From Bdellovibrionales bacterium (GTDB taxonomy: Bacteria; Bdellovibrionota; Bdellovibrionia; Bdellovibrionales; JAUICD01), in NCBI GenBank assembly GCA_965203275.1, contig OZ241865.1, positions 2,016,001 to 2,080,000 on the forward strand: 64,000 nucleotides of DNA. Direction: 5' to 3'. Made by a program: the position numbers and the translations under genes. Below the pieces are notes generated by a model that searched no databases, had not been told where the DNA came from, and saw nothing but the letters and a program-made list of their open reading frames with translations. This document shows, in pieces, positions 1 through 64,000 of this stretch (position 1 is the first letter of the stretch; each line of letters starts with the position of its first letter).

Positions 1-2078
1 ATAGGAGGAGGCGAATCTTGAAAATGCTTTTGCCATTTTTGACGTAAATAATCCACTTGCTGTTTTGTACCATCCTGGTGAGTCTGTGCCTTTTGACGAG
101 CAGATTCTTCAAAATTCTCTATAGGTTCTGATATTTGCCAGGCTAAATAAACATCACTAGGATGACAAAAAGGAGCTTCTCGCATCCTCCCATCGGCAGG
201 ATCAAGCTTTTTTTCACTAGAATGAGGAATCCTTATTTGAGGAAGATCTCCTATAGATTCTAAGTGACTTTTTTGAACTTCTAACCTGTGACCATCTGCA
301 TGCATCTGTGAAACCCATAGCTCTTGAGCATAAGGATCAAATGCACCATCTTGAATAGCTGTTAAGGTATGGGTGACAGGGTAAGAAGTTTGTGTTTGAG
401 CATCCCAAAAATAAAGATTGGCTATTCCTGAAGCAGTGGAAGTATATAATAAGCCTCTTTTTTGAGAGTTATTATTAGATGGATCCCCTCTCACAGGGGA
501 TAAAAATACAATATGTTTATGTTGCGGATCAAAAGGCTGATCAGAAGTTATTTGCCCAGGTAATAACGTGACCTGCTTGGTCTTTTGATTCCAAACCTTG
601 ATTTGACTAGCTTGATAAGGTTCTTTAGAAAGGAAAACAATTTCATCTTCTGTCAAAGCAAAAGGATAAGAAAGCAAAGCCCGATCTGCTGGATAAAGAG
701 GAGTGATCTCTTTGGTATCCATATTTATTTGAACCAATGTGTTTTTGTCACTGTCTGTTTGTATGGCCAAAAGATGTTTTTGATTCCAAGAAAGAGCAGG
801 AAATTGTAATCTTTGACCAAAGGTCAATCGGCGAGGTCTCCGGCCAGAAATATGCCCTTTATACACATCATTGTAAGTGCGAGTGATATTGTTTCTACGT
901 ACTTCATGGATTCTATCAAAAACAAACTCTTCATTGTTGATCCAATGCACAGACTTAATCCTTATGCCAAAAGCTACAATCTTACCTTTGGATTCTAAAA
1001 AAGACTGATCGAGATGCGGTCTTTGTAAAAGCACAATATGGTGGCCTTTTTCTATAGATTGTTGAATGAATAAAAGATTTTTACCATCAGGGCTTATATG
1101 GGGACTATGGCGACTTGTAATATTATGTGAGGTATTAAAAAGAGGAAGCTTATGGCTATCCTTGAGAGGTTTTTGTTGGATATAGTCGATCTCTTTTTTT
1201 GCATAAAGTTTCCATCGGTTGTATGCGGTTTGAAGTAGTGTTGGATAATCAGCTTTTAAAATCTTCCGAGGGACTTTATTGATAAATAGTTTACCGCTAC
1301 GAGCATGACTTAAATTTAAAAGATTAAATTTATCCAACCCTCTATATGTGCTAATCTCATTCATCAAAAGACTGCCATAAAAATAACGACGGTTTTGAAA
1401 TGGATAAGTGGGTATAAGTCTCTCATTGAGTCGTGAAATGTCTTCGCTCCCCCAAGTACCCTCTGTGACCATAGCACGCACATTGGCATAAAAAATAGGG
1501 GAGTTGAGTCGACCAGCTTGAGAAAACCATGATTCTATATCTGTACCGATACCTTCTATATACCAACGCGGTAAGAATGCAGCAGGATGAAAGAAACTGC
1601 CAAAAAGCCATCTAAAAGGCCTCCAATTTCCACCAGGACTCATCTGCAATACATGGGTATATTCGTGAAGTAATACTGTATATCTCCAAGAGTCATAATA
1701 TAAAAAGTTATAATTTAAAAAATTAAGTGGTTGTTTAGGAGTAACCCATAATTTGTATCTTGGGGCTACGGTGGCTTTAGCATCTATGTTATCTGTATCG
1801 TCATTGAGTATAATGATGGTCTTAGAAGGTCGCTCTGAGAAATAAGGTTGTAAGATTTCATGAATCATTTCTGCTTCTACAGCATATTCTAATGCCATAT
1901 CTTTTTGCTCTGCATCAAATAGAATATCAAAATGAGGAGTTTCTAATTTTTGCCACTTACGGTGAGATAATTTTGCAAAAGTTGTCTCATTAAAAGACAA
2001 AATCAAAAGAAATACAAAAATATTCCTTAATAAAAAAGCTACGTATGACCGATATGATGATATAAGGAGTATTGACAT
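1..2078 (-). CDS. Exported protein with zincin-like HExxH peptidase domain followed by TolB-like/beta-propeller region; runs off the window start (partial)
   Basis: Not in the ORF track, presumably because its stop lies outside the window. My minus-strand translation from ATG 2078 gives MSILLISS...KWQKLETPHFDILFD...LLHEYTHVLQ...LPRWYIEGIG, then propeller-like segments (PHISPDGKNLLF). I did not check every codon down to position 1. Confidence 0.7.
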   Translation of the reverse strand, partial: MSILLISSYRSYVAFLLRNIFVFLLILSFNETTFAKLSHRKWQKLETPHFDILFDAEQKDMALEYAVEAEMIHEILQPYFSERPSKTIIILNDDTDNIDAKATVAPRYKLWVTPKQPLNFLNYNFLYYDSWRYTVLLHEYTHVLQMSPGGNWRPFRWLFGSFFHPAAFLPRWYIEGIGTDIESWFSQAGRLNSPIFYANVRAMVTEGTWGSEDISRLNERLIPTYPFQNRRYFYGSLLMNEISTYRGLDKFNLLNLSHARSGKLFINKVPRKILKADYPTLLQTAYNRWKLYAKKEIDYIQQKPLKDSHKLPLFNTSHNITSRHSPHISPDGKNLLFIQQSIEKGHHIVLLQRPHLDQSFLESKGKIVAFGIRIKSVHWINNEEFVFDRIHEVRRNNITRTYNDVYKGHISGRRPRRLTFGQRLQFPALSWNQKHLLAIQTDSDKNTLVQINMDTKEITPLYPADRALLSYPFALTEDEIVFLSKEPYQASQIKVWNQKTKQVTLLPGQITSDQPFDPQHKHIVFLSPVRGDPSNNNSQKRGLLYTSTASGIANLYFWDAQTQTSYPVTHTLTAIQDGAFDPYAQELWVSQMHADGHRLEVQKSHLESIGDLPQIRIPHSSEKKLDPADGRMREAPFCHPSDVYLAWQISEPIENFEESARQKAQTHQDGTKQQVDYLRQKWQKHFQDSPPP

Positions 2079-2270
2079 TAAAATAACACCAGTTTTATTG
2101 TATTTATCTTAAGCTTTGTTTTATAGTATAAACTTTGTTATAATACAAGAAAGATTATTTTAAATAATACTTATCATAAATACATTGCAAAAAGAATCAA
2201 AAAAAGATATTTTTATGAAGTGTATAGTTGATCATACAAAATATCAAAACAAAAGAAAGGGGAGCTTAAA

Positions 2271-2795
2271 ATGTATAAAGCAATACAAAAAGATTATATT
2301 AAATACATTAAGTGTTTTTTGTTTATATTAATGATGAACCTATTCATATCTTGTAGTTCTACTCCTCCATCCGATGAGTCTCAAGATTCTTCTGTAGGAG
2401 ATGACCTTCCTGAAGCTGCTCAAATTAATTTTGATCCTAGTGGCAGTGACAGTGGGAGTATAACAGGACTTCACTCTGTTCATTTTGACTATGATCAGGC
2501 TACATTGACAGATGAGGCTAAGCAAAGGCTCAATCAAAATGCCGAGTGGATACGTCAAAATGATGAGGTCACCCTACAAATTGAAGGACATTGTGACCAG
2601 AGAGGATCTTTAGAATATAATCTAGCTCTTGGCGAAAGACGAGCCAGAGTCGTGAAAGATTATTTAACAGATATGGGACTACCTGCTGAAAGACTCAACA
2701 CTATTAGCTTTGGTGAAGAGAAGCCTCTTGCTGAAGGGGATTCAGAGTCAGACCACCGCCAAAATAGAAGAGCTAATTTTGTACCATTAAGATAA
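2271..2795 (+). CDS. pal: Peptidoglycan-associated lipoprotein Pal (OmpA C-terminal domain)
   Basis: Lipobox FISC; VHFDYD, IEGHCDQRGSLEYNLALGERRA, ISFGEEKP and NRRANF motifs. Confidence 0.93.
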   Translation: MYKAIQKDYIKYIKCFLFILMMNLFISCSSTPPSDESQDSSVGDDLPEAAQINFDPSGSDSGSITGLHSVHFDYDQATLTDEAKQRLNQNAEWIRQNDEVTLQIEGHCDQRGSLEYNLALGERRARVVKDYLTDMGLPAERLNTISFGEEKPLAEGDSESDHRQNRRANFVPLR

Positions 2796-2823
2796 ATTAT
2801 TAAGATAAATTAATCGATAAGCT

Positions 2824-3126
2824 ATGAAATATATTCTTTGTTTATGGTTCTTGTTATTTTTAATTGCATGCCAAGGAGCTAGGCCTCCACTTGCAGAATA
2901 TGCTATAGCTCGCACAGCCCTTGAATCTGCTAAAAAAGCTAGAGCAGAGCAGTTAGCCCATGGTCATTGGATTAAAGCATTACAACTTTATCAAACAGGT
3001 CAAAATTATTATAAAAGAAGAAAGTATGGGCAATCACTTAAACTCTTTGAACAAGCTATTTTACATGCAGAACGAGCAGAGAATATCTCAAGAGCTAAAA
3101 AAACAAGCCAAGGGACTCCGTTTTAG
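2824..3126 (+). CDS. Small helical lipoprotein (DUF4398-like)
   Basis: Lipobox LIAC; Ala-rich helical hairpin; follows pal. Confidence 0.65.
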   Translation: MKYILCLWFLLFLIACQGARPPLAEYAIARTALESAKKARAEQLAHGHWIKALQLYQTGQNYYKRRKYGQSLKLFEQAILHAERAENISRAKKTSQGTPF

Positions 3127-3127
3127 G

Positions 3128-4066
3128 TTCACTCAAAATGCATCAGCCGTCTTTTGCACTCAAAGTGAACTGGCCTCTGTTTCACTAAAAGTGGTCTGAC
3201 CTCTGGTCACTTTCTGGCGATGACCACGACGGCTCACGCCGTCGATAAAATGCTCATCGCCTAGTGTTGTTACATGGCAAGCTTCAGAGAAGCTTGCTGT
3301 CTGACCACTTTTAGTAATGAGGATCTCCTCGTTTTTTAACTACATGTTAGGGAAAAAGTTTTTTTTGATGCCGGGTTGCCGGATCCCAGATCCCGGATAA
3401 ACACGATGTTAAGGAAAAAGTTCATTCTTACACCTTTCAGCCCGACGGCTCTCGCCGTCGATCAAAGGCTAACTGCCTCAAAAGCCTGTTCACTTTGAGT
3501 AATGAGGATCTCCTCGTTTTTTAACTACATGTTAGGGAAAAAGTTTTTTTTGATGCCGGGTTGCCGGATCCCAGATCCCGGATAAACACGATGTTAAGGA
3601 AAAAGTTCATTCTTACACCTTTTAGCTCACGTCGTCGATCAAAGGCTGGCTACCTCAAAAGTCCGTTTACTTTTAGTAGAAAGTTAGTTGTTTCACTCAA
3701 AATGAGCCACACCTCTGGTGTGTTTTTGGGCATTGCTCTGACAGCTATCGCTGTCCAAAAAGAGCAATGCCGCAAAAAACTGCTCATTTTGAGTAGGGGA
3801 GGATCCTTTCGTCTCTTAACACCATGTTAGGGAAACAAGGTGTTCGTTTCTATGGATTTCTTTGAAAAGGTAAAGAATTTGGATTTGAAAATTAGAATTT
3901 CAGTGATTTCAATAAGTTTGTTTCACTAAAAGTAAACTAGCCTCTGGCTACTTTTGGACAATGACCGCAATGGCTTTCGCCATTGACAAAATGGTCATTG
4001 TCTCAAAAGTCCGTTTACTTTTAGTAGGGAGGATCCCTTCTTTTTTTAATACCATGTTAAGGAAAC
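3128..4066. repeat. Cluster of ~145-bp branched palindromic elements (family A) with GATCC-type bodies
   Basis: Full copies at ~3180-3356, ~3691-3835 and 3921-4065 plus truncated ends; local direct repeats 3319-3440/3499-3620 and 3830-3918/4060-4148. Confidence 0.9.
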
Positions 4067-4153
4067 AAGAAGTTCGTTTCTCTGGATTTCTTTGAAAAGG
4101 TAGAGAATTTGGGTTTGAAAATTAGAATTTCAGTGATTCCAATAAGTTAGTAT

Positions 4154-4545
4154 TGTAACTTTTGTATAAAAGTTACAGTATTAAGTGTTTGTAATTGTTA
4201 GACTTTTTTAGGTCGACTTTAAAAATTTCTAATTTTTCGTCTAACACAATTCTTATCGTTTATTATGACATAAAACTTTATATTTTTGTTAAAAAAAATC
4301 AAAAAAAGTGACATTTTGTATCAAAAAGAATCACTTTTTTGAATTTTTGTATCATCTTGAAACACTTTACCAATCTTAAAGACATAAGATCAGCAAAACA
4401 AACAATAAATTTTCATTTGTGTTTTATAACTTTTGCTTTGTTTGATTTTTCAAAGCAATTTTCTTGCAAAAATTTGCCTGTTTTTTACTCTTTCAAATTG
4501 TAACTTTTATACAAAAGTTACAGTGCTAAGTCCTTGAAATCACTT
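4154..4545. repeat. Two copies of a 24-bp palindrome TGTAACTTTT-N4-AAAAGTTACA with similar tails
   Basis: tgtaacttttgtataaaagttacagtattaagt at ~4154 and tgtaacttttatacaaaagttacagtgctaagt at ~4499. Confidence 0.7.
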
Positions 4546-4596
4546 AAGTCATTTTTTTGTACTCTCTAAAGGTATAGAGACAAATAAATGAACTAG

Positions 4597-5085
4597 TTTC
4601 ACTCAAAATAAATCATGCCTCTGGCATGTTTTCTGGCAGTTAGCCCGACGGCTTTCGCCGTCGATCAAAGGCTAACTGCCTAGAAAATCCATTTATTTTG
4701 AGTAGGGGGAGGATCTCCTCATTTTTTGACAGGATGTTAGGGAAAAAGAGTTTCATTTGCAGAATGCTTGCTTTTAAGGCAATGAAAGCACTGTTTCCTT
4801 AACATGGTGTTAAGAGAGAAGGAGATCCTTCCTACTCAAAATGAACAGGCTTTTGAGACATTGCTCTTTTTGGACAGCGATAGCTGTCAGAGCAAACGTC
4901 AGAAGGAGATCTTTTTCCTTAACATCGTGTCAAAAGAGGAAAGGATCCTTCCTACTAAAAGTGGTCAGGCTTTTGAGGCAATGACCATTTTGTCAAAGGC
5001 GAAAGCCTTTGCGGTCATTGCCCAAAAGTAGCCAGAGGCTAGACCACTTTTAGTGAAACAGAGGTCAGTTCATTTTGAGTGAAAA
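4597..5085. repeat. Cluster of family A palindromic elements in both orientations
   Basis: Copies at ~4597-4746, ~4794-4895 (truncated), ~4914-5058, then a stacked end fragment. Confidence 0.9.
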
Positions 5086-5220
5086 AAGCGTGAGTCGGGT
5101 TTAAGATAAACTCCAAAAACATAACATCAATAAGCCTGATGATGATTTTGATGTAGAACGTAAAGGATGAGTGAAGATACTTGTCCATTAAATCATTTTA
5201 ACAATATAAGGGGGTTTAAA

Positions 5221-5937
5221 ATGACATATTTATTTACTAACCAAAAAAGAAATCAAAGAGGCTTTAGCTTAATCGAGCTAATGGTCGTCGTAGCAATTAT
5301 TGGATTATTGGCCGCTGTGGCTATTCCACAGTATGGAAGGTTTCAAAAGCGAGCAATGCAAACAGAAGCTAAAAGCAATTTAAGTGGTGCTTATGTTGCA
5401 ATGAAAACTTTTGTCACAGAATGGAATTATGCAACATCAGACATGGAACAGTTAGGTTATTCCATTGAAGGCAATGATCCTAGATATACCATAGGCTTTG
5501 CTCTTCAAACTGGAGATGCTAGGGATGCTGAAAATAATCCAACGGGTTATAAAGGCCCTAAAGCTCCGGCCACAAACGTACATAGTGTCGGTAAAGCTAA
5601 ACCGAGTGATGTAACGGCTAACACCCATAGTGCTTGGGCTTTACAGGCGGCAGATTGTGTAGATGAGACAACTTCTGCTGCCGGAGAATGCACAGCAGCA
5701 TCAAAGCCAGGGTGTGTAGGTAATGACAATGGTACTTCTGCGAACTATGCAGATGATACGTGTGATCTACCAACACAAAATGGAGTTTATATCAGTAGCA
5801 GTACCGGAATACAGTACAACATAGGAGCAATTGGTTATCTAGGAACAAAAGGAAGCCCAACTGGTCGTGATTTTGATGCATGGACAATTGACGAAGGTCG
5901 AAATCTTGGTGTCACTAACGACGGCACGGATAAATAA
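5221..5937 (+). CDS. pilA: Type IV pilin (major pilin-like)
   Basis: Class III signal RG|FSLIELMVVVAIIGLLAAVAIPQY; SD AAGGGGG before ATG 5221; Cys-containing variable C-terminal half. Confidence 0.85.
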   Translation: MTYLFTNQKRNQRGFSLIELMVVVAIIGLLAAVAIPQYGRFQKRAMQTEAKSNLSGAYVAMKTFVTEWNYATSDMEQLGYSIEGNDPRYTIGFALQTGDARDAENNPTGYKGPKAPATNVHSVGKAKPSDVTANTHSAWALQAADCVDETTSAAGECTAASKPGCVGNDNGTSANYADDTCDLPTQNGVYISSSTGIQYNIGAIGYLGTKGSPTGRDFDAWTIDEGRNLGVTNDGTDK

Positions 5938-5954
5938 TCCATTAATTCAAATAT

Positions 5955-5992
5955 AAGGCTATGGGTTTATCAGGCCCATAGCTTTTATTTTA
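5955..5992 (+). terminator. Intrinsic terminator after pilin
   Basis: aaggctatggg-tttatcagg-cccatagctt followed by T-rich tail. Confidence 0.65.
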
Positions 5993-6010
5993 TCTTTGGA
6001 GACTATAGCC

Positions 6011-6511
6011 ATGTTTAAAATAAGAAAAGCCATCAAGTATTTAGCAAATCCGAGACAATTTATGTATTTATTGGCTGTTTTAGTCGTGGTCTGGCTACAT
6101 GCCTTTTATTTGATATATGAGAATAATTATCTAAAAGCTAAATTCAAGTCTGATCAAAAGATAGCAAATCAAGAGAAAATACTTGATAAAACATTCCAAA
6201 TAGATATTAACACTGCACGTAGGTCATACGATAGCATCTTTGATCCGGATGAGGCTATTAAGAATAATAAAATAGATACTTTAGAGAGGTTTCTTAATAT
6301 ATGCAATAGTGCCTCTTGTCGATTGATCGGTGGTTTAGAACCCACAAAAAAAGTTTGCAATAAAGAGCTGTCAACATCCAGGGAGTTTCATAAGTATAGA
6401 GTGTATTCATGTAGTTTAAAAATCACAGTGGAAAATGACGAACCTATGGATTGTACGAGGGTAAATTGGAGTGATATAAAAGGCTTTTGTGAAAAGTTAA
6501 ATGATACATAA
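6011..6511 (+). CDS. Membrane-anchored Cys-rich protein, possible pilin accessory protein
   Basis: GGAG before ATG 6011; one N-terminal TM helix; six Cys; directly downstream of pilin. Confidence 0.55.
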   Translation: MFKIRKAIKYLANPRQFMYLLAVLVVVWLHAFYLIYENNYLKAKFKSDQKIANQEKILDKTFQIDINTARRSYDSIFDPDEAIKNNKIDTLERFLNICNSASCRLIGGLEPTKKVCNKELSTSREFHKYRVYSCSLKITVENDEPMDCTRVNWSDIKGFCEKLNDT

Positions 6512-6553
6512 AACCTTTTTGAGAACTTAAAAGTATTTTAACGTTTTCATTTT

Positions 6554-6588
6554 AAAGAGGGCCCCCACGACAGGCCCTCTTTTTTTAT
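6554..6588 (+). terminator. Intrinsic terminator
   Basis: aaagagggcc-loop-ggccctcttttttt. Confidence 0.7.
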
Positions 6589-6695
6589 CATTTTGATACA
6601 AATTGCTGATATTTCTTAAAAAATTCTCAAATAATAGTTAAGTCCTGCCCAAATTTTCTAAAACCCTATATTTTCCATAGGCCATAGTTTTTTAT

Positions 6696-7594
6696 AAGGA
6701 AATTTTTCCTTAACATCGTGTTAAAAAACGAGAGGATCCTTTTCCTACTAAAAGTGGTCAGGCTTTCTAGGTTGCCAGCTTTTGAGAAGGCGAAAGCCTT
6801 CGGCTGGCAAGCAGAAAGTGACCAGAGGTCAGACCACTTTTAGTGAAACAAAAGGAACTTTTTCCTTAACATGGTGTTAAGAGACAAGGAGATCCTTTCT
6901 ACTAAAAGTAAACGGACTTTTGAGGTAGCCAGCCTTTGATCGACGGCGAAAGCCGTCGGGCTGGCTATCCAAAAGTAGCCAGAGGCTAGTTTACTTTTAG
7001 TGAAACAAACTCCTTAACATTGTGTTAAAAAAGGAAAGGATTCTTCTTACTAAAAATAAACGGATTTTTGAGGTATTGCCTATTTTGTCAAAGGCGAAAG
7101 CCTTTGCAGGCAACACTCAAGGCGTAAGAAGGAACTTTTTCCTTAACATCGCGTCAAAAGAGGAAAGTATCCTTACTACTAAAAGTAAACGGATTTTTGA
7201 GGCAATCAGCCTTTGATCGACGACGATAAGCCGTCGAGCTAACTATTAGAAGGACATTTTCCTTAACATGGTGTTAAGAAACGAAGAGATCCTCCCTACT
7301 CAAAGTGAACAGGCTTTTGAGACAATGACCATTTTGTCAAAGGCGTAAAAAGTGAAATAAATATCTTGTTTCCTTAACATCGTGTAAAGAGACAAGAGGA
7401 TTTTTCCTACTAAAAATAAACGGATTTTTGAGGCAATCAGCCTTTGATCGACGGTGATAAGCCGTCGGGCTGATTGCCCAAAAACAGCTAGAAGCTGGTT
7501 TATTTTTAGTGAGACAAATGCGGTCATTGTCCAAAAGTGGCCAGAGGCCAGTTCACTTTGAGTGAAACAGAGGCTGGTTTATTTTTAGTGAAAA
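6696..7594. repeat. Cluster of family A palindromic elements (at least six heads, same orientation)
   Basis: Full copies at ~6705-6848, 6861-7005 and ~7369-7513, plus truncated copies and stacked ends. Confidence 0.9.
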
Positions 7595-7601
7595 TAACGG
7601 C

Positions 7602-7630
7602 TTGACTTCTTAGATATATGATGTTATAAA
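7602..7630 (+). promoter_or_regulatory. Sigma70-type promoter of ankyrin gene
   Basis: TTGACT-N17-TATAAA with TGn extension; AAGGAAGG SD downstream. Confidence 0.55.
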
Positions 7631-7656
7631 ATCAAAAATTCAAAAGGAAGGTACAA

Positions 7657-8721
7657 ATGAAAAGATATGTTTTTATCCTATTTATTGCTTTGCTTGTTTC
7701 TAGTGATTCTCTATGGGCTTGTGCTGAAAGCCTTATGCCACATCAAGAAGACCACTATGCTTTAATAGATGCTACTAGGAAAGGCGATATAGAGGCTGTA
7801 AGGGCATTGCTAGAAAATGGTGCGAACATTAACTTTCAAGACTCTGATGGCTGGACGGCTTTAATGTGGGCCAGTTATGAAGGCCATATTGAAGCTGTAA
7901 GGTTATTGATAGAATATGAAGCGGACGTTAATATTGAAGACGGCGAAAATGATGCCTGGACCGCTTTAACACTAGCTAGTCATGAAGGCCATACAGAGAT
8001 TGTAAGATTATTACTCGAGGCCGGAGCGGACGTCAATCATCATTGCGAATATAGCAAGACGGCTTTAATACATGCTAGTTCTGAAGACCATGTTGAAGTT
8101 GTAAGGGTATTGCTAGAAAATGGTGCGGACATCAATCATCAAGACAGCCTTCAAATGTCGGCTTTAATGCATGCTAGTTCTGAAGACCATATAGATATTG
8201 TAAGGTTATTGCTAGAAAAAGGTGCGAGCTTTGACCTTCAAGACTATGATGGCAAAACAGTTTTAATGAATGCTGGCCATATTGAGATTGTAAGGTTATT
8301 GCTAGCGGCCGGAGCTAACGTCAATCATACAGGCAAATATGGCCAGACGGCTTTAATGCAAGCAAGCAAACATGGCCGTATTGGGGTTGTAAGATTATTG
8401 CTAGAAAAAGGTGCGGACATCAATCATCAAGACGAAGATGGCTGGACGGCTTTAATGTGGGCCAGTTATGAAGGCCATATAAAGATTGTAAGGTTATTGC
8501 TAGAAAAAGGTGCGAGCTTTGACCTTCAAGACGAGGATGACTGGACGGCTTTAATGTATGCTAGTATTAAAGGCCATATTGAGATTGTAAGGGTATTGCT
8601 AGCGGCCGGAGCTAACGTCAATATTCGAACTAATAAAGGAAAAACGGCTTTAATGTTGGCAAGCGATAACGACCATACTGAGATTGTAAGACTATTAAAA
8701 GAGGCCGGAGCCACAGAATAA
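7657..8721 (+). CDS. Exported ankyrin-repeat protein with WAC leader
   Basis: Signal peptide ending SDSLWACAESL; about 10 GxTALxxAS..GHxEIVRLLL.xGA repeats. Confidence 0.92.
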   Translation: MKRYVFILFIALLVSSDSLWACAESLMPHQEDHYALIDATRKGDIEAVRALLENGANINFQDSDGWTALMWASYEGHIEAVRLLIEYEADVNIEDGENDAWTALTLASHEGHTEIVRLLLEAGADVNHHCEYSKTALIHASSEDHVEVVRVLLENGADINHQDSLQMSALMHASSEDHIDIVRLLLEKGASFDLQDYDGKTVLMNAGHIEIVRLLLAAGANVNHTGKYGQTALMQASKHGRIGVVRLLLEKGADINHQDEDGWTALMWASYEGHIKIVRLLLEKGASFDLQDEDDWTALMYASIKGHIEIVRVLLAAGANVNIRTNKGKTALMLASDNDHTEIVRLLKEAGATE

Positions 8722-8929
8722 TACCAATTCTATATTTGTCTTAATTTTTGTTTTTTTGTATGATGACAATATAAAAAACCTAAAAATAAGGGGAAAAACG
8801 AAATTTCAGATAAATAAATCAATGCTAGAGATAATATTAAGCTAAAAGTTGCTATTTGTGGATATTGTGTTTTGGTTTCATTTAGGATATTTGTATTATG
8901 TTTGAAGATATAAAGGGAGGTTCAAAGTT

Positions 8930-9604
8930 ATGACAGAGAGAATTTTATTACAATTAACAATAGATGCTATTTTCAAAGCTTTTTTTGAAAATAGAAAAGA
9001 TCTTTTAATTTCACTGGTAGAGAATTTTGTACCTTTGCCTAAGGGTTCTGTGATAGAGGATGTTTCATTATTAAACACAGAGCTTCTTCCCGATAAGGTT
9101 CCAGACGAATACAAATCCTTTACTTTAGATTTGCGTGTGAAATTAAGAAGACAGGTCAGAGGCGTTCTTCAAGATACAGATATTGTCCATGTAGAAGTTC
9201 AAACAACAAGTCAAAAATTTTTTACAGATCGGATATTAGTTTATGCTTCTAGGGCTTATTCTGGTCAGATAAAGAAAGGCGAAGATTTTAATCAATTACT
9301 TCCTGTGTATTCACTTGTTTTTACAACAGCTAATTTAAAAGAATTTGCAGGGATAAAGGATTACTATCATATCTGCAATATCCGTCGGACAAAACCACCA
9401 GAAGTGATTATGTCTCGTGGATTGTGTTTTGTCATTGTGGAATTAGGCAAGTTTCAGTCAAGTTTGCATGAATTATTTGACAAAAAGGCAGATTGGTGTT
9501 ATCTTTTAAAGAACTCTGGTAATATGGATTTAAAGGAGTATACCAATTTTCAGAATAAAAGGGATCCTTCTTCTGGGATCTGGCAACCCGGCATCAGGTC
9601 CTAA
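8930..9604 (+). pseudogene. Rpn-family recombination-promoting nuclease / PD-(D/E)XK 'transposase_2', N-terminal part, interrupted by repeat insertion
   Basis: LTIDAIFKAFF, LDLRV...HVEVQ, DRILVYASRAYS and FVIVELGKF motifs; frame runs into repeat DNA at ~9561. Confidence 0.85.
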
Positions 9605-9756
9605 AACTGAACTTTTTCCTTAACATTGTGTTAAAAAAGGAAAGGATCCTTCCTACTAAAAATAAACGGATTTTTGAGGTATTGCTCTTTTTGGACAGCG
9701 TAAGCTGTCAGAGCAATGCCCAAAAACAGCCAGAGGCTGGTTTATTTTTAGTGAGA
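9561..9756. mobile_element. Composite insertion (GATCC-type body plus one full family A element) inside the rpn gene
   Basis: Flanked by direct repeat AGAATAAAAGG at 9552-9562 and 9754-9764. Confidence 0.8.
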
Positions 9757-9771
9757 ATAAAAGGAGGCGTT

Positions 9772-10218
9772 ATGGCAGAGGCAGCAAAGCATTTATGGAT
9801 ATTATCAAAAGATGAGACATTACAGGAACTTGCAATGGTGAAAGAGAGAGACAGAAAAGATCAAGCAGCCAGAGAAGATGATGCTTATGAGGAAGGGATG
9901 AAGAAAGGTCGTAAGGAAGGGATGGAGAAAGGTCGTAAGGAAGGGATGGAGAAAGGGATGGAAAAAGGGATGGAGAAAGGAATAGAAAAAGGGATGGAGA
10001 AAGGGATGGAGAAAGGAATGGAAAAAGGGATGGAAAAAGGGATGGAAAAAGGGATGGAGAAAGGAATGGAAAAAGGGATGGAAAAAGGGATGGAGAAAGG
10101 TCGTAAGGAAGGGATGGAGAAAGTAGCACAAAATATGTTGAAAGAAAATCTCAATATTTCATTGATCTCTACAATGACAGGTTTATCCAAAGATGACATT
10201 CTCAAGCTGAAAAAATAA
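9772..10218 (+). CDS. Rpn C-terminal part (RpnS-like small protein): (EKGM)n repeats plus C-terminal HTH-like tail
   Basis: AAGGAGG at 9761-9767 before ATG 9772; about 20 tetrapeptide repeats; VAQNMLKE...ISTMTGLS tail typical of Rpn C-termini. Confidence 0.75.
   Translation: MAEAAKHLWILSKDETLQELAMVKERDRKDQAAREDDAYEEGMKKGRKEGMEKGRKEGMEKGMEKGMEKGIEKGMEKGMEKGMEKGMEKGMEKGMEKGMEKGMEKGMEKGRKEGMEKVAQNMLKENLNISLISTMTGLSKDDILKLKK
9888..10122 (+). repeat. 12-bp coding VNTR (GARAARGGRATG)
   Basis: Tandem 12-mers encoding EKGM/KEGM/EKGR. Confidence 0.9.
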
Positions 10219-10249
10219 TTTGCCTTTTTTAATTATAAGATTTGCTGTT

Positions 10250-10291
10250 ATGGATTTAAAAGAGTATACCAACTTTCAAAATAAGGGAGGC
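10250..10291 (+). pseudogene. Short second rpn fragment (MDLKEYTNFQNKGG)
   Basis: Matches 9524-9559 with synonymous differences and continues into GGAGGC, showing the uninterrupted junction. Confidence 0.65.
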
Positions 10292-10333
10292 GGCAATCAG
10301 GCAAGTTGAATCGAACTTCTTGTTTCCTTAATA

Positions 10334-10508
10334 TTTCACTAAAAGTGGTCTAGCCTCTGGCTACTTTCTGGCGATGACCACGATGGCTTTCGCCATCGGT
10401 AAAATGGTCATCGCCTAGTGTTGTTACATGGCAAGCTTCAGAGAAGCTTGCTGTCTGACCACTTTTAGTAGGAGGATCTCTTCGTTTTTTACACGATATT
10501 GAGGAAAA
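10334..10508. repeat. Family A element with secondary ~36-bp hairpin insertion
   Basis: Same inserted tgttgttacatggcaagcttcagagaagcttgctgt as the copy at ~3180. Confidence 0.85.
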
Positions 10509-10542
10509 TGTGTATTTTTACTTTATTATTTTGAAGGTCATT

Positions 10543-12327
10543 CTATTTAAGGGCATAAATTAAAATGTCGTCTGTTTCAAAGACAAGCTCCATTGATTTG
10601 TCTACTGGCAGGATACCGTGATTTCTTTCTCTTTTGCCATAAAAAATATAAGAAACCCCTTTTTGTTTTAGTAACTCTCCTAAACTTAATTCGTATTCAT
10701 TTTGAGAGGAATCATCTTTAATAAACAATCGATCATAGACACTCTGTACATCTTGATAATTAGCTCCATGACTGTACAATTGTCCAATATGCCCTATCAA
10801 AAGAGGTCGACCATAAAAAGCAAGTGGATGATTGTGATCAGCAGAAGTAGCAAAGATAGCATCAATAGGTTGTTTTTTGACAAAAGCTTCAATAGGATCT
10901 AATTCACTTCTATTGAAAATCTCGTGTCTACCTTCATAAAAATAAGTATTCAAATGAAAAACACCAGCTCCTATGATCACTAAAAAAATAACTATATTAA
11001 AAGAAGCCAGCCAAGGACGATATAATTGAAAGCGTTTGACCATTATTTGAAGGGACCATATTGAAAGTAAAAAACACCAAGATAAAATCTTAATATTATC
11101 CCATTCCCAATAAGCAACAGACACAAAATTCATCAATAAAAAACTCAAAATAGCATAAATCAAATGAGGTGCTTTAAAAAGCTCCCATTGATATAATTTA
11201 TAAATCAGTCCTATTATTAAAAAAATGGCCCAGGGAGCAGCATTGTAGAAGTAATAAATAGGGGTTTCTAATCCCCAGTTCATCCAACCCTTTAAAAATC
11301 TAAGAGCAGACACTTTATCTCCAGATCCTGTTAAAAAAAATACTAAGGGTACAAAAATAATAGAAGCTATAAAAACTGACAAAGGCAAATCCATCATACG
11401 ATAATTCACAATGTGACTATAAATAACATGTTTACTTTGATAAATCCATTGAATGCCTAAAAATCCTAGAATAAAAAGAAAGGTATGAAAGTGAATAAAC
11501 GGGAGAACACCTAATAAAAAAATACCAAAAGCTCTAGTCGCATTCCACTGAGAGGTCATAAAAAAACTTTTCCATTGCCATAACATTAAAACACCTAATG
11601 AAAAAGCTAATTGAAAACCTCTTTGAGGAATAAACAGAGATAATAAAAAACTTTTCCACCAATCAAGACGAGGCTCTACAGGAGGTTCTATAGGAAAGCC
11701 TAAATAAGGGTTGTTGAAAAAAAACGCTATAACCAGTAACCATCCTCCCCAACAATTCAACATATAAATTAAACAAAGCCCTAAAATAAAAGAGACTATT
11801 CTAAGATGCCATGCCAAGGGAACCCCTACGGCCTCCCACAAAGCAGCATACATATCCATACCCAATGGATAGAGTAAGGGTTGACCTGCTAATATAGGGC
11901 TATTAGGATAAAAAGATGCTCCTTCTGCAATGTACCGGATAAAGTGAATATGTAAAGGTAGATCACCATAATTGTTTAATAAAAGTGTGCGGATACTCCC
12001 TTCATCTTCATATAAAATAAAAAAACTATAAAATCCTAATGTAAAAATAAGAAAAAGCAAAGTGCCATAATAGATCAAAAATAAACATCCATTTAACCAT
12101 TTGTTTTGTGTTTTATATCTGTTGTAAAGAGGTGAAGGTGGGGTCACAAAAGATATTTTTTCAACACATATTTTAGCCATTAGCAAAGAAAGTAGTAAAC
12201 TGATCGTAGCTACTAAAAAAGTTAAATGACCATTTAGAAGAGAGAGGAGAGTTGATATGACAATGGCCATCAACACATGAACTAAAATAAAGAATATAAA
12301 GGGGAAAAGTGATTTTTTGAAAAACAT
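10543..12327 (-). CDS. Polytopic membrane protein, GT-C glycosyltransferase-like
   Basis: More than 10 hydrophobic helices; NYGDLPLH and YPLGMD loop motifs; soluble C-terminal domain ending GVSYIFYGKRE. Confidence 0.55.
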   Translation of the reverse strand: MFFKKSLFPFIFFILVHVLMAIVISTLLSLLNGHLTFLVATISLLLSLLMAKICVEKISFVTPPSPLYNRYKTQNKWLNGCLFLIYYGTLLFLIFTLGFYSFFILYEDEGSIRTLLLNNYGDLPLHIHFIRYIAEGASFYPNSPILAGQPLLYPLGMDMYAALWEAVGVPLAWHLRIVSFILGLCLIYMLNCWGGWLLVIAFFFNNPYLGFPIEPPVEPRLDWWKSFLLSLFIPQRGFQLAFSLGVLMLWQWKSFFMTSQWNATRAFGIFLLGVLPFIHFHTFLFILGFLGIQWIYQSKHVIYSHIVNYRMMDLPLSVFIASIIFVPLVFFLTGSGDKVSALRFLKGWMNWGLETPIYYFYNAAPWAIFLIIGLIYKLYQWELFKAPHLIYAILSFLLMNFVSVAYWEWDNIKILSWCFLLSIWSLQIMVKRFQLYRPWLASFNIVIFLVIIGAGVFHLNTYFYEGRHEIFNRSELDPIEAFVKKQPIDAIFATSADHNHPLAFYGRPLLIGHIGQLYSHGANYQDVQSVYDRLFIKDDSSQNEYELSLGELLKQKGVSYIFYGKRERNHGILPVDKSMELVFETDDILIYALK

Positions 12328-12507
12328 GGGAATCTACCTATTATTATTTAACTTCAGTATATTTTACCTGACAAGGCAAACGAGCCTTTAACTTTTGTCA
12401 AGGATATTTGATAAAGTTTTTTGACTCATCCTGAGCTTGATAGCCAGCAAAAATAAAGTTGTGAGATTTCAGTAGGTTATGCGCTGAAAGAGATTTTATG
12501 CCACTAG

Positions 12508-12630
12508 AGGAAGATCCCTTCATTTTTTATATTCATTCCCGGATCCGGCAACCTGGCAACCCGGGTTCCGGAATCTGATGCCGGGTTGCCGGATCCCAGA
12601 TCCCGGAATAAACACAATGTTAAGGGAATA
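12508..12630. repeat. GATCC-type palindromic repeat with the TGTTAAGGGAA tail shared with family A
   Basis: ccggatccggcaacc...gatgccgggttgccggatcccagatcccgga; same body at 3368, 3552, 9562, 50463 and 50809. Confidence 0.8.
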
Positions 12631-12650
12631 GAGTTTCATTTTTTATTTTT

Positions 12651-14357
12651 TCAGTTTTGAAGGCGACTTGGCATCATGACCTTTTTTCGACCTTTACCTG
12701 AAATAAATTGCCAATGGCCTCGTTTAATATATTTCACTATTTTTTTATCTCTCCACCTTCGAAAGAGGTTAGACAGTTGTGTGGCTTCAGAATGACTATC
12801 GCCTAAACCAATAAGTTCTCGTGCCTCTGAAGTAGTAATAAAGCCTTTTGTGCTATGTTGAAAAGCAAAGGCTCTTAATGCATCTTTAATTTGTTTTTCT
12901 TCTGCTGGAGTAAAAGATTGGCTAGCTTGACCTGTTAAAGCCACACCAACCCATCTACGAAGAAATATTTCATTATCGATAATAATAATAGGAGCATTTT
13001 GATGTTGAATTACCTCAAGGGCTATATCCGCATAGTAATCATCTAAATGTTCTAAAATAGATGACCATTTATGCCCTTGTACTGTTAAACGAACCAATGC
13101 CATTGCAATACGTGCATGATGTTCAGTAGGGAAATATTGATAAAATTGATCCATAAGAGATTTGAGATTTTTATTTTTGTGGTTGTTGTAAATTGTGATT
13201 TTCCATTTACCAAAGTAACGATGTTCTGAAAAATCAATTGTAGGTTCACGTCGTCCCGATTCTATACTGAGTCTGAAAATGCGATTTTTTCCTGTTCCTA
13301 ACTCATCAGTGATTCTTGCAGCCCTCAGTATAGTCATAAGAAGTTTGTTTTTGACATAAGTGTTTTTAGCAAACCATTGTTTTGCAAAAACTTTAGCTTC
13401 TAATGATGCATTGTTACGCACAGTTAAATGATCGGGACTTATGTCCACGATGATAGCTCCTTGTTCACGTTGATAGAGGGCATGAGCTACAGCATTGGCA
13501 AGAATTTCTCGAATAATCTTTGGTGGATAAGGGTATTCTTCTGTCACAGAAGCAGTATGTCCCTTAAGAATTGTCCCTTGTTTTTTTGTCCACGTTTGAA
13601 TTTGGGCAATAAAATCATCAGTTAAAATATGATAAACTCCCTTTTTTTCAGTGTTCTCTATAATGTCATCATTGGAATCGTACCTTGCAATACGAACTGG
13701 AAAATTGCCAAATAAAATGCCTGCTACCATTTTGTCCTTTAAACCAAGTCTTGCAAGAATGTCAGAAGAACTCAAAGTCGAAAGATCCTCAGGAAACTCA
13801 CTAGGGTCAGCCATTGCCATTTTTTGTGCAAAGCTTGAGATCAGTAGGGTGTCAATGGGACCATTCCATGGTTGGTTGGAAAAATCCTCTCCTGGAAGTT
13901 TCATAGCAAGAGCAATACGTTCATCAGATTTCATTTGAGTGCTTGAAGTGCCAGAACGTCTATAAGCTTCACCTCTCCATTCTGTCACATCACCAGGATT
14001 TTGAATGTCCAAAAAAATACAATATGAACTTTGAATCTTTTTAACAATGACGCTTTTGACTGCTTGATATGGTGATAAAAATTGATTGATTTGCTGGCTT
14101 ATTTCCTCCTCAGTTTTTTTAGCCCATTTTTTATGATGATGAAGCAAGTTTCCTTTATCATCAATGCCAATAACTAACCAGCCCCCCTGTAGAGATTCAT
14201 GGTTAGCAATAGCTGAAATATCTTTGCCATACTTTTGATTCCATGTAGATTTTAACTCAAGATAAGGATAGTCGATCTCATGTAAACGACTTGCTTTCAT
14301 ACGAGACAGTAGCTTTTTTAAACTGGGTTTTTTAGTGATTTTATAATCCGACGACAT
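12651..14357 (-). CDS. AlbA_2 (Schlafen-like) domain plus HATPase_c_4/RecG-C-like domain plus C-terminal winged helix
   Basis: LELKS...ISAIAN...GGWLVIGIDDKG; AYRRSGTSS; YPPKIIREILANAVAH; DELGTG; C-terminal HTH-like segment. Confidence 0.8.
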   Translation of the reverse strand: MSSDYKITKKPSLKKLLSRMKASRLHEIDYPYLELKSTWNQKYGKDISAIANHESLQGGWLVIGIDDKGNLLHHHKKWAKKTEEEISQQINQFLSPYQAVKSVIVKKIQSSYCIFLDIQNPGDVTEWRGEAYRRSGTSSTQMKSDERIALAMKLPGEDFSNQPWNGPIDTLLISSFAQKMAMADPSEFPEDLSTLSSSDILARLGLKDKMVAGILFGNFPVRIARYDSNDDIIENTEKKGVYHILTDDFIAQIQTWTKKQGTILKGHTASVTEEYPYPPKIIREILANAVAHALYQREQGAIIVDISPDHLTVRNNASLEAKVFAKQWFAKNTYVKNKLLMTILRAARITDELGTGKNRIFRLSIESGRREPTIDFSEHRYFGKWKITIYNNHKNKNLKSLMDQFYQYFPTEHHARIAMALVRLTVQGHKWSSILEHLDDYYADIALEVIQHQNAPIIIIDNEIFLRRWVGVALTGQASQSFTPAEEKQIKDALRAFAFQHSTKGFITTSEARELIGLGDSHSEATQLSNLFRRWRDKKIVKYIKRGHWQFISGKGRKKVMMPSRLQN

Positions 14358-14728
14358 ACCGACGACATCCCCTTTAATAATTAAGTAATTTTAAATAGTT
14401 ACAAATCCAAACTTCAAGCTTTTAACCCTCAAAAAGGGCGACGACATACCGACGACATCCTCTTTAATAATTAAGTAATTTTAAATAGTTATAAATCCAA
14501 ACTTCAAGCTTTTAACCCTCAAAAAGGGCGACGACATACCGACGACATCCCCTTTAATAATTAAGTAATTTTAAATAGTTACAAATCCAAACTTCAAGCT
14601 TTTAACCCTCAAAAAGGGCGACGACATACCGACGACATCCCCTTTAATAATTAAGTAATTTTAAATAGTTACAAATCCAAACTTCAAGCTTTTAACCCTC
14701 AAAAAGGGCGACGACATACCGACGACAT
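14349..14728. repeat. 90-bp tandem repeat (4 full units plus 20 bp) overlapping the start codon of the AlbA_2 gene
   Basis: Units start at 14349, 14439, 14529, 14619 and 14709; unit 2 differs at two positions. Confidence 0.95.
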
Positions 14729-15110
14729 CTTTTATGGTGATTATATTATCAAATAATGGGATAACTTGTAAATTCTAGAATTTAATTATACAAACACACA
14801 ATAAAATCTTTGCTAAAATAAATTGGCCTATAAGCTTACCAATAGAGTAATAGATGAAAGATAAACATGATCACGGAAGAAACATGAAAGCAACAAAGCA
14901 TTTATTTGTCTTGAACTTACTAAAAGTAGCCAGAGGCCAGTTCATTTTGAGTGAAAAAAATTGACAAGATAAAGAGCTAAGAGATTATATTGATCATCAA
15001 TAACAATTTAAAAGGGATATTTTGATAAGTCGATAAAAAATACCCTTTTTATTTTTACATCATTTTTCATTATCATTTTTACTTAATAATATATAGCTTT
15101 TTTAAAAAGC

Positions 15111-15139
15111 TTGACATGGTAATCAATCGATTATAAAAT
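15111..15139 (+). promoter_or_regulatory. Sigma70 promoter, copy 1 of 4
   Basis: TTGACA-N17-TAAAAT. Confidence 0.75.
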
Positions 15140-15177
15140 AATAAAAAGTACATTGTAAATTATTATAATAAAGACAT

Positions 15178-15760
15178 TTTCCTTAACATTTCACTCAAAA
15201 TGCATCATGCCTCTGGCATGTTTTCTGGCAGTTAGCCCGACGGCTACCGCCGTCATCAAAGGCTAACTGCCTAGAAAATCCATTTATTTTGAGTAGGGGA
15301 GGATCCTTTTATTTCTTTACACTATGTTAAGGAAAAAGTGTTTTTATTGTCTTAGGAGCAAGCTCAATGCAATAGAGGAACTTTTTCCTTAACATCGTGT
15401 CAAAAGAGGAAAGGATCCTTCCTACTAAAAGTGGTTAGGCTTTCTAGGCGATGACCATTTTACCGATGGCGAAAGCCATCGTGGTCATCGCCAGAAAGTG
15501 ACCAGAGGTCAGACCACTTTTAGTGAACCAACGGCATTGCTCTTTTTGGACAGCGATAGCTGTCAGAGCAAACATCAGAAGGAAATCTTTTTCCTTAACA
15601 TTGTGTTAAGAAATGAGGACATCCTCCTTCCTAAAATTGAACAGGCTTTTGAGGCAGTTAGCCTTTGATCGACGGCGACAAGCCGTCGGGCTAACTGCCC
15701 AAAAATAGCCAGAGGCTAGTTCAATTTTAGGGAAACAGAGGCTAGTTTACTTTTAGTGAA
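15178..15760. repeat. Family A cluster inserted between promoter and nuclease paralogue 1
   Basis: Three near-full copies plus fragments; last element end abuts AAGGAAAAATATG. Confidence 0.9.
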
Positions 15761-15768
15761 GGAAAAAT

Positions 15769-16536
15769 ATGGCTAATCAAAACAACAAAAAGAAAAAAGA
15801 ATCTGATCATACACCTGAAGCAGTGTGGAAGGCACTGAAAGAAGTTATTGCTGTGCAGAAAAATCTAGCTCAAAAAATAGACGAGACACGTCAAAGTATA
15901 GACAAAGTGAGTAAAGAGACAGGCAAAGCAAATAAAGAGACACGTCAAAATATAGACAAATTAAGTAAAAAGATAGACAAAGTGAGTGAAGATATAGACA
16001 AAGTAAGTAAACAGACACAGCAAAATATAGACAAAGTGACAAGACAGACAGCAAATAATATTAATAAATTAAGAGGTGATTGGGACAATCGATGGGGAGA
16101 TTTTGTAGAGATTCTTATTTCTGAAAATGTAGAAAGGCTATTTGAAAATTATGGGATCATCAAAGGTGAAGTAGAAACTATCAACAAAAGAACCTACTGT
16201 TTTAAGGATGGTGCCACTCCGCTTGAGTTTGAGTTTGATTCTATTACCATCAATGGTGATAAAGTCATTATAACAGAAGCCAAAAAGAAAATGACAAAAA
16301 CAAAAGTAAAAAACTTTATTAAAAAAGTACAAAATTTTCTAGCTATCAAAGACAATGGATTTTCCAATAAAAAAGTTTACATTGCTATAGGTTATTTAAA
16401 GGCAGATAATGAGAAGCTCCTTATCAAATATGCAGAGGGACAGGGATTATTTGTGATTAAGGCAGTCGGTGACAGTGCTAAGCTTGTGAATTCACCTCAA
16501 ACTTTCAAACCCAAACAAGTGAACTTAAATTTGTAA
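15769..16536 (+). CDS. Coiled-coil + PD-(D/E)XK nuclease-fold protein, paralogue 1
   Basis: IDKVSKETRQN-type repeats; NRWGDFVE; EFDSITINGDKVIITEAK (E-x-D...E-x-K). Confidence 0.75.
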   Translation: MANQNNKKKKESDHTPEAVWKALKEVIAVQKNLAQKIDETRQSIDKVSKETGKANKETRQNIDKLSKKIDKVSEDIDKVSKQTQQNIDKVTRQTANNINKLRGDWDNRWGDFVEILISENVERLFENYGIIKGEVETINKRTYCFKDGATPLEFEFDSITINGDKVIITEAKKKMTKTKVKNFIKKVQNFLAIKDNGFSNKKVYIAIGYLKADNEKLLIKYAEGQGLFVIKAVGDSAKLVNSPQTFKPKQVNLNL

Positions 16537-16903
16537 TTCTTTTCATTTCCTGCTCCATCACCATCAAGCTCGCCTGCTTTTAAACTTGTAAGTTTGATAG
16601 ATAGATGATTTCATTGAGTTGATTTATGTAGTTTCTATTTTTGAATTTTTATTGAAGTATTCTTTAAAAAGAATATCCACATCTGCAAATCAACTGTCAA
16701 ACTCAGGACAAAGGTATGACCAACTATAAGGTCATTGACTCCTTGAACCTGCTGGACTTTTAAAGGTATTTTAAAAACCAACTAAAAAATCCTCATCTAT
16801 TGAACCTCTTTGACCGATCTGTTTGTATGACTTATTTTTTCCTATTTTCTTTACAGCATTTTAAAAACCTCAAACTTATAAACCTCAAAAGAAGGCCTAA
16901 GAG

Positions 16904-19900
16904 ATGACCTTCAATCAACTACTCCAATATATTAGAGACAAGGCGAAACACTTACGGGAAAAAGGCGATTTATTTGAAAGAGCTATTAAAAACTTTCTAA
17001 AAAAATCACCTGAACATAATTTTGAAAATGTTTGGATGTGGAGCGATTGGCCAGACCATAAAAAGTATGATATCCAAAAACAAGATATGGGCATCGACCT
17101 TGTCGCTAAAGAAAAAGAAACTGGAAACTACATTGCTATTCAATGCAAATGTTTTAATGAAGACACCCAAATCACTAAAAAACATATTGATAGCTTTTTA
17201 GCTCATTCAGGTAAGAAGCCTTTTACCTCAAGGTTGATCGTCACTACAACTGACCAATGGAATCAGGATGCTATCAAAGCAACTAAAAATCTTGATAAGA
17301 GATGTAAGATTTTAACCTCAAGTGATCTAGAAGAGTTAGAGTTTGACTGGACTTTAAAAGGTGATGTGCAACAAAAAGAAAAACTAACTCCAAAAGACCA
17401 TCAAGAAGATGCACTCCGTAAAGCCAAAGAACACTTTCAGAATCATAACAGAGGTAAGCTAATTATGGCTTGCGGGACTGGCAAAACCTTAACATCCCTC
17501 CACATTGCTGAAAAAGTTACCTCTAAAAATGGCATTATATTATTTTTAGCCCCTTCTATTTCTTTGGTATCTCAAGCATTAAGGGTCTATGCATATCAAA
17601 GGCAACACACTCAAAACTACTTAGTGGTTTGCTCTGATAACAAGGCAGGCAAAGATTCTGATGGAGTGGATGTAGATGATTTGCAAATATCTCCTACGAC
17701 AGATGCCTTCAAAATAGCAAAGATGCTTAGAAAAACATCCAATACAAGAACAGTTGTTTTCTCAACATATCAATCATTGGATAAAATCAAAGAAGCTCAA
17801 AGTAAGGGCAGTCCAAAGTTTGATCTTGTGATCTGTGACGAAGCCCATCGCACCACAGGTATAGAGGCTACTTCAAAAGAAAATGGAAAAACTCAAGGCA
17901 ACTTTTTTACTTTGATTAATAAGGATGATTATATCAAAGCTTATAAGAGGCTTTATATGACAGCAACTCCTCGTATATACAGCGATACAGCTCAAACAAA
18001 AGCACAGAAAGATCAAGTAGAGCTTTGTTCTATGGATGACGAAAGCATTTATGGTAAAGAGTTTTATAGATTGGACTTTTCAAAAGCTATAGAAAGAAAG
18101 CTTTTATCCGATTATAAAGTGATTATCCTTACAATTGATCAAAAGTATATCAGTGATCATATTCAAGGTTCATTAAAGGATACAGTACTTAATGATGCCT
18201 CTAAGTTAGTGGGTTGTTATAGAGCATTGAAAGATCAAGGGGAAGGAGCTAAAGGAGTTATGCTTAAAAAAGCAGTTGCTTTTCTAAATACAATTAAAGA
18301 TTCTAAAGAATGTGCTAAGTGCTTTTCGCAAGTAGTGGATAGTTTAAAGGAAAATCAAAACGACGGGTTTACATGTCGAACAAAACACATAGACGGCACT
18401 GACAATACAATTGAAAGAAATAAAAAACTAGAATGGTTGAAAGAAGATGCAGGACAAACAGAAGCTCAAGAACATATATGCCGTATATTGTTTAACTCAA
18501 AATGCCTCACAGAGGGCATTGATGTCCCCAGCTTAGATGCTATTTTGTTTTTACAACCTAGGAAATCTCAAGTAGACGTTGTGCAAGCTGTGGGTCGAGC
18601 TATGAGGAAGTCAAAAGATAAAAAATATGGCTATGTGATCCTTCCTGTGGTGATACCTGCCGGGAGCGACGCAGTGAAGGCACTTGATAATAATGAGACT
18701 TATAAAGTGGTTTGGCAAGTTTTAAATGCCTTGCGTTCACATGATGATAAATTTAATGCCATGATCAATGATATTAACTTAAATAAAAAAGCCCCAGAAA
18801 AAATCAATATCGTAGGTGTAGGTAGCCCTAGCGATGGCATAAGTGATGTAGACAAAGAAAGTATTACTCAAGCTACATCAACTCAATTAAGTTTATTACC
18901 ATCAGGGCATGAAAAAATATATGCCAAGATTGTAGAAAAGTGCGGTGATCGACTTTATCAAGATAAGTGGATTGCTAAAGTTAAAACTTTTTATGAAACT
19001 ATCACAACTCGAATAAATAGCCTCTTAGAAAAAGATATAAAAGTAAAAACAGAATTTACAAAATATCATAAAAGTTTAAAGTCTATTATTCATGCTGAGA
19101 TCAGCCAAGAAGATTCTGTCTCTATGTTAGCAGAGCATCTGCTGACTAAAAGAGCTTTTGATAAAATCTTTGAAGGGTATGAGTTTTCAAAGAATAATCC
19201 TATTTCTGTCGCCATGGATAAAACAATTAGAAGACTACAAGGCTATGCCATAGAAAATGAAATCAAAGAACTTGAAACCTTCTATAATGCAATCAGTAAG
19301 AGAGTTGAAGGGATCGATAACAGTGCCGGTCGTCAAAAGATTATCAAGGAACTTTACGAGGACTTTATCAAAACAGCCTTCCCTAAAACAGCAGAAAAAT
19401 TAGGCATAGCTTATACACCGATTGAAATTGTGGACTTTATTTTAAAGTCAGCAGATATCCTTTTGAAGCAGGAATTTAATGGCAGAGGGCTAACCAGTGA
19501 GGGTGTGCATATTATTGATGCATTTGCTGGCACAGGTATTTTTATTAACCGATTGATTAATAATAAAAACTTGATTTTAGATAAGGACTTAGCGAGGAAA
19601 TTTGAAAAAGAACTCCATGCCAATGAAATATTGTTATTGCCGTATTATGTAGCCTCTATCAATATTGAGGAGGCTTATCATAACCGCATAAGTGGTAATT
19701 ATCAACCCTTCCCTGGTATTGTTTTGACAGATACGTTTAACTTGGTCAGTGGACTGACACAAGGGCATTTTGAAGATCACTTTAAGCAAAACAAGGATAG
19801 GATAGAAAGACAAAAGCAAGCACCTATTCAAGTGATTGTAGGCAATCCCCCTTATTCAGGTGGGCAACAGTCTGAAAACGACGGCAATAAAAATACTTCT

Positions 19901-21601
19901 CATCCAGAACTAGAAGAGAGAATAAAAGAAACTTATGTTAAAGAAAGCAATGTGCAGAATAAAAATGCTCTATATGACTCTTATATAAAGGCTATTCGGT
20001 GGGCTTCAGATCGGATTGAAAAACAAGGTATTATTGGTTTTGTCCACAATGGTTCGTTAATAGATGGTAGAGCTACTATCGGGCTTAGAAAGTGCCTAGT
20101 TAAAGAATTTGATGCTATTTATTGTTTTAATTTAAGAGGTCATATTAAGAAGTTTGACAAAAAAGAAGGTGAAAATATCTTTGGTCAAAAATCCATGTGT
20201 TCCATAGCCATAACTTTTCTGATTAAGCATAATCAAGTAGAGCAGAAGCAAAAGAAAGATGCTGTGATTAAATACTATGATATTGGTGATTATTTAAAGC
20301 GAGAGCAAAAACTTAAAATTATTGATGATTTTACTTCTATCCAAAAGATAAATTGGCAAAATATCACACCAGGTCCTTATGGGGATTGGATTCATCAGAG
20401 AGATCCATCTTTTGATAGCTTCCTGCCTTTAGGTGATAAAAAGTCAAAAGAAAGTATTTTTACTTTACATAGTAGAGGAGTTTGTACATGTAGAGATAAC
20501 TGGGCTTATAACTTTAGTACAAAAAAGGTTAAAGATAATATGCAGAGGATGATTGACTTTTATAATCAAGAGCTTGAGAGGTTAAAAGATCAAAAGATCA
20601 CTAAGAAAAACTTTGATGCCATTGCCAACCTAGATAAAGAAAAAGTAAAGTGGTGTAATCGTCTCACACAAGATTTTATAAGACAAAAAAGAGGAGCATT
20701 TGATAAAGAACAAATTAGGCCATCAAGTTATCGCCCTTTTACAAAATCTTATCTTTATTTTGATAAAATGTTTAATAATGCCATCTATCAAAACCCGAAA
20801 ATTTTCCCTGAACCTACTACAGAAAATAAAATAATTTGTGTTAGTGGAGTAGGTGCAAATAATTTTTCTGTCCTAATAACAGATCAAATTTCAAGTGTTG
20901 ACTATATCAACAAAACTCAATGCTTCCCACTTTATTATTACGACATCTCAGATCAAAAAGCTACTAAAAGAGATAGCATTACAGACTTTGCCTTACAACA
21001 ATTCCAAAAGCACTATAAAGATCAATCCATCATCAAAGAAGATATATTTTATTATATTTATGGATTGCTACATTCTAAAGATTATCAACAAAGGTATAAA
21101 AACAACTTAACTAAGGAGTTACCACGCATTCCTTTTGTCCCACAATTTAAAGACTTCTCAAAGATAGGTCAACAGCTTGCCAATTTGCATTTAAACTACG
21201 AAGACCAAAGACAAAATCCAAAGGTACATATTAAAAAAGACAATCAAACTGTCCTTTTAAGCTCTCTCAAAACAGAAGACTTAAAGGTTAAGAAAATGAA
21301 ACCTAACAAAAAAGATCAATCAAAGATTATATTTAATGATAGCATCACCATTGAGAATATCCCACAAGAAGCGTGGAATTATGAAATCAATGGACAATCT
21401 GCCATTAAGTATGTTACAGATAGATACCAAGTGAAGACAGACAAAGACTCTCAAATCACAAACAATCCAAATGATTATTCAGAGGATCCAGCTTATATTC
21501 TTAAATTGCTTTTAAGTGTGATCACTGTTTCCCTTAAAACTCAAAAGCTTATAGATACCTTGCCTGCCATTAACTTTGACAAGCTCGCTCAAGCATCTTA
21601 A
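16904..21601 (+). CDS. Type ISP single-polypeptide restriction-modification enzyme (LlaGI/LlaBIII-like)
   Basis: Mrr-like GIDLVAK..AIQCK; Walker A MACGTGKT; DEAH; VQAVGRAMRK; MTase motifs DAFAGTG and NPPY; C-terminal TRD; 1565 aa. Confidence 0.95.
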   Translation: MTFNQLLQYIRDKAKHLREKGDLFERAIKNFLKKSPEHNFENVWMWSDWPDHKKYDIQKQDMGIDLVAKEKETGNYIAIQCKCFNEDTQITKKHIDSFLAHSGKKPFTSRLIVTTTDQWNQDAIKATKNLDKRCKILTSSDLEELEFDWTLKGDVQQKEKLTPKDHQEDALRKAKEHFQNHNRGKLIMACGTGKTLTSLHIAEKVTSKNGIILFLAPSISLVSQALRVYAYQRQHTQNYLVVCSDNKAGKDSDGVDVDDLQISPTTDAFKIAKMLRKTSNTRTVVFSTYQSLDKIKEAQSKGSPKFDLVICDEAHRTTGIEATSKENGKTQGNFFTLINKDDYIKAYKRLYMTATPRIYSDTAQTKAQKDQVELCSMDDESIYGKEFYRLDFSKAIERKLLSDYKVIILTIDQKYISDHIQGSLKDTVLNDASKLVGCYRALKDQGEGAKGVMLKKAVAFLNTIKDSKECAKCFSQVVDSLKENQNDGFTCRTKHIDGTDNTIERNKKLEWLKEDAGQTEAQEHICRILFNSKCLTEGIDVPSLDAILFLQPRKSQVDVVQAVGRAMRKSKDKKYGYVILPVVIPAGSDAVKALDNNETYKVVWQVLNALRSHDDKFNAMINDINLNKKAPEKINIVGVGSPSDGISDVDKESITQATSTQLSLLPSGHEKIYAKIVEKCGDRLYQDKWIAKVKTFYETITTRINSLLEKDIKVKTEFTKYHKSLKSIIHAEISQEDSVSMLAEHLLTKRAFDKIFEGYEFSKNNPISVAMDKTIRRLQGYAIENEIKELETFYNAISKRVEGIDNSAGRQKIIKELYEDFIKTAFPKTAEKLGIAYTPIEIVDFILKSADILLKQEFNGRGLTSEGVHIIDAFAGTGIFINRLINNKNLILDKDLARKFEKELHANEILLLPYYVASINIEEAYHNRISGNYQPFPGIVLTDTFNLVSGLTQGHFEDHFKQNKDRIERQKQAPIQVIVGNPPYSGGQQSENDGNKNTSHPELEERIKETYVKESNVQNKNALYDSYIKAIRWASDRIEKQGIIGFVHNGSLIDGRATIGLRKCLVKEFDAIYCFNLRGHIKKFDKKEGENIFGQKSMCSIAITFLIKHNQVEQKQKKDAVIKYYDIGDYLKREQKLKIIDDFTSIQKINWQNITPGPYGDWIHQRDPSFDSFLPLGDKKSKESIFTLHSRGVCTCRDNWAYNFSTKKVKDNMQRMIDFYNQELERLKDQKITKKNFDAIANLDKEKVKWCNRLTQDFIRQKRGAFDKEQIRPSSYRPFTKSYLYFDKMFNNAIYQNPKIFPEPTTENKIICVSGVGANNFSVLITDQISSVDYINKTQCFPLYYYDISDQKATKRDSITDFALQQFQKHYKDQSIIKEDIFYYIYGLLHSKDYQQRYKNNLTKELPRIPFVPQFKDFSKIGQQLANLHLNYEDQRQNPKVHIKKDNQTVLLSSLKTEDLKVKKMKPNKKDQSKIIFNDSITIENIPQEAWNYEINGQSAIKYVTDRYQVKTDKDSQITNNPNDYSEDPAYILKLLLSVITVSLKTQKLIDTLPAINFDKLAQAS

Positions 21602-21682
21602 ACTTTTGAGTTTGATAGATGAGTTCATTGAGTTGATTTATGTAGTTTCTATTTTTTTAAATTCTGCTTGCTTTTAAAAAGC

Positions 21683-21711
21683 TTGACATGGTAATTAATC
21701 GATTATAAAAT
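21683..21711 (+). promoter_or_regulatory. Sigma70 promoter, copy 2 of 4
   Basis: TTGACA-N17-TAAAAT. Confidence 0.75.
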
Positions 21712-21766
21712 AATAAAAATACATTGTAGATTATTATAATAAAATAGATAGGAGCAAAAGGCAAAT

Positions 21767-22633
21767 ATGGCTAATCAAAACAACAAAAAGAAAAAAGAAT
21801 CTGATAATACACCTGAAGCAGTGTGGAAGGCACTGAAAGAAGTTATTGCTGTGCAGAAAAATCTAGCTCAACAAATAGACGAGACACGGCAAAGTATAGA
21901 CAAAGTAAGTAAAGAGACGCGTCAGAATATAGACAAAGCGAGCAAAGAGACACAGCAAAATATAGACAAATTAAGTGGAGAGATAGACAAGGTGAGTAAA
22001 GAGACACAACAAAATATAGACAAAGTAAGTGGAGAGATAGACAAGGTGAGTAAAGAGACACAACAAAATATAGACAAAGTAAGTGGAGAGATAGACAAGG
22101 TGAGTAAAAAGACACAGCAAAATATAGACAAGATAACAAGACAGACAGCAAATAATATTAATAAATTAAGAGGTGATTGGGACAATCGATGGGGTGATTT
22201 TGTAGAGATTCTTATTTCTGAAAATGTAGAAAGGCTATTTGAAGATTATGGCATCATCAAAGGTGAGGTAGAAACTATCAACAAAAAAACCTACTGTTTT
22301 AAGGATGGTGCCACTCAGCTTGAGTTTGAGTTTGATTCTATCACCATCAATGGTGATAAAGTCATTATAACAGAAGCTAAAAAGAAAATGACAAAAACAA
22401 AAGTAAAAAACTTTATTAAAAAAGTACAAAGTTTTCTAGCTATCAAAGACAATGGATTTTCCAATAAAAAAGTTTACATTGCTATAGGTTATTTAAAGGC
22501 AGACAATGAGAAGCTCCTGATCAAATATGCAGAGGGACAAGGATTATTTGTGATTAAGGCAGTTGGTGACAGTGCTAAGCTTGTGAACTCACCTCAAACT
22601 TTCAAACCCAAGCAAGTGAACTTAAATTTGTAA
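21767..22633 (+). CDS. Coiled-coil + PD-(D/E)XK nuclease-fold protein, paralogue 2
   Basis: Same architecture; longest repeat region (288 aa). Confidence 0.75.
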   Translation: MANQNNKKKKESDNTPEAVWKALKEVIAVQKNLAQQIDETRQSIDKVSKETRQNIDKASKETQQNIDKLSGEIDKVSKETQQNIDKVSGEIDKVSKETQQNIDKVSGEIDKVSKKTQQNIDKITRQTANNINKLRGDWDNRWGDFVEILISENVERLFEDYGIIKGEVETINKKTYCFKDGATQLEFEFDSITINGDKVIITEAKKKMTKTKVKNFIKKVQSFLAIKDNGFSNKKVYIAIGYLKADNEKLLIKYAEGQGLFVIKAVGDSAKLVNSPQTFKPKQVNLNL

Positions 22634-22763
22634 TTCTTTTCATTTCCTGTTCCATCATCATCAAGCTCGCTTGCCCTTAAACTTAAGTTTGATAGATAGA
22701 TGATTTCATTGAGTTGATTTATGTAGTTTCTATTTTTTTAAATTCTGCTTGCTTTTAAAAGGC

Positions 22764-22792
22764 TTGACATGGTAATCAATCGATTATAAAAT
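22764..22792 (+). promoter_or_regulatory. Sigma70 promoter, copy 3 of 4
   Basis: TTGACA-N17-TAAAAT. Confidence 0.75.
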
Positions 22793-22859
22793 AATAAAAA
22801 CACTTGTAGATTATTATAATAAAATAGATTAGAAGCAAAAGGCAAATATGGGGGCAAAT

Positions 22860-23606
22860 ATGGCTAATCAAAAAAAGAAAAAAGAATCTGATCATACACC
22901 TGAAGCAGTGTGGAAGGCACTGAAAGAAGTTATTGCTGTGCAGAAAAATCTAGCTCAAAAAATGGAAGAGACACGTCAAAATGTAGACAAATTAAGTGGA
23001 GAGATAGACAAGGTGAGTAAAGAGACACGGCAAAATATAGACAAGGTGAGTAAAGAGACGCGTCAGAATATAGACAAAGCGAGTAAACAGACACAGCAAA
23101 ATATAGACAAAGTGACAAGACAGACAGCAAATAATATTAATAAATTAAGAGGTGATTGGGACAATCGATGGGGTGATTTTGTAGAGATTCTTATTTCTGA
23201 AAATGTAGAAAGGCTATTTGAAGATTATGGGATTATCAAAGGCAAGGTAGAAACTGTCAATAAAAAAGTCTACTGCTCTGCGAATGGTGCCACTCAGTTT
23301 GAGTTTGATTCTATCACCATCAATGGTGACAAAGTCATTATAACAGAAGCTAAAAAGAAAATGACAAAAACAAAAGTAAAAAACTTTATTAAAAAAGTAC
23401 AAAGTTTTCTAGCTATCAAAGACAATGAGTTTTCTAATAAAAAAGTTTACATTGCTATAGGTTATTTGAAAGCAGACAATGAGAAGCTACTTATTGAATA
23501 TGCAGAGGGACAGGGATTATTTGTGATTAAGGCAGTTGGTGACAGTGCTAAACTTGTGAATTCACCTCAAACTTTCAAACCCAAACAAGTGAACTTAAAT
23601 TTGTAA
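22860..23606 (+). CDS. Coiled-coil + PD-(D/E)XK nuclease-fold protein, paralogue 3
   Basis: Same architecture; a short duplication gives an alternative in-frame ATG at 22848. Confidence 0.75.
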   Translation: MANQKKKKESDHTPEAVWKALKEVIAVQKNLAQKMEETRQNVDKLSGEIDKVSKETRQNIDKVSKETRQNIDKASKQTQQNIDKVTRQTANNINKLRGDWDNRWGDFVEILISENVERLFEDYGIIKGKVETVNKKVYCSANGATQFEFDSITINGDKVIITEAKKKMTKTKVKNFIKKVQSFLAIKDNEFSNKKVYIAIGYLKADNEKLLIEYAEGQGLFVIKAVGDSAKLVNSPQTFKPKQVNLNL

Positions 23607-23736
23607 TTCTTTTCATTTTCTGCTCCATCACCATCAAGCTCGCTTGCCCTTAAACTTAAGTTTGATAGATAGATGATTTCATTGAGTTGATTTATGTAGT
23701 TTCTATTTTTTTAAATTCTGCTTGCTTTTAAAAAGC

Positions 23737-23765
23737 TTGACATGGTAATTAATCGATTATAAAAT
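23737..23765 (+). promoter_or_regulatory. Sigma70 promoter, copy 4 of 4
   Basis: TTGACA-N17-TAAAAT. Confidence 0.75.
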
Positions 23766-23803
23766 AATAAAAAGTACATTGTAAATTATTATAATAAAGA
23801 CAT

Positions 23804-23958
23804 TTTCCTTAACATTTCACTCAAAATGCATCATGCCTCTGGCATGTTTTCTGGCAGTTAGCCCGACGGCTACCGCCGTCATCAAAGGCTAACTGCCCAA
23901 AAATAGCCAGAGGCTAGTTCAATTTTAGGGAAACAGAGGCTAGTTTACTTTTAGTGAA
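23804..23958. repeat. Hybrid family A element, deletion derivative of the 15178-15760 cluster
   Basis: Identical to both ends of that cluster, joined at GGCTAACTGCC. Confidence 0.85.
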
Positions 23959-23966
23959 GGAAAAAT

Positions 23967-24686
23967 ATGGCTAATCAAAACAACAAAAAGAAAAAAGAAT
24001 CTGATCATACACCTGAATCAGTGTGGAAGGCACTGAAAGAAGTTATTGCTGTGCAGAAAAATCTAGCTCAAAAAATGGAAGAGACACGTCAAAATGTAGA
24101 CAAATTAAGTGGAGAGATAGACAAGGTGAGTAAAGAGACGCGTCAGAATATAGACAAAGCGAGTAAACAGACACAGCAAAATATAGACAAAGTGACAAGA
24201 CAGACAGCAAATAATATTAATAAATTAAGAGGTGATTGGGACAATCGATGGGGTGATTTTGTAGAGATTCTTATTTCTGAAAATGTAGAAAGGCTATTTG
24301 AAGATTATGGGATTATCAAAGGCAAGGTAGAAACTGTCAATAAAAAAGTCTACTGCTCTGCGAATGGTGCCACTCAGTTTGAGTTTGATTCTATCACCAT
24401 CAATGGTGACAAAGTCATTATAACAGAAGCTAAAAAGAAAATGACAAAAACAAAAGTAAAAAACTTTATTAAAAAAGTACAAAGTTTTCTAGCTATCAAA
24501 GACAATGAGTTTTCTAATAAAAAAGTTTACATTGCTATAGGTTATTTGAAAGCAGACAATGAGAAGCTACTTATTGAATATGCAGAGGGACAAGGATTAT
24601 TTGTGATTAAGGCAGTTGGTGACAGTGCTAAACTTGTGAACTCACCTCAAACTTTCAAACCCAAGCAAGTGAACTTAAATTTGTAA
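23967..24686 (+). CDS. Coiled-coil + PD-(D/E)XK nuclease-fold protein, paralogue 4
   Basis: Nearly identical to paralogue 3 with one 11-aa repeat fewer. Confidence 0.75.
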   Translation: MANQNNKKKKESDHTPESVWKALKEVIAVQKNLAQKMEETRQNVDKLSGEIDKVSKETRQNIDKASKQTQQNIDKVTRQTANNINKLRGDWDNRWGDFVEILISENVERLFEDYGIIKGKVETVNKKVYCSANGATQFEFDSITINGDKVIITEAKKKMTKTKVKNFIKKVQSFLAIKDNEFSNKKVYIAIGYLKADNEKLLIEYAEGQGLFVIKAVGDSAKLVNSPQTFKPKQVNLNL

Positions 24687-25013
24687 TTCTTTTCATTTCC
24701 TGCTCCATCATCATCAAGCTCGCTTGCCCTTAAACTTGAGTAAGATTTTGTGCCACTAGGATGTGAGTTTTTTAACCTAAGAAATTATTAAGGTATTCTT
24801 TAAAATGGTAAAGAGCAACTAACGAGGAGTGGATATTAGGCGGAAAGAAATTGAAAATGTTGAGAAAAAGAAATAGCAAAAACGGCTAGAAATAGCTCCT
24901 GAGTTTGACAGTTCAATTCTATTTTGCTCAAATTTTTCACAAAGTTTGATAACAAATAGAACCTTGAACTGGGTATGAGTCAAAAAAATATCAAAAAATT
25001 GGTCAATTGCTAT

Positions 25014-26348
25014 CTACTTTTGTAATGAAAAGTTTTGGATACGTTCTTGCCATATTTTGGTTTCCCATTTAACTTCTGCAATATCTATTGTCTTAAGATT
25101 TCCTTCTTGCAACACGCGACGTCCTGCTATCCACACATCGCGAACGTGACCACTGTTTGCAGTATATACGATTTGAGAGATGGGATTGTAGACTGGTTGT
25201 GTGTCTACTCCACGAAGATCAATAGCCACAATATCTGCTGCTTTACCAGGCTTAAGTGATCCGAGTTGATCATCAAGTCCAAGGCTACAGGCTCCACCAA
25301 GGGTTGCCATATACAATACCTCCATAGCTGTGTTAGCTACTGCTTTTCCAGCCTTAAGCTTGCCAAGAAATGCTGCCGTACGCATCTCTCCTAACATATC
25401 TAAGTCATTATTACTTGCTGCTCCATCTGTTCCAAGTGCAGTATTCACACCAGATGATCTTAATTGAGGAACTGGACAAACTCCACTTGCTAACTTGAGG
25501 TTTGACTCTGGACAATGCACAACTGATGCACCACTACGGGCTAACATCTCAATTTCTTCTGGAAGAAGTTGAGTTGCATGAACTGCAATAAGCTGTTTGT
25601 TGACAAGACCAAGTTTGGCAAGACGTGCGAGGGGACGCTCTTTAGTTTCATGCATTGCTTGTGCAATCTCTTGTTGCGTCTCGTGTACATGAATATGTAC
25701 TGGAAGGTCAAGTTGACTAGAGATTTCTCTGACTTTCTCTAAAGATTGTTCACTGACTGTATGAGGTGCATGGGGTGCAAGTGCAGATGTGATCAGAGGA
25801 CTATCTTTAAATGCACTTTGTACTTCAAGTCCTCGTGAAAAGTATGATGCCGAATCTTTTGCCCAAGCTGTAGGCATTTCTATAATAATAATGCCAAGTA
25901 TGGCCCGAATTCCAGCTGCACTAGCGACTTCTCCCACTATGTCCGGAAAAAGATACATGTCGTTAAAGCAAGTTGTGCCACTTTTTAACATCTCAGCAAC
26001 AGCAAGACATGTTCCGGTACGCACAAAGTTTTCTCTAACAAACTGGGTTTCTAATGGCCAGATGTGTTCGGTCAACCATTTCTGAAGCGGTATATCATCG
26101 GCAAGTCCACGGAACAAAGTCATTGCAGCATGGGTATGAGCATTAACAAACCCAGGTACTAGAGCATGGCCATCAAGGTGTACTTTTTCTTTAAAAGTAA
26201 ATTTTAGATCCAGTTCTTGAGGATTTCCCAGGGTGATAATGTTCCCTTTATGCACTGCAATAGCATGGTCTTCAAGAACACACTCAGTAGGTTCAACTGG
26301 AATGGTCCACGAAGCACTAAGCATAAGATCTGCAGATTCTTTTTTCAC
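25014..26348 (-). CDS. mtaD: TRZ/ATZ-family amidohydrolase (MTA/SAH deaminase-like)
   Basis: PGFVNAHTH, APHAP, HIHVHET, HCPESNLKLASG and LGTDGAASNNDLD motifs. Confidence 0.8.
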   Translation of the reverse strand: MKKESADLMLSASWTIPVEPTECVLEDHAIAVHKGNIITLGNPQELDLKFTFKEKVHLDGHALVPGFVNAHTHAAMTLFRGLADDIPLQKWLTEHIWPLETQFVRENFVRTGTCLAVAEMLKSGTTCFNDMYLFPDIVGEVASAAGIRAILGIIIIEMPTAWAKDSASYFSRGLEVQSAFKDSPLITSALAPHAPHTVSEQSLEKVREISSQLDLPVHIHVHETQQEIAQAMHETKERPLARLAKLGLVNKQLIAVHATQLLPEEIEMLARSGASVVHCPESNLKLASGVCPVPQLRSSGVNTALGTDGAASNNDLDMLGEMRTAAFLGKLKAGKAVANTAMEVLYMATLGGACSLGLDDQLGSLKPGKAADIVAIDLRGVDTQPVYNPISQIVYTANSGHVRDVWIAGRRVLQEGNLKTIDIAEVKWETKIWQERIQNFSLQK

Positions 26349-26489
26349 TTACAATGTCTACCCTTCTTTAGGATGACTTATCTATGATCATTCAATGAGC
26401 TTTCAGATAGTTCTTTATTAATTTATTGACCAAGGGTCTAATTTATTCATACAAAAATCAATAGTCAATAACAATATTATAATTGATGT

Positions 26490-27975
26490 AAGTAAAAAAG
26501 ACGGACTTTTGAGGTAGCCAGCCTTGATGAAGGAATTTTTCCTTAACATGTGGTCAAGAGACGAGAGGATCCTCCTCTACTAAAAGTAAACGGACTTTTG
26601 AGGGAGTTAGCCTTTGATCGACGGCGATAAGCCGTCGGGCTGGCTACCCAAAAGCAACCAGAGGCTGGTTTACTTTTAGTGAAACAGCTAGCTCCCTAAC
26701 CCCACCCCCCGCCCTTCGATTCTGCTTTTCCATTTGTATATTTTTTATGAGTGGAATGCGGAGTCAGGCTTCCGAAGTCCTCAATTTTTTTCACTCAAAA
26801 TGAACTGGCCTCTGGCCACTTTTGGGTAGCCAGCCCGACGGCTCTCGCCGTCGTAAAAGGCTGGCTACCTCAAAAGCTTGTTCATTTTGAGTAGGGCGAA
26901 TCTCCTTGCTTCTTACACCATGTTAAGGAAACAAGATATGCTTCTAAAATTTTTTGGGGAGCAAGCGGGTCTGCGGAAGATCTTCAGCCTGCCCCCGCCT
27001 CCCACTCATAATAATATTTATGTTTTTTTGAAAATTACGCAGAATCTAAAAAAGAATAAAAAAAACAAAAAAACGAACTCTTGTTTCCTTAACATGGTGT
27101 AAAGGAATAAGAGGATCCTCCTCTACTAAAAGTAAACGGACTTTTGAGGGAGTTAGCCTTTGATCGACGGCGATAAGCCGTCGGGCTAACTGCCCATTAC
27201 CATTCGCATCCAGATTTTTTATTTGTAAGCACAGAATTTCAAAGCCAAATGAGTAAAAAGTGATAAAAACTAATGATATAAATGGGAAAGAGTCTGGTCT
27301 CAGGGCAATGATTTTGAAATTTAAGAAATAAATTGAAGATCCAGCTCAAAAGTAGCCAGGGGCTAGTTCAATTTTAGGGAAACAAAGGCATGATGCATTT
27401 TGAGTGAAAATGACGGTCAGTTTACTTTTAGTGAAACAGCTAGCTCCCTAACCCCACCCCCCGCCCTTCGATTCTGCTTTTCCATTTGTATATTTTTTAT
27501 GAGTGGAATGCGGAGTCAGGCTTCCGAAGTCCTCAATTTTTTTCACTCAAAATGAACTGGCCTCTGGCCACTTTTGGGTAGCCAGCCCGACGGCTCTCGC
27601 CGTCGTAAAAGGCTGGCTACCTCAAAAGCTTGTTCATTTTGAGTAGGGCGAATCTCCTTGCTTCTTACACCATGTTAAGGAAACAAGATATGCTTCTAAA
27701 ATTTTTTGGGGAGCAAGCGGGTCTGCGGAAGATCTTCAGCCTGCCCCCGCCTCCCACTCATAATATTCATGTTTATTTGAGATTTACGCAGAATCTAAAA
27801 GAGAATAAAAAAAAACAAAAAAATGAAACTCTTTTTCCCTAACATCCTGTTAAAAAACGGAAGGATCCTTTCTACTAAAAGTGGTCAGGCTTTCTAGGTT
27901 GCCAGCAACTGAGAAGGCGAAAGCCTTCGGCTGGCAACCAGAAAGTAGCCAGAGGCTAGACCACTTTTAGTGAAA
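26490..27975. repeat. Repeat cluster: family A elements nested in long-hairpin family B, with a ~340-bp direct duplication (offset 752 bp)
   Basis: ~26668-27013 matches ~27420-27765; further family A copies at ~26539, ~27083 and ~27835. Confidence 0.9.
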
Positions 27976-27977
27976 TG

Positions 27978-29432
27978 TTAAAGAAACAAAAGCTCAGCTT
28001 CTAATTGTTTTAATTCTGTATCTTCTGATGAGGTTAGATTTCTACTATCTTTGAGTACAAGCAAGTAATGCAATCGACATAAAGGATAATATGGCTGATC
28101 TTGGAAGTTACATCTAAAATTGTGGTCATTTTCAGACATTTCTATCAATCTTAAAGGAATACCTTTGCGTATATCCCCATTGGCATATTCTTGTTCTAAT
28201 ATTCTCTTTCTAAAGTTAAATAGTTCTAGTACCAGATTTAATTTAGGCTTTTCAAACTCAAGAACTCTTGCTTTTACAAATGCATAATCTACAACATATA
28301 AATTGAGCATCGAACAAAAAGCATTTAAAATAGTGATCCGCTGATCACACCTGGCAAGATAGCTAGCTAACTCATCCTTATTTATATGAACCGGCTCTAT
28401 ATTTTCTTCTATATTTGAATCTAAGGATTTATCCAAAAACTCCTTGGCTATTGCATCGTATTCATCTGTTGAAATAGTTTCGCTTTGTAATGAATCGATC
28501 ATCAAATTATATGCTGACCATCTACGTAGCCAAAAAACAAGTTCAAAATCAGAACGCACTTTTTCCATAGCTACTTTTATTTCTTCTGTCACTTGTTCTC
28601 CTCTTTGAATAGTAGCTTGATATTCCTGAAATATTTGATAATAAGCACTGTCACCTTTGTTAATAAGTGTCACTGATACAGCAGTAGTACCTAAAGCTAT
28701 AGAAAGCCATCTGACTTCTCTAAGCCTCTGAAAAAAATCATGACGATATTGTAAAGCTCTGATTATTCTTGAGTCTAAAATGCTTTGATAAACTTCAGGC
28801 CATCTTTTTTGTATAAAGTTCTGTAAAAAAGCTGACCCTCGAGTCACAGTTATATTGACCCCTTTAATCAGCCCTTTTAAAATTATTGTTGTGCCAGAAA
28901 CAAGTGCTATACTTTGTAATAAAAATCCTTCTATTTGACCCCATCGATTCACAGCTAATATATCACTTTGTATGCGTTGGTATAGGTCCTCATAGTTTAA
29001 GTGACTTTCCTCTGCACAAATCCTAATAGCATCTTCAAATCCATCGGCTTTTATAAGACTTTGAATTGCACTGCTATCAGGACGACTCAAGCTAAAAAGA
29101 GCATCTTGCAAAGCTTCTAATTCTATAGATAGCCATTGGCTAACACCTATTCTGTATTCTTCACTGGACAATAGATACTGTAAATAATATGACTCTAAAT
29201 CACCATCACCGCTTACACCGCTTAAAGCACCACTTAAAGGAACTTGTCCATTTCCATTTGGACTGTGGTATGTGTATGCGTAGCAAAGTTGACGACCTAT
29301 TCTATAAGAAGTTGCTTCAATGTATGTTGTTGCAATCAAATGCTCGCTTATTTTTTCTGTAGAATCTTGGGCTTTAACAAAAGGTATCTTAAAGTAAATA
29401 AAACACAGAAGTAATAAAATCTTAAATTTCAT
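27978..29432 (-). CDS. Hypothetical exported protein with internal hydrophobic helices
   Basis: Long ORF; signal peptide MKFKILLLLCFIYFKIPFVKA; start inferred from AAGGA SD (track start 29501 is a non-ATG codon). Confidence 0.65.
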   Translation of the reverse strand: MKFKILLLLCFIYFKIPFVKAQDSTEKISEHLIATTYIEATSYRIGRQLCYAYTYHSPNGNGQVPLSGALSGVSGDGDLESYYLQYLLSSEEYRIGVSQWLSIELEALQDALFSLSRPDSSAIQSLIKADGFEDAIRICAEESHLNYEDLYQRIQSDILAVNRWGQIEGFLLQSIALVSGTTIILKGLIKGVNITVTRGSAFLQNFIQKRWPEVYQSILDSRIIRALQYRHDFFQRLREVRWLSIALGTTAVSVTLINKGDSAYYQIFQEYQATIQRGEQVTEEIKVAMEKVRSDFELVFWLRRWSAYNLMIDSLQSETISTDEYDAIAKEFLDKSLDSNIEENIEPVHINKDELASYLARCDQRITILNAFCSMLNLYVVDYAFVKARVLEFEKPKLNLVLELFNFRKRILEQEYANGDIRKGIPLRLIEMSENDHNFRCNFQDQPYYPLCRLHYLLVLKDSRNLTSSEDTELKQLEAELLFL

Positions 29433-29525
29433 GTTATGCATCCTTATAATTCTTAATATTATAAAAAGCTCAATTTTAACATAATATAAAAAAGAAAACA
29501 AGATAAAGCCTTACCTTTAATTTGC

Positions 29526-29683
29526 AGGTATTTTAACTCCTAATTTTAAATACTTATAGACACAATTTGGATTGAGCGGGCGTGAAAGGTATTTTAACTC
29601 CTAATTTTAAATACTTATAGACACAATTTGGATTGAGCGGGCGTGAAAGGTATTTTAACTCCTAATTTTAAATACTTATAGAC
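29526..29683. repeat. 61-bp tandem repeat, 2.6 copies
   Basis: Units start at 29526, 29587 and 29648 and are identical. Confidence 0.9.
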
Positions 29684-29700
29684 TCTTCACCTGTCTATTT

Positions 29701-30948
29701 CTAAAAAGTAAAATTCATCAATAAATAAGGAGTTTCTATTTTCTTAATAAGTGTTCTTAAAAAACGAGCTGCTAAGGCCCCATCAATAAGCCGGTGATCG
29801 GCTGTGCATGACAAATTCATTATATCAGCAACTTGAAAGCGACCTGTCGCTTTGCAAAAAAGAGGTTTCTTTTGGATACGATATAAGCCAATAATAGCTA
29901 CCTCAGATGGATTAATAATAGGTGTCGCATAAGAACCTCCAATACTGCCAATGTTAGTGAGGGTAATTGTACTTCCTGTCATCTCTTCTAACGTTAATTG
30001 TCCATTCTTTGCTTTTTCTGCAAGATGTTGTATTTCTTGACTCATCTGTAAAATACCTTTTTGGTCTGCATTTTGAATGACCGGCACCAAAAGCCCCTCT
30101 GGAGTATCAGCTGCAAAACCAATATGAAAATTCTTTTTATAAATGATTTTTTCTTCATCAATAGAAGCATTGAGTGCAGGGAACTCTCTACAAGTAGCAA
30201 TCAAAGCTTTCATAATAAAAGGCAAATAAGTGACTTTGATGTTTTTAAAGTGTTCCTTACAGCTTGTTCTAATCTTTACAAGCTCTGTGACATTGGCTTC
30301 ATCCATAATGGAAAAGTGAGGTATGGTTTGTTTAGATAATTGCATTTTTTGAGCAATCTTTCTTCGGATGCCTCTGAGGGGTACAACTTCATCTTGTAAT
30401 ACCTGAGTTTTTTTTAATTTATAATCAACAGCAGGTTCTTCTATAGTAGGCTTTGCAGTAGACTTTGCAAAGTTTTCTACATCGGCTTTTGTCACACGAC
30501 CTAAATTACCTGTTCCTGACACTTGTTCAATGGGTACATTGAGCTTAAGTGCCAGTCTCCTTGTAGAAGGTGTGGCAAGTATATGAGAGGGAGTAGGAGG
30601 AATAGCTGTTTCACCTTGATGGGTCACACCTGTCTGTTTATCGGGTAAAGAGGTTGCTTGAGGAGCTTCTTTTTGAGCTGTTGCATCTTTAGAGGGGGTA
30701 GAAGTTAAAGGCATGGCTTGTGTCACAGTCATGATCACTTCTCCTACTTTGATAGTATCGCCTTCCTTTGCCTTCAGAGACTGCACTGTACCACTGAGAG
30801 TGCTTGGAATCTCTACAGAGGCTTTATCTGTTAAGATTTCTGCAAGTACTTGATCTATCTCAATAATGTCACCTTCTTTGACGAGCCATTTTAGCAGTTC
30901 TCCTTCATGAACTCCTTCACCGATTTCAGGCAATTTGACTTCTCGCAT
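29701..30948 (-). CDS. pdhC: 2-oxoacid dehydrogenase E2 (dihydrolipoamide acyltransferase)
   Basis: Lipoyl domain EILTDKASVEIPS; E3-binding ATPSTRRLA; catalytic DHRLIDG. Pyruvate vs branched-chain specificity not resolved. Confidence 0.85.
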   Translation of the reverse strand: MREVKLPEIGEGVHEGELLKWLVKEGDIIEIDQVLAEILTDKASVEIPSTLSGTVQSLKAKEGDTIKVGEVIMTVTQAMPLTSTPSKDATAQKEAPQATSLPDKQTGVTHQGETAIPPTPSHILATPSTRRLALKLNVPIEQVSGTGNLGRVTKADVENFAKSTAKPTIEEPAVDYKLKKTQVLQDEVVPLRGIRRKIAQKMQLSKQTIPHFSIMDEANVTELVKIRTSCKEHFKNIKVTYLPFIMKALIATCREFPALNASIDEEKIIYKKNFHIGFAADTPEGLLVPVIQNADQKGILQMSQEIQHLAEKAKNGQLTLEEMTGSTITLTNIGSIGGSYATPIINPSEVAIIGLYRIQKKPLFCKATGRFQVADIMNLSCTADHRLIDGALAARFLRTLIKKIETPYLLMNFTF

Positions 30949-31187
30949 TATGATACTCCTTGTAAATGGTTATAACTTCATTATGGGGTAGGCTATTGAA
31001 ATTATTATGCAATAGTCTATTATTAGTGTAAATTTTAAAAATACAAATAATAAAAAGATTACCTATTAATTGAATGAAAATAAAGAATAATCAAGAGAAA
31101 TATTTTTTCCTTGACTTTATAGTAAGCTAAGGGTACTTTCATTGCAAATCATTGTAGCAAAAACCAAAGTCTATAAGGAGGTCATTT

Positions 31188-31778
31188 ATGAAATATTTAA
31201 TTTTAATGATTTTTTTAATAAGTCCATTTGTCCATTTACAAGTTATGGCTAATGTATGTAGTCAAGAGTGGTGGCAAAATAGCACAACAGAAGCAAGTAT
31301 GTCTCTACCAGAACCAGAAAGTTTACAAGCTAAATGTAATGTACTGAGTGATAATAGTATAGAATGTGATTCTTATTATCAAAGAGTGGACTGGCTACAA
31401 ACATGTGATGAACTTAATAACACACCTCTTCATATAGGGGTTATGGTTGCTCAAGATCCTTTATTAATAGATCTTTTGTCTGATGTGATACCTCTTGAGG
31501 TTTTAACAACAAAGAATCTTTTAGATGAAACACCTCTTACTCTCATTGATAGAAGGAATCAACAAGCTCATGCTACAGTTGATCAAGCCCAGTTGGCATT
31601 GAATCAAGCAATGAGTTTTTATCTCACTCAAAGATCAACGACACTTCAATCTGTACGTAATGAAGCCCGTGAAGTAGCATTAGCAGCAGAGCAAAGATAT
31701 AATCAAGCTCGCAGAGAGCAATTGGTAGCTGTTTATATCCGTAATTTTTTAACTGCTTTAGAAAATCAAGAACGTTGA
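31188..31778 (+). CDS. Exported hypothetical protein with degenerate ankyrin-like motifs and coiled-coil tail
   Basis: Signal peptide; AAGGAGG SD; NNTPLHIG and DETPLTL. Confidence 0.6.
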   Translation: MKYLILMIFLISPFVHLQVMANVCSQEWWQNSTTEASMSLPEPESLQAKCNVLSDNSIECDSYYQRVDWLQTCDELNNTPLHIGVMVAQDPLLIDLLSDVIPLEVLTTKNLLDETPLTLIDRRNQQAHATVDQAQLALNQAMSFYLTQRSTTLQSVRNEAREVALAAEQRYNQARREQLVAVYIRNFLTALENQER

Positions 31779-31788
31779 TCAGTGTAAA

Positions 31789-32352
31789 ATGAATATAGTA
31801 GAACAAGTCCGAGATCAAGTAACTGTCCACAAAAAACGTGGACTCAATAAAAATAAATACCTCTCAAATTACGAGATGCAGTATTTAGAAAAAACTTTAA
31901 AAGCATCTATGAAAATTCGGACCAGAGATAGTCTTTTACTCTTGGTGGCACTTAAAACAGGTGCCAGGGCCCAGGAAATGCTTAATCTTAAAATTTCAGA
32001 TCTCAATGAATTTAATCAGACTATTTTTTTTAAAGGTATTAAAAATGCTAAAGATAGGGAGCTACCGCTCCCTCCTTTTCTTTTCAGAAGCTTGATGAGT
32101 TACGCTAGAAAAAGAAAACAAAAAATAATATTTGATATTTCTTATAACCGATTTCGACAAATATGGGGAGAATACCGACCAGTTTACAAAAAGCTCCATG
32201 CTCTCAGACATACCTTTGCCATTAACTTATATAAAAAGACAAAGGACCTTAGATTGGTGCAGGTGGCTCTAGGACATAAGAGTATAACAAATACTATGAT
32301 TTATGCTGATTATATTTATTCTCAAGAAGAGCTTAAAAAACTTATCCTTTAA
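31789..32352 (+). CDS. Short tyrosine recombinase (catalytic domain only)
   Basis: TGAR, K, HALRH, LGH and TMIY catalytic set in 187 aa; no N-terminal core-binding domain. Confidence 0.88.
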   Translation: MNIVEQVRDQVTVHKKRGLNKNKYLSNYEMQYLEKTLKASMKIRTRDSLLLLVALKTGARAQEMLNLKISDLNEFNQTIFFKGIKNAKDRELPLPPFLFRSLMSYARKRKQKIIFDISYNRFRQIWGEYRPVYKKLHALRHTFAINLYKKTKDLRLVQVALGHKSITNTMIYADYIYSQEELKKLIL

Positions 32353-32658
32353 TTTATACCTTGAGAATTTATACCTTGAGATAGATTCATGTTGTCAATA
32401 AGGGATTCATTTGTTCCTTCCCTAGCAAACAATGGTAGCTTCTTTGAACTTTATCAAAATACCATTCTTGTTTTTTCGACCATTTTTTGTTTTAGTAGTA
32501 ACCATCACATCTAAAGGATTATTTTGTTGACAAAACACAAGTAAGCTTTGCAAAAGATCTGTTTTATGAAAACAACGATTCCACCTTTGCTTCAATTATT
32601 ATGAAAAATCAAGACCTAAATAGTTATTATCTTAAGTGTGAATATGTTATTATAAATT

Positions 32659-33372
32659 ATGGCTTTATATTTATTTGTAGATTCAGGACCTCAACAAGGG
32701 GCATATTTTTACCTTAAAAATAAGGCGATTCTTGGTCGCAAAAAAGATGCAGAGATATGTATTAATAGCCCTACTATTTCTGCAAAACATGTACAAGTTG
32801 AAAAAAACCAAGGTCACACTTATCTTAATAGTCTTTCTACAAAAGGTATTTTCTTTAACAATGAAACTATAGAGCAGTTAAAACTTCAACCAGAAATGTG
32901 CTTTTCTATAGGAAATGTGAATTTCTCTATTAGAAATTCAGTAGAAGGTCTATGCCCTTGGAAAAGCCTCATATTACTTGCACTTAACGAGTTATCTAAA
33001 AGACCGTACATTATAGAATTCCCCCCTAAGAAATTACAGCCTTTTTATTGTCGATTAAAACTCACTATTATTGAAGGACAGCAAGTAGGACTTCAGTGGC
33101 CTATTGGATATGGTCCAAGGTATGTTGGAACAAATTCCGTAGACTTCCCTATCTATGAACCTACACTAGGACCTTGTGGCTTTCATCTGGACGCTTTAAA
33201 AGAGTCTGATACACCAGAGAATCATAATAAAAGTGGTGTTGTTTTTTTTACAAAATACAGATCTATTGTACAGATCAATGGAAAAGCAATAGAAAGCAAA
33301 ATATTACAACATGACGATGTCATACAAATTGCCAGCACATGTCTTAAAGTGCATATAGAGAATATAAAATGA
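32659..33372 (+). CDS. FHA-domain protein (two FHA-like domains)
   Basis: ILGR...ISAKH; second domain ending QINGK...LQHDDVIQI. Confidence 0.75.
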   Translation: MALYLFVDSGPQQGAYFYLKNKAILGRKKDAEICINSPTISAKHVQVEKNQGHTYLNSLSTKGIFFNNETIEQLKLQPEMCFSIGNVNFSIRNSVEGLCPWKSLILLALNELSKRPYIIEFPPKKLQPFYCRLKLTIIEGQQVGLQWPIGYGPRYVGTNSVDFPIYEPTLGPCGFHLDALKESDTPENHNKSGVVFFTKYRSIVQINGKAIESKILQHDDVIQIASTCLKVHIENIK

Positions 33373-34232
33373 GCTACAAAAAACAAACAGGTTATTTCAA
33401 AAGTTTTGATGATACTCCTATTTATTATGAAGTCAGGGGTGAAGGAGTGCCTGTGATCCTCGCTTATGGAATTGCCTGCACCATTAATCACTGGAGACCA
33501 CAACTTAAATACTTTTCTCACCATTATAAAACAGTGGTATTTGATTATAGGGGTTGTCATCGTTCAGCTGTACCTGTCAATAAACAATTTTCTATGGATG
33601 ATTTAGCACAGGATATAAAAGCTCTTATGAATCATCTTGAAATAAAAAAGGCACATTTTGGGGGACACAGTTTTGGAGTTCAAGTTTTAATTAGGACTTA
33701 TGATATGTTCCCTCATTTATTTAAAAGCCTTATTTTTATTAATGGTTTTGCAAGCAACCCTCTTCGAGGGATCTTTGGCATAGATATCACAGATTCTGCT
33801 TTTAAATTGATGAAGCAAGGGTATGATCAACTTCCAGAAACCTTATCTTATCTTTGGAAGAAGGCTGTCTCCAATCCTATTTTAATTAAACTCAGTGCCT
33901 TAGCTGGAGGGTTTAATTTGAACCTCACAAGTTTTAAAGACATCGAAATTTATGCACGAGGAGTTGCCAATGTAGACCTGGATGTTTTTCTCGAACTTTT
34001 TGGATGGATGATGAGTTATGATGGCACATCTGTTCTAGAGCGAATCATTATACCCACATTAATTATAGGTGGCTCTGAAGACACTGTTACTCCTTTCCAT
34101 TACCAAGAAACTCTCAATCAAAAAATACGAGGGAGTGAAATTTTATTAATTCCAATGGGTTCCCACTGCACACATTTAGATATGCCCGATTTCGTCAATC
34201 TTAGGATAGAAAAATTCCTCCATTTTAAATAG
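33369..34232 (+). CDS. Alpha/beta hydrolase
   Basis: GHSFG nucleophile elbow; D in EDTVTP; H in GSHC. Confidence 0.9.
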   Translation: MSYKKQTGYFKSFDDTPIYYEVRGEGVPVILAYGIACTINHWRPQLKYFSHHYKTVVFDYRGCHRSAVPVNKQFSMDDLAQDIKALMNHLEIKKAHFGGHSFGVQVLIRTYDMFPHLFKSLIFINGFASNPLRGIFGIDITDSAFKLMKQGYDQLPETLSYLWKKAVSNPILIKLSALAGGFNLNLTSFKDIEIYARGVANVDLDVFLELFGWMMSYDGTSVLERIIIPTLIIGGSEDTVTPFHYQETLNQKIRGSEILLIPMGSHCTHLDMPDFVNLRIEKFLHFK

Positions 34233-34300
34233 CTTATAAAAGGCCTTTTAGAATATCTACTCAAGGATATGATTTGCAATAAAATGCATTTTTTATGCTG

Positions 34301-35311
34301 TTATGATAATGGCTTTCTATCTTTTACCAAAGCAGGAAAGTGACAAGCTGTTAGATGTGATGGAGATGTGTCTTTAACATGAGCATACTCTAACACAGGA
34401 TTTTGAGTCTTACAGATATCTTGAGCATACTGGCAACGTGTATGAAATTTGCAACCACTAGGAAGATTACGTGGCGATGGCACTTCCCCTTTTAAAGTTT
34501 GTCTTTGAAGACGCTTTGTAGGATCAGCTATAGGTATAGATGAAAGCAAACTTTGTGTGTAAGGATGCAAAGGCTTTTGGTAAATATCATTAGAGCTAGC
34601 CACCTCTACGATACTTCCTAAATACATCACAGCTAACCTATCAGAAACATGTTTTACAGCAGCTAAATCATGGGAGATAAAAATATAACTTAAATTCATT
34701 TCTTCTTGTAACTCCATTAAGAGATTAAGAATTTGAGATTGCATAGAAACATCTAAAGCAGAAACAGGTTCATCACAAATAATCAAATGAGGCTTTAAGG
34801 CAATAGCCCTTGCAATACCAATCCTTTGCCTTTGCCCTCCTGAAAATTCATGTGGATATTTCAATTTGCTATTTTCTGGCAACCCCACACGTTCAAGTAA
34901 ATTAACTGCCCATAAACGTCTTTGTTGAGGTGTTCCTATATTGTGAATAATGAAAGGTTCTTCTAAAATATGACCTACAGTATGTCGGCTGTTTAAAGAT
35001 TCATAAGGGTCTTGAAAGATCATTTGTATGTCTTTTCTGACAGGACGTATTTGTCTTTCTGACCAGTGTGTAATATCTAAACCTTGAAAAAATATTTTCC
35101 CAAAAGTAGGTTGATAAAGTTTTGCAATCGTTCGACCCAAGGTGCTTTTTCCACAACCTGATTCTCCTACTAAACCTAAGGTCTCTCCCTTTTGAACAGA
35201 AAGAGACACATCTGTGACAGCAAATACTGTGGCCTTTTGTTGCATAAACACTCCTCCATAAATAGGATAGTGTTTTGAAAGATTCTGAACTTTTAAAAGA
35301 GGGTTATTCAT
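34301..35311 (-). CDS. oppF: Oligo/dipeptide ABC transporter ATPase
   Basis: GESGCGKS; FSGGQRQR; DEPVSALD; C-terminal GCKFHTRC. Confidence 0.9.
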   Translation of the reverse strand: MNNPLLKVQNLSKHYPIYGGVFMQQKATVFAVTDVSLSVQKGETLGLVGESGCGKSTLGRTIAKLYQPTFGKIFFQGLDITHWSERQIRPVRKDIQMIFQDPYESLNSRHTVGHILEEPFIIHNIGTPQQRRLWAVNLLERVGLPENSKLKYPHEFSGGQRQRIGIARAIALKPHLIICDEPVSALDVSMQSQILNLLMELQEEMNLSYIFISHDLAAVKHVSDRLAVMYLGSIVEVASSNDIYQKPLHPYTQSLLSSIPIADPTKRLQRQTLKGEVPSPRNLPSGCKFHTRCQYAQDICKTQNPVLEYAHVKDTSPSHLTACHFPALVKDRKPLS

Positions 35312-36293
35312 GGTTGACCTCCCTCCACCTATAACAAGCCACCTGATGTTCTTTCTTGCGAGATTCTAATGGTGGTGATTTAAGTCGACATGGCTCCTGT
35401 ACATAAGCACATCTATCTTGAAAACGACAACCTGAAGGCATATCCATCAAACTAGAGACCATCCCTGGAATAGTTTCTAAAGGTATTTTACTAGGTTGAT
35501 TCAGCTGGGGTATAGAATGCAAAAGTCCTTTTGTGTAAGGATGGCTAGGATATTTAAAAAGGTCTATCACTGGGGCTTTTTCAGCAATGCGACCTGCATA
35601 CATTACTAAAACCCTTTCACATACTTGAGCTACAATCCCCAAATTATGTGTAATTAAAATGACACTCATGTTTATTTCTTTTTTCAAATCTTCAATCAAG
35701 TCTAAAATTTGAGATTGAATGGTCACATCCAAAGCTGTTGTAGGTTCATCAGCAATCAAAACTTCAGGTTTGAGGGCCAAGGCCATGGCAATCATAACCC
35801 TTTGTCTCATCCCTCCTGAAAGCTGATGAGGATATTCCTTGAGTCGCAAGTCAGGTAGAGGTATTCCAACTTTTTCAAGCATTTCTGTACTCGATTGAGT
35901 TATTTGAGAATAAGACATTTTAGGAAAATGCAATTGATATACTTCTGCTAATTGTTTGCCAATAGTTTTAACTGGGTTGAGGGCCGTCATAGGTTCTTGG
36001 AAAATCATAGCTATTTTACGTCCTCGGATTTGAAACATTTCGTAAATAGGTAAAGTAAGAATATCTTTGTGATAAAAATAAACTTCACCGCTATCTATGG
36101 AGCCAGCAGGTTGAGGTAAAAGCCTCATTAGAGCAAGGGCTGTGACTGTTTTGCCACAGCCAGATTCTCCTACTAGTCCTAAAGTTTCTCCTTTTTTAAG
36201 AGAAAAACTTATAGAATCTACAGCTGTCACACGGCCTGCTTCTGTTTGAAAAGAGAGCGTTAAATTTTGAACCTTTAAAATATATTCTGACAT
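35304..36293 (-). CDS. oppD: Oligo/dipeptide ABC transporter ATPase
   Basis: [24 protein letters not shown]. Confidence 0.9.
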
Positions 36294-36420
36294 ATAACCC
36301 CTTTTTCATTTCACTGAATATGTCAAAAATTATGCATGTTTAAATAGCTTTATGCAATAACAAAAGCTTGATTGCATTTTTTGAGGTAAAGGAAGGCTAT
36401 TTAAAAACTTAGGACTAAAG

Positions 36421-37173
36421 TTAGTCTTTTGGTTCACTTTGAACGATAGTGTATTTTGGATGACACAGATGTCTGACTCTTTCAAAACCTAAGGCAATCA
36501 AAAGACGGAGTGTTTCTTTATAAGAACTTAAATTAAACTTGGTTTTTGTCTCTTGAAGCCATTTTAAGCTTTTTTCGTCTAAAGTTTTTTCTAAACTTGA
36601 TGATGACGGGTTTTGTTCATTGATACTTTGCTGTCTGTTTACATGGTCATTCTTATTATTTAAGTAATCATTGCTATTTAAAGAAGATGTGTTTTGATCA
36701 GAAGTCACCTCAGATGTATAAGAAGACTCTTTGGCTTTTGTTGTTGCAGAATGATCTAAAGGTTTATGGACTCTATTGATTCCATTGTGATGCTCTTTAT
36801 AGATTTCATGTCCATTATGACTAGAATTGTGACCATTCAAATAATTCTCTGCTGGATCTACACTAGAAACTGTCAACGAATGAAGGTTTTTGTCTTGAGG
36901 AGGAGGAGATGAAGGTAAGGGAGAAGACAAAGAATCCAAAGCCATTTTTTGTAGCTGGTCTTTAAACTGGCTATCGGAATGACTTTTTTGAACAGGTGAA
37001 TTGGCTTCAGAGGTCCAATATTGTTGGCTCTTAGCCCTTAAATACAGTGAGACCAGCTGTGTTGTTCCTGTTGCTCTTTTTTTTACATCCTCTGGCTGTG
37101 ACTGAAGCCATGTAAAAGCTTCAGAAATAGTCTCTTTGGTATAGGCCTGAGGAGGGAAGTTACTTGATTGCAT
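36421..37173 (-). CDS. Hypothetical protein: two small domains joined by a low-complexity linker
   Basis: 250-aa ORF; N-terminal PPQAYTKET...WL; short helical C-terminal domain. Confidence 0.65.
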   Translation of the reverse strand: MQSSNFPPQAYTKETISEAFTWLQSQPEDVKKRATGTTQLVSLYLRAKSQQYWTSEANSPVQKSHSDSQFKDQLQKMALDSLSSPLPSSPPPQDKNLHSLTVSSVDPAENYLNGHNSSHNGHEIYKEHHNGINRVHKPLDHSATTKAKESSYTSEVTSDQNTSSLNSNDYLNNKNDHVNRQQSINEQNPSSSSLEKTLDEKSLKWLQETKTKFNLSSYKETLRLLIALGFERVRHLCHPKYTIVQSEPKD

Positions 37174-37577
37174 TGTGTTACTTTCTTTTTTGTTTGATTA
37201 AGAATTAAGCAAGACTTTATAATGTAAAGAACCTATAATTTTTTTTTGTGAATGGCAAATTTATTTTTTGTAACTTAGCAAAAAATGTCTTTTTTCTAAA
37301 CAGTGTGTCACAAAATAATATATATTTTTTCAAAACAACCTATAACTTATCAAAATAACTCAATTTATTTTTGCCATCCACAAATAAACTTACTTGTCAT
37401 AAGAAGAGATATAAAGTAATATGCACATTTAAGTCTGAATTTTTAGACCATTAGTCATCAAGTACATTTCAAAAATATCCGATTTTTCATTGAAGAACTA
37501 AAAAAGCCAGAGGGATTGAACCAAAGGGATTGAAAAAAGCCAGAGGGATTGAAAAAAATCAAAAAAAGGACAAAACT

Positions 37578-38072
37578 ATGAGACTTTGGATAAGAAGTGC
37601 CTTACTATTGTGGCCTTTTATTATGTGTTCGGCTTGTATTTCATTTAGGCTTGCTCCGGAAACACAAAGGTCTAAAACTATCTATTATCAACCTCCTTCA
37701 GTGCCTTTTATAGTTATGTCATCCCACAGTGCAGACAAAGCATGGATTGATTCTCAGACCGGCAATATTATATCTTTTCAATCTATTTGTAATGAATCCA
37801 TAGACCCTGATATAGGAACCATCTTACAAAAATCAACATCAGAGCTTATAGATAAAAAAATCCTCAAAGAATCACAACAAGAATACAATGGCCGAAAGTC
37901 TGAAAGATTTCTGGTATCAGGTGAATTAGATGGTGTGACTGTGCATTTAGACTTTTTGTTTTTTAAAAAGAATGCCTGTAACTACACTTTAAATTTTGTG
38001 GCTCTACCAGAACACTTTGACAAAGGCATAGAAGTTTTTAATAACTTTATTGAAGGGTTTAAAGTCCAGTGA
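37578..38072 (+). CDS. Lipoprotein (PsbP/DcrB-like fold suspected)
   Basis: AAGGA SD; lipobox CSAC; overlaps mlaE start. Confidence 0.6.
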   Translation: MRLWIRSALLLWPFIMCSACISFRLAPETQRSKTIYYQPPSVPFIVMSSHSADKAWIDSQTGNIISFQSICNESIDPDIGTILQKSTSELIDKKILKESQQEYNGRKSERFLVSGELDGVTVHLDFLFFKKNACNYTLNFVALPEHFDKGIEVFNNFIEGFKVQ

Positions 38073-38869
38073 TAGTTTCTTTTTTTGCTCCGCTAGGTTT
38101 TTTTTGTTTAGATAAATTGCGGTTTCTAGGTGGAACCATTCTTTTAGTTATATCTACTATAAAGGAATTTTTCATACCTCCTTATTATCCTAGGTTAATC
38201 ATAGATCAGCTCTATCATATTGGTTCACGCTCTCTCACATTGATCATTGTATCTACAGTGAGTACAGGTATGGTGATGTCCTTGCAGTTTGGTTTAGGAC
38301 TTGAGAAATTTGGAGCTAAGCTCTATGTGCCACATCTTGTAGGTTTATCTATTGTCAAAGAAATGGGGCCAGTTTTTACAAGTCTCATGTTTGCAGCTCG
38401 TGTGGGTGCAGGAATTTCTTCAGAATTAAACTCAATGCTGATCACACAACAAGTGGATGCTATCAGAGCCCTTGGCACATCACCTATTAAAAAGCTTGTT
38501 ATTCCTCGTGTGGTAGCTTGCTTTATTGCTTTACCTTTACTCACCTTGATTGCTAACACTTTTAGCATGTTAGGAGCTGTAGCCATTGGATACTATGAGT
38601 TAGGATTAGATCCTTCTTTTTTTATGAGGAAAATTTCTACAACTATTAGTTTAGTTGATTTCTTAAGTGGATTTTTGAAAACTTTTGTCTTTGCTCTGCT
38701 TGTTGCATTTACGTCTTGTTATTATGGATTAAGTTTTAAGGGCGGTACGAAAGGCGTAGGTATAGCTACTACAAAAGCTGTTGTGACTTCATCTGTTTTG
38801 GTTCTCGTAGGCGATTTTGTCTTAAGTAAGATTTTTTGGGAGATTCAAATATGGCTATCATTGAAGTAA
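38069..38869 (+). CDS. mlaE: MlaE-family ABC permease
   Basis: KEMGPV...AARVGAGISSEL...QQVDAIRALG; GVGIATTKAVV. Confidence 0.92.
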   Translation: MIVSFFAPLGFFCLDKLRFLGGTILLVISTIKEFFIPPYYPRLIIDQLYHIGSRSLTLIIVSTVSTGMVMSLQFGLGLEKFGAKLYVPHLVGLSIVKEMGPVFTSLMFAARVGAGISSELNSMLITQQVDAIRALGTSPIKKLVIPRVVACFIALPLLTLIANTFSMLGAVAIGYYELGLDPSFFMRKISTTISLVDFLSGFLKTFVFALLVAFTSCYYGLSFKGGTKGVGIATTKAVVTSSVLVLVGDFVLSKIFWEIQIWLSLK

Positions 38870-39582
38870 AAGGCTTTTACAAATCTTTTGGTAATAAAAA
38901 AGTTTTAGAAAATATTCATTTTAAAGTCATTGAAGGGGAATGCCTTGGCTTAATTGGTGGATCTGGTACAGGTAAAAGCGTACTTTTAAGAAGTCTTATT
39001 GGACTTGAAGTGCCGGATCAAGGCAGTATTGAAATAAAAAATTGTAATATCACCAGATTAAAAGAAAATAAACTTATTGAATTAAGGAAAAAGGTAGCTT
39101 ATGTTTTTCAAGGAGGAGCTTTGTTTGACTCTATGACTGTCTATGAAAACTTAGCCTATCCTTTAAGAGAACACACTCGACTTTCTGAACAAGAAATATC
39201 AAAAGCAATTTATGAAAAACTCGAAGCTTTTAATTTAGAAGGTAATGCAAAGCTTTTCCCATCGAGTTTATCTGGAGGCATGCAAAAACGTGTCGGTCTT
39301 GCTAGGGCTATTATTCTTAATCCAGAAATTATACTTTATGACGAACCAACAGCAGGCTTGGATCCTTTTAATGCTAGGAGAATTACTGATATGATTGTAG
39401 ATTTAAAACAAACAGGTGTGACTTCTATTTTGGTCACCCATGAGATGTCCTCTGTTTTTTCTGTCTGTGATCGTGTGGCAATGATTGCCAATCGCCAAAT
39501 AGGGAAAGTCCGAACAATAGAAGAACTGGAATCTGATTCAGAACATTCTATTCACAAATTTATTAAGGGAGAAGAAATATAA
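38851..39582 (+). CDS. mlaF: MlaF-family ABC ATPase
   Basis: GGSGTGKS; FQGGALFDS; LSGGMQKRVGLARA; YDEPTAGLDP. Confidence 0.92.
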   Translation: MAIIEVKGFYKSFGNKKVLENIHFKVIEGECLGLIGGSGTGKSVLLRSLIGLEVPDQGSIEIKNCNITRLKENKLIELRKKVAYVFQGGALFDSMTVYENLAYPLREHTRLSEQEISKAIYEKLEAFNLEGNAKLFPSSLSGGMQKRVGLARAIILNPEIILYDEPTAGLDPFNARRITDMIVDLKQTGVTSILVTHEMSSVFSVCDRVAMIANRQIGKVRTIEELESDSEHSIHKFIKGEEI

Positions 39583-39687
39583 CATTGACTCTTAAAGTTA
39601 ATTTCTATTGACAATTTATAAAGACGTTGATGGCATGAATAATGTATAACAAAGAATGAATTAAAGTATTAAGTGAGGTACAAAATT

Positions 39688-40512
39688 ATGTTTAATAAAG
39701 AATATGGTACAAATATAGAGATTAAAGTGGGGATTCTTTTAGGTGTAGGGGTGCTTTTAGCGATTTTAACTCTACTTTTTTTAAGAGAAGGGTCTTTTAT
39801 TTTCAGCACAAGGTATACATTAAAAGTTAAAATGGACACTGTAGAAGGACTAGGGCCAGGGAGCCTCGTGCAGATGCTTGGTGTACCTATTGGTAATGTA
39901 GGGACTGTGACCCCTTTGCCTTCTGAAAATAAAGTATTGATTAACTTGAGTTTAGATAGAAACTATCAAAATATGATTACCAAAAATTCAACAATCAACA
40001 CCACAACACAAGGGATGCTAGGAGATAAGTTTATATCTATAAATCCTCATCCTATTGAAGAAAATAGTAAAAGAGAAATTTTACAAGATGGTGATTTTTT
40101 ACTTTTCCAACCTAAGACAACTATGTTTTCTGTATTATCTTCTGAAGGTGATAAAATAGAAGACCTTTTTGTCATCTTAAAAGAAATGTCCATTTTAGTA
40201 AAAGATTTAAATGCTAATAACAAAGTAGCTCAAATTATGTATAACCTTAATGAGAGCAGTCAGGAGTTAAAAACATTGATTGTATCTTTAAGACAGTGGG
40301 TTGACAATACAAAAGGACAAGAGAAACTTGTACAATCTTTAGATCATCTATCTTCTGTGCTGAAGAAAATTGATGATGGTCAAGGAACACTAGGTGCCTT
40401 GATCAATGATTCAAGTTTGTATGATCGTATAGATCATTTTTTATCAGGTTCGCAAAGACAAACGTATGTCAAGGAACTTGTACGCAAAACCATTCAAACT
40501 GGCAAAGATTAA
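39688..40512 (+). CDS. mlaD: MlaD/MCE-domain protein
   Basis: N-terminal TM; GLGPGSLVQMLGVPIGNV; GMLGDKFI; GQGTLGALIND. Confidence 0.88.
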   Translation: MFNKEYGTNIEIKVGILLGVGVLLAILTLLFLREGSFIFSTRYTLKVKMDTVEGLGPGSLVQMLGVPIGNVGTVTPLPSENKVLINLSLDRNYQNMITKNSTINTTTQGMLGDKFISINPHPIEENSKREILQDGDFLLFQPKTTMFSVLSSEGDKIEDLFVILKEMSILVKDLNANNKVAQIMYNLNESSQELKTLIVSLRQWVDNTKGQEKLVQSLDHLSSVLKKIDDGQGTLGALINDSSLYDRIDHFLSGSQRQTYVKELVRKTIQTGKD

Positions 40513-40619
40513 ATCCTGAGTTTGACAGTTGATTTGCAAATTTGGGCATCTTCTTTTTTAAGAATGCTTTATTTATAGGTGTTAGAGAAATTTGTAAGCC
40601 TTAATTCTTTGAATTTTGT

Positions 40620-41083
40620 TAGAATTTTTAGTGAAAAAGATAAGAAGGCGAATAGCCTTCGGCTGGCAACCAGAAAGTGACCAGAGGTCAGTTCACTTTG
40701 AGTGGAGCAATTAACTCCCTAACCCCACCTACCACCCTTTGATTCTGCTTCTCCATTTTGTCTGTATGAGTAGAATGCGAAGGCAGGCTTCCGAAGTCCT
40801 CAACCTTCGCTTGCTTTCAAAGGAGCAAGCGGGTCTGCGGAAGATCTACAGCCTGCCTTCGCATCTCACTCATAATATTCTTTATTTTTTGAGAGTTACG
40901 CAGAATCTAAAAAAAATAAAAAAACAAAAAAAGGAACTTTTTCCTTAACATGTGGTCAAAAAACGAAGAGATCCTCCCCTACTAAAAGTAAACGGACTTT
41001 TGAGACATTGCTCTTTTTGGACAGCGATAGCTGTCAGAGCAATGTCCAAAAGTGACCAGAGGTCACTTTACTTTTAGTGAAAC
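40620..41083. repeat. Repeat cluster: family A fragments, one uninterrupted family B long hairpin (~40741-40908), one full family A copy
   Basis: gattctgc...tatgagt...atgcgaaggcaggct pairs with agcctgccttcgcat...actcata...gcagaatc. Confidence 0.88.
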
Positions 41084-44000
41084 CTAAAGCTCGTGGTGAT
41101 TTTGGACATTGACTCCGTGATAAAAGTAGCGAAGAATATCAACATGACTCCATGGCTCTGTAACATCTTCAGGCTTTGCGGCATTTTCTGTAGGTGGTTC
41201 TTCATCATCCCATCCTACACGGGCTAGCCACATAGCACCTCTCTGAGATAAACCACGACCATGACCTCCTTCACCTCTGTAACGACCACATCTCTCTCCG
41301 CTTGGCATCTTCTTTGCTCTAAATATAGGTAGACTGCTACTTGTTCTTGTGCTATCTCTTCGGCAAGCATGATATTCTGTCATAGCTAACTGCCCTCGAT
41401 ATGTGAGGATCACACCCACTGTGGCTTCCACTGCTTCATCGCTTCTTAAAAATTCTCTGTTTCTTACTCTGCCACTTCTTACTTCTTTAGAACCTGGATA
41501 AGACTGAAACCATGTTGTAGGGTCTACATCCCATCCCATTGCTTTGACATGTCTATTCTCTTTGATCTTACTGAAAAGATATGACCTGGCTGCTATCACT
41601 TGAGCCTTTAAAGCAGCAAAGGCAGTCCTTGAAGCACTTTGATCATCTGTCAATGGCATCTCACCCGGAACAACTGAACGGAGATATTGTTCTACAGGAA
41701 CATCATTGATCAAGCTCCATTCCATCATGTCATTGCTTTTTCTTTTAGTAATAGCTATACGAAAGTGACCTCTATAATATCTATTCACTCGACGGCGACC
41801 AGTACCCCATCTCACTTGAGTATCTCCATGCTCTCGATCTGAAATAATTCTCATCTGATAAACATTGTTGCCATTCTCATATCCGATTAAGTTAGAAAGA
41901 GGATATGTTTGCCACTGGCTATCTTGATGATCATTAGATCTATAACGAAGAATATTTTCATTACAATTGAGTTGATTATGACACCTGATACTCATTTCAA
42001 TATCATGTACTTTTTGAGCTAGAACAACTTTGCTCTGCTCTGGTTGCTCAGGGTTAAATACTTCTAAGGTAAATCCGTCATTTCTGTTTTTCAAAGACAG
42101 ATGTGCCATATCTTCGTCTCTTGTAAATGGGTAGGGGTCTAAGCGTGGTTTAGCAATAGGGAAAAGCTTAACATGTGTGATAGCATAAGCATTGACATGA
42201 GGAGCTTCTAAAGCTGCTCTGACTTGAGTTAAACGGACTCTATCAGCAGCCCATTGACTCCTTGGATCAGACTGGGTGCTTGTTCGTTGCCCTTGATTTG
42301 GCTGCTCTGCTCTTGCCCTTCGCTCTCTTGCTTCTCGTTCTCTTCTTTCTTCTCGTTCCCTTCTTTCTCTCGCCCTTGCTTGTGCATTGTATTCTCTTTG
42401 CTCCTCTCGAACTGCTTGGAGTGTAGTTATCTCATCTTCTGTTAATATGGATGCAGGGTATGTAAAATACGAATTAACAGTATACCCAGATTTTTTTTTT
42501 GTTACTCGAAGAATGCATGCCTCTACCCATGTACCTAAGCTTTTAAAACCACAGCTACTGATCTCAAGCACAAAAATTTCATGTTCTTGTTTTTCAAAAG
42601 TATTAGTAATGCTGAAATTATTGTCTCTTTGTTCAGGAGTCATAGAAACCCATTGTTGGACAAGTTGCGAAATATTATCCTCTATCCTTTGCTTTTCACT
42701 TCCTCCTGTTGCTTGAAGTGCAGTTATTTCATCTTCAGTTAATACAGACAAAGGAAGCCTAACAGAAGTCGAAGAACAACTCACATTATTACAATTATAT
42801 CTCGTTTGAATCGATACCAATTGTCCTTCTCTACAACGGGAAGACGTATTAATAACCAAAGCTTCACGTCTTTCATAGTTATCAACGATTTTGATATTAT
42901 CTTCTCTTTGTTCAGGAGTCATAGAAGTCCAGCGTTGGACATGTGCCTCAATATTATGCTCTCTTCTCTGTCTTGCTATTCTTTCTTCTCTTTGTGCATT
43001 GTATTCCCTTTGCTCCTCTTGAGCTAATTGAAGTGCAGTTTTTTCATCTTCAGTTAATACAGACCAAGGAAGCCTAACAGAAGGGAAAGAATAAATCTCA
43101 TTACGATTACCTCTAATATGGTTTTTTTGCTTTACATCAAGGCATTGTTGTCCATTTCTACAGTTAGAAACTATATTAAGAAAAAAACCTTCACATTTTA
43201 TTTCAGAGTTATTAACATTTCTGATAAAATTTTCTCTTACCATAGGAGACAGAGATATCCAGTGTTGGACAAGTTTCGAAATGTTATTCTCTATCCTTCG
43301 TCGATCTCTACTTGTTGTTGCATCTCTTTCTCTCTGTTCTGCCCTTTCTCTTCTTTCTGTTGCATCTCTTTCTCTTCTCTGTTCTGCCCTTTCTCTTTGC
43401 TCTGCTGCTTCCCTTGCTTCTCTTTGTGCATTGTATTCTCTTTGCTCTTGTTCAATAGTTTGAAGTGCATTTCTTTCATCTTCAGTTAATACATCCAAAA
43501 GGAATGTAGTATTTGAATCAGAACTACTCTCTTGCCCTCTTCTCTTTACTCGAAGGCATTGACCTCCCCAACAGTTATAGATACTAAGAACAAAAGCTTC
43601 ACGTCTTTCAGAAGTATTAAGAGTTATGATATTATTGTATCTTTGTTCAGGAGTCATAGAAATCCAACGTTGGACAAGTTGCTCGATGTTATTCTCTCTC
43701 CTTCGCCTTTCTCTTCTTTCTGCTGTTGCTCTCTCTCTTTGCTCTGCTCTTGCCCTTCGCTCTCTTGCTTCTCTTTGTGCATTGTATTCTTCTTGAACGG
43801 CTTGAAGTGCAGTTAATTCATCTTCAGTTAATACAGACAAAGGATAAATAACAGTCCGTTGATCACCGTTTCTAAAAGATTTTATTTGAAGGCATTGTCT
43901 GCTTGCAGGAAATTCTCTTCTACATCGACGTGAGCTAGTAAGGCTAAGAGAAAAATTCGTCAAATCACTTGACCTTCTGTCTTCAGGAGTCATAGAAGTC

Positions 44001-45334
44001 CAGCTTTGGATAAGTTGTTCAATGTTATGTTTTCTTTTTGCCTTCTTTCTTTGTTCAGCAGCAATTAATAACTCTATAATCTCTTGATGTTGTGGCTTTC
44101 TCGTTTCTGGATTTCTTGCTCTCCTTCTTGTGTGATAGAGAGCAGTACTTCCTCTTAGTTTTTGTATACTTACATTAGTTCCACGATCTAGTAATAACTT
44201 AACTACTTCTAAAAATCCTTTCTCAGCAGCACAGTGCAAAGCTATTTCTCCAGTCCAACCCCCGGTGTTATCGACAGCATTAACCCTAGCTCCAGCATCA
44301 ATCAATACTTTAGCCACTTCTAATGCTAGCATCTCATCTTCTATCAAATGTATTGCAAAATGTAAAATTCTCTTTCTTTGGCGGTTTATTTTGTATAAAT
44401 TTACATCGGCTCCCAATGTGATTAATGCTTGTATGGCCTTTACAAGTTCTTGTTGAGTATAATCATCCTCAAGAGTTCTCAATATCACTGCATATAATGC
44501 AGACGGTACCATTCTTCGCTCCCCACTTGTATCACGAAATTTAAACGCAACATTGACATTGGTTACATCTACACCATCAGGATGCGAAGCTTGGAAATAA
44601 AAAGGAATCCTGAAAGGCTTTAACGCTTGAGCAATTTCTTCTTTTAAGGTATCATCTTCAGATTCTATTTTTTGTATAGCCGTGCGTAGATCATCTGGCA
44701 TTTCATCTAAATCATACATTGTATCTTCAATCAACACTTCGTTATCGTTATTTGAAAATAAATCTATAACTCTGCTGAATATACCTTTGTCTTTTCTCAT
44801 GAGTTCCCGATTTCTAAAACTTCTTGATTCCCACTTTTCTATTTCCGCTTTTAATTCTTGATATTCCTCTTTTAACTTTTGATCTTCTAAGTCATTGACG
44901 TAGTCTTTTACAGCTTGTGTTGCACTAAACCCTTTATCTACAAGATAGTTCCAAGATGACGAAAACCATCCACTTTTTTCAGGTTGACTACTAGATAACT
45001 CAATAGTTTCAATAGCTTGTGAGGTTAAAGAATTTGGAGGGGGGGGGGGGGGGGGGGGGGTAGACGAGTCTTGGCTTTCAGCCTCTTGAGCTTCCTGAGC
45101 CTCCTGAGCAGCCTCTTGCATTCTCTTTTGTATTTCTTCAAGTTCTCTGCGTAATATTTCCCGATTTTCTTCTGGGTTAGCAAGTCGCCTTTGGGCTTCA
45201 GGGTCTAAAGCTCCATGTTCTTGCATAGGAGCTTCTCCGCAAGCAATAAAGGAACAACCGATCACAAATAAACAGATAGAGCATGTAAACAATCTACAGA
45301 TAGTTAGATCGTTGAGCTGTTGAATAAACTTCAT
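41084..45334 (-). CDS. Large lipoprotein: ankyrin repeats, five internal repeat domains, C-terminal SpoIID/LytB lytic-transglycosylase domain
   Basis: Lipobox FIAC; ALHCAAEKGFLEVVKLLLDRG; INDVPVEQYLRSVVPGEMP, ALKAQVIAARSY, QSYPG, GHGRGLSQRGA and DILRYFYHG. Confidence 0.85.
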   Translation of the reverse strand: MKFIQQLNDLTICRLFTCSICLFVIGCSFIACGEAPMQEHGALDPEAQRRLANPEENREILRRELEEIQKRMQEAAQEAQEAQEAESQDSSTPPPPPPPPNSLTSQAIETIELSSSQPEKSGWFSSSWNYLVDKGFSATQAVKDYVNDLEDQKLKEEYQELKAEIEKWESRSFRNRELMRKDKGIFSRVIDLFSNNDNEVLIEDTMYDLDEMPDDLRTAIQKIESEDDTLKEEIAQALKPFRIPFYFQASHPDGVDVTNVNVAFKFRDTSGERRMVPSALYAVILRTLEDDYTQQELVKAIQALITLGADVNLYKINRQRKRILHFAIHLIEDEMLALEVAKVLIDAGARVNAVDNTGGWTGEIALHCAAEKGFLEVVKLLLDRGTNVSIQKLRGSTALYHTRRRARNPETRKPQHQEIIELLIAAEQRKKAKRKHNIEQLIQSWTSMTPEDRRSSDLTNFSLSLTSSRRCRREFPASRQCLQIKSFRNGDQRTVIYPLSVLTEDELTALQAVQEEYNAQREARERRARAEQRERATAERRERRRRENNIEQLVQRWISMTPEQRYNNIITLNTSERREAFVLSIYNCWGGQCLRVKRRGQESSSDSNTTFLLDVLTEDERNALQTIEQEQREYNAQREAREAAEQRERAEQRRERDATERRERAEQRERDATTSRDRRRIENNISKLVQHWISLSPMVRENFIRNVNNSEIKCEGFFLNIVSNCRNGQQCLDVKQKNHIRGNRNEIYSFPSVRLPWSVLTEDEKTALQLAQEEQREYNAQREERIARQRREHNIEAHVQRWTSMTPEQREDNIKIVDNYERREALVINTSSRCREGQLVSIQTRYNCNNVSCSSTSVRLPLSVLTEDEITALQATGGSEKQRIEDNISQLVQQWVSMTPEQRDNNFSITNTFEKQEHEIFVLEISSCGFKSLGTWVEACILRVTKKKSGYTVNSYFTYPASILTEDEITTLQAVREEQREYNAQARARERREREERREREARERRARAEQPNQGQRTSTQSDPRSQWAADRVRLTQVRAALEAPHVNAYAITHVKLFPIAKPRLDPYPFTRDEDMAHLSLKNRNDGFTLEVFNPEQPEQSKVVLAQKVHDIEMSIRCHNQLNCNENILRYRSNDHQDSQWQTYPLSNLIGYENGNNVYQMRIISDREHGDTQVRWGTGRRRVNRYYRGHFRIAITKRKSNDMMEWSLINDVPVEQYLRSVVPGEMPLTDDQSASRTAFAALKAQVIAARSYLFSKIKENRHVKAMGWDVDPTTWFQSYPGSKEVRSGRVRNREFLRSDEAVEATVGVILTYRGQLAMTEYHACRRDSTRTSSSLPIFRAKKMPSGERCGRYRGEGGHGRGLSQRGAMWLARVGWDDEEPPTENAAKPEDVTEPWSHVDILRYFYHGVNVQNHHEL
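45039..45060. repeat. G22 homopolymer encoding poly-Pro
   Basis: 22 consecutive G on the + strand. Confidence 0.9.
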
Positions 45335-45394
45335 TATTAAAACCCCTTTCTTAAATGAAAAATGCGTATATTTTTTATGCCTTAATTAAAATAC

Positions 45395-45411
45395 ATCAAA
45401 AACTATGCCAA
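45395..45411 (-). promoter_or_regulatory. Possible sigma54 (-24/-12) promoter for the 1416-aa lipoprotein
   Basis: Minus strand TTGGCATAGTTTTTGAT, versus consensus TGGCAC-N5-TTGC. Confidence 0.45.
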
Positions 45412-45583
45412 ATCTTACAGCAGTCCATCTGTGTATTTATTAAGTATTTAAAGTATGAAAATCATCTTTTGTAACATAATGAGACATGCAGAGTGATAAT
45501 GAATTAGACAATAGTTATTTTATTAGACAGATACTGATCCCGTTATTTTCTTGTTAAGGAACACAAATAGAGGTTTGCTTAAA

Positions 45584-46357
45584 TCACTTTGACAAAAAGA
45601 TAAGCTTTTTTATCTTTCGGACAGATGCTTGCAGACCCACATTGAGGGCCTCGCATACTATAAAATGACCAATATTCAGTTCCTGTAAATAAGACAAATG
45701 GCATATCAATGGTGTGGTGCGATCATCTAAACCATGACCTGCATGAACTCTCAATTGGAGCTGATGAGCTAGGCAAGCAGCAACTTCTAAAGCTTTCCAT
45801 TCTTTTTTAGCTTTACTTCCTTTTGAAATCACAAATGAACCTGTGTGTAGTTCTATAGCATCCGCCCCACAAACAGCAGATGCTTCGACTTGTTCTAAAT
45901 CAGGGTCTATAAATAAAGAAACTAAAATATTTTTGCCTTTCAATTGATGGATATATTTTTTTAGCTTGTTTTGCATAGCCAACACGTTGAGACCTCCCTC
46001 GGTTGTGAGTTCCTTGCGTTTTTCAGGGACAAGGCAAACACAGTGAGGCTTTTTTTTTAAGGCTATAGCGATCATTTCTGAAGTAGGTGCTATTTCTAAG
46101 TTTAAAAGCACGTTATGTTTTTTGCAGGCTTTTAAAATGACAGCTACGTCTTTATCTTGAATATGCCTACGATCTTCACGTAAGTGTATAGTGATTTGAT
46201 CGGCTCCCCCTTTCACAGCCACTTTCATTTGTTCTACTAAATTAGGATAGGGTGTAGTCCCACCTCTTACCTGTCTCAAGGTAGCTACATGGTCTAGGTT
46301 GACACCTAGTTTAATTTTGTGCTTTTTCATTTGCGATCCTTTATTTTTCATGTTCAT
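45584..46357 (-). CDS. pdxJ: Pyridoxine 5'-phosphate synthase
   Basis: LGVNLDHVATLRQ, ITIHLREDRRHI, ELTTEGGL, IELHTG, HAGHGL and ELNIGH. Confidence 0.97.
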   Translation of the reverse strand: MNMKNKGSQMKKHKIKLGVNLDHVATLRQVRGGTTPYPNLVEQMKVAVKGGADQITIHLREDRRHIQDKDVAVILKACKKHNVLLNLEIAPTSEMIAIALKKKPHCVCLVPEKRKELTTEGGLNVLAMQNKLKKYIHQLKGKNILVSLFIDPDLEQVEASAVCGADAIELHTGSFVISKGSKAKKEWKALEVAACLAHQLQLRVHAGHGLDDRTTPLICHLSYLQELNIGHFIVCEALNVGLQASVRKIKKLIFLSK

Positions 46358-47742
46358 GCCAGTTCTTTTTTAAGTAAAGTTGTGATTTTTTGTGCATACC
46401 CTTTAAGTTGTGTTTGAGATTCTCCCTGTAAAGATATTCTCAAAATAGGTTCTGTGCCTGAAAACCTGATAAATATCTTTCCCTGTGGTTTTATTTGGTT
46501 TTTTATAGATGCTATTAATTCAGGGTATCCTGTCACTGTTTCTAAATCTATTTTTTGAGGAAACCGTAAGTTATGTAGGATGTGGGGTTTATCTTGAAAG
46601 CATTTGAGATCAGCAAGTTTTTTGTTTTTTATTTTCATTATTTTCAGTATATTTAAAGCTGCAATAAGTCCATCTCCTGTTGTAGCAGTCTTTGAAAGGA
46701 TAATATGGCCAGAAGGTTCTCCTCCTAAGTAACAACCTGACTTACGCATTTGCTCTACCACGTAACGATCTCCTACATCTGTTTTAATGACTTGAATGTT
46801 ATTTTTTTCAAAAAACTCCTCTAAACCCTTATTGCTCATTTCTGTGAGGACGACTGTATTGTGAGCTAAAGTATTTGTTTCTTTTGCATAAAGTGCAGAT
46901 ATAGCTAAAATGTGATCCCCATTCAACACTTGACCTAAGTGATCTGCTAGAACAACACGATCACCATCTCCATCTAAACTGATGCCCAAATCAGCTCGAT
47001 ATTGCCTTACTGCATGAGCTATTTTTTCTGGATAACAAGCTCCACACTTATCGTTGATATTAAAGCCATCAGGTTGATTATGCAACACAATGACTTCTGC
47101 TCCTAATTCTTCTAAAATTTGAGGGGCTACCTTGTAACAAGCACCATTTGCACAATCAAGGACGATACGCATACCATCTAATGTTTTATTATAAGGGAAA
47201 TGACTTTTAACATGGACAATATATCGGCCTGTTGCATCATCTATTCTTTTGCTACGGCCAATTTTTTCTGAAGATACAAGCATATCTTGAGGAGATGTTT
47301 TTTCAAGCATTTCTTCTATTTGTTGCTCCCATTGTCTAGAAATTTTAAAACCGCTCTCGTCAAATATTTTGATGCCATTGTCATAGTGGGGATTATGAGA
47401 TGCAGATATCACAATGCCAGCTTGAGCTCTCATGTTTTTAGCTAAAAAACCAATACCAGGTGTGGGCAAAGGACCTACTAATAACACATTAACCCCTACA
47501 GAGTTAAGGCCACTTGCAAGGGCCATTTCAATCATATAACCAGAAAGTCTTGTGTCTTTGCCAATGAGAACATGTTGTTTTTTTTTGTAATGAGAGTTTT
47601 TATGGTTGTTGTGATTGTGATGAGACTCTTGTTGCCGATTGAGAATTTGACCAAGAGCTTGTCCTACACATATAAGAGTGTTAGGAAGGATAGGGCATTG
47701 ATTGGACTTTCCTCGAATACCATCTGTACCAAAAAGCTTCAT
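46354..47742 (-). CDS. glmM: Phosphoglucosamine mutase
   Basis: LFGTDGIRG, GKDTRLSGYM, ISASHNP, DGDGDR and RFSGTEP. Confidence 0.96.
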   Translation of the reverse strand: MKLFGTDGIRGKSNQCPILPNTLICVGQALGQILNRQQESHHNHNNHKNSHYKKKQHVLIGKDTRLSGYMIEMALASGLNSVGVNVLLVGPLPTPGIGFLAKNMRAQAGIVISASHNPHYDNGIKIFDESGFKISRQWEQQIEEMLEKTSPQDMLVSSEKIGRSKRIDDATGRYIVHVKSHFPYNKTLDGMRIVLDCANGACYKVAPQILEELGAEVIVLHNQPDGFNINDKCGACYPEKIAHAVRQYRADLGISLDGDGDRVVLADHLGQVLNGDHILAISALYAKETNTLAHNTVVLTEMSNKGLEEFFEKNNIQVIKTDVGDRYVVEQMRKSGCYLGGEPSGHIILSKTATTGDGLIAALNILKIMKIKNKKLADLKCFQDKPHILHNLRFPQKIDLETVTGYPELIASIKNQIKPQGKIFIRFSGTEPILRISLQGESQTQLKGYAQKITTLLKKELA

Positions 47743-47842
47743 TTGAAATACCTCTTGCTTTCTCTATTTCATTCATGAGTTCATTTTTTTCATTCAGTTT
47801 ATCTAAATTTTCTAAAAATATTTCTTCTCAAATGCTTAATGC

Positions 47843-48457
47843 TTACATTTGCACTCTATTTTCTAATGCACGCCCTAATGTTCTATTGTCAATGTAATCT
47901 ATGTCTGTACCTAAAGGAACTCCAGAAGCTAACCTTGTCATCTTAATATTATAAGATTGCAACATTTGAGAAATATAAAGAGCTGTTGTATCCCCTTCTA
48001 AATCGGCATCTAAAGCCAATATAATCTCTTTGAAAAAGTTTTTCTCTGCTTGGGCTACTTTCCCCACTAGGGCATCAATGGTAAGGTCATTGGCTCCTAT
48101 GCCTTCTAAAGGTGAAAGGCACCCTTGTAAAACATGATATTTCCCATGAAAGACACCAGAGGCTTCTACTCTAAAAATATCAGAAGCATCTTCTACAACA
48201 CACAAGGTGTGAGATAAACGAGCAGGATCTTTACAGATAGAACAAAGAGAAGTTTCTTCTGTGTAAGCAAAACACTCTAAACAGGTTTGTATTTTGTCTT
48301 GAACCAATTTAAGAGCTTCTGTGAGTTCGCTGTTGAAGGTCTTAGATTTTAAAACAAAATAAGCTAGCCTCTGTGCCGTTTTTTCTCCTATGCCTGGAAA
48401 TTTACACAATTGTCCTACAAGCTGTTCAAGGGAAGGGGTTGAGGACATCATAAACAT
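47843..48457 (-). CDS. recR: Recombination mediator RecR
   Basis: PGIGEKTAQRLA; C4 zinc finger; YHVLQG; EGDTTA. Confidence 0.97.
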   Translation of the reverse strand: MFMMSSTPSLEQLVGQLCKFPGIGEKTAQRLAYFVLKSKTFNSELTEALKLVQDKIQTCLECFAYTEETSLCSICKDPARLSHTLCVVEDASDIFRVEASGVFHGKYHVLQGCLSPLEGIGANDLTIDALVGKVAQAEKNFFKEIILALDADLEGDTTALYISQMLQSYNIKMTRLASGVPLGTDIDYIDNRTLGRALENRVQM

Positions 48458-48466
48458 ACTCCTTTA

Positions 48467-50290
48467 TTATGTTTTTTGTTGAGTGCTAATCTCTACAACA
48501 CTTTGAACTTCTGCACCTAAAGTGCTTTTAAGTTTTTGTGTTATAGGTAGCTTTTCTGCTTTCTCTAAAAGCTCTTTTTGTTTATTAGCTGACTTTACAA
48601 CGAAACTCTGATAAGAAGCATTTTTTTGAGCTACCTTAAAATCAAATTTTACATTTTTTTTCCAAAAAATCAAAGCATGTTCTTGGATCTTTTTAAGGGT
48701 TTGATTAGAATTTAATTGTGATAAAAGAAATTCTCTATCAGGAGGAATAAATAAAGAAATATGATGATTTTGTCCTCCCTCAACTTTGTTCAAAGAAACA
48801 TGCTCTAATTGAGCTCCTAACAAAGGAGATTTTTGTTTGATATATAAAATAAAATTTTTAAGATGCTTTGAAGTAATAGCTACTCCTTCTAATGGTTGAG
48901 TAGAGGGTATGTTTTCTTCTTTTACAGTTTGTTTATCTTTGATATGATCTGCTTTTTGAGGGCGTGGAGGTAAAGGAGATAAATTTGTTTCCTTTAATAC
49001 TTGATGGGCTTGATGCGTTTGATGGGTTTGATGGGTTTGAACAGAAGGTTGAGGGAGGGGTTGAATATGAAGCATTTGTGGAGAAGGTCCTTTTTGAATA
49101 TTTGCGTTCTCACTGGATTGTTTTATTTGTGGAGTGTTCAAAGTTTTAGTTAATGATTTTTTATCTTTTTGAGATAAAGTTAGATCTGATGTGTCTTTTA
49201 AGGTATGAACCATACGCAACAAAAGCATTTCTAAAACAATTTTACCATCTCGTGCTTTTATAATATCTAAACTAGATGTTAAAGCCATATCAAAAAGTAA
49301 ATGTATATTAGATTTTGTAGCTTTTTTAGCTAGTTGCTGTAATGTGTCTCTCTCTACATCTGGTATATCAACAAGCGAGGATATATCCTTTGCAGAACAT
49401 TCTTTGATAAAAAGTAAATGTTTGAGAGACTCCATTAAGTCATTAATAAATGTCTTGAGATCATAACTAGCATTGTAAAGCCGTGAGATAATATTTAAAA
49501 TTTCTAAAGAGTTTTGTTCTAAAATAGCTTCTAAGGTTTCTAAAATTAATTTGCGATCAGCTAAAGAGAGTATTTCTATAACTTTTTCAGAAGTGATTGT
49601 TTGATCTCTTCCAACAAATGTAGCGATTTGATCAAGTAAGCTTTGGGCGTCTCTCATAGAACCTTCTCCTTGACGAGCTATTAGCCATAAAGCGTCAGAT
49701 TTGTAATTTATTTTTTCTTCATGGCAAATTTTTTCAAGATGTTTGGATATTATAGTTGTTGGAATAGGTCGAAAATAAAATTTTTGGCAACGAGATAAAA
49801 TAGTATGAGGGATTTTTTGTACTTCTGTAGTGGCAAAAATAAACTTCTGATGTGAAGGAGGCTCCTCTAAAGTTTTTAAAAGGGCGTTGAAGGCACTACT
49901 AGAAAGCATGTGAACTTCATCAATAATGCAAATTTTATATTGACCTTGAAATGGCATATAATGCACTTTGTCAATAATCTCTCTCATAGCATCAACTCCG
50001 TTATGGCTTGCCCCATCAATTTCCATAACATCAATGTGTGAACCTTTAGTAATTTCTTTGCAGACAGAACATTTATTGCAAGGATGGGGAGTTTGAGAAC
50101 ATTTGAGACTCTTTGCTAAGATACGAGCAGCAGAGGTTTTCCCTACACCTCGACAACCAGTAAACAAAATAGCATGAGGTACTTGTTTATTTTCCAAAGC
50201 ATTGAGCAAAGTTTGTGTGATGTGTTCCTGTCCAATAATTTGTTGGAACACTTGAGGTCGCCATTTGAGAGCAATAACTTGATAAGACAC
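48467..50290 (-). CDS. dnaX: DNA polymerase III gamma/tau
   Basis: YQVIALKWRPQ, GCRGVGKT, EIDGAS, IIDEVHML, LLKTLEEPP and TILSRC; GTG start with AAAGGAG SD. Confidence 0.97.
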   Translation of the reverse strand: MSYQVIALKWRPQVFQQIIGQEHITQTLLNALENKQVPHAILFTGCRGVGKTSAARILAKSLKCSQTPHPCNKCSVCKEITKGSHIDVMEIDGASHNGVDAMREIIDKVHYMPFQGQYKICIIDEVHMLSSSAFNALLKTLEEPPSHQKFIFATTEVQKIPHTILSRCQKFYFRPIPTTIISKHLEKICHEEKINYKSDALWLIARQGEGSMRDAQSLLDQIATFVGRDQTITSEKVIEILSLADRKLILETLEAILEQNSLEILNIISRLYNASYDLKTFINDLMESLKHLLFIKECSAKDISSLVDIPDVERDTLQQLAKKATKSNIHLLFDMALTSSLDIIKARDGKIVLEMLLLRMVHTLKDTSDLTLSQKDKKSLTKTLNTPQIKQSSENANIQKGPSPQMLHIQPLPQPSVQTHQTHQTHQAHQVLKETNLSPLPPRPQKADHIKDKQTVKEENIPSTQPLEGVAITSKHLKNFILYIKQKSPLLGAQLEHVSLNKVEGGQNHHISLFIPPDREFLLSQLNSNQTLKKIQEHALIFWKKNVKFDFKVAQKNASYQSFVVKSANKQKELLEKAEKLPITQKLKSTLGAEVQSVVEISTQQKT

Positions 50291-50308
50291 AAAAACTCCT
50301 TTCAGTTT

Positions 50309-51336
50309 GTTTCACTCAAAGTGAACTGACCTCTGGTCACTTTCTGGTTGCCAGCCGAAGGCTACCGCCTTCTCAAATGCTGGCAACCTAGAAAGCCTGT
50401 TCACTTTGAGTAGGGAGGATCTCATCGTTTCTTAACAAGATGTTAAGGAAACAGTTCCTTCTGATGCCGGGTTGCCAGATCTCGGATCCCGGATCCCGGA
50501 TCCCAGATCCCAGAAGAAGGATCTCCTTGTCTTTTAACACCATGTTAAGGAAAAAGTCAATTCTAGGACCTGATGCTGGGTTGCCAGATCCCGGATCCCA
50601 GAAGAAGGATCTCCTTGTCTTATAACACCATGTTAAGGGTTTGTTTCACTCAAAATGCATCATGCCTCTGGCATGTTTTTGGGCAATGACCGCAAAGGCT
50701 TTCGCCTTTGACAAAATGGTCATTGCCTCAAAAATCTATGCATTTTGAGTAGGGCGGATCTTCTTGCTTCTTTACACCATGTTAAGGAAAAAGTCATTTC
50801 TAGGACCTGATGCCGGGTTGCCATATCCCGGATCCCGGATCCCGGATCCCAGATCCCGGATCCCGGATCCCAGAAGAAGGATCTCCTTGTCTTTTAACAC
50901 CATGTTAAGGGTTTGTTTCACTCAAAATGCATCATGCCTCTGGCATGTTTTTGGGCAATGACCGCAAAGGCTTTCGCCATTGACAAAATGGTCATTGCCT
51001 CAAAAATCTATGCATTTTGAGTAGGGCGGATCTTCTTGCTTCTTTACACCATGTTAAGGAAACAAGATATGCCTCTAAAATATTTTTGGGGAGCAAGCGG
51101 GCTTACAAATGAAACTCTGTTTCCTTAACATCGTGTAAAGAGACAAGAGGATTCTTCCTACTAAAAATAAACGGATTTTTGAGGCAATCAGCCTTTGATC
51201 GACGGCGAGAGCCGTCGGGCTGATTGCCCAAAAACAGCCAGAGGCTGGTTTATTTTTAGTGAAAAAGATAAGAAGGCGATAGCCTTCGGCTGGCAACCAG
51301 AAAGTAGCCAGAGGCTAGACCACTTTTAGTGAGACA
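50309..51336. repeat. Cluster of family A elements and GGATCCC-heptamer bodies with internal duplication
   Basis: Family A copies at ~50310, ~50645, ~50916 and ~51120; (CC[G/A]GATC)n runs at ~50475-50510 and ~50828-50870. Confidence 0.9.
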
Positions 51337-51413
51337 AAAGAAGCATATCTTTTTTACAAACATGTTCTTTTTACTTGCTATAAAGAAGTAAATCCTATAA
51401 TATGGCTTTCCTT

Positions 51414-52205
51414 ATGATTAAAAAATATCTTTTATGCTTATTTTTTATTATTTTACTTACTGCAAGTGATTCTCTATGGGCTTGTGCTAAAAGCCTTATG
51501 CCACAAAATCAAAAAATTATTAAAGTGGCCTTCAGTGAGAGTGAATTATTGGAGCTTAATAATGCATTACTGAATGCTGCTAAAGATGGCTACCCTACAC
51601 TTGTAAAGCTATTGCTAGATGCCGGGGCTAATGTCAATCATCAAGACAAAGATGGCCAGACGGCTTTAACAAAGGCAACTAGTGGTCTAATAGGGGCAGT
51701 TAGTGGTGTATATTCCCCTGTTATGTTAAATATTGTAAGGATGTTGCTAGCAGCCAGAGCGAATCCAAATATTCAAGACAAATATGGCACAACACCTTTA
51801 ATATTTGCTGTTAAGTATGAGAATATTGAGCTTGTAAAGCTATTGCTAGATGCCGGGGCTAATGTCAATCATCAAAACAAAGATGGCGATACGGCTTTAA
51901 TAATGGCTAGTGGTGATGAGTTTTGGAACTATCTATGCAGGCGTACTTCCTCATATATTATGGCAGATATTATAAAGCTATTGCTAGCAAAAGGAGCTAA
52001 CCCTAACTTTCAAAATCATCTTGGAATGACGGCTTTAATGTCGGCCAGTAGTAATGGCCATACTGAGATTGTAAGATTATTGCTAACGGCTGGAGCTAAC
52101 GTCAACCTTCAAAATCATCTTGGATGGACAGCTTTAAATATGGCTAGAGATTGTGACCATACTGAGATTGTAGGACTATTAAAAGGGGCTGGTGCTACAG
52201 GATAA
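51414..52205 (+). CDS. Exported ankyrin-repeat protein with WAC leader
   Basis: Signal ending ASDSLWACAKSL; about 6 ankyrin repeats; alternative start at 51402. Confidence 0.9.
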   Translation: MIKKYLLCLFFIILLTASDSLWACAKSLMPQNQKIIKVAFSESELLELNNALLNAAKDGYPTLVKLLLDAGANVNHQDKDGQTALTKATSGLIGAVSGVYSPVMLNIVRMLLAARANPNIQDKYGTTPLIFAVKYENIELVKLLLDAGANVNHQNKDGDTALIMASGDEFWNYLCRRTSSYIMADIIKLLLAKGANPNFQNHLGMTALMSASSNGHTEIVRLLLTAGANVNLQNHLGWTALNMARDCDHTEIVGLLKGAGATG

Positions 52206-52658
52206 GACCAATGAAGCAAGATACTTGGATTATAATAGAGAATAAAAAATGAATTATATTCCTTAGAGTATAGGATGCCTTGACGGTCGCTTGATCATTG
52301 ATCATCCTCACTTATATAATGGTCTTAAATTATATAAATCCTGTAAAGCTTAACTCAAACAATCCTGCCGGCTGTAATGTAGAAAGAGATTTTTTAAAAA
52401 AGTGCAACACTTTTCAGACCTCCTTAACAATTGTTATGTTAAGGTAAATGCCTGTTAAATCAAAAACAGCACAAGTTGATCAAAAATTCGCCTCTGTCTT
52501 AAAATCATTAGACAAAGAAGCTATCTTAGAAAACTATAACTAAAGAAATCAATGCACTTAGTTAATTGAAACTCGCATCATGGGCAAGTGGTATGGAGAA
52601 TCAATAAAAGAATAGCCAATCAGAATAGCAGGGTTAAGAAATAAGATTAGGTTAGGCA

Positions 52659-52922
52659 TTAACCGGAAGGTTGTTTTGATAATAGTTCAAATATCTTATC
52701 AAGACGTTGATTGATTCTGTTTACATTGTCATCAATCTTCCTATCTAATGCCTTAATGTTGTTATCAACCTTCTGATCTAGTGCCTTGATGTCGTCTTTT
52801 ATTTCTTTAATTTGCGAAGGTATATGATTGCATACTTGATAAAGCAAATAACAAATTAAAATAAAGGTTAATGCAGGGTTATATGCTAAGAAAATAGTAT
52901 ATAGCCATTCTAAATTTCCCAT
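52659..52922 (-). CDS. Small TM + coiled-coil protein
   Basis: AAGGAAGG SD; hydrophobic N-terminus; 11-aa repeats IKALDQKVDNN/IKALDRKIDDN. Confidence 0.65.
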   Translation of the reverse strand: MGNLEWLYTIFLAYNPALTFILICYLLYQVCNHIPSQIKEIKDDIKALDQKVDNNIKALDRKIDDNVNRINQRLDKIFELLSKQPSG

Positions 52923-53118
52923 TGTAGTTCCTTCCTTCTATATCATTATACCATTTATCAGGTTTTTGTCAAAAGAGGAGGATTGCAATCATAAAAAGTA
53001 GCCTGAAACCCACTTTTCACCGCTCCAAAATATAATTTATTTACTGAAATGACAACAGTATTACCATTGACCTATTGCCATAGAACACTATTGCTAGAAA
53101 CCTTTTTAACCATAGGGA

Positions 53119-53712
53119 CTAGCAGTAACCTATGCTAAAACATCTTGCTTGATTATAACGATAAAAACTTCCAAAATTCTCCTTTCTAATCAAGTACCTG
53201 ATCTCTTGAAAGGTGCGATAAGTGCCAAAGTATTGACCATTATCAGAGAGTACAGTATTGCCATCGATCCGAGCCTTGCCAGCGACAGTAACATTGCCAC
53301 CGACCCTAGCATTGCCACGGACTCGAGCCTTGCCAGCGACCACAGCATCACCATCGACCCTAGAATTACCAGAGACCATAGCCCTGCTAAATATCCTAGC
53401 TTCGCCACGAACAGTAGCATTTTCAAAAACCATAGCCTCGCCATAGACTTGAGCATAGTCAGCGACCATAGCCTCACCAGAGACTATAGCAAAGTCACCG
53501 ATCTCAGCATTGTCAGAGACCTGAGCATAATCGCAAACAGCGGCATTCGGTCCTATGAAAGCTGTACTTTCTACAAAAGCTGTATTTGCTACAAACCCAC
53601 CACCACGATGTATATAGCCTTCAACACCTTCACCGCAAGGTGTGTTTGCTAAAGCAAATACATTCAATGACATACTCAATAAAAATACCATTATTACATT
53701 TATAAATTTCAT
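53119..53712 (-). CDS. Exported hexapeptide-repeat (left-handed beta-helix) protein
   Basis: AGGAGG SD before ATG 53712; signal peptide; A-x-V-x-G-x hexapeptide repeats. Confidence 0.78.
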   Translation of the reverse strand: MKFINVIMVFLLSMSLNVFALANTPCGEGVEGYIHRGGGFVANTAFVESTAFIGPNAAVCDYAQVSDNAEIGDFAIVSGEAMVADYAQVYGEAMVFENATVRGEARIFSRAMVSGNSRVDGDAVVAGKARVRGNARVGGNVTVAGKARIDGNTVLSDNGQYFGTYRTFQEIRYLIRKENFGSFYRYNQARCFSIGYC

Positions 53713-54045
53713 AAATCCTCCTTCTCGTTTCTTTCTCATAATTTTCATAAGGTTTATGCATAAAACCATAAAATAATTTATAGAGCATATACCTATTAAT
53801 ATTCCCTGTCAATATACATCTAATAAAATCTACTTATACTTTTAAGAAAGTCTACTTATAGGTCAATCCCATAAGACCTATATTCCACATTGGTTTTTAT
53901 TTTCAGAATGCCACACTTTTTAAGGCTTTTTGATGTTTGTTTATTCCAGTAACAAAGTGATATTTTGTTAAAAAACAAATGGTTTAGTGAATTAATAAAT
54001 TAACTGGAGCGACTAAAGATATCTTAAGTTTTTTGCTTTAATATC

Positions 54046-54888
54046 TTATTTTCTTGATATGCGTAATAAAGTTTGTCTTGCCTTGTTCAGCTTATGAAAA
54101 AAATCCTTCCTTAGTGGAGAACCACTATTGACAATATCTAAAAAAAAGTAGCTAGACTCATTAGGATCAACAGTCATCATATCTAAAACTGCTAAAAAGA
54201 AATGCTCTTCTGTAACGAAAAAAGTTTCATCATCTAAATCATGCATCTTCATACCAATTTCTTTTTCTTTCTCTGCAATAGCTTTTTTCCATAAAGCATT
54301 TACACTTACATCATACGGAATTTTAGGTACAGAATGCATATCCCCTCCTAAATCAAGAGTAAGGAAACCATTAAGCCTCCACTCCCACTCAACAAATGGG
54401 ACGGTGGAACTATTCCAAACATTTAGCTGATCTGACAAGAATGTTTGAATGCGACAGCTCTCCATGCAACTCATATTAAAAAACGGAACATTTGACTGAG
54501 CTAAAAGGAATGTAATGAGTTCATTTAAAATATCTAATTTTTCGAAAGTAATAAATAAAGTATTAACATTGAAAACAAGAGTATTGTCTATAAGATCTAT
54601 ATGATTCAAGTCCTTGATCTCTTTGTATGGAGATAAAACTCTTGTTAAATTTGCCAGAATAACATGATACGCAGTCACTTTTTGAGACCCAGAAGCATGA
54701 GCTATTAATGAAGCTATAGATAACATATTTTTAGAGCCAGGGAAAAAGACAATTTTATCACTTAATTTCCCTCCTCCAGTTTTCCCTCCTCCATGTTGAT
54801 TTTGCGTAAGGCTATCAGCACAAGCCCATAGAAAATCATTGGCAACAAACAAAACAATAAATAAGGTAAAAATACATTTTTTCATCAT
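54046..54888 (-). CDS. Exported protein with WAC leader and Clp N-terminal-domain-like motifs
   Basis: ANDFLWACADSL; ASLIAHASGSQKVTAYHVILA and VTEEHFFLAVL resemble the two Clp_N repeats. Confidence 0.6.
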   Translation of the reverse strand: MMKKCIFTLFIVLFVANDFLWACADSLTQNQHGGGKTGGGKLSDKIVFFPGSKNMLSIASLIAHASGSQKVTAYHVILANLTRVLSPYKEIKDLNHIDLIDNTLVFNVNTLFITFEKLDILNELITFLLAQSNVPFFNMSCMESCRIQTFLSDQLNVWNSSTVPFVEWEWRLNGFLTLDLGGDMHSVPKIPYDVSVNALWKKAIAEKEKEIGMKMHDLDDETFFVTEEHFFLAVLDMMTVDPNESSYFFLDIVNSGSPLRKDFFHKLNKARQTLLRISRK

Positions 54889-54972
54889 TTGTATCTTTCT
54901 TTGTTAAACTATGTTAAAGAAATACTGAAATTTTTTAACTTTATTTTTGCAGGCTATCAAGCTCGGGATTTT

Positions 54973-55815
54973 TTAATGTCTTATCTTTGTTTTTTTCATT
55001 TCCTCCCTACCACGACGATAGAGTCTAATCTTATGAGCAAGATCATTTATTATTCTTAATCTAACAAAATGCAGTTCATCTTCACCATCTGTCATTTCAA
55101 GAGAAAGTTCCTTTATTACCTTTATTATTGTGGAATGCATGAAAATATTTGCCAAATCTCTACCTCTCATATCCAAAAAAAGCTCTGATATAAAATGACG
55201 AATATTAGGCGAATGACTTAAATGAGCTAAAAAGAAATGCTCTTCAGATATAGGAATGGGATTAAAAGTTATTTGATCTGTAGGAAATCTATACTTATCA
55301 GTCCATCTATATATGACCTCTTTCTCAGTCTCATTAGCAACTAGCTCAAATAAAGCAATTGCAACTTCATCATAAGGAAGGGTAGGTATAAAATCTAGAT
55401 CTCCTAAATAGAGAATAAGCAAATCATTTTTCAACTCAAATGAAACAGAATCACGGAGTTGAACATCTAACTGACTTAAAAGAAATTCCTGGATTGGTTT
55501 TAAAATTTTCAGTTTTTTCAAAATAATACTTAAAGTATTAAGAGGAGACTCATGATCTGTCACATTCAAGCGATTGATCCCTTTGTCTGAAGACGAAACA
55601 GTTGTCAAAGTTGCCAGAATAATATGTTTTGCACTCACTGTTTGAGACTGAGAAGCATAAGCTATTAATGAAGCTCTAGATAGCATATCACGAGAACTAG
55701 AAGTAAGATCTCTGAGTATAGGTTGTCGCATCATAAGACTATCAGCACAAGCCCATAGAGAACCATCAGTCAGAAAAAACACAGTAAAAAATAAGATTAA
55801 GAGATACTTTCTCAT
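54973..55815 (-). CDS. Exported protein with WAC leader and Clp N-terminal-domain-like motifs (paralogue)
   Basis: TDGSLWACADSL; ASLIAYASQSQTVSAKHIILA and ISEEHFFLAHL. Confidence 0.6.
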   Translation of the reverse strand: MRKYLLILFFTVFFLTDGSLWACADSLMMRQPILRDLTSSSRDMLSRASLIAYASQSQTVSAKHIILATLTTVSSSDKGINRLNVTDHESPLNTLSIILKKLKILKPIQEFLLSQLDVQLRDSVSFELKNDLLILYLGDLDFIPTLPYDEVAIALFELVANETEKEVIYRWTDKYRFPTDQITFNPIPISEEHFFLAHLSHSPNIRHFISELFLDMRGRDLANIFMHSTIIKVIKELSLEMTDGEDELHFVRLRIINDLAHKIRLYRRGREEMKKTKIRH

Positions 55816-56014
55816 ACATAACCTACTAACATATATTTAATGAAAGAGCAACCAATTTTTGTTAGGCTCTTTCACAAAAACACATTACACAGTGACTCAG
55901 TGCATTATTTCTTTTGTTAAGACACTTGATTGCTCTTTTCTTACCAGTTATGATAGCTTATCTTAAAAAAAATGAGCGTACTAAACTACAACTTACACAT
56001 ACTTAATCTAAGCT

Positions 56015-56962
56015 ATGATTGAAGTTCAAAATCTAACCAAAAAATATGGGCATAATACAGCGATTGATCATCTCAACTTTTCTGTAGAGAAAGGAGCTAT
56101 TGTAGGCTTTTTAGGTCCCAATGGAGCTGGTAAGTCTACAACCATGAAGATCATTACAGGCCTCATGTCCCCTACAGAAGGTTCTGTAAAGGTAGGCGGG
56201 GACGATGTTTTTGAATGTCCTATTAAAGTTAAAAAAAAAATTGGCTATTTACCTGAAAACCCTCCTCTCTATAAAGATATGTATGTGAGAGATTATCTCA
56301 ACTATGTTGCACAGCTTAAGCAAGTACCCAAAAAGCAAATCAAAGAGCGTGTAGATGATGTCCTTGAAAAGGTCAATATTAAAGATCAACAAAAAAGACT
56401 CATTAATAACTTATCCAAGGGTTTTAAGCAAAGGGTAGGCTTAGCACAAGCTCTTGTTTCAGACCCGGAGCTTCTTGTGTTAGATGAACCTACTGTAGGA
56501 TTAGACCCTAATCAAGTTTTTGAAATTCGATCTTTGATTCTTTCTCTTAAAAAATCAAAACACACAGTATTGCTCTCAACCCATATCTTGTCTGAAGCTC
56601 AAGCAATATGCCAAAAAATTATTATTATCAATGAGGGTCAAATTATTGCCAAAGACACATTAGAAGCTCTCAACGCTAAAGTATCTGGTCAAGGTCATAG
56701 ACAGTTGCATATTCAAGTCAGGCGACCAGGTGACACCTTAGAAACAAAACTACGCAAATTAAAAGAAGTCAAATCTGTTACAAGCCCCATAACAACAGGT
56801 TCTATAAAAGGAACATATATTTTAAATTTGGCTTTAGATGACGATGATACACAAGAAGCTGTCATTGCTCAAATAGCTAAACTTGATGTAGGATTGATGG
56901 CATGCCATACAATTTCTAAGTCGTTAGAAGATATATTTATTCAATTAACAAAAGAGCATTGA
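56015..56962 (+). CDS. ABC transporter ATPase (GldA-like)
   Basis: GPNGAGKST; LSKGFKQRVGLAQA; LDEPTVGLDP. Confidence 0.9.
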   Translation: MIEVQNLTKKYGHNTAIDHLNFSVEKGAIVGFLGPNGAGKSTTMKIITGLMSPTEGSVKVGGDDVFECPIKVKKKIGYLPENPPLYKDMYVRDYLNYVAQLKQVPKKQIKERVDDVLEKVNIKDQQKRLINNLSKGFKQRVGLAQALVSDPELLVLDEPTVGLDPNQVFEIRSLILSLKKSKHTVLLSTHILSEAQAICQKIIIINEGQIIAKDTLEALNAKVSGQGHRQLHIQVRRPGDTLETKLRKLKEVKSVTSPITTGSIKGTYILNLALDDDDTQEAVIAQIAKLDVGLMACHTISKSLEDIFIQLTKEH

Positions 56963-57759
56963 TTTTGGAGGTTGGTAAGGTGTTTCGTTCTGCTTGTGTG
57001 ATTTGCCAAAAAGAATTCAAAGGATTCCTTTTTAGCCCAGGTTATTTTATCACAATGTGCGTGTTTCTAGTGGTTGCTTGCTTTGTTTATTTGGTTTCTT
57101 TCCATGGTTTTATAGATGCTTTACAGCGATCACCAATGAATCCTTTTGGTGGTGGACCTATGAACTTTCACAATGCAGTGGTTTTTTCTTATATTAACTT
57201 CATTAATCTTTTGTTGATATTTTTAACCCCTGTCATTATTGCTCGTATCATATCAGAAGACAAAAAACTTTATTCTTTTGATCTTTTAATGACAAGTCCT
57301 CTTAATTCTGTAACAATTATCTCTGGTAAATTTCTAGGTGGTCTTTCTGCTATTTGGCTTATTGTGTTTATTGCCATGTTATACCCCTTAAGTGCTAGTT
57401 TCTTTTTTGATATTCAGTGGGGTAAGTTTGCTTCTGCCTTTTTTGGACTATTCTTAATTGCAGCTATTTACACATCGGCAGCTTTCTTCTGTTCTAGCTT
57501 TACAGATTCTTTTGCCGTAGCGATTATATCAGGCTTTATTCTTAATATTAGTTTCTTAATTATCTCAGCCCTCTCTACATTTTATACAGAAAATCAAAAT
57601 TTAGTTGAAGTGTTAGAGTACATTTCTCTTAGCGGACATATCAGTCGATTCACAGAGGGTAACCTAGAATTATCAAGTGTTGTTTTTTGTGTTTCTATGA
57701 TATTGTTCTTTTGCTTTTTAAGCGAACGGATCATAGAATCTTCGAGATGGAGAGGATGA
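56959..57759 (+). CDS. ABC-2 permease (GldF-like)
   Basis: Six TM segments; ISEDKK...DLLMTSP...IISGKF. Confidence 0.85.
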   Translation: MILEVGKVFRSACVICQKEFKGFLFSPGYFITMCVFLVVACFVYLVSFHGFIDALQRSPMNPFGGGPMNFHNAVVFSYINFINLLLIFLTPVIIARIISEDKKLYSFDLLMTSPLNSVTIISGKFLGGLSAIWLIVFIAMLYPLSASFFFDIQWGKFASAFFGLFLIAAIYTSAAFFCSSFTDSFAVAIISGFILNISFLIISALSTFYTENQNLVEVLEYISLSGHISRFTEGNLELSSVVFCVSMILFFCFLSERIIESSRWRG

Positions 57760-57892
57760 CAATGACTTACAAACAAAAGAATAAAGCCATTATGATATTG
57801 TTAAAAATGCAGAGCCTTCCGACTCAAAGTAAAGATTCAAGGTGAAGGTTCAAACTCAAAGTAAAAACTTAAACAAAAAAAGTGAGTTTTAG

Positions 57893-59518
57893 ATGACCAA
57901 AATAAGTAAATTTCTTTTAGTATTAGCAATTATTTCTTTGATTGTATTCTTATTGATACGATTCCTTTTCTATATACTAACACCTGTTTATTATACACCA
58001 CTATTGATCACAGTACTGTGTTTAATAGGTACTCTGGTTTTAGATTTTCAGTTTTATAAAGAATTTTTGTTTCTAAAGACCACTCGATATGGTTTTAATA
58101 TGGGAACTGTCATTTTGTTATGTTTAGTTCTAATGGTCTCAGTCAATTATATTACTTTTAAAATGGGTAAAAGATGGAATCTGCAATGGGATTTAACAGA
58201 AGAAAAACTATTTACTTTATCAGATCAAACAACTGAAGTTTTATCTCATTTAGAAGGTCCTTTGATCTTTAAAGGCTTTTTTGTACAAGGAAATCAAAAC
58301 CATGATATGCAAAAAAATCGTTTTAGGGATATACTACGTAGATACCGTCAAGCCTCTAGTAATGTGGAGGAGTCTTATATAAACCCTCACCTTGAACCTG
58401 CTCAAGCTCAAGAATACAACATAGATGAGACGGGTGGGCTTGTTGTGGAATACCAAGGGCAAAGAACAAAAATAAACGCTCCTTTAGAAGAAGATATCAC
58501 TAATGCCATCATTAAAGTAACTCGTCGTCAGCAAAAAAACTTATACTTTTTAAAAAATCATGGAGAGATTGATCTCAATACAAGCGAAGAACGTGGAGGA
58601 AGTTCCTTAAGACAGGAATTAACCTCAGCAAGTTATAATGTGCATGCATTAGACGCTCTATCTCATCAAGGCAAGATACCTGAAAATGCCGATGTGCTTT
58701 TTATTTTAGGGCCTAAAACACCTTTTTTAGATTTTGAAGTGCAAATGATAGAGGAATATCTCAAACAAGGAGGAAGACTTTTGTTAGCTTTAGATCCAGG
58801 TTTTGAGCATAATTTTGAAAGTCTTTTAACTCAAATGGGTGTGAAGTTTCGAGGTGATTATGTGATTGATCAAACCTCTGTTTTGTTAAGAGAGGTTCCT
58901 CTCACTGCATTGGGTGTATCATATTCTACTATAAGTCCTATTACTGAAAAGTTTCCTTCAGCTATGACTCTGTTTTTTATGTCTTCTGGATGGGATAGAC
59001 TGGATACAACCAGTGAATCAATGAAGCAAGAAGATATTGTCAAGACAAGTGGTGTGAGTGTTGCAACGGAAAAACTTGAAAGAGAGGCAACAGTCACTGC
59101 TAAAGGACCTTTTACTTTAGTCAAATCAATTAAAGGGTCTTTTGCAGAAGAAGACAATGTGGCATCTACAACGGACGATGCAGAAGGGAAAAATCCATCA
59201 GAGGAAGAAAACACAAAAGCAGATATAACTGAAGATGAAGAAAGCAATGAATTTCATGCCGTTTTGTATGGAGACAGTGATATTTTTACAAACTCTCGCA
59301 TTTTTCAACAATTAAACAGAGATTTGGTTTTAAATACAGTAGCTGCTTTAGCAGCAGATGCAGACCTCATCAGCATTCGACCTAAGTCCCCTAATCAAAC
59401 AGATTTTAAAGGGATTGGTCGAACAGCTTATAGAATTTTCTTTATTTCTGCGATTGTCATTCCTCTACTCTGCTTTATTCTAGGTATTATTTTATATTAT
59501 AGGAGAAAAAACGCTTAA
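57893..59518 (+). CDS. GldG-like ABC auxiliary component
   Basis: WDLTEEKLFTLSDQT; YFLKNHGE; GDSDIF; terminal TM. Confidence 0.85.
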   Translation: MTKISKFLLVLAIISLIVFLLIRFLFYILTPVYYTPLLITVLCLIGTLVLDFQFYKEFLFLKTTRYGFNMGTVILLCLVLMVSVNYITFKMGKRWNLQWDLTEEKLFTLSDQTTEVLSHLEGPLIFKGFFVQGNQNHDMQKNRFRDILRRYRQASSNVEESYINPHLEPAQAQEYNIDETGGLVVEYQGQRTKINAPLEEDITNAIIKVTRRQQKNLYFLKNHGEIDLNTSEERGGSSLRQELTSASYNVHALDALSHQGKIPENADVLFILGPKTPFLDFEVQMIEEYLKQGGRLLLALDPGFEHNFESLLTQMGVKFRGDYVIDQTSVLLREVPLTALGVSYSTISPITEKFPSAMTLFFMSSGWDRLDTTSESMKQEDIVKTSGVSVATEKLEREATVTAKGPFTLVKSIKGSFAEEDNVASTTDDAEGKNPSEEENTKADITEDEESNEFHAVLYGDSDIFTNSRIFQQLNRDLVLNTVAALAADADLISIRPKSPNQTDFKGIGRTAYRIFFISAIVIPLLCFILGIILYYRRKNA

Positions 59519-60564
59519 TGAAAAAGCAATTGCCCTTAATTGCCTTTGCTTGCGTAGTTTTAATGATTGCAGCTTATGCATTCCTTGTCGAATTTAAAGG
59601 TGAAGAGCGTAAGATAGAACAAAGTCGTATTTTACCTGTTGAATCTTCTGCTATTCAAAAAATTACCATCTCAAAAAATGGTCAACAAGATATTATTCTA
59701 CAAAAGGAAGTTTCTCCTACAGAAGACAGCTTAGAACAAGAGAGATGGACTGTGGTCAGTCCTTTAGCTGACTTAGCAGATGAGGATATACTTTCTAGTT
59801 TGTTGATGGATTTGACGGAGCAAAAGTCAGATGTTTCTATATCTTCAGAAGATTTAAAAGATTTTGATGAAGACGAATGGATGACAAAGTATGGCTTAGA
59901 CCAGCCTGCAGGGTCTTTTCAAATACTTTTGCAAGATAGCACTTCATTGTCAGTAAAGGTTGGTAGTGTAGAAGGTTTGAATAAAAAAACCTATCTTATA
60001 AAAGAAGGCTTAGAGGATATTTTAATAGGTGATCCCTGGTGGAGAGATCAATTAAATAAAAAAGTCAATGACTTTAGAGATAAGCAAGTTGTTCTTTTTG
60101 ATCATCTTCAAAAAATAATTATCACTCAAAAAGATAACACCAAAAAAAATCTTAAAGAAATGCAATTTATTAAAACAGAAGATATTTGGATGTTAGATGG
60201 CCAGCTAGTTGAAACTGAAAATGTAGAAGATTATTTACAAAAGATTAGAGACCTACGGGTGCAAGAGTTTGTTGCTCAAGATGCTGTTTCTTATGATGAT
60301 TGGATACTAAATATTGTTTTGCAAGAGGAAGGTGATAGTTTAGAGCAGTTTCATAATTTAAAGTTAGCCCCTTTTAAAGGGGAGGATGCTTATATTTTTG
60401 TTTCGCCTAGAAAACTCACCGCTAAGGTTTTAAAGTCTTCTGTAGAAAAGCTTATAGATGGCATTGAGGATTTAGAGGAACTTCCAGAAAAAGAAAGTGC
60501 AGAAGAAAATACAGAAGAAGAAATTGAAGAAGAAGAAAAAGAGAATGAAGAAAGTAAGGATTAA
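59518..60564 (+). CDS. DUF4340-like membrane-anchored protein
   Basis: N-terminal TM; KYGLDQP; DFRDK; usual position after GldG. Confidence 0.75.
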   Translation: MKKQLPLIAFACVVLMIAAYAFLVEFKGEERKIEQSRILPVESSAIQKITISKNGQQDIILQKEVSPTEDSLEQERWTVVSPLADLADEDILSSLLMDLTEQKSDVSISSEDLKDFDEDEWMTKYGLDQPAGSFQILLQDSTSLSVKVGSVEGLNKKTYLIKEGLEDILIGDPWWRDQLNKKVNDFRDKQVVLFDHLQKIIITQKDNTKKNLKEMQFIKTEDIWMLDGQLVETENVEDYLQKIRDLRVQEFVAQDAVSYDDWILNIVLQEEGDSLEQFHNLKLAPFKGEDAYIFVSPRKLTAKVLKSSVEKLIDGIEDLEELPEKESAEENTEEEIEEEEKENEESKD

Positions 60565-60632
60565 AAAACATAACTATAAAACACTATGGAACAAAAACTC
60601 AGATGATTACAGATGTTTTTTAAAGTAAGCTT

Positions 60633-62171
60633 CTATGGATTTATGCCCGTGGGGTTTATATCTGGGTTAATTTCTACAGAAGCACCTTTCCTCACATAAT
60701 CCCTCCATTCATTAAAGGTATCTTGAGCGTATGTCTTTTGCATAGTCTCTTTTAGAGCCATAAGCTCTTCTGGTAAAGGTGCAGAGGGTGTTTGCTTTTC
60801 TTTTAAACGTAAGATATAAAATATTTTCCCTTCTGAGATCAGCTGAGGATAAAAAGAAGAATCTGAATTAACTAAAGATAGAGCAGCTTCAACCACTTGA
60901 GAAGATTCACCCACTTTTGATATACTTTGACTATCTAAAGCATAAAAACCAGTCTCCTCCCAATCAACACCTTCAAAACGACCTATAATATCTGCAAGTG
61001 CATTTTCATCACCCTCTGCTAATACAGATCTTAGACGATCTATAATGCTTGCTTTCTCCTGCTCTACAAGTACTTCTCTTGCTACTTGTGCTTTGACATC
61101 ATCAAAAGATTTGGTTTGAGCTTCTTGACGATCTAACACTTTAATTAAGTGATAACCAAACTGAGTCTTAACAGGTGGACTAATTTCACCTATCTTCAAA
61201 GAAAAAGCCATATTTTCAAATGCAGGTACTAACTCCCCTCTTTTTTGATAGCCTAAGTCACCGCCTTTATTCTTAGAACCTGGGTCTTCTGAAAACTCTG
61301 ATGCGAGTTGACCAAAGTCTTCTGTTTTAGCTTTTTCTGCAATGGCTTGAATGCGAGATAAGGCTTCACTGTTGTTGTTTGATTTTTGTGATTCAAGTGT
61401 GTTCTGTTTATTATCTTTGAGGTCAGCGAGAGGATCAAACTCTTCACCTTTAATTAAGATATGTTGCGTTCGCACTTCAGCTGGTAATGTGTAAGAGAGT
61501 TCGTTTTTATTATAAACCTCTTGTAGCTTTTTTATGTTTTCTTCTTGTTGAAGATAAGCTGTTACTTGGGATGATGGAATATTCAAATACTCTATAAATT
61601 TCTCTTGATCTATTTTAATAAATTCAAGATTTAATTTGGTGTTTTGTAGTTGCCATTTTTTCTCAATCTCCATAGAGGTAGGAGACAAATGAACTTCAAA
61701 AAGTCGACGAACAATATCTGCACTTAAGTCTCTCTCCATTCGCTTTTCAAATTGAGCAGAGGAAATCCTTTGATATTGTAAAAAACTATTGTATCTAGAT
61801 CTTTGAAATCGACCATCTTCTTGGAAAACAGGTGCAGTTACAATAGAATCTCTCAAAAAGGCCGATGAAACAAATAAATTTTCTGTTTGTGTTATTTGAT
61901 AAATCAATTCTTGAGAGATCATTTGTTCTAAAGCTCCTGCACGGATTTGCTGATTCATTTCAGGTGTGATTTGAAATTGATCTCCAAACATCTGAGAATA
62001 ATAATTCATCATATTATTCACATTACTGTTATACTCTGTGATAGAAATAATAGAGTTATTAACTCTTGCAGCATAGCCTGATGTGCTTGGTCCAAAAGAA
62101 TAATCCCCCATAAACACAAAAACAAAACAAATTCCAGCAAAGAGAATAAATGCCATTGCTTTTTTGAACAT
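60633..62171 (-). CDS. ppiD: SurA N-terminal domain + parvulin PPIase (PpiD-like)
   Basis: N-terminal TM; AARVN; VRTQHILIK; SEDPGSKNKGGDLG; VKTQFGYHLIKV. Confidence 0.85.
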   Translation of the reverse strand: MFKKAMAFILFAGICFVFVFMGDYSFGPSTSGYAARVNNSIISITEYNSNVNNMMNYYSQMFGDQFQITPEMNQQIRAGALEQMISQELIYQITQTENLFVSSAFLRDSIVTAPVFQEDGRFQRSRYNSFLQYQRISSAQFEKRMERDLSADIVRRLFEVHLSPTSMEIEKKWQLQNTKLNLEFIKIDQEKFIEYLNIPSSQVTAYLQQEENIKKLQEVYNKNELSYTLPAEVRTQHILIKGEEFDPLADLKDNKQNTLESQKSNNNSEALSRIQAIAEKAKTEDFGQLASEFSEDPGSKNKGGDLGYQKRGELVPAFENMAFSLKIGEISPPVKTQFGYHLIKVLDRQEAQTKSFDDVKAQVAREVLVEQEKASIIDRLRSVLAEGDENALADIIGRFEGVDWEETGFYALDSQSISKVGESSQVVEAALSLVNSDSSFYPQLISEGKIFYILRLKEKQTPSAPLPEELMALKETMQKTYAQDTFNEWRDYVRKGASVEINPDINPTGINP

Positions 62172-62293
62172 TTTGACCTCTATTTTAAGCTATTTTATCT
62201 TGAAATATGATTGATTGTTAAATTATATTTGTTGTATCTTCTTAACAGCAAGTATAAAATAAACTTACTTAAAAAGTATAGGATTGTCAACAG

Positions 62294-63166
62294 ATGAAAT
62301 GGTTTGATTTTCGTAAAACTTTTCTTATATTGTTTGTAGTTGTTTTACCGCTACTCTCTCTTAATTTACAGCATAAGTCTTTAGATTGGTATGCACAACC
62401 TTTTGTCATACTAGCTTCTTATGTCCAAGATTTTTACTCTGGTATGACACAGAATATGCAACATACAATATCTTTTTATTCTAGCTTAATTCACACTCAA
62501 AAAGAAAACATCCAGCTAAAAAAAGACTTACTTAAAATGAATACATTGCAACTCCAATTAAAAGAAGTACAAATAGAAAATGAACGGCTAGAACAGATTT
62601 TAAATTTTAAAAACACTGTAGAACAGCCAACTCTTGCTGCTAGGGTCATAGCCCATGATTTGCTTTTTGGAACACACTCAACTATTCGTGTCAATCGAGG
62701 TAAGCAAGATGGAGTGGCTATAAACCAAGCTGTTATTACACCATTAGGGGCTGTAGGGGTTATACTCTATGTGGAAGATTCTTTTTCAGATATTCTTGTA
62801 TTGATAGATAGTCTTTCTACTATAGATGCTATTGTGCAGAGATCTCGTGTGCGTGGGGTGATCTCTGGTGGACAAAAAGGACTTTGTTCTTTGCAATATC
62901 TTAAGAGAACAGACGATATTCAAAAAGGTGATCTTATTATTGCAACAGGCTTAGATAATATTTTCCCTAAAGGCACGCCTATAGGCCATGTCATTAATGT
63001 GGAAAAAGAAAGCTACAGTATCACTCAGTATGTAGAAGTCAAACCTCTTGTAGACCCTTATCGTTTAGAAGAAGTATTGATTGTATTTAACTCCCCTTCC
63101 ACTACTGAAAAGTCTAACCAAGAAACAAAACTACTAGCAGGAAAGAGTGTATATTATGATCAATAA
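62294..63166 (+). CDS. mreC: Rod shape-determining protein MreC
   Basis: ENERLEQIL; AARVIA; VNRGKQDGV; TGLDNIFPKG; LEEVLI. Confidence 0.93.
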   Translation: MKWFDFRKTFLILFVVVLPLLSLNLQHKSLDWYAQPFVILASYVQDFYSGMTQNMQHTISFYSSLIHTQKENIQLKKDLLKMNTLQLQLKEVQIENERLEQILNFKNTVEQPTLAARVIAHDLLFGTHSTIRVNRGKQDGVAINQAVITPLGAVGVILYVEDSFSDILVLIDSLSTIDAIVQRSRVRGVISGGQKGLCSLQYLKRTDDIQKGDLIIATGLDNIFPKGTPIGHVINVEKESYSITQYVEVKPLVDPYRLEEVLIVFNSPSTTEKSNQETKLLAGKSVYYDQ

Positions 63167-63686
63167 ATGGAGTCTTTATACCAATGCTCTTTCTATTTTT
63201 TTGTTATTTGTTTTTTTTTGTTGCCTGCAAACTGCCCTTTTACCATACTTTATAAAAGTATCTTATAGTCCTAATTTATGGATTTGTTTTATAGTCTATA
63301 TAGCTCTTTTTAGAAATCTCTTTGAAAGTCTTATCTGGATTTATTTAAGCAGTTTTATAGGAACTATTTTTTCATACGCTCCTTTGAGTTTTTTTCTCAT
63401 CTGTCAGATCATTATTTTATTTTATGTGAGACGGATGAGTTTATTTGGTAGACAAGGTAAACATTTTTCAGTATTTTACAGTAGCTCTATTATTTTGTTG
63501 CATATTAGTATTTATGTGCTTTCTTTATCATTAAATCTCCAAGTCTCATATCCATTTGAAATTTTAGCTATTCTATGTCAAGTCTTATGGGCTTTGATTT
63601 TAGGTTATCCTATTTATCGTTTACTTAAATATATTGATGATGTTACAGATCAATCAACTTTCTTAGTGAGTTATAAAAAGTCCTAG
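63156..63686 (+). CDS. mreD: MreD-like membrane protein
   Basis: About five TM segments; QT...PNL motif; overlaps mreC end. Confidence 0.65.
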   Translation: MINKWSLYTNALSIFLLFVFFCCLQTALLPYFIKVSYSPNLWICFIVYIALFRNLFESLIWIYLSSFIGTIFSYAPLSFFLICQIIILFYVRRMSLFGRQGKHFSVFYSSSIILLHISIYVLSLSLNLQVSYPFEILAILCQVLWALILGYPIYRLLKYIDDVTDQSTFLVSYKKS

Positions 63687-63692
63687 GTTTTT

Positions 63693-64000
63693 TTTCACTA
63701 AAAGTGGTCTGACCTCTGTTTCACTCAAAGTGAACTGGCCTCTAGCCACTTTTGGACGATGACCACGTTTGTCTCACTAAAAATAAACCAGCCTCTGTTT
63801 CACTCAAAGTGAACTGGCCTCTGGCCACTTTTGGACAATGACCGCAAAGGCTTTCGCCTTTGACAAAATGGTCATTGTCTCAAAAGCCTGTTCACTTTGA
63901 GTAGGGAGGATCTCTTCGTTTCTTAACACCATGTTAAGGAAAACATCCTTCTAATAGTTAGCCCGACGGCTCTCGCCGTCGATCAAAGGCTAACTGCCTC
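63693..64000. repeat. Family A cluster with stacked ends; runs off the window end
   Basis: Three truncated heads then a full copy at ~63798-63942. Confidence 0.9.

What the first reader, a model, noticed from the sequence alone, without database searches (positions are those of the whole stretch)
3128..64000. ~145-bp branched palindromic element whose four stems covary and are mixed combinatorially
Seen: roughly 30 or more full or partial copies (exemplars 3921-4065 and 6861-7005) share one architecture. Read from TTTCACT: stem P1 encloses hairpin P2 (loop TCT) and stem P3; P3 encloses hairpin P4; then an AGGATC-type linker and a terminal hairpin TTAACA-N3-TGTTAAGGAAA. Each stem has several alleles changed on both arms. 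P1: AAAAGTAAAC, AAAAGTGGTC, CAAAGTGAAC, CAAAATGAAC, CAAAATGCAT, AAAAATAAAC. P2: TAGCC, TGACC, TGGCC, CAGCC, CATGCC, CACACC. P3: CAATGACC, CAGTTAGCC, TAGCCAGCC, CAATCAGCC, TTGCCAGC, CATTGCTC. P4: CGACGGC, CAAAGGC, CAATGGC, GAAGGC, GACAGC. Alleles of different stems occur in different combinations. Inference: fold rather than sequence is under selection or is copied arm-to-arm. I do not recognise this as a described REP, ERIC or MITE family; it may be a new structured mobile or regulatory element.
Basis: partly seen in the sequence, partly recalled or inferred. Interest (0 to 1): 0.88.

Follow-up and report, generated by a model that had tools for sequence, protein, structure and literature searches.

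The report
One-ended self-nesting hairpin DNA repeat
A 145-base non-coding DNA unit that folds into a three-armed hairpin fills about 6% of a sponge-associated bacterial genome and seems to spread by making sharp new joints at one end only, often into older copies of itself, with no known copying enzyme found in the genome.

Summary
The window has 21 full-length copies; the genome has about 610 full copies and 2,130 fragments covering 6.1%. The four stems covary strongly (31 of 42 pairs compensated); the terminal hairpin does not. Stem alleles are mixed but linked, not independent. No Rfam family matches; the element was found only in one Bdellovibrionales genus. New here: the element is polar. 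The TTTCACT end makes sharp joints to any DNA; the far end carries ragged tails, target loss and no target duplication. Copies nest at hot spots in older copies, and copies with matched P1 arms recur far more often (55% vs 16%). Best reading: a non-autonomous mobile repeat copied from a folded single strand, primed at a DNA 3' end; nesting and recombination make the mosaics. No reverse transcriptase, HUH, IS110 or TnpB was found. It is tied to an Avd-like four-helix-bundle gene in both genomes. Earlier scan notes reported this family in other windows of this genome.

The parts
3921..4065 (+). Exemplar full copy.
   Evidence: 167.9 bits
3921..3927 (+). Left end (LE, TTTCACT): the reactive end that makes sharp new joints; usually preceded by T/C-T-G and 0-8 extra bases
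3925..4025 (+). Three-way-junction core: P1 3925-3937/4013-4025, P2 3938-3950, P3 3951-3966/3993-4009 with one bulged base at 4003, P4 3968-3985 (loop reads G..A on the bottom strand)
   Evidence: sequence; covariation
4026..4053 (+). Hypervariable linker, nearly unlinked to the core alleles
   Evidence: (NMI 0.03-0.15)
4054..4065 (+). Right end (RE): near-invariant 12-mer ATGTTAAGGAAA; followed by a ragged pyrimidine-rich tail of about 5-20 nt
3128..3835 (+). Nested cluster: stacked left-end fragments, partial copies, two heptamer arrays, one full copy (3691-3835)
4597..5084 (.). Tail-to-tail cluster: full copy on +, nested copies on - (outer 1-26 / inner full / remainder 42-145)
6705..7593 (-). 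Cluster of 11 fragments with three full copies, including exemplar 6861-7005
9552..9761 (-). Insertion that splits a PD-(D/E)XK (Rpn-type) gene; carries tail, heptamers and a piece of another copy; empty paralogues exist
   Evidence: (joint 9556-9760)
10334..10491 (+). Copy interrupted by a 36-nt hairpin insert (same insert at 3265-3300)
15189..15760 (.). Tail-to-tail cluster with three full copies
23815..23958 (.). Deleted version of the 15189 cluster
26501..27975 (.). Copies interleaved with a second, unrelated dispersed repeat (family C)
40641..41082 (-). Partial and full copy
50310..51332 (.). Cluster with four full copies and three heptamer arrays
63693..63942 (+). Three stacked left-end fragments (1-26, 1-49, 3-26) followed by a full copy; a four-helix-bundle gene lies just beyond the window end (genome 2,080,458-2,080,760)
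3374..3394 (+). Example of a polar heptamer array (GGATCCC-type) on the right-end side of a copy; others at 3559, 9575, 12584, 50484, 50579, 50830

Best explanation
A non-autonomous selfish repeat that is copied in a polar, one-ended way from a folded single strand. Shown: the four-stem fold is conserved; the left end joins sharply to unrelated DNA; the far side is ragged, loses target DNA and shows no duplication; copies land at hot spots inside older copies; fold-intact copies are the ones that recur. Inferred: the bottom strand (most simply an RNA made by read-through and trimmed to a few bases past the P1 stem, else a single-stranded DNA) is the template; a chromosomal 3' end at a nick or break pairs with its last few bases and is extended through the element; the new strand rejoins the target by microhomology, or by longer homology when the target is another copy. 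Nesting, homology-based rejoining and ordinary recombination among about a thousand copies swap the P1/P2 and P3/P4 modules, and the need for a paired P1 filters the chimeras. The polymerase is not identified: a host polymerase, a helper on an unassembled plasmid or phage, or a recently lost reverse transcriptase; the Avd-like four-helix-bundle protein is a candidate cofactor.
For: Polarity: outer ends of 451 clusters are 527 LE, 237 RE, 138 internal; LE-LE 115, RE-RE 2; genes with paralogues cut at a cluster leave an orphan half at LE in 56 cases and at RE in 9, and 47 of the 59 LE-side cuts lie within 13 nt of the element. Clean filled/empty pairs show 0-8 extra bases at LE, 0-29 nt of target lost, and tails or captured pieces at RE (by eye among 81 candidate pairs, 19 nested cases). 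No target duplication: mean flank match 4.05 vs 3.93-4.06 in shuffles, whereas an IS256 copy inserted in one element has a clear one. Target 3' ends differ in sequence between hot spots. Self-targeting: 601 of 1,426 distinct left ends sit in another copy, 131 at position 26; each hot spot has its own extra bases repeated across different host alleles. Fold needed: 55% of 424 vs 16% of 63. Bottom strand: P4 loop G..A in 522 of 542 (the parse required it); single stem mismatches read G-T on the bottom strand 34 times against 15 on the top. Neighbouring tandem copies differ (20 different, 3 same), against rolling-circle multimers. Copies are young: 92 singleton changes over about 47,000 core positions. 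Linear group II intron retrohoming gives one fixed and one error-prone junction (PMC3280974, abstract), and such RTs do microhomology joining (10.1101/2022.03.14.484287, abstract).
Against: No reverse transcriptase in G000 (PF00078, 0 candidates; four RTs of relatives give no tblastn hit below E 0.15), nor Ku, AEP primase or DinB. No RNA evidence exists either way. Rare variants show a symmetric C>T/G>A spectrum with no RT- or DGR-type bias. The strand signal is weak: bottom folds lower in only 49 of 80 as RNA, and the terminal hairpin tolerates its mismatch better on the top strand. The LE-LE excess may reflect loss of head-to-head palindromes, and tail-to-tail spacers cluster at 47-49 and 56-57 nt, so many are copies of a few composites; in a 400-kb sample of G001 the excess is small (LE 39, RE 35; LE-LE 2, RE-RE 0 of 40 clusters). 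Only 5 of 15 P1-mismatched nested copies match their outer fragment. Repeated junctions may be products of recombination between copies, not new insertions.
Confidence: 0.45

Rival explanations
1. REP/REPIN-like movement by an HUH (Y1/Y2) enzyme acting on the folded single strand: it cuts near the left end, holds the element's 5' end as a phosphotyrosine and hands it to any 3'-OH; the enzyme is now lost, on an unassembled replicon, or too divergent to detect.
For: One-ended joints to arbitrary 3' ends fit the strand-transfer route discussed for TnpA-REP, which also cuts at a distance from the hairpin (PMC3479197, passages). BIME-like mosaics, insertion into older copies and inverted doublets are known for REPINs (PMC3116915, passages); 72 tail-to-tail pairs here. 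A GTAG lies just after P1 in many copies. G001 has one IS200 TnpA.
Against: No Y1_Tnp in G000 (control rang in 6 of 14) and no Y2_Tnp (control silent, so weak). GTAG is not kept (GTAA and GGAG forms). Extra bases at LE start with G or T and vary from 0 to 8 nt with no common cut dinucleotide. The G001 TnpA locus carries no copy of the element.
Confidence: 0.22
2. No dedicated enzyme: the stable fold stalls replication or invites cleavage, and host repair (template switching, microhomology annealing, RecA recombination) copies pieces between sites; stems are perfected by arm-to-arm correction, and copies may be tolerated or kept as mRNA stabilisers or protein-binding sites.
For: No mobilising enzyme found. 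Flanks are reshuffled: head and tail are nearly unlinked (0.077 vs 0.059) and only 3 clusters leave both halves of a cut gene collinear. Internal deletions between repeated AAAAGT boxes and tandem duplications occur. Other unrelated repeats have also expanded.
Against: Does not explain why new joints fall at the left end within a few bases, nor the near-invariant end sequences, the kept bulge and junction strands, or the better spread of fold-intact copies. No strong gene-context preference that a terminator or stabiliser would show.
Confidence: 0.18
3. A MITE moved by a DDE transposase through its imperfect 11-13 bp terminal inverted repeats, later scrambled by adjacent deletions and recombination.
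For: The ends resemble each other (TTTCACTAAAA or TTTCCCTAAAA against TTTCCTTAACA) and often read TG...CA. [quoted passage not shown]
Against: No duplication signal even in young single copies; ragged ends; ends of the resident IS256- and IS1634-like elements are unlike it; a DDE enzyme would not select for internal stems.
Confidence: 0.07
4. An attC-like folded substrate for a tyrosine recombinase, or an RNA scaffold with a 3' flank-derived guide (TnpB- or bridge-RNA-like) that homes to matching sites.
For: Four AAA-R-Y boxes and a fixed bulged base recall attC logic (recalled). The right end shares ATGTTAA with XerD sites (recalled). Junction memory at hot spots looks like flank-guided homing. 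G000 and G001 each have a XerD-like and a small tyrosine recombinase.
Against: Neither recombinase reaches the integron-integrase cut-off (54-55 vs 265 bits); G002 lacks the element yet has 7 such genes; recombinase products would be precise. No IS110; the only TnpB-domain hit is the tail of a CRISPR Cas12. Internal linker and flank barely covary (4.34 vs 4.20 +/- 0.04).
Confidence: 0.08

Closest known systems
REP / BIME / REPIN elements with RAYT (TnpA-REP) (PMC3116915 and PMC3479197, passages read; PMC3337134, PMC2817692, PMC3733652 listing only)
   Same: Hundreds of intergenic palindromic copies, mosaic clusters, insertion into older copies, inverted doublets, lineage-specific, probably moved as a folded single strand, no target duplication.
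   Different: 145-nt three-way junction instead of a 20-40 nt hairpin; no conserved GTAG tag; no RAYT or other Y1 enzyme in the genome; single copies are polar with one sharp and one ragged end.
Orphan 100-400 bp repeats without a known enzyme: Bacillus cereus bcr1-18 (PMC6542083, passages) and Rickettsia palindromic elements (PMC10969869, passages)
   Same: About 150 bp, structured, restricted to one lineage, mobile by inference, enzyme unknown.
   Different: No sequence match; about 610 full copies against at most 130 for bcr1; no TTTAT motif; not in-frame coding inserts; self-nesting and modular mosaics.
Non-LTR retroelement / SINE-type insertion and linear group II intron retrohoming (PMC3280974 and 10.1101/2022.03.14.484287, abstracts; SINE features recalled)
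   Same: One fixed end, one error-prone end with extra bases, microhomology and target loss; capture of flanking sequence on one side; no enzyme of its own.
   Different: No RT in the genome, no poly(A) or tRNA-derived head, no intron domains, no RNA shown.
Four-helix-bundle (PF05635 / TIGR02436; 23S rRNA IVS protein, Avd-like by recalled family relationship) cassettes with heptamer arms; DGR Avd is an RT partner (PMC6182149, passages)
   Same: Multi-copy, enzyme-less mobile unit in the same genomes; the element follows 29 of 34 gene ends in G000 and sits inside the gene at codon 67-68 in both G000 and G001.
   Different: The cassette is widespread without the element (24 matches in G004 main contigs, 23 in G021); no adenine-biased mutagenesis; no RT.
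Prokaryotic MITEs (PMC10969869, passages)
   Same: Short, non-coding, high copy, imperfect terminal inverted repeats.
   Different: No target-site duplication, no matching transposase ends, ragged right side.

Membership tests
REP/REPIN-RAYT | RAYT (Y1 HUH) gene in the genome, flanked by the repeats | tested here: not met
   PF01797: 0 in G000; G001 has one IS200 TnpA with no copy in its locus
REP/REPIN-RAYT | Conserved GTAG tetranucleotide at the foot of a short hairpin | tested here: not met
   GTAG after P1 alternates with GTAA and GGAG
REP/REPIN-RAYT | Inverted doublets and mosaic clusters | tested here: met
   72 tail-to-tail against 8 head-to-head neighbours; 451 of 659 clusters have more than one fragment
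MITE (DDE) | Terminal inverted repeats | tested here: inconclusive
   8-10 of 11 bases match between the ends
MITE (DDE) | Target-site duplication of fixed length | tested here: not met
   (4.05 vs 3.93-4.06)
MITE (DDE) | Cognate transposase with the same ends | tested here: not met
   IS256- and IS1634-like ends differ; only multi-copy families were examined
IS110/IS1111 bridge or seek RNA | DEDD recombinase in the genome | tested here: not met
   PF02371 0 in G000; PF01548 0 of 2
IS110/IS1111 bridge or seek RNA | Internal guide that covaries with the target flank | tested here: not met
   4.34 vs 4.20 for the tail, no excess for the other three comparisons of note
IS91 / rolling circle | Y2 transposase | tested here: inconclusive
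   PF04986 0 of 5, but the control rang nowhere
IS91 / rolling circle | Identical head-to-tail multimers | tested here: not met
   3 same, 20 different
Retroelement (SINE-like, group II, DGR) | Reverse transcriptase available in the cell | tested here: not met
   none in G000; G001 has group II and retron RTs; plasmids and phages not assembled
Retroelement (SINE-like, group II, DGR) | One fixed and one ragged junction with target loss and one-sided capture | tested here: met
Retroelement (SINE-like, group II, DGR) | RNA intermediate | not testable with these tools
   no RNA holder listed
Retroelement (SINE-like, group II, DGR) | DGR-type adenine-specific variation | tested here: not met
Integron attC | Integron integrase and same-strand cassette arrays | tested here: not met
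   copies lie on both strands throughout the genome
OMEGA (TnpB/IscB) scaffold | TnpB or IscB gene | tested here: inconclusive
   PF07282 hits only a CRISPR Cas12; PF14239 0 of 5 with silent control
Known Rfam RNA | Score above a family's gathering threshold | tested here: not met

The most novel reading that the evidence does not exclude
The element is a bacterial SINE-like 'break patch': a structured RNA whose 3' end captures broken chromosome ends and is copied onto them without any recognisable reverse transcriptase, by a host polymerase or an unrecognised enzyme, with the Avd-like four-helix-bundle protein as RNA-binding cofactor. Its 3' read-through bases would act as a memory that sends progeny to the same position in other copies. 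This would be a new route of RNA-templated mobility in bacteria and might also explain how four-helix-bundle cassettes, heptamer arrays and rRNA intervening sequences spread.
Probability: 0.15. Interest if true: 0.92.

Novelty: new variant of a known kind. Interest (0 to 1): 0.62.

Why it matters
Many bacterial repeat families (bcr, Rickettsia palindromic elements, heptamer arrays, rRNA intervening sequences) have no known mover. This one offers about a thousand young copies, measurable selection on fold, mapped hot spots and junction rules in two genomes, so the question 'what copies an orphan repeat?' becomes testable. If the one-ended priming model holds in a genome without reverse transcriptase, HUH or matching DDE enzyme, a new mobilisation chemistry or a new use of a host polymerase is at work. 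It also shows a repeat reshaping a small symbiont genome, cutting genes at its left end.

Tried and rejected
Guide-target covariation between linker and flank: first seen by eye, nearly vanished on shuffling. DGR-type adenine mutagenesis: not seen. Rolling-circle multimers: not seen. Target duplication: none. Orientation to replication: 312 vs 292, but the GC-skew landmarks are lopsided so the test is weak. Co-distribution of the element with four-helix-bundle and PD-(D/E)XK expansions in three of five family genomes looked like support and was withdrawn: the G004 copies lie on three small contigs, the largest of which has a G001-like composition and a second rplN 98% identical to G001's, so they are probably mis-binned. 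CRISPR link: four cas1 loci; no spacer matches the element, the 94 hits at the first array come from a copy inside my interval. Heptamer words as origin of the P3 arm: one of eight words matches one allele (35 copies at one position), inconclusive; a first try found no arms. No RNA holder listed. Laid contigs gave no clean strain-level empty site; the 9556-9760 joint can come from empty paralogues. Literature searches found no description of this family; ISfinder was not available and supplements were not read. The proteome was not scanned as a whole: only 14 named families were searched for an enzyme.
Full report
Setting. The window is G000:C1:2,016,001-2,080,000 of a single 2.57-Mb contig, 35% G+C. 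A pattern scan returned the element from a record titled as a Bdellovibrionales genome, and runs recorded as sponge metagenomes hold a quarter of the words of a repeat-rich stretch (4 runs, one study; one was laid and covers 21 of 30 bins thinly).

Observation. Confirmed. The window has 64 fragments (7.4% of its bases), 21 full-length by covariance model. The genome has 613 copies of 140-150 nt and 2,130 fragments covering 6.1%, spread evenly on both strands; 226 of 2,130 fragments overlap called ORFs, some of them spurious. Arms match within P1, P2, P3 and P4 in 424, 492, 497 and 505 of 522 copies, against 76-89 expected. On 47 copies from this genome and relatives, 31 of 42 pairs show two-sided change and 97.3% of cells pair. 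The terminal hairpin does not covary. Alleles are mixed (70 combinations in 386 fully matched copies) but linked in two modules, P1+P2 and P3+P4; linker, terminal loop and tail are almost unlinked to the core.

Is the fold selected? The P1 arms lie 85 nt apart yet are more tightly linked (0.68) than P1 and the nearer P3 (0.44). Cores with matched P1 arms occur at two or more independent sites in 55% of 424 copies, mismatched ones in 16% of 63. The simplest reading is that only fold-intact copies are amplified; the alternative is that mismatched copies are merely young recombinants. Strand evidence is modest and favours the bottom strand: G..A loops on P4 (partly imposed by the parse) and 34 against 15 wobble-type mismatches.

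Distribution. The model finds it in G000, G001 and G004 of 151 order genomes and in no other of 151 phylum genomes. The G004 copies are probably mis-binned from a G001-like organism, so the range shown is one genus. A 400-kb sample of G001 has 75 fragments, 46 full (2.4%). No Rfam, plasmid, phage, viral or metagenome match was confirmed.

Junctions. This is the main new result. Filled and empty paralogous sites show LE joined with 0-8 extra bases, 0-29 nt of target missing, and on the RE side a 5-20 nt tail or a longer captured piece joined through a few shared bases (about ten clean cases read by eye among 81 candidates, many of which are not true empty sites). There is no target duplication. 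Of 451 clusters, outer ends are LE 527, RE 237, internal 138; LE-LE 115, RE-RE 2. Where a gene with paralogues is cut, an orphan half abuts LE 56 times and RE 9 times, and only 3 clusters keep both halves collinear (repeated composites are not independent events). Reciprocal crossing-over between copies would leave halves at both ends equally, so new joints form at LE and sequence is lost on the RE side. Caveats: head-to-head pairs may be purged as palindromes, and G001 shows little LE-LE excess.

Self-targeting. Of 1,426 distinct left ends (about 60 may be chance matches, by calculation), 508 lie in a same-strand copy and 93 in an opposite one; hot spots are 26 (131), 133 on the opposite strand (82), 142-143 (71), 22 (45), 111 (22) and 85 (19). 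Each hot spot has its own extra bases, repeated across different alleles of the host copy that share only 2-4 bases at the joint. Either the template carries a short memory of its flank and returns to the same position, or composites are re-shuffled by recombination close to the joint. Tails are linked to what follows them (0.19 vs 0.06), hardly to the copy before them (0.08 vs 0.04), while LE extras are modestly linked to P1 (0.12 vs 0.04). Nesting plus homology-based rejoining thus gives a direct route to the mosaics.

Partner genes. No Y1, Y2, IS110, RT, IscB, Ku, AEP primase or DinB family was found in G000 (the Y2 and IscB controls were silent). The TnpB-domain hit is a CRISPR Cas12. The two tyrosine recombinases are XerD-like and a short form, not integron integrases. 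IS256- and IS1634-like ends differ. The assembly is 90% complete by markers and holds no plasmid. One gene is closely tied: a 101-aa four-helix-bundle protein (PF05635, TIGR02436; weak hit to XCC0516), with 32 full or partial matches. RE follows 29 of 34 gene 3' ends within 140 nt, against 108 of 1,710 genes overall; 210 of 317 heptamer arrays are followed by RE in one polarity. In both G000 and G001 the element also sits inside this gene at codon 67-68, bottom strand in the gene's sense (in G001, 24 loci chosen for having the gene were read). Against a causal tie: the cassette is multi-copy without the element in G004 main contigs, G021, G025 and others, most intact G001 genes read are not followed by RE, and one ancestral insertion could explain the shared site. 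The family relationship to DGR Avd is recalled; that Avd is a pentameric RT partner is from PMC6182149 (passages).

Mechanism. I commit to polar copy-in from a folded bottom strand primed at a chromosomal 3' end (0.45). Shown: fold conservation, polarity, ragged far end, no duplication, hot spots, better spread of intact folds. Inferred: the template, its nature (RNA trimmed to a few bases past P1 fits the 4 + 0-8 base overhang), and the polymerase. The HUH route (0.22) explains one-ended transfer to any 3'-OH (PMC3479197, passages) but has no enzyme and no common cut site. Passive host repair (0.18), DDE MITE (0.07) and recombinase or guide-RNA models (0.08) fit less well.

Comparison and novelty. 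It lives like REP/BIME/REPIN repeats and bcr or Rickettsia palindromic elements, and its junctions look like those of non-LTR retro-insertion, but it fails the defining tests for REPIN, MITE, IS110, IS91, attC and DGR. Nine literature searches found no account of it; subscription papers, ISfinder and supplements were not seen. Papers seen: passages of PMC3116915, PMC3479197, PMC6182149, PMC10969869, PMC6542083, PMC4679880; abstract and outline of PMC3280974, PMC11708052, 10.1101/2022.03.14.484287; others as listings only. Earlier notes of this scan describe the same family in other windows of this genome; they are not independent support. One gave the lead to the four-helix-bundle tie, which I tested.

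Verdict. A real, very abundant, young, genus-restricted structured repeat; a new variant of the orphan intergenic repeat kind with an unusual one-ended behaviour and no identified enzyme. Interest 0.62.

Noticed in passing
G000:C1:1838840-1839145 and 31 other places; one copy just past the window end: Multi-copy four-helix-bundle gene with heptamer arrays and an RBS-sequestering hairpin; in G025, G026, G031 and G035 two such genes sit head to head around a near-perfect palindrome.
   Followed up: partly
window 26694-26784, 27446-27536, 40717-40803: A second dispersed structured repeat (family C, about 200 bp, roughly 40 copies by k-mer count); related motifs seen by eye in G001 and in a G001-like contig of G004. 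The element often inserts in it.
   Followed up: no
window 4140-4560: Further 110-250 bp intergenic repeats with 25-30 copies, unrelated to the element.
   Followed up: no
window 8930-10218: PD-(D/E)XK (Rpn-type) gene split by the element; 14 PF12784 matches in G000, 5 in G001, 0-1 in the other three family genomes; a second 62-member cluster includes proteins that look Rpn/YhgA-like (recalled).
   Followed up: partly
G000:C1:235349-245700, 369700-376800, 1990534-1995500, 2266383-2278444: Four CRISPR-Cas loci (two adjacent Cas12-like genes, a type I-like set, two Cas9-like genes, by sequence look); two cas1 loci look broken, and element copies abut two arrays and lie in the Cas12 locus.
   Followed up: partly
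window 3265-3300 and 10419-10454: The same 36-nt hairpin insert interrupts the element between positions 85 and 91 in several copies (about 20 by k-mer count).
   Followed up: no
window 14347-14730: Tandem array of a 90-bp unit overlapping the start of a Schlafen/AlbA-domain gene (12651-14357).
   Followed up: no
window 31789-32352: Short 187-aa tyrosine recombinase with an orthologue in G001; G003 and G004 have no PF00589 match at all.
   Followed up: partly
G004:C1, C4, C11: These contigs appear mis-binned from a G001-like organism: second rplN 98% identical to G001's, closer tetranucleotide profile for C11.
   Followed up: yes
L201:2369-2725 (G004:C6): Four-helix-bundle gene with an in-frame insert of about 54 nt near codon 50, unrelated to the element; several G004 copies are split at the same place.
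   Followed up: partly
window 1-1330: Stretch with no ORF of 100 aa; looks like a decayed gene or IS remnant.
   Followed up: no
window 16904-21601: Type ISP restriction-modification enzyme, 1,565 aa.
   Followed up: no
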